In this document: positions 1 to 64,000 of the stretch, piece by piece | Numbering within the stretch: position 1 is the stretch's first letter | Layout: every line of letters starts with the position of its first letter | From: Octopus sinensis | Taxonomy: Eukaryota | NCBI RefSeq assembly: GCF_006345805.1 | Contig: NC_043026.1 | Span: 4,092,001 to 4,156,000, forward strand | DNA: 64,000 nt | Reading direction: 5' to 3' | Program-made: the position numbers and the translations under genes | The notes under the pieces: model-generated | Told to the model about the DNA's origin: nothing | Database searches by the model: none | What the model saw: only the letters and a program-made list of their open reading frames with translations

Positions 1-445
1 TTCTTTGCAAGCCTAGGACTTATTCTTTGCAAGCCAAGGACTTATTCTTTGCAAGCCTAGAACTTATTCTTTGCAAGCCTAGAACTTATTCTTTGCAAGC
101 CTAGGACTTATTCTTTGCAAGCCTAGAACTTATTATTTGCAAGCCTAGAACTTATTCTTTGCAAGCCAAGGACTTATTTTTTGCAAGCCTAGAACTTATT
201 CTTTGCAAGCCTAGGACTTATTCTTTGCAAGCCTAGGACTTATTCCTTGCAAGCCAAGGACTTAATCTTTGCAAGCCTAGGACTTAATCTTTGCAAGCCT
301 AGGACTTATTTTTGCAAGCCTAGGACTTATTCTTTGCAAGCCTAGGACTTAATCTTTGCAAGCCTAGGACTTAATCTTTGCAAGCCAAGGACTTATTCTT
401 TGCAAGCCTTGGACTTATTCTTTGCAAGCCTAGGACTTATTCTAT
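1..445 (+). repeat. 22-bp minisatellite (about 20 copies) amplified from an internal segment of the major SINE
   Basis: Unit TTCTTTGCAAGCCTAGGACTTA recurs at 1, 23 and onward. It resolves at about 445 into the normal SINE continuation (ttattctatcggtctc...), which also contains ggacttattctttgtaagcctagtactta. Confidence 0.92.
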
Positions 446-906
446 CGGTCTCTTTTTTCCAAACCGCTAAGTTACAGGGATGTAAACATACCAACATCGG
501 TTGTCATGTGATAGTGGAAGGATAAACACAGACACAAAGACACACACACACAGAAACGTGTATATGTGTCTGTATATGATGGGTTTCATCCTGTTTTTGT
601 CTACCAAATCCCCTCACAAGGTTTTGGTCGGCCCAAGACTATAATAATACAAAAACACTCACCCAAGGTATCACGGTACTTATTTTATCGACCCTGAAAG
701 GATGAAAGGCAAAGTGGACCTCGACGTAATTTGAACTCAAAATGTAATGGAGCACCACCTTTAGTCAAGGAAACCGACCCCGGGACTTATTCTTTGTAAG
801 CCCAGTACTTATTCTATCGGTCTGATTTGCCAAACTGCTAAGTTACAGGGGCGTAATCACACCAGCATCGGTTGTCAAGCGATGTTGGGAGGGGGACAAA
901 CACACG

Positions 907-948
<42 letters not shown>

Positions 949-2265
949 AAAACACATAGGATCGACTAGTCATGACTAGCTAGCGCGGATGCGCGAGCAC
1001 GCAAGTGCGCGCACCGGGACACTCTTCTTAAGTATTACCGTAAATACTCCTCAACTGGTACTTACTTCATCGACCCCGGAAAGGATGAATAGCAAAGTCA
1101 ACCCTGGGCGGAATCTGAACTCACAACGTTAAGGCAGACGAACGAAATGCCGCTAAGCATTTCATCCGGCATGCTAACGATCCTGCCAACTCGCCGCCTT
1201 AAACAGATCTATTAACAAAGTTAACATGTGCTTGATTCAATCTATAATTAATTTAAACACAACCCAATATATATTTCTTTACTACCCACAAGGGGCTAAA
1301 CACAGAGGGGACAAATAAGGACAGACAAACGGATTAAGTCGATTACATCAACCCCAGTGCGTAACTGGTATTTTATTTATCGACCCTGAAAGGATGAAAG
1401 ACAAAGTGGACCTCGACGGAATTTGAACTCAAAATGTAATGATGGATGAAATGCCGCCAAGCATTATACCCAGCGTGCTAATGATTCTGCCAGCTCCTAG
1501 CCTAATTTAAACAAATACATTAACCGAAGTAACAACTGTATGAATCTATTTACAATTTGAAAACAACCCCATTATACAGCGCCCAGCCTGGCAAACAACA
1601 ACATTTGCAAAAGCTAAATTCGATATGACATGTTTAGTAGGGGTATTTGGGGGCCAGATTTGAACATATTAACCAAGATAATGAATGTGTGAATCAAACA
1701 GAACACAACCTAATATTTAACAAACTGCAAAGGCCAATAACTACATCTGTAAGAGCTTCCATTATTAAATTCAATATTTTACTCTCTTTTACTTGTTTCA
1801 GTCATTTAACTGCGGCCATGCTGGAGCACCGCCTTTAGTCGAGCAAATCGATCCCGGGACTTATTCTTTGTAAGCCCAGTACTTATTCTATCAGTCTCTT
1901 TTACTTGTTTCAGTCATTTGACTGCGGCCATGCTGGAGCACCGCCTTTAGTCGAGCAAATCGATCCCGGGACTTATTCTATCGGTCTCTTTTGCCGAACC
2001 GCTAAGTGACGGGGACGTAAACACACTAGCATCGGTTGTCAAGCAATGCTAGGGGGACAAACACAGACACAAACATACACACAAATACATGTATATATAT
2101 ACATATATACGACGGGCTTCTTTCAGTTTCCGTCTACCAAATCCACTCACAAGGCATTGGTCGGCCCGAGGCTATAGAAGAAGAGATTTGCCCAAGGTGC
2201 CACGCAGTGGGACTGAACCCGGAACCATGTGGTTGGTAAGCAAGCTACTTACCTGCCTGTAATTA

Positions 2266-2415
2266 CTATATTTTAACAGGTATAAGGAACCCTTTTATGG
2301 TAAAAATTAGGTTAAAAAAAATATGGGAGTTTCTTATAAATGGATAATATTATAATCCCATATAAAACCCTTTTCCCCAAAAATTAGGGGGTTCCTTATG
2401 TATGTTAAAATACAG
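2266..2415. mobile_element. Short Tc1/mariner-like MITE
   Basis: Imperfect terminal inverted repeats ctatattttaaca...aaggaaccc and gggttcctt...tgttaaaatacag, flanked by TA on both sides. Confidence 0.5.
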
Positions 2416-2989
2416 TAATTGAACCCAGCTGTGGGTTGTATATTTGTAGGCGATAAATTCAGTATTTCGTGTGAAGCGGGGCTATTAAGGGTTGAATAGA
2501 AATAGATATAATAACAATTGAGTGAATGAATCGATAATTAAAGCTGTAATTAAACACAACCTAATTAGCAAGGCTAATAACTAATTGAATCTGTCAGTGC
2601 ATCTGTGACAGAAAGAGAACATGTGGTCGAGGGTCTTTTGGAATTAGGAGAGGTATACTCTTTACTTGTTTCAGTCATTTGACTGCGGCCATGCTGGAGC
2701 ACCACCTTTAGACGAGGAAACCGACCCCCAGGACTTATTCTTTGTAAGCCTAGTACTTATTCTATCGGTCTGATTTGCCAAACTGCTAAGTTACAGGGGC
2801 GTAATCACACCAGCATCGGTTGTCAAGCGATGTTGGGAGGGGGGACAAACACACGCACATATATATATATATATATATACAAAAACACATAGGATCGACT
2901 AGTCATGACTAGCTAGCGCGGATGCGCGAGTAAGCAAGTGCGCGCACCCGGACACTCTTCTTAAGTATTACCGTAAATACTCCTCAACT

Positions 2990-3610
2990 TCCTTTGTCTG
3001 TCGTTGTTTGTCCCCTCTGTGTTTAGCCCCTTGTGGGTAGTAAAGAAATAGGTATTTCGTCTATCGTTACGTTCTGAGTTCGAATTCCGCCGAGGTCGAC
3101 TTTGCCTTTCATCCTTTCGGGGTCGATAAATTAAGTACCAGTTACACACTGAGGTCGATGTAATCGACTTAATACCTATGTCTGTCCTTGTTTGTCCCCT
3201 CTGTGTTTAGCCCCATGTGGGTAGTAAAGAAATAGGTATTTCGTCTATCGTTACGTTCTGAGTTCGAATTCCGCCGAGGTCGACTTTGCCTTTCATCTTT
3301 TCGGGGGTCGATGAAGTAAGTACCAGTTACACACTGAGGTCGATGTAATCGACTTAATACCTATGTCTGTCCTTGTTTGTCCCCTCTGTGTTTAGCCCCA
3401 TGTGGGTAGTAAAGAAATAGGTATTTCGTCTATCGTTACGTTCTGAGTTCGAATTCCGCCGAGGTCGACTTTGCCTTTCATCCTTTCGGGGGTCGATGAA
3501 GTAAGTACCAGTTACGTACTGAGGGTCGATGTAATCGACTTAATCCCTTTGTCTGTCGTTGTTTGTCCCCCCTCTGTGTTTAAGCCCCTTGTGGGCAGTA
3601 AAGAAATACA
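2990..3610 (+). repeat. Tandem partial copies (about 180 bp) of SINE family B
   Basis: The block tttgtcccctctgtgtttagcccc...gtcgactttgcctttcatcc...gtaatcgacttaa repeats about 3.5 times head to tail. Confidence 0.85.
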
Positions 3611-3661
3611 TTAAGGGAATTAAGGGACGACAGGTACGTGAAGAACATCACCCAAACTTAC

Positions 3662-3733
3662 CTGTATGAATTCATCAAGACTCTCCTGCAAGGTGTTCCC
3701 AATGGTAGTGTTACGGTAAAGTTGGTAACTCAT
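3662..3733 (-). CDS. GTF2A2: Transcription initiation factor IIA gamma subunit, first coding exon ([24 protein letters not shown])
   Basis: The reverse complement reads ATG AGT TAC CAA CTT TAC CGT AAC ACT ACC ATT GGG AAC ACC TTG CAG GAG AGT CTT GAT GAA TTC ATA CAG, followed by a perfect donor GTAAGT (phase 0). It matches the TFIIA-gamma N-terminus as I recall it (human [24 protein letters not shown]). I found no later exons at 1-3661, so they probably lie left of the window. Confidence 0.95.
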
Positions 3734-3960
3734 ACTGCTTTGGCTGGCTGGCTGCGGTGTTGGTTTGTTTGTTTATTTCCCTTCTTTCTTGGGAAGACAC
3801 GGGGCAAATAATAAATGTGAAACTGTGGAACAGGAAACAAGAGATGCAATATGGAACGGAAGCAAAAGGGAAGGCGAGAACCGGAGGAAGAACTGACCAA
3901 TGGGAAACGGTGTTACAAAACCCGCCGACAAAGCCGAACTGTACTCAACGACAGCCGGGG
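3734..3960 (-). promoter_or_regulatory. Putative GTF2A2 5' UTR / proximal promoter
   Basis: Unique, CpG-containing sequence directly upstream of the ATG, with an ETS-like CGGAAG (about 3857) and a CCAAT (about 3898). A strong minus-strand acceptor (tctcttgtttcctgttccacag, about 3823) means an upstream non-coding exon is also possible. Confidence 0.45.
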
Positions 3961-4679
3961 GGGGGGAGATTCGAAGGGCAGGTAACGCTGGGTTTCTTGA
4001 GATTTTGTTTTTTTGAAGACGAATTACCTCCCTTGTAGAAATTAAAATTTTTTTTTGTTTTAGTGATATCAAGGTCACACCTTGATAGAAGCGGCGAGCT
4101 GGCAGAAACGTTAGCACGCCGGGCGAAATGCTTAGCGGTATTTCGTCTGCCGTTACGTTGTGAGTTCGAATTCCGCCGAGGTCGACTTTGCCTTTCATCC
4201 TTTCGGGCTCGATAAATTAAATACCAGTTACGCACTGAGGTCGATGTAATCGACTTAATACCTATGTCTGTCCTGGTTTGTCCCCTCTGTGTTTAGCCCC
4301 TTGTGGGTAATAAAGAAATAGAAATAGGTATTTCGTCTGCGTTACGTTGTGAGTTCAAATTCCGCCAAGGTCGACTTTGCCTTTCATCCTTTCGGGCTCG
4401 ATAAATTAAATACCAGTTACGCACTGGGTCGATGTAATCGACTTAATACCTATGTCTGTCCTTGTTTGTCCCCTCTGTGTTTAGCCCCTTGAGGGTAGTA
4501 AAGAAATAGGTATAAGAGATTTCAGATTACCTCCCATTCGGATTAAACGCCCCCCACACTCCCGTCTCCCGGTTACTTGAAACCCCTTTCGGTTTACCTG
4601 AAAGTGTATCTTGGGCGCTGGATTTGAAAATTCCTTATCAATGATCTATAGATACTTGTGTATTTTTCTAACCATTTAT

Positions 4680-5095
4680 TTATTTATTTATTTATATATG
4701 TATGTATGTGTGTGTGTGTGTGTGTGTGTGTATGTTTGTATGTATGTATGTACGTGTGTATGTATGTACGTACGTACGTACATACATACACACATACATA
4801 CACACACACATACATACATACACACACATACATACTTACAGACAGCCAGACACATACATACGTACATACATACATACACACACACATATATACATACATA
4901 CACACACATACATGCGTGCATACATACATACACACACACACATACATATACATACATACACACACATACATACGTGCATACATACACACATGTATACATA
5001 CATACATACATACATACATACATACATACCGTATATTTATACGTACACAAATACATACGTACGTACGTACGTACACACATACACTCACATACAGA
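4680..5095. repeat. Compound (TG)n/(TACA)n/(CA)n microsatellite
   Basis: Directly visible low-complexity tract. It produces the overlapping H/T/Y/V/C-rich ORFs in the track. Confidence 0.95.
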
Positions 5096-5453
5096 TAGGT
5101 AACACGCACAGAGAAAAACCCTTCCAAAAGCGATCAGCTGCTGAGACTACAGCAACAAGGAGAAGAATAACAACCATCATAGTCGTCCTTCTACGCTGGA
5201 ACTAAACAACTAAAAAACTACAAGAACGTAAGAAGGAGGAAGAAAGCAACGGATGAAAGAAAATCCATTTGAGTTAACGAGAGCAGACGAAGCGAATTTA
5301 TGTTAATTTAGAAAAAAATAACAAAAAAACACATCGGCGTAGGTGTGAGAAAAGAAGGAATGTGGTGTCTCTTAACCCCTCTTAAAATACGCCCTTTTTT
5401 TTTTCAATTTCCATACAAATATATAGAAATATATATATATATATATATATATA

Positions 5454-6116
5454 CTAGCAGTATCGCCCGGCGTTGCTCGGGTTTGTAAGGGAAATAACTA
5501 TATAAGCATTTTTAGAGAGTTATAGCCAAAAGATGGCAAAAAAAATGCATTAAAAATGGGAAAAAAATGTCTTGGTTTATTTTATATTAGCAGTATCGCC
5601 CGGCGTTGCTCGGGTTTGTAAGGGAAATAACTATACAGCATTTTTAGAGAGTTATAGTTAAAAAGTAGCAAAAAAAATGCATTAAAAATGGGAAAAAAAA
5701 GTCTTGGTTTATTTTATACTAGCAGTATCACCCGGCGTTGCTCGGATTTGTAAGGGAAATAACTATATAAGCATTTTTAGAGAGTTATAGTTAAAAAGTA
5801 GCAAAAAAAATGCATTAAAAATGGAAAAAAAATGATGGTAAATTTTTATTTAAATCGTTGACTCATCGTAGACATTTTTAGAGAGTTACTTCCCTTATAT
5901 AATAGCGAAAAAATGCATTAAAATGGAAAAAATGATGGTAAATTATTTTTTTAATTGTAGACTCATCGTAGACGCGCGCTAATACCCAGAAGGGCTCGAT
6001 ATGAATCACGACTATAAGATACCCGGTTTTGGTTACACTGCACCGCAAAATGTGGGAGTATTTAGGAATCTAAATCGTAGGAGACAGACACACAACTTGA
6101 CTTTTATATATAAAGA
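5454..6116 (-). mobile_element. Non-autonomous Helitron with a triplicated 3' end
   Basis: On the minus strand it starts A|TC (6116) and ends CTAG|T (5454), with the subterminal hairpin cccgagcaacgccggg. The 3' terminal block of about 132 bp recurs at about 5454, 5586 and 5717. Confidence 0.8.
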
Positions 6117-6346
6117 TATATGTATGTATCTCATTTACTGTTTTACTTGTTTCAGTCATTTGACTGCGGCCATGCTGAAGCACTGCCTTTAGTCGAGCAA
6201 ATCGACCCCATGACTTATTCTTTGTAAGCCCAGTACTTATTTTATCGGCACCTTTTTTGCTGAACCGCTAAGTTACGGGGACGCAAACACACCAGCATCG
6301 GTTGTCAATCGATGTTGGGGGGGACAAACACAGACACACAAGCACG

Positions 6347-6384
<38 letters not shown>

Positions 6385-6760
6385 CATATATACGACGGGC
6401 TTCTTTCAGTTTCCATCTACCAAATCCACTCACAAAGCTTTGGTCGGCCCGAGGCTATAGTAGAAGACACTTACCCAAGGTGCCACGAAGTGGGACTGAA
6501 CCCGGAACCATGTGGTTCGTAAGCAAGCTACTTACCACACAGCCACTCCCATATATGTATATTCTCTTCACTCTTTTACTTGTTTCAGTCATTTGACTGC
6601 GGCCTTGCTGGAGCACCAGCGCATTTTGTCGGGCAAACCGACCCCGGGACTTATTCTTTGTAAGCCTAGTGCTTATTCTATCGGGGTCTTTTGCCGAACC
6701 GCTAAGTTACGGGGACGTAAACACACCAGCATCGGTTGTCAAGCGATGTTGGAGGGACAA

Positions 6761-6824
<64 letters not shown>

Positions 6825-6874
6825 CAGGTCACTTGCTAGTGACAAATACATCTCCGTATATATATATACGTATA

Positions 6875-7385
6875 TCTATATATATAAAACTGTAGTTTTG
6901 TGAGTGTGTCCCCTTCGATTTAGATTCCTAACTACTCCCACATTTTGCGGTGCAGTTTAACCAAATTCGGGTATCTTATAGTCGGGATTCTTATCGAGCC
7001 CGTCTGAGTATTAGCGCGCGTCTACGATGAGTCTACGATTTTTAAAATAATTTAACATCATTTTTTATTCCATTTTAATGCATATTTTTTCGTGTGTCGA
7101 TGGCAGCAGAGTTGGCGTCCATGCTCACACCTGCACCTGTGTTGCTTCTCCCCCTTCTTCCCTCCCTCGTGAAGCTGTGGGGAAGGGAGTGTAATGAAAT
7201 CAACGTCGTAAAGCGTTGTCAAGGAGACCAGCGTTCTTTTAGAACAACGACTTCATGGCTTGAAGACACCAAAACAGAAATGGCTAAGAAAGCCCGAATT
7301 GGCATCTATAAGGGAAGTAACTCTCTAAAAATGCTTATATAGTTATTTCCCTTACAAATCCGAGCAACGCCGGGCGATACTGCTA

Positions 7386-7386
<1 letters not shown>
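6875..7386 (+). mobile_element. Non-autonomous Helitron of the same family, carrying an unrelated insert of about 213 bp (7093-7305)
   Basis: A|TCTATATAT start, ...ccgagcaacgccgggcgatactgCTAG|T end. The body is homologous to the reverse complement of 5454-6116, except for the insert. Confidence 0.8.
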
Positions 7387-7419
<33 letters not shown>

Positions 7420-8044
7420 GACGGGCTTCTTCAGTTTCCACTCACAAGGCTTTGGGTCGGCCCGAGGCTATAGTAGAAGAGTAGAAGACACTTGCCCAAG
7501 GTGTCACGCAGTGGGACTGAACCCGGAACCACACGGTTCGTAAGCAAGCTACTTACCACACAGCTACTCCTATATATAGCAGACTGTAACTTGGCTTCCA
7601 TACACACTAAGAGCGTCCAAACTGCACATTGCACCCTTATCACTTACACAATTACTGCCATGTTTGTGTTACTAACCACTGCTGGCAAATAAATCTGTGA
7701 ATATTATTCTCTTCTCTTTGATGTTGTTATGGCATTATCTCATCCCACTTTTCACCATCTACATATAGTGACCCTGGCACAGAACAAGATTCATTATTTC
7801 TACATCAAGTAACTTTTCATCTATATGCTACAATTGGTAACTCCGACGTGACAACTCCATATCCGTACATTACATTTGGGAACCCCCAAACACGCTTGTA
7901 CGTTACAGGACTAAACCCGGAGCCATGTGTAACAGTAAAGTTTTTTGTTGAAGTCGAGGGTCACCAATTGTAGCGGGAGAAATTGATTAGTAAGCCATAA
8001 TATGAAATGTCGGAGTTAGCAGTTGTGACTATAAAAAATTGTTG

Positions 8045-8471
8045 GGCAATCTTTCGTCCCTAGTAGACCTTTCCGCCGATTTCCGTAAAAAATTTTTTTT
8101 ATTTACATATGGGCTTGCGGGAACTTTTGAAGTAATGAGAGCGAAAGAGACTAAGAGAAAGCGATTGTATGACGAGGGAAGTTCTTTTGAAGTTACCGTG
8201 CATGTGAAGCATTGATGTACATGTGTGTATGTGTGTGTGTGTGTTTGATGGGGTGTGGGAGACAGACAGTATGTTGTGTAAGTGAAGTGCTTCTGTTAGT
8301 GTGTGTGAAGAGACAGAGTAATGTGTGAAAGAAAGAGATAACTGAAATTTTTTACTCGGTGTATGTGTATATGTATGTATATTACTTCAAAAGTTCCCGC
8401 AAGCCCATATGTAAAAAAAAATTTATTTTACGGAAATCGACGGAAAGGTCTACTAGAGACGAAAGATCGCC
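8045..8471. mobile_element. MITE with TIRs of about 90 bp and an 8-bp TSD (Merlin-like termini GGC...GCC)
   Basis: TIRs ggcaatctttcgtccctagtagacctttccg... and ...cggaaaggtctactagagacgaaagatcgcc. AATTGTTG lies immediately on both sides (8037-8044 and 8472-8479). The superfamily assignment is an inference. Confidence 0.85.
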
Positions 8472-10489
8472 AATTGTTGTTATAACTGCATACTGTAGGA
8501 TGTGAAAGAAGAACAATGCATGAAGTTTTAAGGAAATATTTATTTACCGTCACGTTACAATACCTTGCCTCGATGGGCAGGTTATGATAAATCCAAAAGC
8601 ATGAAAAGTAAAGTTTGTGTTTGTGTCCTCTTCATTGTTTAGTAGTAATTACAGAGAGAGATAGAATGATGTTGTAAAAGAAAAGAATTAGAGCTAGTGA
8701 GAGTTGTAGGTTGTGGGACGTTGTCTCACAGTTGATGACAGATAATTTCATTTCCCTCGTTGACCATTGTCTTTAGTAGCTGCATTCCTTGTGATCATGA
8801 TTCTAGCAGTCCGGTCCCTAACTAATTGAGTCGTCACGAGCCACCTTGCTCACTTGTTGCCAAGTGACTACTTGGTTGAGTTGTCACCATGTGACTGGAT
8901 TCGTTGAGTCGTCACCGACTGATTTTTACTTGGGGTGTGCTTGCTTTTATAACTATCCAGAAGAATAGATATATCATTGAGAACAAATAGATTTAGTTGG
9001 TGGTCTTGTTATCTCTGTTCTAGCTTTTGGTGAAGTAAAGGAAGTTAGAAAGGGTCAAGTGGTGAAGACATTATTTCAGCCTTGCTAAAGGCATCTGGAA
9101 AATGTAAAACTGCTGTCAGAGAAAAACCATTGTTCCACCGTGGAAAAAGTTCTGTTGAAGTGTTAATTTAAATTTGGCTATGGTGGATCGAATCCACTTC
9201 ATGCCTATAAAATCCTACACATGTGGTTGTAAAATACACAGTTCTTACCACAGAGCCATGCCGTAGAAAATGTCGTCAAAAATACCCACCGTTTTTAAAG
9301 TTAAGAGGAAACACAATCGACTTGTGTGACTTTATCTGAACCTCCGAAAAAGTTTCCACATTAAATTATGATGGCATATTTCCACATGTGTGCCCCGACT
9401 TTGTTGCCTCGTAACTTCTAGAAAAATAGATATTTTTAAATGAAATTTCCAACAAATACGCTTCAGATGGTGTAGATTCTAGTTATATAGGAATATGTGG
9501 TAAAAATTGGGTGGTAAAAATATGTGGGGTGAGAAGTTTCGGAAAATTCACACGAGACGGCTTTCTTTATTCATAGCATCTAGAAAAATGGGTAATTAGA
9601 AAAAAAGTTTGTAAATAACTTTCAGAGTGTGTAGATTATGATTATATCGGAATGGTGGCCTCATACACACACATTCTGACACACGCCATAGATATCTACA
9701 AAACGAAACTTGAAATTTCGAAAAAAATTGTTATGTGTATCAGTCGGTATGTGTTAGTGCTCACTATTTTTCTTTTCACATCAAATACCGATGTAATCGT
9801 ATTTACACAGTCTGAGAAGTATTTGTAGATAATTTCATTAAGAAATACTAGTTTTTCTGAAAGTTATGAGGAAATAAAATCGACTCGTGTGATTTTTTTC
9901 CCAAAAAATACAGAAAAACATTTTTTTCAAAAGTGATTCAGATATAATCGTAATGTGTACTCCATATGAAAGGCATTTGTAGAAAATTACATTAAAAAAT
10001 ACTCGTTTTTCTGAAAGTTATGAGGAAATAAAATCGACTCGTGTGATTTTTTCCAAAACAGAAAAACATGTTTTCACAAGTGATTCCGATATAATTATAA
10101 TGTGTATTCCATATGAAAGGCATTTGTAGAAAATTTCATTGAAAAAGATATCTATTTTTGTGAAAGTTTTGAATAAAAAAAAATTAATTGGGTGGGGTAC
10201 AATTGTGTACGTATGCCCTGTAATTGTTTTTCTTAATAGAAACAAATGTAAACAATTTATGTTCATTGGAAGAAAGAGAGAAAAACATCATCCAAGTGGT
10301 CGCCTTGATTTTGATTTAATATTGTTATATACAGTAAGCTAGATGTGTGAATGGAATTATCGAAGAAGGCGAAGGACTTTGAATGGAAAAAAGATATTTT
10401 AAGAGAGAGAGAAAAAAAGAGTAAATATTAAAAGTTAAACCCAGAAGCAAAAACAATAACAAATTGGAATACGAAACGGCGGCTGCGGA

Positions 10490-10520
10490 GATTCACCTTT
10501 ACACGCCAAAATGGCGGACG
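10490..10520 (+). promoter_or_regulatory. YY1-like motif overlapping the start codon of LysM variant exon 1
   Basis: CCAAAATGGCGG resembles the YY1 consensus often found at housekeeping starts. It is preceded by CpG-containing unique sequence (cggcggctgcgg). Confidence 0.45.
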
Positions 10521-10681
10521 GTATGAGATCTTCGGAACGACAGACTTTGGGACAGTTCGCCAAATCGCAGACCAAGTACGGAACGGCCAGCATACCCGTG
10601 AGATGGAACTCCAATTTCGTAAAACACAAAGTGGTGTCCACAGATTCTTTGGTTGGCATCGCGCTGAAATACGGAGTATCG
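10511..10681 (+). CDS. LYSMD1/2: LYSMD1/2-type LysM protein, first coding exon (variant V1): MADGMRSSERQTLGQFAKSQTKYGTASIPVRWNSNFVKHKVVSTDSLVGIALKYGVS
   Basis: Strong Kozak context (AAAATGG). The 'TKYGTAS' motif precedes the LysM domain as in LYSMD2 (recalled human RSYGSTAS...HRVRAGDTLQGIALKYGVT). It encodes the LysM first half HxVxxxDsLxgIALKYGVS and ends at a phase-0 donor TCG|GTGAGT at 10682. Confidence 0.92.
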
Positions 10682-11149
10682 GTGAGTGGAATATTTTTTT
10701 TTTTTTTTTTTCCACCTTTTATTTTTTTGCAAAGGAACATCTGGGTTGATACAGGTCGTTCTTAGATTTCGGTCGGTGCGACGAGGAAGGAAGAAAACGA
10801 ACCAAGAAGCAGGATATAAACGATATATAGGAACTGTCAGCTTGGACAGAAGCGACGTCTCGTTCTTTGACAGTTCTATATTTGGTCGACTTTGCCTTTC
10901 ATCCATTCCGGGGGTCGATAAATTAAGTACCAGTTACGCACTGGGGGTCGATGTAATCGACTTAATACCTATGTCTGTCCTTGTTTGTCCTCTCTGTGCT
11001 TAGCCCCTTGTGTATACTAAAGAAATAGGTAATTCGTCTGCCGTTACGTTCTGAGTTCAAATCCCGCCGAGGTCGACTTTGCCTTTCATCCTTTCGGGGT
11101 CGATAAATTGGTTAATATAGGGCGTAACAAATATCAGAAAATCAAAAAA

Positions 11150-11640
11150 TAAATGTGTGTAATAGGTGTAAAACAACTTCCTATGAACGAATATGAAAAA
11201 AAAAATTCGCGCACGCGAAAGGGGGGTGGGGGAGAGGCCTCGGAAAATTCACATCGGGAAGTTCCGAAAGCGTCTGAGGAGCTGACCCGGGCACCAAAAC
11301 AAAAAAAAAAATAGTGTAATATGTGTAAAACTACTTGCTCTAAACGAATATGACAAAAAAAAATGCGCTCTCGCGAAAGAGGGGTGGGGGAGAGGCCTCG
11401 GAATATTTATATCGGGAATTTCCGAAAGCGTCTGAACCGGGCACAAAAACAAAAACAAAAACAGCGTAATAGGTGTAAAACAACTTGCTCTAAACGACTA
11501 TCATGAAAAAAATGCGCGCTCGCGAAAGGGGGGTGGGGGAGAGGCTTCGGAAATTTCACATCTTCAGTCCACGGCCTTTAAACTAAGAAAAAATAGTGTA
11601 ATTGGTGTAAAACTACTTGTTCTAAACGAGTATCAAGAAC
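11150..11640 (+). repeat. About 3.3 degenerate units of about 150 bp with G-runs and CpGs
   Basis: aggtgtaaaacaact...cgcgaaagggggtgggggagagg recurs at about 11161, 11316 and 11466, with a partial copy at about 11596. Confidence 0.75.
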
Positions 11641-12856
11641 ACACACTCACACATGAATCATAAACTCCGTATTTCGCAAAAAAAAATAAAATAAAGAGAA
11701 GAAATTCTGGAAAAAGTGAAGTGAATTAAGTACCAGTTACGCACTGGGGTAGATGTAATCGACTAAATCCCTTTGTCTGTCTTTGTTTGTCCCCCCTGTG
11801 TTTAGCCCCTTGTGGGTAGTAAAGAAATATATATTTGGTAGTATCGTTGTTGTTACGACAGCTGTGGGTGGTAAAAATCGGTAGATAGATAACACAGACT
11901 CGAGTTCAAATCTCGAACCCGACCGATTTCGACTTTCGTCATTCTTTTCAGGCATACGTTGCTCTTACGGCGGTAATAGATAGTAGAATATAATTACAAT
12001 ACACCAATGTCTTTATGTTCCAAGTACAAATCACGTGCGTGGTAGAATTCGTAATGGTTAAGAAGTTGATGTTATTTTGAAGACTGTGAGTAGTGGAATG
12101 GGTGTCAAGTGATCGCAATTGGCAAATGTATGCCTCCTTCCCTTTGTGTATATAATGTGCCGAAATCCCGCCCTAAGTCGAATTTGCTTTTCATAATCTT
12201 TCTACGATCGATGTTGTTATTATTGTATGGCGGCGGTGGATGTCACAATAGTTAAAGCAGCCGTTGTTATTAAAATGTAATGTCGTTTACGTACTTATAT
12301 ATTTCTTTACTAAACACAGAGGGGACAAACAAGGACAGATAAAGGGATTAAGTCGATTACATCGACCCCAGTGCGTAACTGGTACTTAATTTATCGACCC
12401 CCGAAAGGAGGAAAGGCAAAGTCGACCTCGGCGGAATTTGAACTCGGAACGTTTACATACATATATCGAGTTCAAATACCACTTAGTTATGATTTTTCCC
12501 CTTTCGTCCTTCCAGGGCCGATTTTATCGAGTGTCCAGCCCCCCACCCCCTGCCTAAATTTTGTGACTTTCGTTTATGCTAGAAATTAATATTTGTTGTT
12601 ATTTGCTTCGTCGCTTGAACAGCTGGCAAAATGCTTCGAGGTGTTTCAGCAAGACCCTTTGCCTGGAACCCACGAAAGTTGGTAAATTCATCATATATAC
12701 CCTGCTCGTTACGTTCTGAGTTCAAATTCCGCCGAGGTCGACTTTGCCTTTCATCCTTTCGGGGTCGATAAATAAAGTACCAGTTTCCCACTGGGGTCGA
12801 TGTAATCGACTTAAACCCTTTGTCTGTCCTTGTTTGTCCCCTCTATGTTTAACCCA

Positions 12857-13241
12857 GGAGTGGCTGTGTGGTAAGTAGCTTGCTAACCAACCACATGGTT
12901 CCGGGTTCAGTCCCACTGCATGGCATCTTGGGCAAGTGTCTTCTGCTATAGCCCCGGGCCGACCAATGCCTTGTGAGTGGATTTGGTAGACGGAAACTGA
13001 AAGAAGCCCGTCGTATATATATATATATATGTATGTGTATGTGTGTGTGTTTGTCCCCCTAGCATTGCTTGACAACCGATGCTGGTGTGTTTATGTCCCC
13101 GTCACTTAGCGGTTCGGCAAAAGAGACCGATAGAATAAGTACTGGGCTTACAAAAAGAATAAGTCCCGGGGTCGAGTTGCTCGATTAAAGGCGGTGCTCC
13201 AGCATGGTCGCAGTCAAATGACTGAAACAAGTAAAAGAGTA
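12857..13241 (+). mobile_element. tRNA-headed SINE family A, representative copy (dozens of full or partial copies window-wide, both strands)
   Basis: A-box-like TGGCTGTGTGG and B-box-like GGTTCAGTCCC, an internal (TA)n(TG)n tract, and a conserved tail ending gactgaaacaagtaaaagagta. Other copies include about 1790-2253(-), 25573-26030(+), 29110-29582(-), 35733-36090(+), 49627-50015(+) and 56219-56627(-). Confidence 0.9.
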
Positions 13242-13721
13242 ATACCATGCTCGCTCAATAATTGAATCATAAAATCATAACGGAACAGTAATTTCTGTGT
13301 TCCTTGTCATGAAATACGGCGGTAATTGTTTTGAGAAAAGCTCTGCACAGCCCACAGCTAGTTGTATAACGATGAGGGTGCCAGTTGTTTGGAGGAAGCA
13401 CTGCACCCCCTCCCCCAGCTAGTTGTATTATGATGAGGGTAGCAGTTGATTTGAGAAAGCACTGCATATTCCACAGCTAGTTGTATTATGATAAGAGTGG
13501 TGGCAGTTGTTTTGAGAAGGCACTGCCCATGGGCACGGGGACAGGGGATCAACAGGTGCAAGGATACCTCCTAAAATTTTTGTTCTGTGCAAAAGCAAAA
13601 TATGCATTCCTGCTTTTGTCAGGTTTAGAAAACACTGTGTGAAAAGTGATCTGTAAAATGCAACTTGATGTTAGGTTTCTTCTCAAAAGACAAAAATAAA
13701 TTTTAAAAAGCAATAAGACCA

Positions 13722-14365
13722 TCATCATCATCATCGTTTAACGTCCGTTTTCCATGCTGGCATAGGTTGGACAGTTCAACCGGGGTCTGGGAAGCCAGAA
13801 GGCTGCACCAGGCTTCAGTCTGATCTGGCAGTGTTTCTACAGCTGGATGCCCTTCCTAACGCCAACCGCTCCTTGAGTGTAGTGGGTGCTTTTTACATGC
13901 CACCGGCACAGGTGCCAGGCTAGGCTGGCATCGGCCACAATCAGTTGGTGCTTTTTACGTGCCACCGGCACAAGTGCCAGGCGAGGCTGGCATCGGCCAC
14001 AATTGGTTGGTGCTTTTTACGTGCCACCGGCACAGGTGCCAGGCGAGGCTGGCATCAGCCACAATTGGTTGGTGCTTTTTACGTGCCAGGTGAGGCTGGC
14101 AATGGCCACGATCGGTTCGTGCTTTTTACGTGCCACCGGCACAGGTGCCAGGTGAGGCTGGCAACGGCCACAATTGGTTGGTGCTAGGTGAGGCTGGCAA
14201 CGGCCACGAGCGGTTGGTGCTTTTTACGTGCCACCAGCACAGGTGCCAGGCGAGGCTGGCAACGACTACGATTGGTTGGTGCTTTTTACGTGCCACTGGC
14301 ACAGGTGCCAGGTGAGGCTGGCAACAGCCACGATCGGTTGGTGCTTTTTACGTGCCACCGGCATG
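13722..14365 (-). mobile_element. 5'-truncated RTE LINE 3' UTR copy with internal tandem expansion
   Basis: (CAT)n tail followed by cgtttaacgtccgttttccatgc...ggatgcccttcctaacgccaacc and repeated gtgccaccggcac units. It is the same sequence that is fused to RTE coding sequence at 46095-47009. Confidence 0.75.
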
Positions 14366-14614
14366 GGGCTTATTTGTAAAAATTTTTGGACCTGGGTTTG
14401 TATCCCCTAAGCAAATTTCTTTCTTGGCACTGCTCATCTCACAACTAGTTCTATCATGATGAGGATGGTAGTTGTTTTTAGAAAGCACTGCTCATTCCAC
14501 AATTAGTGGTAACCTGATTTGGCACTGAGCTTGATGTAAAAAGATGAGAAAAATAAGGATGGAAGAGTGAGTCAAATTCCACCAGAAACATCTTGCATTC
14601 ATTTAGTTGTATTA

Positions 14615-15858
14615 TCTCTCTCTATATATAAAGGGCAAAATGTATGTCTGTGTGTGTGTGTGTGTCCTTTATACAAATCCACAATTTTGCAGTTAGAGGG
14701 CTCACACTTTCTATGGTCATTCAAAACTGTCCAAGGGTGGTTGTGCACATCTTTACATTTCTCCAGTCACCCCGCAAATTTCTCTATATATAAACAGCAA
14801 AATGTCTGTGTGTGTCCCCTTTATACAAAGCCACAATTTTTCAGTTAGTGGGCTCGCACTTTCTATGGTCATTCAAAACTGTCCAAGGGTGGTTGTGCAC
14901 ATCTTTACATTTCTCCAGTCACCCCGCAAATTTCTCTATATATAAACAGCAAAATGTCTGTGTGTGTCCCCTTTATACAAAGCCACAATTTTTCAGTTAG
15001 TGGGCTCGCACTTTCTATGGTCATTCAAAACCGTCCAAGGGTGGTTGTGCACATCTTTACATTTCTCCAGTCACCCCGCAAATTTCTCTATATATAAACA
15101 GCAAAATGTCTGTGTGTGTCCCCTTTATACAAAGCCACAATTTTTCAGTTAGTGGGCTCGCACTTTCTATGGTCATTCAAAACCGTCCAAGGGTGGTTGT
15201 GCACATCTTTACATTTCTCCAGTCACCCCGCAAATCTCTATATATATAAACGGCAAAATGTCTGTGTGTGTCCCCTTTATACAAAGCCACAATTTTTCAG
15301 TTTGTGGGCTCGCACTTTCTATGGTCATTCAAAACCGTCCAAGGGTGGTTGTGCACATCTTTACATTTCTCCAGTCACCCCGCAAATTTCTCTATATATA
15401 AACAGCAAAATGTCTGTGTGTGTCCCCTTTATACAAAGCCACAATTTTTCAGTTAGTGGGCTCGCACTTTCTATGGTCATTCAAAACTGTCCAAGGGTGG
15501 TTGTGCACATCTTTACATTTCTCCAGTCACCCCGCAAATCTCTATATATATAAACGGCAAAATGTCTGCGTGCGTGTCCTTTATACAAATCCACAATTTT
15601 TCAGTTAGACGGTTCACACTTTCTATGGTCATTCAAAACCGTCCAAGGGTGGTCGTGCATATCTTTACATTTCCCCAGTCACCTCGCAAAGCCATTAAAA
15701 AAATCAATAGAAGTGACTTTTTTGTGAATTTTCTATCCAAAACCCAATCAAAATGCCCGAAACTTGATGCACCAATTGAATGCCAGCTAGCAGTATGTGA
15801 TTGGTCGGAGATTTGGACAGTACTCGCGTGTATGTGCATTGCCGGGTCATAATGCTAG
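14615..15858 (+). mobile_element. Non-autonomous Helitron whose 5' segment of about 152 bp is present in 7 tandem copies
   Basis: A|TCTCTCTCTATATATAAA start and ...aatgCTAG|T end. Units restart at 14615, 14781, 14933, 15085, 15235, 15389 and 15539, and only the last continues into the unique 3' end. Confidence 0.82.
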
Positions 15859-17853
15859 TGCATAAATAAATTTGTTGGAAATTCATCAACCCGTTAGCAT
15901 TTGCTTAGGGGATACAAACCCAGGTCCAAAATGCTAACAGGTTGATGAATTTCCAACAGCCGACAATTAGTGAAGGCGCATGGCTCAGTGGTTAGAGTGT
16001 CGGGCTCACAACCATGAGGTAGTGGGTTCGATTCTCAGACCAGGCTGTATGTTGTGTTCTTGAACAAGATACTTTATTTCTTGTTGCTCCAGTTCACTCA
16101 CCTGTAGAAATGAGTTTCAATGTCACTGGTGCCAAGCAGTATCAGCCTTTGCGGCGAGCTGGCAGAATTGTTAGCACGCTGGGCGAAATGCTTAGCCGTA
16201 TTTCGTCTGCCGTTACATTCTGAGTTCAAATTCCGCCGAGGTCGACTTTGCCTTTCATCTTTTCAGGGTCGATAAATTAAATACCAGTTATGCCCTGGGG
16301 TCGATGCAATCGACTTAATCCGTTTGTTTGTCCTTGTTTGTCCCCTCTATGTTTAGCCCCTTGTGGGTAATAAAGAAACATGTATCAGCCTTTGCCTTTC
16401 CCTTGGATAACATCATTGACATGGAGGGGAGGCTGGTATGCATGGGCAACTTCTGGCCTTCTGCAAACAACCTTGCCTGGACTTGTGCTTGAAGGGAACT
16501 TTCTAGGTGCAATTCCATGGTCACTCATGACCGAAGGGGATCTGTACATGTTTTATCAGGCCCAAATACTCTACCTGTTTTATGGTCAGAACACAGGTCT
16601 GTTACATGCTTCAAGGGGAGCGGGCAAGTGAATTACATTGACCCCGATACTTGACTGTGTGCTTTATTTTATTTTTCCCAAGGGATGAAAGGCAAAGTTG
16701 ACCTTGGTGGGATATGAACTCGGAACCCAAAGAAATACTGCTAAGCACTTTATCTGCTGTACTCACAATTCTGCCAGCTCACTGCCTTATGGAGCCACCT
16801 ATAGATGCAGTTTAAACTTTTGCTCAGCCTTTACTGAGTTCAAATCCTGCCTGAATAGACTCTGCTTTTCATATCCTTCCTATGTCAATAAGACAAGGTA
16901 CCAATAAAGGGAAGGGACTCACTACCATGAGGTAGTGGGTTCGATTCTCAGACCAGGCTGTGTGTTGTGTTCTTGAACAAGATACTTTATTTCATGTTGT
17001 TCCAATTCACTCATCTGTAGAAATGAGTTTCAATGTCACAGGTGCCAAGCTGTATCAGCCTTTGCCTTTCCCTTGGATAACATCATTGACGTGGAGGGGA
17101 GGCTGGTATGCATGGGCGACTGCTGGTCTTCTATGTTGTGGGTATGCGACACATCTGCTTAAGACAGAAAATTCTCCTCATCACAATCACATCATCATCA
17201 TCATCATTGTTTAACGTTTGTCTTCTATGCTGGCGTGGTTGGGACAGTTTAACAGGAGCCAACCTGGCAGAAGCCTCCACCAGACGTCCGTGTCTGTTTT
17301 GGCAGGATTTTTACAGCTGGATGCCCTTCCTAACACCAACCAACCAGCAGAGTGGACAGAGTGCTTTTTACTTGGCACACACATGTTTGCTTTTTCCATG
17401 TTGGTCTGAGTTGAATGAGAACTTTATAAAGACATAATTCCCATGCATGCATCTATCCATCTTCTTCCCCCACTATTCCTGGGAGGGTTGTGCAGGCAAA
17501 ATAATTCAGGCACCATTTCCATAGGGTCCTGTCAGAAGCATTCGCCATAACCCATTTCAGCTGGTTTCTCAAGTGTGACACTGTGACTATGGATATTATC
17601 CAAACATCTCATTCTTGCATGCTCTGCCCTGAAGGTCTCCTCCCTGTTGGCTCACCTCAAAGAATTTAGTTCTTTCAGATTCTTGAAGAATCTGATTCTT
17701 TTGGATTCTTGAAAAGTCCAATCCATGTAAGATATTTGTTGTTTTTTTTTTCTTCAATTTCTGCAATTTCAACCAATCATTGACGTCCATTGAGGTAAAA
17801 TACATTCTGTGCCGTATGAATATGTCCCTCGTTTAAGAAACAGATTGGGTTTA

Positions 17854-18268
17854 GGATCTTTTCTGTTTGAACGGCAGTTTTTAACATAATTTCTAGGTAA
17901 CTAAAAAATTTTAAACATCATATACTGGTAGAATGTGTTTATAAAACATCTTTTTCTCTTGGATTTATTGAGAAAATTCTAGAGTTTGTAAGATATTTGT
18001 TGTTTTTTTTTCTTCAATTTCTGCAATTTCAACCAATCAATTACATCCATTGAGGTAAAAAAACATTCTGTGCCGTATGAATATGTCCCTCGTTTATGAA
18101 ACAGATTGGGTTTATTTACATTTGTGGAGAAAAAAAAGATACCCTTCCCCCTAACCCTAACCCTAAAACAGATTGAAATGCAATAGATCGATACTAGGGT
18201 CATAATCATGGGTGACAATTTCATATGACACCGCTAGAAAAAACTGCCGTTCAAACCGAAAAGATCCC
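17854..18268. mobile_element. MITE with TIRs of about 28 bp carrying a short (CCCTAA)3 run
   Basis: ggatcttttctgtttgaacggcagttttt ... aaaaactgccgttcaaaccgaaaagatcc. A second, SINE-interrupted copy lies at 55842-56674. Confidence 0.75.
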
Positions 18269-18296
18269 TTTAATGCTTCAAGTGCTTAATATGGAA

Positions 18297-18678
18297 TGGA
18301 AGCACTCCGTCGGTTACGATGACGAGGGTTCCGGTTGATCCGATCAACGGAACAGCCTGCTCGTGAAATTAATGTGTAAGTGGCTGAGCACTCCACAGAC
18401 ACGTGTACCCTTAACGTAGTTCTCGGGGATATTCAGCGTGACACAGAGAGCGACAAGGCCGGCCCTTTGAAATACAGGTACAACAGAAACAGGAAGTAAG
18501 AGTGAGAGAAAGTTGTGGTGAAAGAGTACAGCAGGGATCACCACCATCCCCTGTTGGAGCCTCGTGGAACTTTAGGTGTTTTCGCTCAATAAACACTCAC
18601 AACGCCCGGTCTGGGATTCGAAACCGCGATCCTATGACCGCGAGTCCGCTGCCCTAACCACTGGGCCATTGTGCCTCC
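18297..18678 (-). mobile_element. tRNA-headed SINE family C
   Basis: Reverse complement of the copy at 24609-24993, with the tRNA-like head ggaggcgcaatggcccagtggttagggcagcggactc...ggtttcgaatccc. Confidence 0.85.
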
Positions 18679-19944
18679 ACTGTGCTTAAATAATACCAGG
18701 GCATAAAGCAGGAAAAAAATCCCGGATCCAGATTCACAAGGAAAGAGCAGGAACAACATTTCATATCTCGAGTTGACACCCCCTACCGACATTACCCTTA
18801 TACTTCCTCTCAGATCATTAATCCCGTTTCTTATCCTTCAACTACTCCCCTCTTGCCTCGCGTTTTCCCTTCACTACCCTCTCAACTGTCCCTGCTTTTC
18901 CTCCTCGTTCCGTTCCTCTTTCCATTGGCTTCTCCCACATTGTTTCTCCTACTATTTCTTCTTCATGTATGGTTACTCTCTTTTACTCTTTTACTTGTTT
19001 CAGTCATTTGACTGCGGCCATGCTGGAGCACCGCCTGTAGTCGAGCAAATCGACCCCGGGACTTATTCTTTTTGTAAGCCCAGTACTTACTCCATCGGTC
19101 GCTTTTTGCCGAACCGCTAAGTGACGGGGACACAAACACACCAGCATCGGTTGCCAAGCAATGCTAGGGGGACAAACACAGACACACAAACACACACATA
19201 TATACATATATATACGACGGGCTTCTTTCAGTTTCCATCTACCAAATCCACTCACAAGGCATTGGTCGCCTGTAGTCGAGCAAATCGACCCCGGGACTTA
19301 TTCTTTGTAAGCCCAGTACTTATTCTATTGGTCTCTTTTGCCGAACCGCTAAGTGACGGAGACGTAAACACACCAGCATCGGTTGCCAAGCAATGCTAGG
19401 GGGACAAACACAGACACACAAACACATATATATACGACGGGCTTCTTTCAGTTTCCATCTACCAAATCCACTCACAAGGCATTGGTCGGCCCGGGGCTAT
19501 AGTAGAAGACACTTGCCCAAGATGTCACGCAGTGGAACAGAACCCGGAACCATGTGGTTGGTTAGCAAGCTACTTACCACACAGCCACTCCCCTGCATTT
19601 CTTATCAGTTGTAGCCATTGTTTTTTTTTTTTTTAAACTTACAGGATGTGAAACTCTGGTGTCTCTCATTAATTTCTCTCCTGTCAACTTCTCCTTCAAA
19701 AGAGACTCTGTCTGAAGTGTTTGATTTTTTTTTCCACTCCCTGTGGCAACCCCTATTATCATCATTATCATCATCACCATCATTGTTTAACGTCCGTTTT
19801 CCATGCTTGTACGGGTTGGACGGTTTAACTGGGGTCTGTGAAGCCGGAAGGCATCATCAGGCCCAGTCAGATTTGGCAGTGTTTCTACGGCTGGATGCCC
19901 TTCCTAACGCCAACCACTCCGAGAGTGTAGTGGGTGTTTTTTAT

Positions 19945-21912
19945 GTGCCACCGACACAGGTGCCAGACGAGGCTGGCAGACGGCCACGCTCGGATGGTGT
20001 TTTTAATGTGCCACCGACACAGGTGCCAGACGAGGCTGGTGAACGGCCATGATCGGATGGGGTTTTTTATGTGCCACCGACACAGGTGCCAGACGAGGCT
20101 GGCAGACGCCCACGCTCGGATGGTGTTTTTTATGTGCCACCGACACAGGTGCCAGACGAGGCTGGCAGACGCCCACGCTCGGATGGTGTTTTTTATGTGC
20201 CACCGACACAGGTGCCAGACGAGGCTGGCAGACGGCCACGCTCGGATGGTGTTTTTAATGTGCCACCGACACAGGTGCCAGACGAGGCTGGTGAACGGCC
20301 ATGATCGGATGGGGTTTTTTATGTGCCACCGACACAGGTGCCAGACGAGGCTGGCAGACGCCCACGCTCGGATGGTGTTTTTTATGTGCCACCGACACAG
20401 GTGCCAGACGAGGCTGGCAGACGCCCACGCTCGGATGGTGTTTTTTATGTGCCAACGACACAGGTGCCAGACGAGGCTGGCAGACGGCCACGCTCGGATG
20501 GTGTTTTTTAATGCCACCGACACAGGTGCCAGACGAGGCTGGCAGATGACCACGCTCGGATGGTGTTTTTTATGTGCCACCGACACAGGTGCCAGACGAG
20601 ACTGGCGAACGGCCACGATCGGATGGTGTTTTTTCGTGTCACCGACACAGGTGCCAGACGAGGCTGGCAGATGGCCACGATCGGATGGTGTTTTTTAGTG
20701 CCACCGACACAGGTGCCAGACGAGGCTGGCAGACGGCCACGCTCGAATGGTGTTTTTTAGTGCCACCGACACAGGTGCCAGACGAGGCTGGCAGACGGCC
20801 ACGCTCGGATGGTGTTTTTTAGTGCCACCGACACAGGTGCCAGACGAGGCTGGCAGACGGCCACGCTCGGATGGTGTTTTTTAGTGCCACCGACACAGGT
20901 GCCAGACGAGGCTGGCAGACGTCCACGCTCGGATGGTGTTTTTTATGTGCCACCGACACAGGTGCCAGACGAGGCTGGCAGACGGCCACGCTCGGATGGT
21001 GTTTTTTATGTGCCACCGACACAGGTGCCAGACGAGGCTGGCAGACGGCCACGCTCAGATGGTGTTTTTTATGTGCCACCAACACAGGTGCCAGACGAGG
21101 CTGGCGAACGGCCACGCTCGGATGGTGTTTTCTATGTGCCACCGACACAGGTGCCAGACGAGGCTGGCAGACGGCCACGCTCGGATGGTGTGCATGGGAC
21201 TGGTATGCATGGGCAACTTCTGGCCTTCTGCAAACAACCTTGCCTGGACTTGTGCTTGAAGGGAACTTTCTAGGTGCAATTCCATGGTCATTCATGACCG
21301 AAGGGGATCTGTACATGTTTTATCAGGCCCAAATACTCTACCTGTTTTATGGTCAGAACACAGGTCTGTTACATGCTTCAAGGGGAGCAGGCAAGTGAAT
21401 TACATCGACCCCGATACTTGTCTGTGTGCTTTATTTTATCTTTCCCAAGGGATGAAAGGCAAAGTTGACCATGGTGGGATATGAACTCGGAACGCAAAGA
21501 AATACTGCTAAGCACTTTATCTGCTGTACTCACAATTCTGCCAGCTCACTGCCTTATGGAGCCACCTATAGATGCAGTTTAAACTTTTGCTCAGCCTTTA
21601 CTGAGTTCAAATCCTGCCTGAATAGACTCAGGTGCCAGACGAGGCTGGCAGACGGCCACGCTCGGAAGGTGTTTTTTATGTGCCACCGACACAGGTGCCA
21701 GACGAGGCTGGCAGACGGCCACGCTCGGATGGTGTTTTTTATGTGCCACCGACACAGGTACCAGACGAGGCTGGCAGACAGCCACGCTCGGATGGTGTTT
21801 TTTATGTGCCACCGACACAGGTGGCAGATGGCCACGATCGGATGGTGTTTTTTATGTGCCACCGACACAGGTGCCAGACGAGGCTGGCGAACGGCCACGA
21901 TCGGATGGTGTT
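19945..21912. repeat. 63-bp minisatellite (about 20 + about 4.5 copies) expanded inside an RTE 3' UTR copy, interrupted at 21200-21629
   Basis: Unit gtgccaccgacacaggtgccagacgaggctggcagacggccacgctcggatggtgttttttat. The 21-aa periodicity of the ORF-track peptides confirms the period. The RTE tail lies at about 19770-19940. Confidence 0.92.
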
Positions 21913-22452
21913 TGTTACGTGCCCACAAGGATGCTTATTTACCCATCCATTATGATATTTCGAAAACGATGTCTTTCCACTGCAAACTGCTAAAGATTCA
22001 AAGCTTCTTTTCATGAACTGAAGTCAAACTGTTCTTGCCTTCATTTTCCATTACCTGAAGTCAATTTCAGAGTGGTCATACACTGTAAGCACGTAGCAAG
22101 TACTTTCCTTTACCTCTACTTTTTCAAGTAGGTATTACATTGTCATTTTGAACATACCAATCATATTTCTCTCTGAAAAAATAGCTACGTTTGCTGTTGA
22201 ATAAAATAAACTTACAGAGTGAGAGTTTCAACGTCTTCCTTAAATTTCCTTACATCATTTATGTGGCTGTTTCTGACAAGAAATTTCGTTTTCATCTAAA
22301 ACAACTATATTTTGTAGTCATTATCCGTAATCTACTCCCCAAACACTTCAATAGTTCTCCTTTGCATCGCTTGCAAACTTATATATTCCATGATCATTAA
22401 AGTGCAATGACCTCCACAGTAACCAGCCTTCAATTTGATTTTCTGTCCCTAG

Positions 22453-23334
22453 ATTGACTTGACTTGACTTGAGACAGCATTCACCCGGGGTGGGTTGAAC
22501 TGGCTTCATTCATCCTCAATGCTGCATCTCTCACAAACGCCGACCAGGCGTGGCGGTTTGAGGCTAACAACCACGTGATCTCCAACCACTCCTTATTCCA
22601 GCAGCGAACGCCGTAGATATGGGGGCCTAGGTTGGGTTCCAGATCAGTCTTGACTGTCATCAGCCAGGTTTTTCGTTGTCCACCACATCGCTTTCGCCAA
22701 CCCTGAAGGGGAGCTGGGACAATTGCTTCGTAGGTTGGGTTCCAGATCAGCCTTGACTGTCATCAGCCAGGTTTTTCGTTGTCCACCACATCGCTTTCGC
22801 CAACCCTGAAGGGGAGCTGGGGCAATTGCTTTGTGGGTTGGGTTCCAGATCAGCCTTGACTATCATCAGCCAGGTTTTTTGTTGTCCACCACATCGCTTT
22901 CGCCAACCCTGAAGGGGAGCTGGGGCAATTGCTTCGTGGGTTGGGTTCCAGATCAGCCTTGACTGTCATCAGCCAGGTTTTTCGTTGTCCACCACATCGC
23001 TTTCGCCAACCCTGAAGGGGAGCTGGGGCAATTGCTTTGTGGGTTGGGTTCCAGATCAGCCTTGACTGTCATCAGCCAGGTTTTTCGTTGTCCACCACAT
23101 CGCTTTCGCCAACCCTGAAGGGGAGCTGGGGCAATTGCTTCGTGGGTTGGGTTCCAGATCAGCCTTGACTGTCATCAGCCAGGTTTTTTGTTGTCCACCA
23201 CATCGCTTTCGCCAACCCTGAAGGGGAGCTGGGACAATTGCTTCGTAGGTTGGGTTCCAGATCAGCCTTGACTGTCATCAGCCAGGTTTTTCGTTGTCCA
23301 CCACATCGCTTTCGCCAACCCTGAAGGGGAGCTA
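22453..23334 (-). mobile_element. 5'-truncated RTE-clade LINE with (TCAAG)n tail and about 7 tandem 103-bp copies of its 5'-most segment
   Basis: The minus strand encodes APLQGWRKRCGGQRKTWLMTVKTDLEPNLGPHIYGVRCWNKEWLEITWLLASNRHAWSAFVRDAALRMNEASSTHPG* (stop at 22481-22483), typical of an RTE ORF2 C-terminus. Units start at 22630, 22733, 22836 and so on to 23248. CCTAGATT on both sides is a candidate TSD. Confidence 0.85.
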
Positions 23335-23508
23335 AGGGAAGTTCCTAGATTAATCAGAAACATAGATTGCTGTGCTACTCATAAACCTTCTCATTAGTTC
23401 AATTATTTGCCCACAGAAAAATGACCCCACTCAAAATGTAGAAAAAAAGCATACTTGATGAAAATTACAGATGCATAAGAGGTACAGTTGAAACAGAATG
23501 GTAGTGGT

Positions 23509-23839
23509 GACCCCCTTCGGTCAGACACTGACCATGGGTTTGCACCTAGAGAGTTACCCTCTGAGGCACAAGTCTGGGCAAGGTTGTTTTATGGAAGACC
23601 AGCAGTCGCCCATGCATACCAGCCTCCCCTCTCCACGTCACCGATGTTGTCCAAGGGAAAGGCAAGGGCCGATACAGCTTGGCACCTGTGACGTCGCAAC
23701 TCATTTCTACAGCTGAGTGAACTGGAGCAACGTGAAATAAAGTGTCTTGCTCAAGAACACAACACGCAGCCCGCTCCGGGATTCGAGCTCACAACCTCAC
23801 GATCGTAAGTTCGATGCTCTAACCACTGAGCCACGCGCC
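23509..23839 (-). mobile_element. tRNA-headed SINE family D
   Basis: Head ggcgcgtggctcagtggttagagcatcgaacttacgatc...tcgaatccc on the minus strand. Other copies at about 15972-16140(+), 28613-28950(-) and 37274-37598(+). Confidence 0.85.
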
Positions 23840-24182
23840 AAGATTTTGAGTGGCAGATATACAGGAACAATAAACTTTTGGTAATGTCATGCAAATTGTC
23901 AAAGTTTTAAATCCAAAACATTTGCTGCACATCTGTAGTTAGCAAAGCAAAGTTCAAGTGAGCTAAAGTCATGTTTAAACATGGCCACAATCATAAATAT
24001 TCATTCAGATTACTTGCAGCTTAAATATCAACAACTTAATGCGGTTTATTTATTGTTTTTCCACTGTCATATGTTGTATAAGATAATGAAATGTAGGGCA
24101 CAGCCATGGTTAAAAAGTTTCCTTTGCTGTCGTGGGAGTTCTGGATTGGTTCCACTGTGTGGAACCTTGTGGAAGTGTCTAA

Positions 24183-24413
24183 GGCGGCGAGCTGGCAGAA
24201 ACGTTAGCACGCTGGGCGAAATGCGTAGCCGTATTTCGTCTGCCGTTACGTTCTGAGTTCAAATTCCGCTGAGATCGACTTTGCCTTTCATCCTTTCGGG
24301 GTCGATAAATTAAGTACCAGTTATGCCCTGGGGTCGATGTAATCGACTTGATCTGCTTGTGTGTCCTTGTTTGTCCCCTCTGTGTTTAGCCCCTTGTGGG
24401 TAGTAAAGAAATA
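24183..24413 (+). mobile_element. SINE family B, representative full copy (central domain resembles the Deu/Nin SINE domain)
   Basis: ggcggcgagctggcagaaacgttagc...gagttcaaattcc...gactttgcctttcatcctttcggggtcgataaattaagtaccag...aaagaaata. There are many copies. The domain name comes from recalled similarity. Confidence 0.8.
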
Positions 24414-24608
24414 GGAAGTGTCTACCGCTATGGCTCCTAGACCAATCAGTCCCTTGTGTGGGGAATTCGTGGGAATTGAAGGAAGTGTGTTACATTTAAG
24501 CGCGTGTGTGTGTCTGTGTGTGTATTTAATATATATATATATATATATATATAGTTCATGATATATATGTACGTATGTATGTGTGTGTGTACGTATGTAT
24601 TTATGTGT

Positions 24609-24993
24609 GGAGGCGCAATGGCCCAGTGGTTAGGGCAGCGGACTCGCGGTCGTAGGATCGCGGTTTCGATTCCCAGACCGGGCGTTGTGAGTGTTTATTG
24701 AGCGAAAACACCTAAAAGCTCCACGAGGTTCCGGCAGGGGATGGTGGTGATCCCTGCTGTACTCTTTCACCACAACTTTCTCTCACTCTTTCTTCCTGTT
24801 TCTGTTGTACCTGTACTTCAAAGGGTCGGCCTTGTCACTCTCTGTGTCACGCTGAATATCCCCGAGAACTACGTTAAGGGTACACGTGTCTGTGGAGTGC
24901 TCGGGCCACTTACACGTTAATTTCACGAGCAGGCTGTTCCGTTGATTCGGATCAACCGGAACCCTCGTTGTCGTAACCGACGGAGTGCTTCCA
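24609..24993 (+). mobile_element. tRNA-headed SINE family C, full copy
   Basis: tRNA-like head with A and B boxes, then a unique body shared with 18297-18678. The copy at 25253-25530 has the same head and a different tail. Confidence 0.85.
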
Positions 24994-25186
24994 AATGTAT
25001 TTATGTATGTATGTATGTATGTATGTGCGCATCCACACATCCCACTGATGCAATGCTGAAACAGGTCACTGAAGCTGTTTCTATACAGGAATACAAACCC
25101 ACTCTCAACCGAAAATCCGAATGGGGTAACATCCAGATTCCACTCAGGAGTACCATTCTATAACTACCCCTCTCTCTCTCATTTAC

Positions 25187-25255
<69 letters not shown>

Positions 25256-26244
25256 GACGCGCAATGGCCTAGTGGTTAGGGCAGCGGACTCGTGGTCGCA
25301 GGATCGCGGTTTCGATTCCCAGACCGGGCGTGGTGTGTGTTTATTAAGCGAAAACACCTAAAAAGCTCCATGAGACTCTGGCAGGGGGTGGTGATCCCTG
25401 CTGTACTCTTTCACCACTCTTTCTTCTGTTGGCCTGCTCGCTTAGCCAGCGGGGTGGCGTCATTCGAAGGCTAAAACAATGCGAACGCATTGTGACCAGC
25501 GATATGTAACAACATCTGATGGTCTGGTCGGTCACATGATCACGTGATATATATATATATAATATAGGTACAGGAGTGGCTGTGTGGTAAGTAGCTTGCT
25601 TGCCAACCACATGGTTCTGGGTTCAGTCTCACCTCGTGGCACCTTGGGCAAGTGACTTCTAATATAGCCTTGGGCCGACCAAAGCCTTGTGAGTGGAATT
25701 TGTAGATGGAAACTAAACGAAGCCTGTTGTATATATGTATATATATATATATATATGTGTATATGTATATACATATATATGTATATATATATATATATAT
25801 GTGTGTATGAGTATGTATATGTTTGTATGTCTGTGTTTGTCCCCCACCCCCAAACATTGCTTGGCAATCAATGCTGGTTGTGTTTACGTCCCCGTAACTT
25901 AGCAGTTCAGCAAAAGAAGAGACTGATAGAATAAGTACTAGGCTTCCAAAGAATAAGTCATGGAGTCGATTTGTTTGACTAAAGGCAGTGCTCCAGCATG
26001 GCCACAGTGAAATGACTGAATATATATATATATACACACACACACATACAGGAATAAGTAACATTGGTGTGTTTATGTCGACGTAACTTAGTGGTTTGGC
26101 AAAAGAGACTGATAGAATAAGTACAAGGTTTACAAAAAAGCAAGTCCTGGGATCGATTTCTTCAACTAAAAAACCCTTTAAGGCAGTGCTCCAGCATGGC
26201 CACAGTCAAATAACTGAAACAAGTAAAAGGATGAAAGAATATAT

Positions 26245-26400
26245 AGCACCGGTCTCTAACTGTGGAGGAGGTAGACTCAGGAAGATGTGGGCTAAGATGG
26301 TGAAGCGTGATCTTTTGGTGTTGAGTGCCATGAAGGCAATGACAAGTGACTCAGGCTTGTGGTGATTTGCCGTGCTTCAAAAGACTTATCAAGCCAAGGG
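26245..26400 (+). mobile_element. Degenerate RTE ORF2 C-terminal fragment
   Basis: Reads GGGRLRKMWAKMVKRDLLVLSAMKAMTSDSGLW*FAVL, collinear with the RTE C-terminus at 46687-46850. Confidence 0.6.
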
Positions 26401-27650
26401 AAATCATAGTTGTGGCCATTGCTTCTTTTTCCATACCGAAGCTACTTGGTAAAATTTATTAATTATTAATATTCCTTTGTGGCTGTGTGGTAAGTAGCTT
26501 GTTTACCAACCACATGGTTCCGGGTTCAGTCCCACTGCGTGGTAGCTTGGGCAAGTGTCTTCTACTATAGCCTCGGGCCGACCAAAGCCTTGTGAGTGGT
26601 TTGGTAGACGGAAACTGAAAGAAGCCCGTCGTATATATGTATGTATATATATATGTATGTGTATGTGTCTGTGTTTGTCCCCCTAGCATTGCTTGACAAC
26701 CGATGCTGGTGTGTTTATGTCACCGTTACCTAGCGGTTCGGCAAAAGAGACCAATAGAATAAGTCCTGGGGTCGAGTTGCTCGATTAAAGGCAGTGCTCC
26801 AGCATGGCCGCAGTCAAATGACTGAAACAAGTAAAAGAGTATATATATATATATATATATATTAAAATCGATCAACATCAATGGAATTTGTAGCTGTGGT
26901 ACTAGTGCCGGTGGCACATAAGAGAACCATCAGAACGTGGCCGTAGCCAGCACTGCATCGACTGGCCTCCATGCTGGTGGCACGTGACAAACACCATCCG
27001 ATCGTGGCTGTGCCATCCTCGCCTGGCCTCCGTGCCGGTGGCACGTAAAAGGCACCATCCGAGCGTGGCCGTTTGCCAGCCTCATCTGGCACCTGTGTCG
27101 GTGGCACATAAAAAGCACCCACTACACTCAAGGAGTGGTTGGCATTAGAAAGGGCATCCAGCTGTAGAAACAATGCCTGATCTGACTGGCCTGGTGCAGC
27201 CTTCGGTCTCCCCAGACCTCAGTTGAACCGTCCAACCCATGCTAGCATGGAAAGCAGACGTTAAACAATGATGATGATGATGATATACTATTCACTTAGC
27301 TACATTCTTTTATGGAAAAAGTCAACAGCCAATTATTACAAGCTTAAACACTGGAATTTGTATCTTTAACCTTTACATTGTCAAAGCAAAAGGATTTAAA
27401 CCCAATAATACCAAAGGCTACAAAAATACTGTCACACCTTGTGTCTACCTCATAAAAAAAGAGACACCATCACACTTGTTTACAAATGTTTAACATACAT
27501 GAATAAATTCTAAACAATAACTTAACACCAAATTTAATCAATAAAACCACCTTAGAACACTAATTACCATTTCATTCAAACATATACACACCCAAGGAAA
27601 ATTTTAATTCAACAGAGACTGTATGAAGGCAAGACTAATTGTTTTTTTTA

Positions 27651-28200
27651 TTTCTTTATTACCCACAAGGGGCTAAACACAGAGAGGACAAACAAGGACA
27701 GACAAACGGATTAAGTCGATTATATCGACCCCAGTGCGTAACTGGTACTTATTTAATCGACCCCGAAAAGATGAAAGGCAAAGTTGACCTTAGTGGAATT
27801 TGAACTCAGAATGTAAAGTCAGATGAAATACCTATTTCTTTACTACCCACAAGGGGCTAAACACAGAGAGGACAAACAAGGACAGACAAACGGATTAAGT
27901 CGATTATATCGACCCCAGTGCGTAACTGGTACTTATTTAATCGACCCCGAAAAGATGAAAGGCAAAGTTGACCTTAGTGGAATTTGAACTCAGAATGTAA
28001 AGTCAGATGAAATACCTATTTCTTTACTACCCACAAGGGGCTAAACACAGAGAGGACAAACAAGGACAGACAAACGGATTAAGTCGATTATATCGACCCC
28101 AGTGCGTAACTGGTACTTATTTAATCGACCCCGAAAAGATGAAAGGCATAGTCAACCTTGGTGGAATTTGAACTCAGAACGTAGCGGCAGATGAAATACT
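27651..28200 (-). repeat. Three near-identical tandem 184-bp copies of a SINE B segment
   Basis: acccacaagggg occurs at 27661, 27845 and 28029, and the copies share private variants. Confidence 0.9.
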
Positions 28201-29327
28201 GCTAAGCATTTCACCCGCTGTGCTAACAATTCTGCCAGCTTGCCACCAGACTTTTTTGTAATGTATCATAGGCTGATGTTGGCTTAACTGTCTTAAACTT
28301 TGAAGTCACTGTCAACAGCATTCTTGTTTTTAACACTTTTGCATTCAAACCAACCATATCCAGCCAAAATATTGATTCTTTTAAGTTCAAAATGGCCAGA
28401 TGCAACATGTCACATCTACTCTATAATATCATAGTAAAATTCAACAACCATCGCGACAGATACTGGTGTGGGGCAAATGGCACCTGTGCTGATGGCATGT
28501 AAAAGCACCCATTACACTCTCAGAGTGGTTGGCGTCAGGAAGGGCATCAAGCCAAAGAAACCATGCAAAATCAGATTTCAAGGTCAATCTGTGCCAAGCG
28601 GCTTTGGAGGAGACCCCTTTCGGTCACGAATGACCATGGGAATGGGATTGCACCTAGAAAGTTACCCTCCCAGGCACAAGTCCAAGCAAGGTTGTTTATG
28701 GAAGACCAGCAGTCGCCCATGCATACCGGCCTCCCCTCTCCATGCCACCAGTGTTATCCAAGGGAAAGGCAAAGGGGCCGATACAGCTTGGCACCTGTGA
28801 CATCGCAACTCATTTCTACAGCTGAGTGAACTGGAGCAACGTGAAATAAAATACTTTGCTCAAGAACACAACGTGCAGCCCGGTCCGGGATTCGAACTCA
28901 CAACCTCACAATCGTAAGATTGACGCTCTAACCACTGAGCCATACGCTTTCACATGGTGCTTTTTACGTACCACCTGCACAAGAGTCAGTCCAGTGGCAC
29001 TGGCAACGACCTCGCTCGAATGTTTTGTTCACGTGCCACCGGCACAAGTGCCAGTAAGGCAATGTAGGTAACGATCATGCTCAAATGGTGCTCCATAATA
29101 TATATATATATCTTTACTCTTTTACTTGTTTCAGTAGGTTGACTGCGGCCATGCTGGAGCACCGCCTTTAGTCAAGCAACTCGACCCCGGGACTTATTCT
29201 TTGTAAGCCCAGTACTTATTCTATCGGTTTCTTTTGCCGAACCGCTAAGTGACGGGGACGTAAAACCACCAGCATCGTTGTCAAGCAATGCTAGGGGGAC
29301 AAACACAGACACACAAACATACACACA

Positions 29328-29417
<90 letters not shown>

Positions 29418-30214
29418 TATATACGACGGGCTTCTTTCAGTTTCCGTCTGCCAAATCTACTCACAAGGCTTTGGTCGGCCCGGGGCTATAGCAGAAGACA
29501 CTTGCCCAAGATGCCACGCAGTGGGACTGAACCCGGAACCATGTGGTTGGTAAGCAAGCTACTTACCACACAGCCACTCCTGTGCCTATATATATATATA
29601 TATCCACACATACAAGGGTTTCTTTTAGTTTCTGCCTACCAGCTCCACTCACAAGGCTTTGGTCAACCCAAGGCTATAATAGAAGACATACACCCTAGGT
29701 ACCACAGAGTGGGACTGAACCGGGAACTATGTGGTTGGAAAGCAAGCCTCTTACTATACAGTTACCTATATTTATGTGTGTGGGAACAGGCACAGACTGG
29801 AGTATTTTAATGTAAATTCTTAATAACAATACATCGTTTATTCAATGAATAGAGAAGTATTTATGAGTTTGTCTTTTCAGATTTTCATTAAGATTATGTT
29901 GTTTGGTTTAGTGGTTGTGTAGATTATGTCATAGAATATGTACTTTAAATATATAGTCAGAGGCATGTCTGTAGTCGTGTGGTAAGAAATTTCCTTCCCA
30001 TCCACATGGTTCTGGGTTCAGTCCCACTATGTGGCATCTTGGGCAAGTGTCTTTTATTATAGTCGTGAGCTGATGAAAGGGCAATCTTGATTTCCAGTTT
30101 AATGTGGAGGTTGTGTTTAAACACAGAATACTTCTTTATTTATCCTTGAGGGCAACCTTCATAAGCACTCATGATGCATAAAAAAAAACATTGGAAATAA
30201 TTTTGCTGACAGGT

Positions 30215-32110
30215 GGGAGTCGTCTGCTACGGCCACCAGAATTGACAGTACCAGATCCCGTGGTTTCATCATCATCATCGTTTAACATCTGCCTTAAACG
30301 ATGATGATAATGATGATGAACTTCGTCTGCTATGGCCACCAGAACTGGAAGTACCAGATCCCTTAGTTTCACCCTGCTGTGAGTTCCTCAGTGACAGATG
30401 CAGTTGATAGAATGTCATGGCTGAGCATACCTCAAACACCTGTATTTTATCGTGCTGCTGGACAGCCATCACTGAGGAACTCACAGCAGGGTGAAACCAC
30501 AGGATCTGGTACTTCCAGTTCCGGTGGTCCTAACAGACATATTTCATCATCATTATCATCATCGTTTAAGGCAAATGTTAAACGATGATGATGATGATGA
30601 TGATGATGAGAGTTGTCTGCTATGGTCATCGGAGCTGGAAGTACCAAGTCATGTAGTTTCACCCTGTTGTGAGTTTCTCAGTGACAGATGTCCAGCAGCA
30701 CGAAAAAATACAAGTGTTTGAGGTATACTCAGCCATGACATTATATATACTGCATCATCATCATCATCATCATTGTTTAACATCTGCCTTAAACGATGAT
30801 GATAATGATGATGAACTTCGTCTGCTATGGCCACCAGAACTGGAAGTACCAGATCCCTTAGTTTCACCCTGCTGTGAGTTCTTCAGTGACAGATGCAGTT
30901 GATAGAATGTAATGGCTGAGCATACCTCAAACACCTGTATTTTATCATGCTGCTGGACATCCATCACTGAGGAACTCACAGCAGGGTGAAACCACAGGAT
31001 CCGGTACTTCAAGTTCTGGTGGCCGTAGCAGATGAATTTCATCATTATCATCATCGTTTAACCCTTTCGTTACTGTATTTACTTTGAGATGCTCTGTGTT
31101 TCTTTCAATTACTTTAAATATAACAAAGAATTTAGTAAAATAATTTAGTTATCATTCAGCTAGTGTTAGGAACATAAATTGTGACTAAGGTTCGGTGGAA
31201 GATTTTAATTCAAAACTTCTGAAAACAAGACATTTGTACTCAGAGCCAGGGGTGATTTCATCTGAGTTAGTATTGAAAGGGTTAAAAACACCTCTACATT
31301 TAGGCAGATGGACATTAGAAGCAGTTGAAAGGGTGTGGATTGAAGGAAGTTTAGGTTATTATTTCTGAAGATTTTGATTCAGAACTTATGAAAACAAGAC
31401 ATTTGTACTACAGAGCCAGAGCCGGTTTCAGCCAGATTGGTATCGAAAGGGTTAAACACACCTCTACATTTGGGCAGATGGACATTAGAAACAGTTGAAA
31501 GGGTGTGGACTGAAGGAAATTTAGGCTACTATTTCTAGCATATAGAGTGACCACATTAAGGTCTCCTTCTCTCATGTTTTCTGCTGATTATTTTTCTTCT
31601 TAACCCTTCCATGACTGTATTTATTTTGAGATGCTCTGAGTTTCTTTCAATTAATTTTAAATATAACAAAGAATTTAGTAAAATAACTTAGTTATCATTC
31701 AGTTAGTGTTAAGAACATAAATTGTGACTAAGGTTTGATGGAAGATTTTAATTCAAAACTTAAGAAAATAAAAGATTTGAACTCAGAGCCAGAGGTGGTT
31801 TCAGCCAGGTTGGTAACAAAAGGGTTAAGGCAGATGTGAAACAACGACGACGACGATGATGATGATGATGATGGTGGTGGTGATGGTGATTGTGATGATG
31901 ATGATAATGATGATGATGGTGGTGGTGGTGATGATGATGGTGGGGTGGTGGTGGTGATGATGATTGTCTGCTATGGTCATCGGAACTGGAAGTACCAAGT
32001 CCCGTAGTTTCACCCTGCTGCGAGTTCCTCAGTGACAGATGTCCAGCAGCACGAAAAAATACAGGTGTCGGAGGTGTACTCAGCCTTGACATTATATATA
32101 CTGCATCGTC
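30215..32110. repeat. Foldback cluster: unit of about 150 bp in alternating orientations, separated by (CAT)n/(GAT)n
   Basis: Hairpin form (arms of about 70 bp) at about 30322-30540 and 30817-31035. Single-orientation copies at about 30614-30757 and 31965-32106, and a partial copy at 30215-30268. Confidence 0.85.
31062..31824. mobile_element. Composite piggyBac-type MITE block (full MITE 31062-31281, 3' part 31367-31451, full MITE 31604-31824)
   Basis: TTAA-CCC...GGG-TTAA termini. The outer flanks (catcgt TTAA ... TTAA ggcagatgt) rebuild the uninterrupted motif seen at 30561-30585. Confidence 0.8.
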
Positions 32111-32476
32111 ATCATTGTTTAACATCCCCTTTTCTGTGCTAGCATGGGTGGGATATTTTGGCAAGAACAAACAAGCCAGAGGGCTGTGCCAAGTTCTGTG
32201 TCTGTTCTACAGGGTTTCTACAGCTGGATGCTCTTCCTGTCCCCAACCACTTAACAGAGTGTGCTGGGTGCCTTTCTTTACAGGACACCCGTCCTAGTGC
32301 CAGTGTCATCAAGTCCCTGCAATGATATTTGGTGACTCGTGCCCCTAATACAAATGTGTCTGTTTTATATCAAACCATTGATGTTATATCAGTGAAGGCG
32401 CATGGCTCAGTGGTTAGAGCGTCGAGCTTACGATCGTGAGGTTGTGAGCTCGAATCCCGGACCGGGCTGTGTGTTG

Positions 32477-32693
32477 TGTCTGTCTCCCACACCCCATCAA
32501 ACACACACACACACACATGTACATCAATGCTCCCATGCACGGTAACTTCAAAAGAACTTCCCTCGTCATACAATCGCTTTCTCTTAGTCTCTTTCGCTCT
32601 CATTACTTCAAAAGTTCCCGCAAGCCCATATGTAAAAAAAAAATTTTTTTTACGGAAATCGACGGAATGGTCTACTAGAGACGAAAGATTGCC
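32477..32693 (-). mobile_element. Partial copy of the Merlin-like MITE
   Basis: Reverse complement of the left half of 8045-8471. Confidence 0.85.
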
Positions 32694-33395
32694 ATATATA
32701 TATATATATATATATATCGAGATGTGCTTAAAATAACAGCTAACTCGCCCTTAAATTATCCACAAAAAAAAAATTAATGTTTTCTAACCTAATTGTATGA
32801 ATTCGCGTGTGTAGAACAGAAATTTTGTTAAAACATTCTGAAAATTCCCCAAATTAAAAAAAAAATGTTACGAGGTAATTATGGGGTCCTTAAACAAGAA
32901 TCCCGCCTCTTTTTTAAGGTATGTATGTATGTTGTTGTTTAACGTTCGGTCAAAGCATATCTAGGACTAGGTTATCTTGTGTGTGTGTGCTGTCACGTTG
33001 CTCTCAGCTAGATTATCTCTGATCACGGCATCAAACATGTTCCAGCTGTCTTCATTTATATTCAACACGAGTACATCATAGAACGACTACTGTCATTGCT
33101 CGACCATTGAAAGGAAAAAAGAAAAAAAAAGAAATTTTGATTTACCTCCCTTCAATTAAATTGCCTTCATAAGTTACTTCCCTTAAGACTACTTCGTGTC
33201 TGTGTGTTTGTGTGTGTCTGTATACTTATGTAATACTTTCACCTTTACTTCGCCCATTCTGTCTCTCTATATATGCATTTATATAGCCATATATATGTTG
33301 GTATACATTTACACATCTGTTTTCACTTGAGAAGTTAACGCTATATTTGAGCTTGGAGTGGTCAACCCTTGTTTTGGAACAGACTGCCTACGTAT

Positions 33396-33430
<35 letters not shown>

Positions 33431-33560
33431 GTATATGTATGTATGTGTATATGTATGTATGTATGTATGTATGTATGATGTATGTATGTGTATATATATA
33501 TGTATGTATATATATATGTATATATATATATATGTGTATATATATATATGTATGTATATA

Positions 33561-33940
33561 CACTTGCGTCAGAAATTAATTAGCACTTCTCAAATTTCTA
33601 CATTAAATAGGTTAACTCAATTAACCTATGAGCTATTCAAAACGTCTTACGCGATGAGAAAACTTAGTATGGTGTGATTTCGGTCCTTGCGAGGCGCTAC
33701 CTATATCTATTAAACAAAGGAAGATTTGTCTGCATCCGCACTCCAAGTTGTTGTTGCACTGCTATGTCAACATCATAAGGCTGTAGACTCTCAAACTGCT
33801 CTGCAAACAAAGTTACGTCATCGTTCTGCACAACAGTGAACTCGCAACAAAGCAATAGTTCGAGATATGGCCACTAGGTGACAGCACATACCTTGAGTGA
33901 AGAGCAAATCAAGGGTGCTAATTAATTTCTGACGGTAGTG
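33561..33940. mobile_element. Tc1/mariner-like MITE, 380 bp
   Basis: TIRs cacttgcgtcagaaattaattagcac and gtgctaattaatttctgacggtagtg, flanked by TA on each side. Confidence 0.8.
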
Positions 33941-34316
33941 TATGTATGTATATATATACATGCATATATGGGCACAGGACATCAAAAAAAAAACGTTAAA
34001 CACAATGAGAGACGAAAACATAGAAACGAACTTTTTTTCAAACAACGAAAAAAAACCCCAGAAAAACCACACACACACATGGAAATATATACACACATGT
34101 GTATGTATATATACATATACACGCACATATATATATATATATATATTATATACACACACACGTACATATATACATACATATACACACATACATATATGTA
34201 TACACACACATATATATATATACATATATTTCAAATTTACAGACAATAAAGGAGGAAGACATGCGAAGGAACAACAAGCAGGTTTATTCACTTAATGCTC
34301 AGGAAGAATGGAAAAA

Positions 34317-34353
34317 TCTTTGATGTTTTGAGCCTATGCTCTTTGTCAGTAAG
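34317..34353 (-). ncRNA. Decayed Penelope-type minimal hammerhead motif
   Basis: Minus strand CTTA CTGACAA A GAGC ATAG GCTC AAAA CATC AAAGA. It has three G-to-A changes at core or stem positions relative to the 47138 family, so it is probably inactive. Confidence 0.55.
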
Positions 34354-34548
34354 GGCTGAAAAGAAGATAATGGAGAGAACAACAAAAAAAAAAAAGCAGA
34401 GAGAGAAAAAACGTGTACGGAATGATGGTTCAGTGTGTACATAAACTAACTTTGCCTGTACTGATACCACGTAAGAACCACTGGGTCCACTCTGCAGAGT
34501 GGTTGGTGTTAGGCAGGGCATCCATATACATATATACATATATATATA

Positions 34549-34597
<49 letters not shown>

Positions 34598-34625
34598 GTA
34601 TGTATGTGTGTGTGTGTGTATATAC

Positions 34626-34663
<38 letters not shown>

Positions 34664-35308
34664 TCTTTTGTTCGTTTACTTGTTTCAGTCATTTGACTGC
34701 GGTCATGCTGGAGCAATGTCTTGCAGGGTTTTAGTTGAACAGATCAACCCCAGGACATAGGTTTTAAAAGCCCAGTCCTTATTCAATTGGCCTCTTTTGC
34801 CAAACTTCTAAAGTTACGGGGATGTAACACACCAACACCGATTGTCAAGCAGTGATGGGTTGACAAACACACGCACACACACACGCACACAAACACGCAC
34901 ACACACACACATACACACAAATATATATGTTGGGCTTCCTTCAGTTTCCGTCTTCCAAATCCACTCAGAAGGCTTCGGTCAACCTGAAGCTATAGCCGAA
35001 GACTCTTGCCCGGGCTGTCAGTACACAGACACACACGGATACGCATAAATATGTAAAAGTACACACGCACACACACTACCACCTTGAAAACTGCTACAAC
35101 TATTGCTACTATTACGTCCACAACCACCACTACTACCACTACGACCACCACTACCACTACGACCACCACCACTGCTACTACTAGTCTAAAAATAACACTC
35201 GGCGGTGATGAACGCATCAAAGTTTTGTAAATAAGTGACTGTCTTATCAGGCATTTCAGTTATGTTTATTCTTTAGAAGTAGAACTGGAGCGCACGTGTG
35301 TGTGTGTG

Positions 35309-35343
<35 letters not shown>

Positions 35344-35461
35344 TGTGCGTGTGTGTGTGTGTGGTTGTGTGAAAATGCTTGTTCAACTCAAGACACTTCA
35401 AAGCAGTGCCCAGCATGGCCATTATGTAACAACTGTAATGAGTAAAAGACAGATGTATGTA

Positions 35462-35525
<64 letters not shown>

Positions 35526-35646
35526 CATATATATATATATATATGCATACATATATATATATATGCATACATATATTATATATATATATATGCATACATA
35601 TATATATATATATACATATATGCATACATATATATATACATATATG

Positions 35647-35690
<44 letters not shown>

Positions 35691-35897
35691 TACATATATA
35701 TATATTATATATATATATATATATATAGGCGTAGGAGTGGCTGTGTGGTAAGTAGCTTGTTTACCGACCACATGGTTCCGGGTTCAGTCCCACTGCGTGG
35801 CATCTTGGGCAAGTGTCTTCTACTATAGCCTCGGGCCGACCAAAGCCTTGTGAGTGGATTTAGTAGACGGAAACTGAAAGAAGCCTGTCGTATATAC

Positions 35898-35949
<52 letters not shown>

Positions 35950-36695
35950 TTGTGTGTCTGTGTTTGTCCCCCTAGCGTTGCTTGACAACCGATGCTGGTG
36001 TGTTTATGTCCCCGTCACTTAGCGGTTCAGCAAAAGAGACTAATAGAATAAGTCCCGGGGTCGAGTTGCTCGATTAAAGGTGGTGCTCCAGCGGCGTTAG
36101 GAAGGGCATCCAGCTGTAGAAACACTGCCAGACTAGACTGGGGCCTGGGGCAGTCCCGAGCTCCCCAGACCCCGGTCGAAACCGTCCAACCCGTGCTAGC
36201 GCGGAAAACGGACGTTAAACGATGATGATGATGATGATGATGATATATATATGCATACATATATATATATATAATTGTTATGCGTTAGGGTTAGGGTTAG
36301 GGTGAGGGTTAGTGACTGGAATATATACATATATGCCTATATTCATGCACACATCATCATCATCGTTTAACGTCTGCTTTCCTTGCTAGCAAGGGTTGGA
36401 TGATTTGACTGAGTTCTGGTGAACCAGATGGCTGCACCAGACTCCAATCTGATCTGGCAGAGTTTCTATATATATATAGCTGGCAGACACGTTAGCGCGC
36501 TGGGTGAAATGCTTAGCCATATTTCGTCTGCCGTTATGTTCTGAGTTCAAATTCCGCTGAGGTCACTTTGCCTTTCATCCTTTTGGGGTTGATAAATAAA
36601 GTACCAGTTTCGCACTGGGGTCGGTGTAATCGACTTAATCCGTTTGTCTGTCCATGTTTTCTCCCTCTATGTTTAGCCCCTTGTGGGCAATAAAG

Positions 36696-36736
<41 letters not shown>

Positions 36737-37605
36737 TACACCCACCCACCCACACATATACGTATATGCCTATATTCATACACACACATCATCATCATCA
36801 TCATCATCGTTTAACGTCTGCTTTCCATGCTAGCATGGGTTGGATGATTTGACTGAGGTCTGGTGAACCAGATGGCTGCACCACACTCCAATCTGATCTG
36901 GCAGAGTTTCTACTGCTGGATGCCCTTCCTAATACCAACCACTCCGAGAGTGTAGTGGGTGCTTTTACATGTCACTGGCACGAGGACTAGTCAGGTGGTA
37001 CTGGCATTGACCTTGCTCTAATGGTGCTTTTTACGTGCCACCTACGCAGAAGCCAGTCTGATGGCACTGGCAACAACTATGCTCAAATGGTGCTTTAGTG
37101 CTTTTTACATGCCACCTGCACACGAGCCAGTCAGGTGTTGCTGGCAACGATCACGGTCGAATGGTGTTTTCTACATGCCATCGGCACAGGAGCCAGTCAG
37201 CTGCCCTGGCATCGATCACGCTCGAATGGTGCTTTTAATGTTCCACTGGCATGGGTGGCAATCAGGTGATTATTGGCTCAGTGGTTAGAGCGTCGAGCTT
37301 ACGATCGTGAGGTTGTGAGCTCGAATCCCAGACCAGGCTGGGTGTTGTGTTCTTGAGCAAGGCACTTTATTTTTACGTTGCTCCAGTTCACTCAGCTGTA
37401 GAAATGAGTTGCGACGTCACAGGTGCCAAGCTGTATCGACCTTTGTCTTTCCCTTGGATAACACTGGTGGCATGGAGAGGGGAGGCCGGTATGCATGGGC
37501 GACTGCTGGTCTTCCATAAACAACCTTGCCCGGACTTGTGTCTAGGAGGGTAACTTTCTAGGTGCAATCCCATGGTCATTCATGACCGAAGGGGGTCTTT
37601 ACCCT

Positions 37606-37654
<49 letters not shown>

Positions 37655-39528
37655 CATGTCTATCTATACAAGTGTGGTTGTGTGGTTAGGAAGTTTGTTC
37701 CCTAACCACATGGTTCTGGGTTCGGGCCCTTTGCGTGGCAACTTGTGCAAGTGTCTTCTATTATAGCCCTTGACCAAACTCAGACTTGAGAGTGGATTTG
37801 ATAGCTGGAGACTGAAAGAAGCCTGTCATATATGCATGTGTGTGTGTCTGTCAACACCATTGGAAATTGCAGCTGTGATACCATTGCCGGTGGCACATAA
37901 GAAAACCATCTGAACGTGGCCGTTGCCAGCGCCGCCCCGACTGGCCTCGGGCCAGTGGCACGTACAAAGCACCATCCGTTCGTGGCTGTTGCCAGCCTTG
38001 CCTGGCCCTCGTGCCAGTGGCACGTACAAAGCACCATCCGTTCGTGGCTGTTGCCAGCCTCGCCTGGCACCTGTGCCGGTGGCACGTAAAAAGCACCCAC
38101 TACACTCACGGAGTGGTTGGCGTTAGGAAGGGCATCCAGCCGTAGAAACATTGCCAGATCAGACTGGGCCTGGTGCAACCTCGTGGCTTCCCAGACCCCA
38201 GTCAAACCGTCCAACCCATGCTAGCATGGAAAGCGGACGCTAAATGATGATGATGATGATATATATGCATATATATGTATGTCTATCTATACAAGTGTGG
38301 TTGTGTGGTTAGGAAGTTTTGTTTCCTAACCACATGGTTCTGGGTTCAGTCACACTGAGTAGCACCTTGTGTAAGTGTCTTCTATTATAGCCCTTGACCA
38401 AACTCAGACTTAAGAGTGGATTTGATAGCTGGAGACTGAAAGAAGCCTGTCATATATGCATGTGTGTGTGTCTTTGCGTGTGAGTTTCTGTTTATATTTT
38501 CCTCCTCTCCACCTGTGTAGGCGCTGGTTGTACACAAAAAGCTTATTCAGTCAGTGTTGTTCTCTTGCAGTCCATCACGGAAGCATATGCAGGCTTCTTG
38601 GCAGGTTATGCGGCCTTTGGGAACAAAAGGCTCATTCATGCAATGCCATTTGTCACAAGTTCTCCAGTCGACAAGCCTCTTTGTTATCGAATAGAATGGG
38701 GAAATATTTTACTGTTGTAGGAAACAAATTGCTGTTCGGTGGCACGTAAAAGCACCATCCGTTCGTGTCCGTTGCCAGCATCGCCTGGCCCTGTGCCGGT
38801 GGCACGTAAAAGCACCATCCGTTCGTGTCCGTTGCCAGCATCGCCTGGCCCTGTGCCGGTGACACGTAAAAGCACCATCCGTTCGTGTCCGTTGCCAGCA
38901 TCGCCTGGCCCCATGCCGGTGGCACGTAAAAGCACCATCTGTTCGTGTCCGTTGCCAGCATCGCCTAGCCCCCGTGCCGGTGACACGTAAAAGCACCATC
39001 CGTTCGTGGCCGTTTGCCAGCTCTGTCTGGCACCTGTGCGGGTGGCACGTAAAAAGCACCCACTACACTCACGGAGTGGTTGGCGTTAGGAAGGGCATCC
39101 AGCCGTAGAAACACTGCCAGATCTGACTGGGCCTGACGAAGCCTTCCAGCTTCACAGACCCCAGTTGAACCGTCCAACCCATGCTAGCATGGAAAGCGGA
39201 CGCTAAATGACGATGACGATGATGATGATGACAAGAAGGGCAGCCTGCTGGGTCAGAACTGACCTCAGGTGAAACAGCAAGAAGAACATGTTAAATCAGT
39301 GGTTCTCAGCTGGGGTCTGTATAAAAAGCAGGATAGTCATGGCTGGAACCTGTTTGATGAAAGAACGACTGGATGAGGTTGACCTGCAGCTAAACAAAGA
39401 CTAGAAAGGGCACTTTAGCTTATGTAGTCCTAGATGCATTATGTCTGAATAAAAAAATCAGGATGGTCACAAATGGAATGTCTTTGATCATAGATCTTTG
39501 ACTTGGTGCTAAACAACAATAAGAGACA

Positions 39529-39842
39529 GGATGGTCACAAGTGGAATGTCTTTGATCACAGGTTTGCTATGTGAATAAAGGACTGGATGGTCACAAGTGG
39601 AATGTCTTTGATCACAGGTTTGCTGTGTGAATAAAGGACTGGATGGTCACAAGTGGAATGTCCTTGATCACAGGTTTGCTGTGTGAATAGAGGACTGGAT
39701 GGTCACAAGTGGAATGTCCTTGATCACAGGTTTGCTGTGTGAATAGAGGACTGGATGGTCACAAGTGGAATGTCCTTGATCACAGGTTTGCTGTGTGAAT
39801 AAAGGACTGGATGGTCACAAGTGGAATGTCCTTGATCATAGA
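39529..39842 (+). repeat. 56-bp minisatellite, about 6 copies
   Basis: ggatggtcacaagtggaatgtc starts at 39529, 39585, 39641, 39697, 39753 and 39809. Confidence 0.9.
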
Positions 39843-40347
39843 TCTTTGAACTGGTGCTAAACAACATGAACAAAGAAGGACACACTAGATCTCGTAGTCT
39901 TAGATGCGCTGTATCTAAATAAGTGACAGGATGGTCACGAGTGGAATGTCTTTGATCACGTTTACTGGATCAAGATCGACCTGGTGCTAAACAACAGCAA
40001 GAAGAGAAAACACATTAGATCACATAGTTTTAGATACACTGTGTGAATAAAGGACGGGATGGTCACGAGTGGAATGTCTTTGATCACAGGTTTTCTGGAT
40101 CGAGATTGACCTGAGCTAAAACTGGAATTCTATCGGTTATGACGACCAAGGTTCCTGTTGATTTGATCAATGGAACAGCCTGTGGACTGTAGGCCAAGAA
40201 ATACCGACATTGTTAATTACACCCACCATTGCTGCTGCTGATGTTTAGAGCAACGACCTTTAATCCCACCCTCTCATATATAGATTAGATATCGTTATCT
40301 AAGTAAATCCGGGCGATTTGACAGCTAATTCTGTCTTTTGTCGGAGA

Positions 40348-40556
40348 TTATGGGGCATACTATGTACACGGGATGACAACTACTACAGTGTCCCCCAACG
40401 GCTGACACAGAGACACAGACAGACAACAGGCCGTACTGGTGAGAGAATACGAACCACTGACCAATCTCCCACACCCTGCCCCAGGAGACCTCTGTCCACT
40501 TGGTCACCTGGTGGGTTCCGCTCCTCCCACGTTCTACTTCCTTTGCACCACCAATC
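40348..40556 (+). other. Candidate upstream (5' UTR or coding) exon for LysM variant V2
   Basis: Unique and GC-richer than its flanks, ending at a perfect donor C|GTAAGT (40557). Its stop-free frame (...LPLHHQ-TC) is phase-compatible with the acceptor cctcAG| at 41924 (TC+A = Ser, then AAIL-M). The 5' boundary is uncertain. Confidence 0.4.
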
Positions 40557-41262
40557 GTAAGTTAGACGTCAAGCTGGTTGTATTATCTTTGTACACAAAC
40601 AAATGCCTCGTTCTTTTACTGCGAAGCCACGCTAATTTTTAGGGTAACTCTCCACATATATACGTACATACATACAGACATGTGCTCGCTGTGACCTTCA
40701 TGGAAATCCTTATTTGAACCCCGAATCCAGCCAACTGTGTATATGAACCTTATTATACATGCTGTTAGATGTTAACTAGAAATTCCTAGATCACTAACAT
40801 CCAAGCAAATCGAAGCTGTTATGTAAGAAAACATAAATATACACACACACACACAAACACATACTCACCTGATATTATGTTAATATATTGGAAGTTTTAA
40901 TCCAAGCAAAAACTGCGTAAATCCTTGAAAATCCACCAGAAAATTTTGCCAGATCTACAAAAGTTCACTGAATTCACGAAATTTAATTTAATCTACAAGA
41001 TTTAAGTAAGTTTCAAGGAAAATTTCTCTAATCCCAGAAATTTAGTTAAATTCACAATATGTGGATCAAACCCACAAATATCTGACAAAAATCTATAAAA
41101 TTTAATCAGACTCAGAAAATTTTTAACCAAATCCACAAAGATTTTTTGCTAGTTCTTCAAAAATTTGTGAAATCCACTGAGATTTGTCAAATTCAAAATC
41201 CATAAAATCCTAATTTCACAATTTGCCAAATCAACAAAATTTTAGCCAAATTCCCAGAAACT

Positions 41263-41630
41263 TTGCCTAATCCACAAATTTCAGTAAGTTTGTCAAAATT
41301 TAACCAAATTCACAAAATTTTACTAAACCCACCAAAATATTATCAAATCTGCGAAAATTTCAATCAGATTCTCAAAAATTTTGCCTAATCCACAAATTTC
41401 AGTAAGTTTGTCAAAATTTAACCAAATTCACAAAATTTTACTAAACCCACCAAAATATTATCAAATCTGCGAAAATTTCAATCAGATTCTCAAAAATTTT
41501 GCCTAATCCACAAATTTCAGTAAGTTTGTCAAAATTTAACCAAATTCACAAAATTTTACTAAACCCACCAAAATATTATCAAATCTGCGAAAATTTCAAT
41601 CAGATTCTCAAAAATTTTGCCAAATCCACA
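41263..41630 (+). repeat. 118-bp tandem repeat, 3 copies, inside an A/T-rich degenerate repeat field
   Basis: ttgcctaatccacaaatttc at 41263, 41381 and 41499, and ttgccaaatcc at 41617. Confidence 0.9.
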
Positions 41631-41937
41631 AAATTCTCAAAAACCTACTAAAATGACTGAAATTCCTTGAAATTTAAAAAAACAAAGCTGATATACTCAA
41701 AATCTACCAAATCCATCATAAAATCTTATTAAATTCCACCAAATTGAGAGAAAGGAAAAAGAAAAAAACTCGCCTAAATCATCAGGACTCAACCAAACCT
41801 TCCAAGATCTTGCCAACCATATAACCCCACATATACACATTAGGGATATACGTACACAAATACATAATCCTGAACATATATACGTACATAAAAAACATAC
41901 AGGCTTAAAATACGTGTACCTCAGAGCAGCCATATTG

Positions 41938-42033
41938 ATGTCGGAGATGAAGGATTTTGGCAGGCATTACTTTCGCCACCGCCTTCGGGCCCAGGACTCT
42001 CTGGTCAGCATCGCGTTGAAGTACCAAGTATCG
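41938..42033 (+). CDS. LysM half-domain exon, variant V2: MSEMKDFGRHYFRHRLRAQDSLVSIALKYQVS
   Basis: Aligns residue for residue with V1 (HxxxxxDSLVxIALKYxVS) and ends with the identical TCG|GTGAGT phase-0 donor at 42034. Upstream AGs at 41924, 41926 and 41929 give phase 2, 1 and 1. Confidence 0.85.
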
Positions 42034-42109
42034 GTGAGTACCAAAGAATCATGCTGCCAGAATTGTGAATCAGGGAGCCTTACATGCATAACACTAATAA
42101 CGCTTCCAT

Positions 42110-44060
42110 GTCTTTCTTCCTTCCTTCCTTTCTTTCTTCCTTCTTCCTTTCCTGCCTTTCTTTCTTAATTTCTTTCTTTATTTCTTCCTTTCATTCTTTC
42201 TTTCTCTCTCTCCTTTCCTTCCCTTTCTTTCTTCCTTTCATTCTCCTTTCCTTCCTTCCTTCTTTCATTTCTTTCCTTCTTTCCTTTCTCCTTTCCTTTA
42301 TTTCTTTCTTCCAATCATTCTTTCCTTCCTTTCTTCCTTCCACCCTTCCTGCCTGCCTTTCTCTCTCTCTCTCCCTTCCTTCCTTCCCTTTCTTTCTTCT
42401 TTTCATTCTCCTTTCCTTCCTTTCTTCCTTCCATCCCTTCCTGCCTTTCTTCTTTCTTTCTTCATTTCTTTCTGTATTTCTTCCTTTCATTCTTTCTTCC
42501 ACCCTTCCTGCCTTTCATTCTTCCTTCCACCCTTTCTTTCTTTCTTTCTTTCTTTCTTTCTGTCTCTCCCTTCCTTCTCCTCTTTCTTCATTTCATTCTC
42601 CTTTCCTTCCTTCCTTCTTTCATTTCTTTCTTTCCTTTCTTCCATCCCTTCCTGCCTTTCTTTATTTCTTCCTTCCTGCCTTTCTTCATTTCATTCTTTC
42701 TTTCTTTCTTCCATACTCGTCTGCCTTTCTTTATTTCTTCCTTCCTACCTTTCTTTCTTTCTTTCTTCATTTCTTCCTTTCATTCTTCCTTCCACCCTTC
42801 CTGTCTTTCTTTCTTTCTCTCCTCTCTCCCTTCCTTCCCTTTCTTTCTTCTTTTCATTCTCCTTTCCTTCCTTCCTCCTTTCATTTCTTTCTTCTTTCCT
42901 TTCTTCCTTTCATCCTCTAACCCTTCCTTTATTTCTTTCTTCCAGTCATTCTTTCTCCATTCATTCCTTCATTTCTTTCATTTTCCTTCCTTTCTTCCTT
43001 CTTTCCTTCCTGCTTTTCGTTCTTCCTTCTTTCATTCTTTCTTTCTCCCTTACATCCTTCATTTCTTTCATTTTCCTTCCTTTCTTCCTTCTTTCCTTCC
43101 TGCTTTTCGTTCTTCCTTCTTTCATTCTTTCTTTCTCCCTTACATCCTTCATTTCTTTCATTTTCCTTCCTTTCTTCCTTCTTTCCTTCCTGCTTTTCGT
43201 TCTTCCTTTCTTCCTTTCATTCTTTCTCCCTTACATCCTTCATTTCTTTCATTTTTCCTTCCTTTCTTCCTTCTTTCCTTCCTGCTTTTCGTTCTTCCTT
43301 CCTTCCTTTCATTCTTTCTCCCTTACATCCTTCATTTCTTTCATTTTTCCTTCCTTTCTTCCTTCTTTCCTTCCTGCTTTTCGTTCTTCCTTCCTTCCTT
43401 TCATTCTTTCTCCCTTACATCCTTCATTTCTTTCATTTTTCCTTCCTTTCTTCCTTCTTTCCTTCCTGCTTTTCGTTCTTACTTCCTTCCTTTCATTCTT
43501 TCTCCCTTACATCCTTCATTTCTTTCATTTTTCCTTCCTTTCTTCCTTCTTTCCTTCCTGCTTTTCGTTCTTCCTTCCTTCCTTTCATTCTCCCTTCCTT
43601 CCTTTCATTCTTTCTCCCTTACATCCTTCATTTCTTTCATTTTTCCTTCCTTTCTTCCTTCTTCCCTTCCTGCTTTCTTTCTTCTTTTCTTTATTTCTTT
43701 CTTCCTTTCATTCTTTCTTTCTCCCTTACATCCTTCATTTCTTTCATTTTTCCTTCCTTTCTTCCTTCTTCCCTTCCTGCCTTTCTTTCTTTTCTTTATT
43801 TCTTTCTTCCTTTCATTCTTTCTTTCCCTTACATCCTTCATTTCTTTCATTTTTCCTTCCTTTCTTCCTTCTTCCCTTCCTGCCTTTCTTTCTTTTTTAT
43901 TTTTCTCCTTTCATTTTTCTCCTTACATCCTTCATTTCTTTCATTTTTCCTTCCTTTCTTCCTTCTTCCCTTCCTGCCTTTCTTTCTTCTTTTCTTTATT
44001 TCTTTCTTCCTTTCATTCTTTCTTTCTCTTTCCCTTCCTTCCTTCTTTCCTTCCCCTTAG
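42110..44060 (+). repeat. Polypyrimidine tract of about 1.95 kb with higher-order units of about 60-90 bp in its right half
   Basis: Almost purely C/T. ctcccttacatccttcatttctttcattttt recurs more than 10 times from about 43040 to 43940. Confidence 0.95.
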
Positions 44061-44990
44061 AGCAATTTGTCTTTTACTAATTCTTTTGTTTATTTTTACT
44101 GGGTTTTTTTCTTACCTGTATCTAACAGTCTTTGATGACTTCTAATTAGAATTTACCTCAAAGTTGTTCATTTGTTCTATTCGTATGAATTACATCATTG
44201 GCACTCAACCCGTCTTTACCTATGGAGTCCTTTGGTCCCTATTTCCCTCGAGTGGACCCTCATAGCCATTCGATATACTCTTTTAATCTTTTACTTGTTT
44301 CAGTCATTTGACTGCGGCCATGCTGGAGCACCGCCTTTAATCGAGCAACTCGACCCCAGGACTTATTCTTTGTAAGCCCAGTACTTATTCTATCGATCGG
44401 TCTCTTTTGCCGAACCGCTAAGTGACGGGGACATAAAGACACCAGCATCGGTTGTCAAGCAATGCTAGGGGGACAAACACACACACACATATATATATAT
44501 ATACATATATACAACGGGCTTCTTTCAGTTTCCGTCTACCAAATCCACTCACAAGGCATTGGTCGGCCCTAGGCTATAGCAGAAGACACTTGCCCAAGAT
44601 GCTACGCAGTGGGACTGAACCCAGAACCATGTGGTTGGTTCGCAAGCTACTTACCACACAGCCATGTATACAAAATTTTATTATATTTTTATAACTATAG
44701 GTGCAGGCATGGCTGTGTGGTAAGTAGCTTGCGAACCAACCACATGGTTCTGGGTTCAGTCCCACTGTGTGACACCTTGGGCAAGTGTCTTCTACTGTAA
44801 CCTTTGGCCAACCAAAGCCTTGTGAGTGGATTTGATAGACGGAAACTGAAAGAAGCCTATATATATATCTCTCTTTTACATGTTTCAGTCATTTGACTGC
44901 GGCCATGCTGGAGCACTGCCTTTAGTCGAAGAAATCGACCCTAGGACTACTCTTTGTATATGTATATATATATAATATATATATATATAT

Positions 44991-45025
<35 letters not shown>

Positions 45026-45431
45026 GTGTGTGTGTGTGTGTATATACTCTTTTACTCTTTTACTTGTTTCAGTCATTTGACTGCGGCCATGCTGGAGCAC
45101 CGCCTTTAATCGAGCAACTCGACCCCGGGACTTATTCTTTGTAAGCCCAGTACTTATTCTATTGGTTGTCAAGCAATGCTAGGGGGACAAACACAGACAC
45201 ACAAACATATACGCTCACGCATGTATACACATATATACGACGGGCTTCTTTTCAGTTTCCGTCTACCAAATCCACTCACAAGGCTTTGGTCGGCCCGAGG
45301 CTATAGTAGAAGACACTTGCCCAAGATGCCACACAGATGGACAGAACCCGGAACCATGTGGTTGGTAAACAAGCTACTTACCACACAGCCACTCCCGCGC
45401 ATATATAAGTATTTATATGTGTGTGTGTGTC

Positions 45432-45512
<81 letters not shown>

Positions 45513-45790
45513 ACACATATCATTGAGGATTGGAAGAATGTATTAATTATTTCAGCCTGGCTGTGTTTGTAGACAGTTGAAGACAATACTTTGAAAAAAA
45601 AAAATAAATAAAATGATAGTATATTGTAGTCGCAGGTGGGGCCCTCTTGTAGTCGCAGGTGGGCCCCCTTAGTCTCCTGGCAACCAATATTTTTAAACCT
45701 AGTCCGCCACTGTTTGAGGGATATGAAAGTACAACAGGGGGATAAGAGAAGCAAGTGTCTTGTACAAGAAGCAGTTACATGGCTTCTCTA

Positions 45791-45832
<42 letters not shown>

Positions 45833-46057
45833 ATAAATCAGCTGACGACTCTTTGAATTTATATTAGTTTTTAATTACATCTATTTATAAACTCCAATAG
45901 TTGTCTCTCTCTCCCCATCTTAGTACTGTTTTTTGACTTTCTCCTCTTCACAGTATGGATGCTTTTGTGTGCATTTACCCTTCCCTTTCCCACCCTCTCT
46001 TATATTTCTTGTTGGCTTATACTGGTGCCAATTACTACCTCGTGGTGTCTGTGTGTT

Positions 46058-46094
<37 letters not shown>

Positions 46095-46096
<2 letters not shown>

Positions 46097-47009
46097 TCAT
46101 CATCATCATTTAGCGTCTGTTTTCCATGCTAGCATGGGTTTGACGGTTCTACTGGGGTCTGTGAAGCCAGAAGGCTTCATCAGGCCCAGTCAAATCTGGC
46201 AGTGTTTCTACGGCTGGATGCCCTTCCTAACGCCAACCACTCCGTGAGTGTAGTGGGTCTTTACGTGCCACCCGCACTGGTGCCAGACAGAGGTGGCAAA
46301 CGGCCACGAACGGATGGTGCTTTTTATGTGCCACCGGCACGAGGGCCAGGCGAGGCTGGGCAACGGACACGAAACGGGGCGGTGGTGTGCTGGCAACGTT
46401 CGCGAAACGGAAAGTTCTCTTACATGCCACCGGCACTGGTAACACATCTGCAATTTCCATTGATCGATTTCGATTCTGATCCTCACTTGCCTCAAGGGTT
46501 CTTCACAAGCAGAGTTTCGACATGCCACCGGCACTGGTAGCACATCCGCAATTTCATTGATCGATTTCGATTCTGATCCTCACTTGCCTCAACACGTCTT
46601 CACAAGTAGAGTTTTGTGTCCCAAGAAGGGAAGGTATGCATACGTAGGCTGGCTCCATCCCATGTAGAAGGCCACGGGTTGTGGACTCACTTGTCCTGCC
46701 GGGTCTTCTCGCGCACAGCACACTTCCAGAGGTCTCGGTCTCTAGTCATTTCTCAGTGAGACCTAAAGTTCGAAGGTCGTGCTTCAACCACCTCGTCCAG
46801 GTTTTCCTGGGTCTGCCTCTTCACAGGTTCCCTCAACGCTAGGGTGTGGCACTTTTTCACACAACTATCTTCATCCATTCTCGCCCACATGACCTACCAG
46901 CGCAAACGCTCTCTTGCACAACCACATCTGATGCTTCTTAGGTCCAGCTTTTCTCTCAAGGTACTTCACTCTGCCGAGTGTGAGTACCGGCATTACACAT
47001 CCATCGGAG
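46095..47009 (-). mobile_element. 5'-truncated RTE LINE: frameshifted RT C-terminus (46687-47009) plus a long 3' UTR ending in (TGA)n
   Basis: Pieces LRWMCN..., TLREKLDLRSIRCG...RLRW, MDEDSCVKKCHTL, KHDLRTLGLTE and MTRDRDLWKCAVREKTRQDK*, broken by several frameshifts and stops. Confidence 0.85.
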
Positions 47010-47137
47010 CATATAATATATATATATATATAGTTAATCCAAACAAGAAACCAAAAAACAAAAAAAAAAAAAACAACGCGAGGACATGGAACAAATAAAG
47101 TATTATTGGACGCTCAGGAAAGAAGGGAAGAAGATGG

Positions 47138-47172
47138 GTTTGACGTTTCGAGCGGAGCTCTTCGTCGGAAAC
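47138..47172 (-). ncRNA. Minimal type I hammerhead motif (U4-to-C variant) in a Penelope-like terminal repeat fragment
   Basis: Minus strand GTTT CCGACGA A GAGC TCC GCTC GAAACGTC^AAAC. Stem I is GTTT/AAAC, stem II is 4 bp, and stem III is the loopless palindrome ACGT. Confidence 0.65.
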
Positions 47173-47410
47173 ATAGGAGAAGGAAAGATATATGTGTGTG
47201 TGTGTATGTTTGTATTTGTATATATAAATATATATATATATATATCGTGACGTATATTTGCCATCTCAATATGGCTACCCCTAAGGGTGGATGCTACTGT
47301 AGTTTTTAGCCCCAGGAGGACACACTCCTCCAGCTGGCCATAGACACACTTTCTGTGTCCTGTCAGTATTTGCAAAGGGAAGTCATCCTTCCCGTCTCCA
47401 ACTTATGATA

Positions 47411-47455
47411 CACATGGACTCGAGTTTCGAGGTATTGACCTCTCGTCAGCGTGTG
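47411..47455 (-). ncRNA. Type I hammerhead ribozyme motif, intact core
   Basis: Minus strand CACACG CTGACGA GAGG TCAATA CCTC GAAACTCGAGTC^CATGTG. It has the full CUGANGA and GAAA core, a G-C pair closing stem II, a palindromic stem III (ACTCGAGT), a GUC triplet, and stem I with one mismatch. Confidence 0.8.
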
Positions 47456-48229
47456 ACAATCACAGTTGTCAGCGAGAATTAGATTTCCTTCACAAATACT
47501 TATACTTTTTCCAGCGTCCACTGTCGCATAGGAGTGGCTGCGTGGTAAGAAGCTTGTGTCTCAACCACATGGTTCCGGGTTCAGTCCCACTGCGTGACAC
47601 CTTAGGCAAGTGTCTTCTACTATAGCCTTCGGCTGACCAAAGTCTTATGAGTGGATTTGGTAGACAGAAACTGAAAGAAGCCCATTGTATATATGTATAT
47701 ATATCATCATCATCATCATCGTTTCACATCCGCTTTCCATGCTAGCATGGGTTGGACGGTTCGACCGGGGTTTGGGAAGCAAGGAGGCTGCACCAGGCCC
47801 AGTGTGATCTGGCAGTGTTTCTACAGCTGGATGCCCTTCCTAACGCCAACCACTCCGTGAGTGTAGTGGGTGCTTTTTACGTGCCATATATGTATATATA
47901 TATATGTATGTATGTATGTGTATATGTTTGTGTGTCTGTGTTTGTCACCCCAACATCGCTTGACAACCGATGCTGGTGTGTTTATGTCCCTGTTACTTAG
48001 CGGTTCGGCAAAAAGAGACTGATAGAATAAGTACTGGGCTTACAAAAGAATAAGTCCCGGGGTCGAGTTGCTTGACTAAAGGTGGTGCTCCAGCATGGCC
48101 ACAGTCAAATGACTAAAACAAGTAAAAGAGTATAATGTATATACCTATATGTATATATTTATGTGTATATGTATAATATATATATATATATTATAATATA
48201 TATATATATATATATATTATTATTATATC

Positions 48230-48534
48230 TATATTGTATAGAGGGCATTATTTTATAAACATTCCATGTGCTTGGCCGGAGTGAATAGATGTCTGTTCGT
48301 CTTTGCTAGGTAAGGTTGGTGGTTATTTATGATGTGTTTCAGAATCAGTTCTGCTGAGGATCATAAGACGTAAGTTAAATGTGAAATCACGGTGATACAG
48401 AACTAAATTCATTTTTTTAAATGTCTTGCTTTGAAGAACTGCATTTAGGTATGATTAGTGTAATTTTGGTAGTATGAGTTTTGTCCCTCTTAGTGTGAGG
48501 CATTTCTGTGTAATAATGCCCTCTATACAATATA
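48230..48534. mobile_element. 305-bp inverted-repeat-bounded element hosting a hammerhead (Penelope-like)
   Basis: Perfect 23-bp inverted repeats tatattgtatagagggcattatt and aataatgccctctatacaatata. Confidence 0.75.
48347..48404 (+). ncRNA. Type I hammerhead ribozyme motif on the plus (LysM-sense) strand
   Basis: AGTTCTG CTGAGGA TCATAAGACGTAAGTTAAATGT GAAATCACGGTGATA^CAGAACT. Stem I is a perfect 7 bp, the core is intact, stem III is ATCA/TGAT, and the triplet is AUA. Stem II is imperfect, with a U-U closing pair. Confidence 0.72.
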
Positions 48535-48782
48535 ATATAATAAATTTGTTCAAAAGAAAAAAATTATTTTCGAATTCTTTCTCTTTATGAGGTTTTCACG
48601 CTAACTACCTGATAATTTCTTGTTAAGATTCCTTATTAAGAAGTTATATCCTTAATTGATAAATATATATATATATATATACATACATATACACATAAAT
48701 ATATACATATATATATAGGTATATACATTATACTCTTTTACTCTTGTGGAATAGTATTATAGATATATATATAATATATATG

Positions 48783-48818
<36 letters not shown>

Positions 48819-48951
48819 TATATAATATTTGTATGTGTATATGTGTGAACACATGTCTACAGTTTTAATTGACTCTTAAAATTCTCCAGGAAACCTGCAC
48901 AGCTGTGGTAAATAGCTGCATTCTCTGTCAGTTTGTTTGCTTCTATCGCCA

Positions 48952-48983
<32 letters not shown>

Positions 48984-49475
48984 TCCCTCTCTGTCTCAGT
49001 TATATGTCTGTGTAGATGTACACAAGGACGTAGATTACTTACATACATACATGTTCAACCGAACAAACAGGCAATACTATTCCATTGTGTAATTTTATTA
49101 CAATGCAAAATTGAATGTCTGGGCACCTCTTTAATTAGTCTTTTCTCCTCATGGACAATGCCACGGCGGTTTTAGTTCCTCGTACACCCTCTTATCCCCA
49201 CAACCACAACCACCACCACTACCACCGCCACAGCGCATAGATACATGCCATAAGCCTCCGCTTCTCGCCCCTATCCCCTCCCGTTCTCCTCACCATTATT
49301 GCCAAAACAAAACCAGAACCCGACTTTAATATGTTGAAAGGTAACGAGATGGCGTGGAGGTGAGCTAACAGATGTCTATTCTTCCAGCAGGATGACGTAT
49401 TAAGTTTTTAAATGCTTTAATGAGAGTAATTAAATCGTGTTGGAATGTAGCCACGTGCGTGTGTTTGTGTGTATC

Positions 49476-49528
<53 letters not shown>

Positions 49529-50375
49529 CAGAGACAGACAGAGAGGAGGTGCATACCTTTCACTTTTTTGTTCAGTCCTTACTTGTGTTCCAGGCATTGG
49601 ACTGAGGCCACGCTGTATATATAGCTGTGGCTGTGTGGTAAGTAGCTTGCTAACCAACCACATGGTTCCGGGTTCAGTCCCACTGCGTGGCATCTTGGGC
49701 AAGTGTCTTCTGCTATAGCCCCGGGCCAACCATGCCTTGTGAGTGGATTGGTAGAGACGGAAACTGAAAGAAGCCTGTCGTATATATATGTATATATATA
49801 TAGTATGTGTTTGTGTGTCTGTGTTTGTCCCCCTAGTATTGCTTGACAACCGATGCTGGTGTGTTTACGTCCCCGTCACTTAGCGGTTCGGCAAAAGAGA
49901 CCGATAGAATAAGTACTGGACTTACAAAGAATAAGTCCCGGGGTCGATTTGCTCGACTAAAGGCGGTGCTCCAGCATGGCCGCAGTCAAATGACTGAAAC
50001 AAGTAAAAGAGTAAAAGAGAAAGAGTATATATATAGTATAGGAAAGAATGGAGCTGAACGAAGATTTAACAAAATTCCTTTATTTTATTTTCGACATATG
50101 TTTCAAATTTCCGGACTAAGGCACGGAGTTTATGCCCTATGGTTGTAACTTCACCGTGCTTTTTCTGTTATGAGTTTGTACCAGGTATCGGTTATCTTTC
50201 AAATTATCCATATAGATAATTCATTGTCTACTTAGCGGCCTATTAATAATAATACTGTAATTGTTCCATGTTGTTGTTTGTTTTTTTGTTTCCCGTTTGG
50301 GATTAAATTATATTATATGTCATATATATATATATATGGATGTATGTATGTATGTATATGTATGTATGTATATAC

Positions 50376-50612
50376 GTATCAATGAAATAAAATGAAAAAC
50401 AGAAAACAAAGGATGTCGCGGTACATATGTTTCGGGCTTTATAGAACAACTTATTCTTACATCAATGCATAATTGACATAACAGATAGTTCAAAAGCCCT
50501 CTTCAGCCGCATGCAATTGCTACACCAAAGACTTGTATCACATTATAAAAGGTTTATACATATGTACCGCAACATCCTTTGTGTCCTGTTTTTCATTTTA
50601 TTTCATTTGATA
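50376..50612. mobile_element. Inverted-repeat-bounded Penelope-like element of about 237 bp hosting a hammerhead
   Basis: Imperfect inverted repeats of about 55 bp: gtatcaatgaaataaaatgaaaaacag...cggtacatatgt and acatatgtaccgc...ctgtttttcattttatttcatttgatac. Confidence 0.75.
50417..50511 (-). ncRNA. Type I hammerhead ribozyme motif with a long stem II
   Basis: Minus strand TGCGG CTGAAGA GGGCTTT(TGAAC...GTTCTAT)AAAGCCC GAAACATATGTA^CCGCG. The core is intact, stem II is 7 bp or more, stem III is the palindrome ACATATGT, and the triplet is GUA. Confidence 0.82.
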
Positions 50613-51740
50613 CATATATCCTCTCACCTATGCTACTAGCTGGCATATACAGGTGCTTACATTTATCAAGCATTCACCCTGAATTTATATATATTTCTTT
50701 ACTGCCCACAAGGGGCTAAACATAGAGGGGACAAACAAGGACAGACATAGGTATTAAGTCGATTACATCAACCCCAATCCGTAACTGGTGCTTAATTTAT
50801 CGACCTCGAAAGGATAAAAGGCAAAGTCGACCTCGGCGGAATTTGAACTCAGAACGTAACGACAGACGAAATACAGCTAAGCATTTCACCCAGCGTGCTA
50901 ACGATTCTGCCAGCTCACCGACCTTTCACTTTTTTGTTCAATCCTTGTTCCAGCCATTGGACTGAGGCCATGCTGGGGCACCACATCGAATGAGTTTTTA
51001 GTCAAATAGTGTATCTGTGTGTGAGATAGAGAGAGAGAGACACACACACACAGACAGACAGATAGACAGACAGAGAGGAGGTGCATACCTTTCACTTTTT
51101 TGTTCAGTTCTTACTTGTTCCAGCCATTGGACTGAGGCCATGCTGGGGCACCACATCGAATGGGTTTTTAGTATACTTATTTTCTAGTTTTTTTTTAACC
51201 CTGATACTTCGTCTATCAGTCTCTTTTCTACTGAATTGCTCAGTTGCTGGAGAATTAATTGAAACAGCTGTAAGATGCAAAGATGACCAATTTGCTAATG
51301 GTAAATAATTGTTAATTTCCTAATCTCCATTTTCTTTTCTTCTTTATATATATATATATGTATGTAAGTGTATGTATGTATGTATATGTATGTATGTATG
51401 TGCATATATGTGTATACCCTGCTTCAGTAAAGCTGGATTCAAGAGTCATCTTCGTAGTCATAAAACGAGACAGATGAGTGACAACCTGGCCATTGGTGGT
51501 GGCTCAACAGAGGGGAAGTTTGCTGTGGATTGCAGAGCAAGATGAAGCACAAATAAGACATTTTCGTTATCCACTGCATCTGTCTCCATCCCAAGTTGTC
51601 TCGACCTGGGCTTGCCACTGGATTGAAGATGGTCATGGACGAGGCAGTGAGGTTGAGGTGCTCAGATTTTCTTCATCTTAAACAAAGTGACTGTGTAATC
51701 TGGTAGTAATATAGCTATTGGTCCGTGATAGACAGCTTTG

Positions 51741-52140
51741 ATGATCAATGTTACTGTCATCTTGTATGTATGTATGTATGTATGTGCAAGACCCTGCCTC
51801 AGTAAAGCTGGACTCATGAGTCATCTTCGTAGTCATAAAACGAGACAGATGAGTGACAACCTGGCCACTGGTGGTGGTGTAACACACCATACTAATCATA
51901 TCTGTCGGGCGTGTGGAAGAGAGTGTAATTCGGCAGGAGGACTTAAACGACATGCAAAGGTACATGAAGCCCAGTTACAACTACAGCCGGCTATTACCAG
52001 TAAAGGTTTTAGTTGCCAATTCTGTACAAGACATTGTAGATCTTTAGCTGGACTAAAAACTCACATTCGATCACAGCACCAATAACAGTTAAGCTTCGTG
52101 CAATGGCCATACTCGATAACGAGGGGGCAGCCATAATGAG
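51741..52140 (+). mobile_element. RTE-X-like LINE 3' end encoding three C2H2 zinc fingers (open frame 51741-52085)
   Basis: CARPCLSKAGLMSHLRSH, CRACGRECNSAGGLKRHAKVH and CQFCTRHCRSLAGLKTHIRSQH, with no TGEKP linkers and a short 3' UTR. A frameshifted duplicate at 52359-52628 ends in (AAT)n, and a fragment lies at 51417-51502. The clade assignment comes from recalled similarity. Confidence 0.7.
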
Positions 52141-53033
52141 CCAATGAGGGAAACCTCTCTATATTAGGGTAGACCTGGCAGAAAAAGCAGCCAAACGTCC
52201 CTCCAGATCATACTCACTGACTTATGTGTGTATATATGCATGTATGAACAAATGTGAGAAACAACTATATGTAAGACAGATCTGACAGAAATAGCAGCCA
52301 AAACTCCCTCAAATCGCCCCCTACTGTCTTCCGTATGTATGTATGTATGCTGAGCCATGTGGTGTAACACACCATACTAATCATATCTGTCGGCATGTGG
52401 AAGAGAGTGTAATTCGCAGGAGGACTTAAACGACATGCAAAGTACATGAAGCCCAGTTACAACTACAGCCGGCTATTACCAGTAAAGGTCTTAGTTGCCA
52501 ATTCTGTACAAGACATTGTAGATCTTTAGCTGGGCTAAAAAGTCACATTCGATCACGGCACCAGTAACAGTTAAGCTTCGTGCAATGGCCATACTTGTTA
52601 ACGAGGGGGCAGCCATAATAATAATAATATGTGTGTATATGTATGTATATATATGTGGGCACAACACTTATGATGTGATCTTAGACTCACAAAAGTTCAA
52701 CAGCATGTATATATATGTATGTGTGTGTGTATGTATTCTATAAGTGTCCCACCATCATCGCTTGACTACTGATGTTGGTGTGTTTACGTCCCCGTAACTT
52801 AGCGGTTTAGCGAAAAGAGACCGACAGAATAGATACTGGGCTTACAAAGAATAAGTGCTGGTGTCGATGTGTTCGACTAAAGGCAGTGCTCCAGCATGGC
52901 CGCAGTCAAACAAACGAAAGAATAAAAGAACGTGTATGTTTTTATTAATATTTAGCAGAAGCAAGAGTGACTCAAGGTCTTGGAGTTTCGTGCAATTGCA
53001 CTGATAGAATACACACACACACACACACATGTG

Positions 53034-53089
<56 letters not shown>

Positions 53090-54744
53090 CACACACACTT
53101 TATATATATATATATATATATACTCTTCTACTCTTTTACTTGTTTCAGTCATTTGACTGCGGCCATGCTGGAGCACCACCTCTAATCGAGCAACTCGACT
53201 CCGGGACTTATTCTTTGTAAGCCCAGTACTTATTCTATCGGTCTCTTTTGCCGAACCGCTAAGTGACGGGGACATAAACACACCACCATCGATTGTCACG
53301 CAATGTTAGGGATGGGGGGGGGAGGACAAACACAAACACACACGCACATATATATATATATATATATACATACATACGACGGGCTTCTTTCAGTTTCCGT
53401 CTACCAAATCCACTCACAAGGCTTTGGTCGGCCCGAGGCTATAGTAGAAGACACTTGCCCAAGTTTCCACGCAGTGGGACTGAACCCGGAACCACGCGGT
53501 TGGTAAGCAAGCTACTTACCACACAACCACTCCTGCGCCTATATATTTATATATATATATATATATATCCATGCTGTTGAACTTTTGTGAGTCTAAGATC
53601 ACATCATAAGTGTTGTGCAAATACAGGACACAAATAATTAGATGGGTCAGGTCAGGATTTCTCTCCTCCACCACCTCCACCACCACCACCAACAACAACA
53701 ACAAGAACAACTTTTACAGTGATAAATAAATGAAATAGAGCAAGAGTGTGTGTGTGTGTAGGTATGTTGAAAATGGTGGACAAGAAACTAATTCAGTTTA
53801 AGTACTATGTAGTGGTTGGTTGTTTGTTAAATTTTTGATTTCTTTGTTTAATGTGGGTCAACTTAAAAATCTCACACATATGTGTAAGATACAAACTCAC
53901 GCACTCACACACACACACACTCATACACACCACACTGATTGTAAGTCAACACGTTTTGACTACTGTTGGATTCTGAATGTCTACAGTTTTCTGTCACTTC
54001 ATCTCTTTTCTTTTTCCTTTTTTTTTGTTTGTTTTACCACCTCTGTGCACACACGCGCGAACTTTATATATATGTATGGTGTGTATATATACTCTTTTAC
54101 TTGTTTCAGTCATTTGACTGCGGCCATGCTGGAGCACCGCCTTTAGTCGACCAAATCGACCCCAGGAACTTATTCTTTCTTTGTAAGCCTAGTACTTATT
54201 CTATCAGTCTCTTTTGCCGAACCGCTAAGTGACGGGGACGTAAACACACCAGCATCGGTTGTCAAGCAATGCTAGGAGGACAAACACAGACACACAAACA
54301 TACGCACACATACATATATATATATATATATAAACATATATACGACAGGCTTCCTTCAGTTTCCGTCTACCAAATCCACTCACAAGGCTTTGGTTGGCCC
54401 GAGGCTATAGCAGAAGACACTTGCCCAAGGTGCCATGCGGTGGGACTGAACCCGGAACCATGTGGTTGGTTAGCAAGCTACTTACCACACAGCCACTCCT
54501 GCGCCTATATATGTATGTGTATATATACTCTTTTACTTGTTTCAGTCATTTGACTGTGGCCATGCTGGAGCACCGCCTTTAGTCGACCAAATCGACCCCA
54601 GATCTTTTTCTTTGTAAGCCTAGTACTTATTCTCTCGGTCTCTTTTGCCGAACCACAATGTTGCAGGGACCAGGACGCCATGATAGATCATTAGCTCCTA
54701 CACGCATTTTTTCTCTCCTTGTTTCTCTCCTTTTTTTCTGTGTA

Positions 54745-54782
54745 TCTTTCTGTCGAAGAGCGTAGGCTCGAAATGTAAAAGA
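54745..54782 (+). ncRNA. Decayed minimal hammerhead motif (47138 family), plus strand
   Basis: TCTTT CTGTCGA A GAGC GTAG GCTC GAAATGTA^AAAGA. A6-to-T and C15.2-to-T substitutions probably abolish activity. Confidence 0.6.
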
Positions 54783-55841
54783 CTTGTTCTATTTCTATTC
54801 CTGAGCGCTATACTAATACATTTGTTTGTTTGTACTCCACCTGCCTTCGTCTTTTGTTTATTTTCGTAAACTTTCCCGTTATGTACAGTTTCCCTCTACC
54901 AAATCCACTCACAAGGCTTTGGTCGGCCCGAGGCTTTAGTAGAAGGCACTTGCCCAAGGTGCCATGCAGTGGAACTGAACCCGGAACCATGTGGTTGATA
55001 AGAAGCTACTTACCACACAGCCACTCCTACGCACCGCTTGTAGTCGAGCAAATGGAACCCAGGACTTATTCTTTGTAAGACTAGTACTTATTCTATCGGT
55101 CTCTTTTGCCGAACTGCAATGTTGTGGGGACAAACACAGACATACAAACACGCACATATATATATATACATATACATATATACAACGGGCTTTTTTCAAT
55201 TTCCCTCTACCAAATCCACTCACAAGGCTTTGGTCGGCCCGAGGCTATAGTAGAATACACTTGCCCAAGGTACTACACAGTGGGACTGAACCCAGAACCA
55301 TATGGTTGGTAAGCAAGCTACTTACCACACAGCCGCTCCTATGCACCGCCTTTAGTCGAGCAAATCGACCCCAGGTCTTATTCTTTATAAGCCTAGTACT
55401 TATTTTATCGGTCTCTTTTGCCAAACCGTTAAGTTACGGGGACGTGAACACACCAGCATCGGTTGTCAAGCGATGTTGGGGGGGGACAAACACAGACACA
55501 CATATATATACATATACATATATACATATACACGACAGGCTTCTTTCAGTTTCTGTCTACCAAATCCACTCGCAAGGCTTTGGTTGGCCCGAGACTATAG
55601 TAAAAGAGACTTGCGCGAGGTGTCACACAGTAGGACTGAACCCGGAATCATGTGGTTTGTAAGCAAGCTGCTTACCACACAGCCCTCTTAAAATTTTACA
55701 TAGATCTACCTACACAAGTTAATATGTGGAAAACAAAATAGGGATTTTGAAAGAAGTTTCTATGGAACTAGGTTTTAAACACCGAATCGTTATGGGGGAT
55801 CCACCAGAATTAAATAGTAATCAAAGGGGTCTATAGATGAA

Positions 55842-56674
55842 TCTTTTCGGTTTGAATGGCAGTTTTTTCTGGCGGTGTCATATGAAAATGTCATCCATAA
55901 TTATGACCCTAGTATCGATCTATTGCATTTCAATCCGTTTTAGGGTTAGGGTTAGGGGGAAGGGTATCTTTTTTTCTTCAGAAATGTAAATAAACCCAAT
56001 CTGTTTCTTAAATAGAGGGACATACTCATACGGCACAGTATGTTTTTTTTTTACCTCAATAGACGTCAGTGATTGGTTGAAATTGCAGAAATTAAAGAAG
56101 TAAAAAAGCAACAAATATCTTACAAACTATAGAATTTTCTCAATAAAGCCAAGAGAAAAAGATGTTTTATAAACACATTCTACCAGTATACGAAGTTTAG
56201 CATTTTTTAGTTACGCTTTACTCTTTTACTCTTTTACTTGTTTCAGTCATTTGACTGCGGCCATGCTGGAGCACCGCCTTTAGTCGAGCAAATCGACCCC
56301 GGGACTTATTCTTTGTAAGCCCAGTACTTATTCTATCGGTCTCTTTTGCCGAACCGCTAAGTGACGGGGACGTAAACACACCAGCATCGGTTGTCAGGCA
56401 ATGCTAGGGGGACAAACACAGACACACAAACATATACACACACACTTATATATATATATATACATATATACGACGGGCTTCTTTCAGTTTCCGTCTACCA
56501 ATTCCACTCACAAGACATTCGTCGGCCCGGGGCTATAGCAGAAGACACTTGCCCAAGGTGCCACGCAGTGGGACTGAACCCGGAACCATGTGGTTGGTTA
56601 GTAAGCTACTTACCACACAGCCACTCCTGCATGGAAATTATTTAAAAAAAACTGCCGTTCAAACCGAAAAGATC
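55842..56674. mobile_element. MITE (17854 family) interrupted by a SINE A copy at 56219-56627
   Basis: TIRs tcttttcggtttgaatggcagtttttt and aaaaaaactgccgttcaaaccgaaaaga. The internal sequence matches the reverse complement of 17854-18268. Confidence 0.75.
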
Positions 56675-56678
56675 ATCA

Positions 56679-57052
56679 TCTCTTCTCTCTATATATAAAC
56701 AGCAGTTTGTCTGTTTGTGTTTCTGTGTGTCTGTTAGGTTGTACCCTCACCTTGACCACGGCTTTCAACCGATTCTGATGAAACTTGACACACACATAGC
56801 CCAATGTCATAATTCAAAACTAACGCAGCGAAAATTTTGAAAAGTTCCCCCAGTTCTGAAAAAAATCGATAAATTCGACATGGGGTCGAGAATCAGAAAC
56901 ACAAACCACAGACTGTCTAAGGGACGCAACTCGACCTTTTTAACTAAAAAAAATTTACCATAATTTTTTTCCATTTTTTGGCTATAACTCTCTAAAAATG
57001 CTTTATAGTTATTTCCCTTACAAACCCGAGCAACGCCGGGCGATACTGCTAG
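56679..57052 (+). mobile_element. Non-autonomous Helitron
   Basis: A|TC start and CTAG|T end. The 3' end of about 70 bp is nearly identical to those at 5454 and 7386, but the 5' body differs. Confidence 0.8.
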
Positions 57053-57319
57053 TAGATAATAATAAATGGCTGAGAACCCACTGCTTTGAATGGATGTATT
57101 GGTATTTATGGCAAGAAACAGCTTGGTTTCTTTCTCTAACATTTTATATTGCTCAACCTGTAGAAGCTAATGTGACACAAAAACAAGACAGGAACTTTGA
57201 AAGAAGCTTCTATGGGGGGTCAACCATTATAAAATAGTAATGAAAGGGGTCCAAAGATAATGAATGGTTGAGAATCCCTTCTTTAAATATACGTCCTCTT
57301 ATATTCATATTCGCCCCTC

Positions 57320-57369
57320 ACATGCTCTCTCTCTCTCTCCCTCTCTCGCTCCATCATCTCTTTCATCCA

Positions 57370-57411
<42 letters not shown>

Positions 57412-58380
57412 CTCTTTGTCCGTTGTTCCTAATCCCTCCTCTCTCTCTCTCTCTATTGTCTCTTCTCCTCCCTCACTCTCTCTATTCCCTTCTGTCCTCC
57501 CCGTCTCAATTCTCTCTTTTATTCTTCCCCCCTCTCTATTGTCTCTTTGCTCCTCTTCCTCCTCTCTCTATTGACTTTTTATCTTCCCTTTCTCCCTCTA
57601 TTGTCTCTTTTATCCTCCCTCTCTCCCTCTTTATACGGCGTCTTGTATCCAACTCCCCTCTCTTTCACTCTCTATCGTCTCTTATCCTCCCTCACTCTCT
57701 CTATTCCCTTCTGTCCTCCCCGTCTCAATTCTCTCTTATATTCTTCCTCCCTCTCTAATGTCTCTTTGCTCCTCTTCCTCCTCTCTCTATTGACTTTTTA
57801 TCTTCCCTCTCTCCCTCTATTGTCTCTTTTATCCTCCCCTCTCTCTATTAACTTTTATCTTCCCTTTCTCCCTCTATTGTCTCTTTTAATCTCCCTCTCT
57901 CCCCCTTTATACGGCGTCTTGTATCCAACTCCCCTCTCTTTCACTCTCTATCGTCTCTTATCCTCCCTCACTCTCTCTATTCCCTTCTGTCCTCCCCGTC
58001 TCAATTCTCTCTTTTATTCTTCCTCCCTCTCTAATGTCTCTTTGCTCCTCTTCCTCCTCTCTCTATTTACTTTTTATCTTCCCTCTCCCTCTATTGTCTC
58101 TTATCCTCCCTCTCTCCCCCTTTATAAGGCGTCTTGTATCCAACTCCCCTCTCTTTCACTCTCTATCGTCTCTTCAAGTCTCTCCCTCTCCCTCTCCCCT
58201 CCGTCCCTCTTTTAATTAGTATCTCCACCCCTTTCCCTCTCTTACATGTCTCCTCTCACCTCTCTTATCACAACCCCGTCTCTCTCTTCCTCTCTACCCT
58301 TCTCTCTCTATCACGTCTTCTGAACGTCCTACTGTCCTCTTTTACTTCCCCCCTACCTCCTTCCCCCCTTCTTTCGTGTA
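57320..58380 (+). repeat. CT-rich tract with higher-order units of about 215-280 bp
   Basis: ggcgtcttgtatccaactcccctctctttcactc occurs at about 57637, 57914 and 58128. Confidence 0.85.
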
Positions 58381-59837
58381 TTGTTCAACAGTAGTGGCGG
58401 TGGAGGGTGGGTGGTGGTGATGGCCGATGCTGTTTAACCCCGAGTCTGTTCTCACCTGACTGAGGTCACTTATGGCAGCAGACATTCTGTCTATGACCAT
58501 CACTTCTTTGACCTATTTATACGTTGCATAATGTGGCCCTTAGATGTGAAGGAAATCTGGCTGCTATTTCTATAAGATCTAGAGGTCTTGTTGGCTTATA
58601 TATATATATATAAGCAGGAGTGGCTGTGTGGTAAGTAGCTTGCTTACCAACCACATGGCTCCGGGTTCAATCCCACTGCGTGGCACCTTGGGCAAGTGTC
58701 TTCTACCAAAGCCTCGGGCCGACCAAGGTCTTGTGGAAGAAGCCCGTCGTATATATGTATATATATATATGTGTGTGTGTGTGTATATTTGTGTGTCTGT
58801 GTTTGCCCCCCCCACTCCCAACATCACTTGACAACCGATGCTGGTGTGTTTACGTCCCCGTAACTTAGCGGTTCGGCAAAAGGAAACCGATAGAATAAGT
58901 ACTGGGCTTACAAAGAATAAGTCCTGGGGTTGATTTGCTCGACTAAAGGCGGTGCTCCAGCACGGCCGCAGTCAAATGACTGAAACAAGTAAAAGAGTAT
59001 ATATATATGTATGTAGGTGTGTGTATATGTTTGTCCCCCCAACAACCGATGATGGTGTGTTTACGTCCCCCGTAACTTAACGGTTCGGCAAAAGAGACCG
59101 ATAGAATAAGTACTAGGCTTCCAGAGAATAAGTCCTGGGGTCGATTTGCTCGACTTAAGGCGATGCCCCAAGACTTATTCTTTGTAAGCGTAGTACTTAT
59201 TCTATCGGTTTCCTTTTGCCGAACCGCTAAGTTACGGGGACGTAAACACACCAACATCGGTTGTCAAGCGATGGTATGGGGAACAAACACACACACACAC
59301 ATATATATACTCTTTTACTTGTTTCAGTCATTTGACTGCGACCATGCTGGAGCACCGCCTTTAGTCGAGCAACTCTACCCCGGGACTTATTCTTCGTAAG
59401 CCCAGTACTTATTCTATCGGTCTCTCTTTTGCCGAACCGCTAGGTGACGGGGACGTAAACACACCAGCATCGGTTGTCAAGCAATGCTAGGGGGACAAAC
59501 ACAGACACACAAACACACACACATATATATACATATATACGACAGGCTTCTTTCAGTTTCCGTCTACCAAATCCACTCACAAGGCTTTGGTCGACCCGAG
59601 GCTATACTATAAGACACTTGCCCATGGTTCCACACTGTGTGACATACATATACAATATAACAGGGTGTGATCTGAGGGAACTTTCGCTGCCAGTTCTGCC
59701 AGTTCTGGCTACCACGTAGACGTTTCCCTTATTGGCTCATGTATATATGCACACAAGACTTGAATGTGATTTGGGTGAGATTTGACTGCTATTTCCGGCC
59801 GGACTAGCTACCATGTAGTGGTGTCCATCATTGGCTC

Positions 59838-59870
<33 letters not shown>

Positions 59871-60023
59871 TATATATATATATATATAATAATCTAATAG
59901 GGTGTGATTGAGGGAGATTGACTGCTATTTCTGACCGGACTAGCTACCATGTAGTAGTATCATTCATGGCTTATATATATATATATATATATATATATAG
60001 ATATAATATATATATATATATTA

Positions 60024-60360
60024 TACAATAATACGGGTGATTCGAGGGAGATTTGACTGCTGTTTCTACCTGGTCAACTCTTGAATCATTGTTGATAGTA
60101 GGTCATCCAGATGACACCTGCTAGACTCACCTGTCTCAGGTAACTTTAATAAACTAATTTCGACCAACTAACTTAGCTAACGGAACTTAGCTAGGCTTAC
60201 CTTTCAGGTGGAATAAATAATAACAAGCCTTAATTGGCCCCGGGTAGTGCTGGTGAGGTGTTTTATTTGAGGGTCCTGTGGTCTGATATTACGGGTGTTA
60301 GCGAAAGACCTACCACTTTTTCCTGCCTTTCCTCTGTATATATATATATATATATATAAT

Positions 60361-60407
<47 letters not shown>

Positions 60408-60730
60408 CACATATACAATATAACAGGGTATGATTTGAGGGAGATTTGACTGCTGTTTCTACCTGGTCACTCTTGAATCATTGTTGATAGTAGGTCATCC
60501 AGATGACACCTGTTAGACTCACCTGTCTCAGGTAACTTTAATAAACTAATTTGGACCAGCTAACTTAGCTAGCGGAACTTAGCTAGGCTTACCTTTCAGG
60601 TGGATAAATAATAATAACAAGCCTTAATTGGCCCTGGGTAGTGCTGGTGAGGTGTTTTATTTGAGGTTCCCTGTGGTCTGATATTACGGTGTGTTAGCGA
60701 AAGACCTACCACTTTTTCCTGCCTTTCCTC

Positions 60731-60770
<40 letters not shown>

Positions 60771-61090
60771 CAATATAACAGGGTGTGATTTGAGGGAGAT
60801 TTGACTGCTGTTTCTACCTGGTCAACTCTTGAATCATTGTTGATAGTAGGTCATCCAGATGACACCTGCTAGACTCACCTGTTCAGGTAACTTTAATAAA
60901 CTAATCTGGACCAACTAACTTAGCTAACGGAACTTAGCTAGGCTTACCTTTCAGGTGGATAAATAATAATAACAAGCCTTAATTGGCCCTGGGTAGTGCT
61001 GGTGAGGTGTTTTATTTGAGGGTCCCTGTGGTCTGATATTACGGTGTGTTAGCGAAAGGCCTACAACTTTTTTCTGGCCTTTCCTCTGTG
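60024..61090 (+). repeat. Three tandem units of about 315 bp separated by (TA)n
   Basis: Copies at about 60024-60337, 60414-60734 and 60769-61090, nearly identical. Confidence 0.9.
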
Positions 61091-61373
61091 TTTTTTTTTA
61101 CCTTATTAACTACCTATCTGTCACCTACCTACCTGTCAACCGTTTTATACATCTAGACTTGTCTAGTTATGTCTTATATTTGTTTAGTTTTTTTGTTTTT
61201 AGCTTTCTTTTGTGTGTTTACCTGTGTTGTGCGTGCGTGTGTTATGACTATTTTTTAGCCATAACACAACTGTTTGTGTGTTGTTCCAAGAAAGACGGGA
61301 GATGAACCGCTGAAAACTGGAATTTTTTTATATATACACACACATCCACACATTACATACATACATTAACACA

Positions 61374-61399
<26 letters not shown>

Positions 61400-61419
<20 letters not shown>

Positions 61420-61950
61420 CTCTCTCTCTCTCACACACAGAATCTCTCTTACTCTATCCCTCTTTCTCTCACTATCTCCCTCACACAGTCTCTCTCTCTC
61501 TCTCTCTTACTGTATCCCTCTCTCTCTCTCACTATCTCTCCCTCACACAGTCTCTCTCTTACTGTATCTCTCTCTCCCTCACACACAGTCTCTCTCTTAC
61601 TGTATCTCTCTCTCCCTCACACACAGTCTTTCTCTTACTCTATCCCTCTCTCTCACTATCTCACTCACACAGTCTCTCTCTTACTGTATCCCTCTCTCTC
61701 TCTCTTACTATTTCCCTCACACACAGTCTCTCTCTTACTCTATCTCTCTCTCCCTCACACAGTCTCTCTCTCTTACTCTATCCCTCTCTCTCTCTCTCAC
61801 TATCTCCCTCACACACGATCCTCTATCTCTTACTGTATCTCTCTCTCCCTCACACACAGTCTCTCTCTCACTCTCTTCCGTTCTCTCACTATATCCCCCA
61901 CACACTCTCTCTCTTACTGTATCCCTCTCCATCACGGTATCTCTCTCTTT
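61400..61950 (+). repeat. Degenerate minisatellite of about 35-45 bp, rich in CT and CA
   Basis: ctcacacagtctctctcttactgtatc-type units repeat more than 10 times. Confidence 0.85.
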
Positions 61951-62555
61951 TTGCCTTGTTTATGTAGACACACACACGCGCGCCTATTCATACACATACC
62001 TTCTCTTCCATCCCCTCTACCTCACACCCTATCTATCTATCTATCTATCCATCGGGCAATACACACACACACACACATATACAACATATATAGCGTACTT
62101 CACGTTCTTTCACACAATACACCTTTTAACACACATACACACACACACAGTTACACATTCGTTCCTATATACGCACATACATATTCATTCATGTATATTT
62201 TACTGTATTAAATTCACATTAGGCAAGTTATTGCCCTCAAGTAGCGGAAAGGTATACACACACACACACACATACACACGCAGGTACACACGAGCTTATA
62301 CATCCGCACACACACACACACTCATACAGACGTACACTATCTCGTCATCAAAAATACACGAATACACGCATACGCATACATACACACTATCTTTCATATA
62401 TATATATATGTATATATACACACACACACACACATACACTCTCTTTCACATACAATATATATATATATACACACACACATACACTCTCACATACAATATA
62501 TACATATATATATATATATTTCTATACACACATACATACTCTCTCAGATAGACAA

Positions 62556-62613
<58 letters not shown>

Positions 62614-62777
62614 GCACGCGCATTGTCTTTCTTTGAAATACTAATACACACACACACACATACGCAGTCAAATTCATACACACACACAGTCTCTACCTCT
62701 CTTTCTCTTTTGTATTCACCATCTCGTAATTAAAATACACATACACACACTATCTCTTTCACACACACACACCATAT

Positions 62778-62820
<43 letters not shown>

Positions 62821-63005
62821 CTCTTTTACGTATACACACACTTATTCTCTCTTTCATACGTATATATATATATATATAGATAATATATTATATACACACA
62901 CACTATCTCTTTTACGTTTACCACACTTTATTTCTCTCTTTCATACGTATATATATATATACACACACTATCTCTTTCACGTATATTCTAACCACACATT
63001 CTATC

Positions 63006-63054
<49 letters not shown>

Positions 63055-63268
63055 TGCATTGTTCTTTTTCTGGAATATTGAAACACACACATTTCCACTA
63101 CAGACATGCGCGTACATAGCGACTCGGCCTGTCCGTCCGACCATGTGTCCATTGTCAATACATCCAAATATATTTATATATATGTATACAACATACATAC
63201 ATATATGTCCGTGTATATATTAATAAGCACCATATGACTGTTACAATGCTACTGTTCGCCGCCGGACC

Positions 63269-63415
63269 ATGGAGTTGAACCTGCGTAGAAAATCTCACCC
63301 GATGTCGGCGCTGGAGGTCACGCCTGGCTGTGCAGCAAGTTCGAAGCAGTATTTCAAGCACCTTGTGAGTCCACATGACAGTATCATAGCGATATCTCTC
63401 AAATACGATGTCTCA
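63269..63415 (+). CDS. LysM half-domain exon, variant V3: MELNLRRKSHPMSALEVTPGCAASSKQYFKHLVSPHDSIIAISLKYDVS
   Basis: Strong Kozak context (ACCATGG). The LysM first half (YFKHLVSPHDSIIAISLKYDVS) aligns with V1 and V2 and ends at a phase-0 donor TCA|GTAAGT at 63416. It is below the ORF-track length cut-off. The frame is also open from 63227. Confidence 0.85.
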
Positions 63416-63597
63416 GTAAGTCGAAATTAGGGGTTTTTCATTGCTCTCTCTCTCTCTCTCTCCCCCCATTTATTCTATTCTACACGTTTATTCGCCCCCT
63501 TTTGTCTCCACAGCCCTAGGGTCCTCTCTTTTTCCTTATCCCCTGTAACCTCTCTCTTTCTATCTCATCTTCTTTCTCTTCTACTTTTGTCATCTCT

Positions 63598-63640
<43 letters not shown>

Positions 63641-63733
63641 TCTGTCTTCTGCTTTGCGGTTTTAGTATTTTCGGCATTCTTTCGATATAACTCGACAAAA
63701 TCAAAACATTTCACTTCGGCTATTTCCGTGGGT

Positions 63734-64000
63734 GGCAATCTTTCGTCTCTAGTAGACCTTTCCGTCGATTTCCGTAAAAAATTTTTTTGTTTTTACATAT
63801 GGGCTTGCGGGAACTTTTGAAGTAATGAGAGCGAAAGAGACTAAGAGGAAGCGATTGTATGACGAGGGAAGTTCTTTTGAAGTTACCGTGCATGTGAAGC
63901 ATTGATGTACATGTGTGTGTGTGTGTGTGTGTGTTTGATGGGGTGTGGGAGACAGACAGTATGTTGTGTAAGTGAAGTGCTTCTGTTAGTGTGTGTGAAG
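63734..64000 (+). mobile_element. Merlin-like MITE, truncated by the window edge
   Basis: Near-identical to 8045-8320. Confidence 0.85.

Follow-up and report, generated by a model that had tools for sequence, protein, structure and literature searches.

The window analysed here, a stretch of 64,000 nucleotides, contains the 5' two-thirds of the only LYSMD1/2-type gene of an octopus (most likely Octopus sinensis), in which three homologous, anciently duplicated first exons (V1, V2, and V3) are, in all likelihood, each spliced to one constant exon (C2) to the exclusion of the others. The gene thus displays what characterizes a variable/constant architecture, namely several homologous 5' exons with an ATG and a donor and one common downstream acceptor, and its three protein products carry LysM domains that differ in the first half only. 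The initial annotation, made from the letters of the window, had proposed a swappable beta1-alpha1 half joined to a constant alpha2-beta2 half, a proposal supported by the single C2 exon, the gene models of O. bimaculoides, contigs from Sepia, and the substitution patterns. The three exons that it had described were also reproduced on re-reading, with the same sequence, plus-strand orientation, common end codon, and phase-0 donors (Table 1). Each reading starts at an ATG and closes on ...LKY.VS, its end falling at one common codon of the LysM consensus; the leaders are disordered and mutually unrelated. V1 combines a leader (MADG..KYGT) with the LysM beta1-alpha1 segment (NFVKHKVVSTDSLVGIALKYGVS); this leader matches the LYSMD N-termini of scallop, chiton, and limpet, and V1 is probably the ancestral-type first coding exon.

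A profile built from ten LYSMD first halves was scanned against 12,557 six-frame ORF pieces from window coordinates -50000 to +214000 (264 kb) and returned exactly three first halves (49-52 bits), which are not chance matches because the next best piece reached only 8 bits. The corresponding search for second halves yielded one site (70 bits; next best, 11), so that first halves outnumber second halves 3:1, as they do again in the O. bimaculoides locus. In agreement with the initial annotation, the profile scan found no second-half exon between or after V1, V2, and V3 inside the window; beyond it, the single exon C2 lies 81 kb from V1, 50 kb from V2, and 29 kb (28.7 kb) from V3. Its phase-0 acceptor (ttctttccag/GTGGAACAG) opens the reading ag/GTG GAA CAG, that is, VEQLKRENKLW..., and the exon encodes the LysM alpha2-beta2 segment (VEQLKRENKLWSNDALVLREFLLVPV), a linker, and a conserved long helix (DFLNKYDSSIAQLKSNVQRMEEST) before a phase-2 donor (AG/GTAAGC). 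An assembly gap follows at window-relative positions 98103-98202, and the last coding exon is found beyond it on an unplaced contig. The genome's own gene model (XP_036371000.1; P0017) is partial, joining V1 to one constant exon and missing V2 and V3. The O. sinensis isoforms were absent as exact sequences from the protein collection searched, and a search with a short V2+C query gave no match. Upstream, a TFIIA-gamma gene stands head-to-head with the LYSMD gene and is likewise its upstream neighbor in O. bimaculoides.

Table 1. Features of the LYSMD gene and its neighbor, in window coordinates unless a contig is named.
Feature	Position	Strand	Details
V1, first coding exon	10511-10681	+	57 aa; MADGMRSSERQTLGQFAKSQTKYGTASIPVRWNSNFVKHKVVSTDSLVGIALKYGVS; donor GTGAGT at 10682, phase 0
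V2, alternative first coding exon	41938-42033	+	32 aa; MSEMKDFGRHYFRHRLRAQDSLVSIALKYQVS; donor GTGAGT at 42034, phase 0
V3, alternative first coding exon	63269-63415	+	49 aa; MELNLRRKSHPMSALEVTPGCAASSKQYFKHLVSPHDSIIAISLKYDVS; donor GTAAGT at 63416, phase 0
V3-to-C2 intron, start portion within the window	63416..64000	+	full intron 28,664 nt
C2, constant exon	92080-92405, outside the window (C30:4184080-4184405)	+	326 nt; only second-half match in 264 kb
Last coding exon (SLQNVCW..ELFQL)	C12403:11267-11536		unplaced contig, beyond the assembly gap
TFIIA-gamma gene, N-terminal coding exon (neighbor)	3662..3730 (C30:4095662-4095730)	-	PF02268, 38.6 bits

The predicted sharing of one acceptor is supported by gene models of O. 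bimaculoides and by contigs from Sepia, and orthologous exons were also recovered: V1, V2, and V3 in O. bimaculoides, and V1-like and V3-like exons in Sepia. The O. sinensis and O. bimaculoides loci are colinear with unchanged exon order (V2 orthologue, L031 22189-22284; V3 orthologue, L031 32965-33111), and the three O. bimaculoides isoforms are already modelled in RefSeq as X1 (V1+C; XP_052833590), X3 (V2+C; XP_052833592), and X2 (V3+C; XP_052833591), each joined to that one constant exon and identical in the downstream sequence. In larval RNA-seq of Sepia esculenta (SRR23936181), a V1-like contig (L027) carries the junction ..KYGVS/VEQLK. A V3-like Sepia contig (L032) carries the junction ..KYGIT/VEQLK, and its constant exon is identical to that of L027 at 323/323 nt; De Bruijn-graph contigs may be chimeric, but the junction between variable and constant exons nevertheless requires spanning reads. 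The Sepia V1-like contigs show unrelated sequence upstream in place of the canonical leader, and the amino acids of the V1 LysM half (VRWNSNF..GVS) are unchanged. The V3-like exon, compared with its leader included (tblastn), matches octopus V3 (E = 2e-6) ahead of V1 (0.012) and V2 (0.065). RNA-seq contigs from Sepia link it to the constant exon, and it turned up in several sequencing runs. Since V1-like and V3-like exons in Sepia sit on one constant exon, the variable/constant arrangement is apparently older than the divergence of octopus and cuttlefish.

The view in the initial annotation that the exons are held by selection rather than decaying agrees with the comparison of the two octopuses, in which V2 and V3 are both intact (ATG, frame, donor). 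The V1 protein is identical at 57/57 residues, all 8 changes in its exon being synonymous, whereas V2 shows 5 synonymous and 1 non-synonymous (D to E) changes and V3 shows 5 and 4. Under a binomial that assumes 79% non-synonymous sites, and with small counts, these give about 0.002 for V2 and about 0.03 for V3, values that indicate purifying selection on both exons. All three chimeric domains pass the Pfam LysM cut-off (PF01476; 20.9 bits), at 32.9 bits for V1+C, 26.6 for V2+C, and 29.9 for V3+C. AlphaFold modelling, which had been suggested for the chimeras, confidently predicts a LysM beta-alpha-alpha-beta fold for V2+C (E10-15, H22-29, H33-39, E53-57; block-mean pLDDT 79-91 over residues 11-70) and for V3+C (E27-32, H39-46, H50-57, E70-74; block-mean pLDDT 83-93 over residues 31-90), placing the exon junction between alpha1 and alpha2. 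Foldseek ranked the human LYSMD LysM domain 2DJP first, and the matches below it were further LysM domains, at 1.5-2.7 A.

Three other explanations were weighed against this reading. The locus might comprise a tandem array of three LYSMD paralogues, in which a separate second-half exon follows every V exon, a possibility left by the length of cephalopod introns, by an earlier view limited to the window, and by the N gaps that fill the O. bimaculoides locus. The initial annotation had named such separate second halves as the finding that would overturn it, but the scan of 264 kb contained none beyond the lone C2 exon (70 vs 11 bits), as in O. bimaculoides, and the sequence downstream is common to the isoforms, being identical in the three RefSeq models and nucleotide-identical between the V1-like and V3-like transcripts of Sepia; tandem paralogues are therefore rejected, with next to no probability remaining. 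It is also improbable, to a lesser degree, that V2, perhaps together with V3, is a duplicated exon whose use amounts to noise, yielding isoforms without a function of their own. For V2, the only evidence of splicing is one O. bimaculoides RefSeq computational model, Sepia yielded no V2-like exon, a CpG signal is absent, and nucleotide identity between the octopuses (93.8%) is barely above that of the flanks (87.5-92.9%). Nevertheless, V2 retains its ATG, frame, and donor in both species, five of its six changes are synonymous and the remaining one replaces D with E, V3 has a transcribed cuttlefish orthologue in several sequencing runs, and the chimeric domains pass Pfam and fold confidently.

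A slightly less improbable, though still unlikely, alternative is that the V exons are picked by splicing, with one upstream start, a non-coding leader exon, and mutually exclusive inclusion. Ahead of the V2 ATG, the reading frame stays open over 72 codons (ORF 41722-42168), and V2 lacks promoter-like composition, with a CpG observed/expected ratio of 0.5-0.7 that lends a V2 promoter no support. Against this, the V exons are each equipped with an ATG and with a leader unrelated to the others, and the Sepia V3 mRNAs bear a 5' UTR of 108-132 nt from which V1 sequence is absent. Four AG acceptors lie 35, 13, 11, and 8 nt before the V2 ATG; because no spacing among them is divisible by 3, in-frame reading from V1 into V2 is impossible at these sites, as the initial annotation had argued from the acceptor phases; inclusion of V2 after V1 at the four sites would break the frame and be unproductive. 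CpG enrichment is, moreover, clear at V1 (1.2-1.5, 95th-99th percentile) and suggestive upstream of V3 (1.7-2.2, from only 10-15 CpGs per 500 nt), although absent at V2.

We return to three first exons that exclude one another on a single constant exon, and we infer that V1, V2, and V3 are chosen by alternative transcription start. V1 would be served by a CpG-rich, housekeeping-type region beside the divergent TFIIA-gamma gene, and V2 and V3 by more restricted promoters. V3, and probably V2, would have arisen by tandem exon duplication, V3 before the octopus-cuttlefish split, with V1 remaining nearly frozen and V2 and V3 seemingly evolving faster, though under constraint.

Judged from its sequence, the locus is a LYSMD1/2 orthologue. 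The protein has a single LysM near the N-terminus and, farther downstream, a conserved helix (DFLNKYDS.IAQLK); columns F, K, Y, D, I, A, L, and K do not vary in the LYSMD alignment. Among named homologues, the best come from molluscs and are called 'lysM and putative peptidoglycan-binding domain-containing protein 1/2', and the best solved structure is 2DJP (human SB145; E = 1.8e-10). It shares with C. elegans LMD-2, Drosophila red/CG12207, and human SB145 a layout in which one N-terminal LysM is connected by a disordered linker to the conserved helix. LYSMD1/2 proteins have only recently been connected with the activation of Rab32 and with organelles of the pigment and lysosome-related kinds. 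LMD-2 and LYSMD1/2, proteins of worm and mouse, bind GLO-3/HPS1 and promote Rab32 activation, and proteins of this type help to build pigment-type and other lysosome-related organelles in worms and mice (PMC11289520). By homology, the octopus protein may assist BLOC-3, the Rab32 exchange factor, as a cofactor when lysosome-related organelles are made. The three LysM variants differ in the beta1-alpha1 loop and at a glycine position of alpha1, which V1 fills with G, V2 with S, and V3 with A; this position is, by G-to-N spacing, most likely the site of the fly red G51S allele; both Drosophila red alleles fall within the LysM domain, and the fly gene has two alternative N-termini (PMC5068940). 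Scallop and chiton LYSMD isoforms differ from one another solely at the C-terminus and ahead of the LysM exon. A counterpart of the octopus arrangement, which it had been proposed to seek in insect red and bivalve LYSMD, was thus not encountered there: in fly, scallop, and chiton, alternative N-termini precede one constant LysM, whereas the octopus exons each carry their own first half.

Half of the ligand groove of other LysM domains is made by the surface of alpha1 together with the beta1-alpha1 loop. Because the half encoded by the V exons carries this loop and surface, the isoforms most likely differ in LysM binding partner or strength, by analogy with those domains. The locus offers a natural experiment on a 44-residue fold, with a constant half and three selected versions of the other, and its variants (one frozen, two faster-evolving) point to positions that might set LysM specificity. 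A broader and rather unlikely extension is that the sole LYSMD1/2 gene of coleoids evolved a half-domain swap and has retained it over some 250-300 million years, providing tissue-specific cofactor specificity for Rab32/BLOC-3. If so, chromatophore pigment granules, ink-gland melanosomes, and retina would be tissues with differing partner or ligand specificity, and the gene would be the first case of promoter-selected recombination inside the LysM fold.

The octopus LYSMD architecture is an added example of a familiar gene design rather than a new category. In the clustered protocadherins and UGT1A, tandem homologous variable first exons are spliced to constant exons, and the octopus gene resembles them in having tandem 5' exons with their own start codon and donor and one common acceptor. 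The analogy drawn with them in the initial annotation holds in broad terms but exaggerates the scale, as the octopus gene has only three variable exons. Each of the three supplies half of a 44-residue domain instead of an entire functional region. Duplicated exons that swap part of a fold are also known from FGFR2 IIIb/IIIc (the second half of Ig-III) and from the half-Ig exons 4 and 6 of Dscam1, in which, as in the octopus gene, one half of a domain is exchanged and the other is constant, so that variation occurs inside the fold. The exons of FGFR2 and Dscam1, however, are internal and chosen by splicing, whereas in the octopus gene they are first coding exons, each with an ATG, and the choice is presumably made at transcription start.

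In this gene of the LYSMD1/2 type, three first coding exons (V1, V2 and V3), each encoding the first half (beta1-alpha1) of a LysM domain, feed one constant acceptor and give three proteins that differ in their leader and their beta1-alpha1 half. Our re-reading of the sequence confirmed the positions and readings first assigned to these exons, whose phase-0 donors all interrupt the LysM consensus at one shared codon. A chance test extended the window along the same contig, by 50 kb on its upstream side and 150 kb on its downstream side, and scanned all 12,557 six-frame ORF pieces of this region with two small profiles (first half, second half) derived from half-domains of molluscan and human LYSMD proteins. 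The first-half profile placed V1, V2 and V3 at 49-52 bits and all else at 8 bits or less. The initial annotation had regarded a separate second-half exon for each V exon as contrary to its proposal; the second-half profile returned a single site, at 70 bits, with all else at 11 bits or less, and a looser regular-expression scan likewise gave a 3:1 ratio of first to second halves. A whole-genome Pfam LysM search missed all three half-exons because scoring was restricted to the best candidates.

Running a LYSMD2-like peptide against the whole genome, in line with the LYSMD2 search proposed at the outset, located one second-half exon, C2, which lies downstream of the window and has a phase-0 acceptor. 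It begins ttctttccag/GTG GAA CAG TTA AAA CGA GAA AAC AAA (VEQLKRENKLWSNDALVLREFLLVPV...), is compatible with the V1, V2 and V3 donors across introns of 81.4, 50.0 and 28.7 kb, respectively, and ends at an AG/GTAAGC donor in phase 2. The main contig lacks the last coding exon (SLQNVCW...NELFQL), and an assembly gap follows C2; therefore, the RefSeq model from this genome, XP_036371000.1, is labeled 'partial' and stops at ..ESTR through intron read-through.

Features of the LYSMD locus and its surroundings (window coordinates unless a contig is named; C30 is the contig holding the window)
Feature	Coordinates	Strand	Description
V1	10511-10681	+	57 aa, ATG start, GTGAGT donor directly after ..LKY.VS
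V2	41938-42033	+	32 aa, ATG start, GTGAGT donor directly after ..LKY.VS
V3	63269-63415	+	49 aa, ATG start, GTAAGT donor directly after ..LKY.VS
Alpha1 residue before I-A-L-K-Y, V1	10655-10657		Gly49
Alpha1 residue before I-A-L-K-Y, V2	42007-42009		Ser24
Alpha1 residue before I-A-L-K-Y, V3	63389-63391		Ala41
C2 (constant exon)	92080-92405 (C30:4184080-4184405)		326 nt, beyond the window
Assembly gap	98103-98202		100 N, 5.7 kb past C2
Last coding exon	C12403:11267-11536		unplaced contig
TFIIA-gamma (GTF2A2-type) exon	3662-3730	-	head-to-head with the LYSMD gene
TFIIA-gamma (GTF2A2-type) exon	C30:4091549-4091623		just upstream of the window
118-bp tandem repeat	41236-41636		3.4 copies, 96% matches, 300 nt upstream of V2
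(TCTT)n-type array	42111-44054		2 kb, begins 78 nt past the V2 donor, spurious ORFs
(TC)n and TA/CA-rich arrays	61422-63026		upstream of V3
~400-bp repeat copies	1897-2253, 6189-6549, 19273-19591, 44276-44664, 53121-53546, 54080-54521, 56218-56630, 59308-59643		many more present
First-half exon, other locus (L002)	G000:C9004:81950-82009		ends ..GDTLNRIAAMHKTT/GTATTC
LysM exon, other locus (L001)	G000:C12470:353628-353744		entire domain in one exon

A protein search with V1 joined to C2 matched the O. bimaculoides 'lysM and putative peptidoglycan-binding domain-containing protein 2 isoform X2', whose 90% cluster contains three isoforms. These RefSeq computational models combine the constant part with V1 (X1, 255 aa), V3 (X2, 247 aa) or V2 (X3, 230 aa), and their 198 downstream residues are identical. 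The RefSeq pipeline is not known to create alternative variants that transcripts do not support. The isoforms are already known as database models for this sister species; in the literature on LYSMD alternative first exons and octopus LysM splicing, we found no paper describing them, and an exact-sequence search of the protein collection for the O. sinensis isoforms (three long and three read-through forms) returned none. The O. bimaculoides locus is colinear with the O. sinensis region and has the same exon order (V1 10001, V2 22189, V3 32965, C2 51455, last exon ~64650). Changes between the two genomes, counted by the Nei-Gojobori method with approximately 78-79% of sites non-synonymous, comprised 8 synonymous and 0 non-synonymous in V1 (pN/pS 0), 5 and 1 (D to E) in V2 (0.05), 5 and 4 in V3 (0.23), and 3 and 1 in C2 (about 0.1). 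Given the non-synonymous site share, the binomial tails are ~0.002 for V2 and ~0.03 for V3; the counts are small, yet their direction is the same for every exon. Disabling of V2 or V3 in a relative, which would have refuted the initial annotation, was not seen: the two octopuses both retain every ATG and donor in working form.

Public sequencing runs also yield short intron-less contigs whose encoded proteins share ~71% identity with the octopus protein. One (L027), from the larval RNA-seq run SRR23936181 of the cuttlefish Sepia esculenta (PMC10571815), reads ..VRWNSNFVKHKVVSTDSLVGIALKYGVS/VEQLKRENKLW and carries a V1-type half whose amino acids match those of octopus throughout. Another (L032), from a different run, reads ..SKEFFKHYVTPSDSTFSLALKYGIT/VEQLKRENKLW, and its constant exon is identical to that of L027 at 323/323 nucleotides; therefore, both derive from one gene and almost certainly from one species. 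This V3-type exon recurs in three further contigs (L028-L030), whose constant exon differs at 5/330 positions. By tblastn, the cuttlefish V3-like exon matched octopus V3 (E = 2e-6) ahead of V1 (0.012) and V2 (0.065), the match to V3 extending into the leader (MMELSSRRPHH.. versus MELNLRRKSHP..). The V1/V3 pair therefore appears to predate the octopus-cuttlefish split, which published clocks place at ~250-300 million years ago. Over the 25-residue half-domain, octopus and cuttlefish are identical at 25/25 positions in V1 and 12/25 in V3, a comparison by which V3 evolves much faster than V1. A V2-type exon was not seen among the Sepia contigs, which is absence of evidence only. Relative to window positions 10511-10600, homology of the V1-like contigs (L026 1-290, L027 1-130) starts only at ..VRWNSNF; upstream lies unrelated sequence with stop codons and without the MADG..KYGT leader, for which intron retention, contig chimerism and an additional exon further upstream are candidate explanations.

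Tandem LYSMD paralogues are excluded, as the scanned region contains one second half, X1-X3 share their downstream part, and L032 and L027 have an identical constant exon. How a V exon is chosen allows more than one reading. Transcription start would select V1, V2 or V3 in the reading that we favor; CpGs are abundant around V1 (o/e 1.2-1.5), the sole V exon with a clear CpG signal as a promoter proxy, the high o/e upstream of V3 is based on few CpGs, and CpG profiling found no enrichment at V2. That splicing instead selects the V exon after a shared leader exon is improbable, each V exon opening with its own ATG. The Sepia V3 5' UTR aligned too weakly with octopus DNA upstream of V3 to judge an upstream continuation. 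Use of V2 only at noise level is slightly less probable still, the low pN/pS of V2 arguing against it. A 63-aa V2+C query against short transcript fragments gave zero candidates. The exon description in the initial annotation was accurate and its variable/constant proposal is supported, but this support does not extend to its promoter and tissue claims. In O. bimaculoides the neighbor is likewise TFIIA-gamma, a divergent gene that here lies at a distance of 6.8 kb from the ATG of V1, and one bidirectional, CpG-rich promoter region may serve both genes. Arrays such as (TCTT)n and (TC)n make up the long ORFs beside V2 and V3, which reach 659 aa and were rejected as genes; of nine long ORFs sampled elsewhere in the window (765-5205, 19885-26205, 57433-58215), none matched Pfam at a score exceeding its curated cut-off. 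A ~400-bp interspersed repeat, probably a SINE-type element, fills the introns, with 80-93% identity among copies and against O. bimaculoides copies.

Every spliced isoform (V1+C, V2+C, V3+C) passed the Pfam LysM threshold. When modeled with AlphaFold2 (14-sequence alignment), as had been proposed, the V2+C and V3+C chimeras fold as beta1-alpha1-alpha2-beta2 with a domain block-mean pLDDT of about 80-93, disordered leaders and linker, and a long conserved helix further downstream; the exon junction falls in the alpha1-alpha2 turn. The top Foldseek match was the human LYSMD LysM structure 2DJP, followed, at 1.5-2.7 A, by LysM domains mostly from bacteria and plants, with weak E-values because the domain is so small. 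The beta1-alpha1 loop reads STD in V1, AQD in V2 and PHD in V3, and the alpha1 glycine of V1 stands 16 residues before the invariant Asn of KRxNKL, exactly the distance that separates the fly red alleles G51S and N67H (PMC5068940). Judged by spacing only, the V exons probably differ at the residue hit by G51S, where G-to-S gives mutant eye color. Ser at this position also occurs in the Sepia V3-like exon. In known LysM structures, the beta1-alpha1 loop and the alpha1 surface form half of the ligand groove, so that, by this analogy, binding probably differs from one variant to another. In organelle biogenesis, LYSMD1/2 serves the Rab32 exchange factor as a cofactor (PMC11289520), a role that the octopus protein would share by homology.

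Annotated scallop and chiton isoforms are alike in the LysM exon and diverge only ahead of it and at the C-terminal end, and Drosophila red has two N-termini ahead of one constant LysM domain (PMC5068940). The initial annotation had proposed looking for the same arrangement in isoforms of insect red and bivalve LYSMD; the half-domain swap has so far been seen in cephalopods only. Two C-termini are conserved across molluscs (P0007/P0016 versus P0020/P0021, P0026, P0010 and P0012), a long ..SPVL.I.SR.K....E.F.L and a short ..(E/D)xEC or ..TQC, and the V3-like exon in Sepia occurs with both. A tblastn search for the '..EC' exon (Sepia, scallop, chiton, limpet) in both Octopus loci gave noise, the exon being short and the loci gapped. 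Elsewhere in the genome, a second LYSMD-type gene (L002) has a first-half exon with the same intron position, and another locus (L001) keeps its LysM domain undivided. The octopus gene is a LYSMD1/2 family member that combines two known architectural themes: alternative first exons joined to constant exons, as in the protocadherins and UGT1A, and the exchange of part of a fold through exon duplication, as in FGFR2 IIIb/IIIc and Dscam1.
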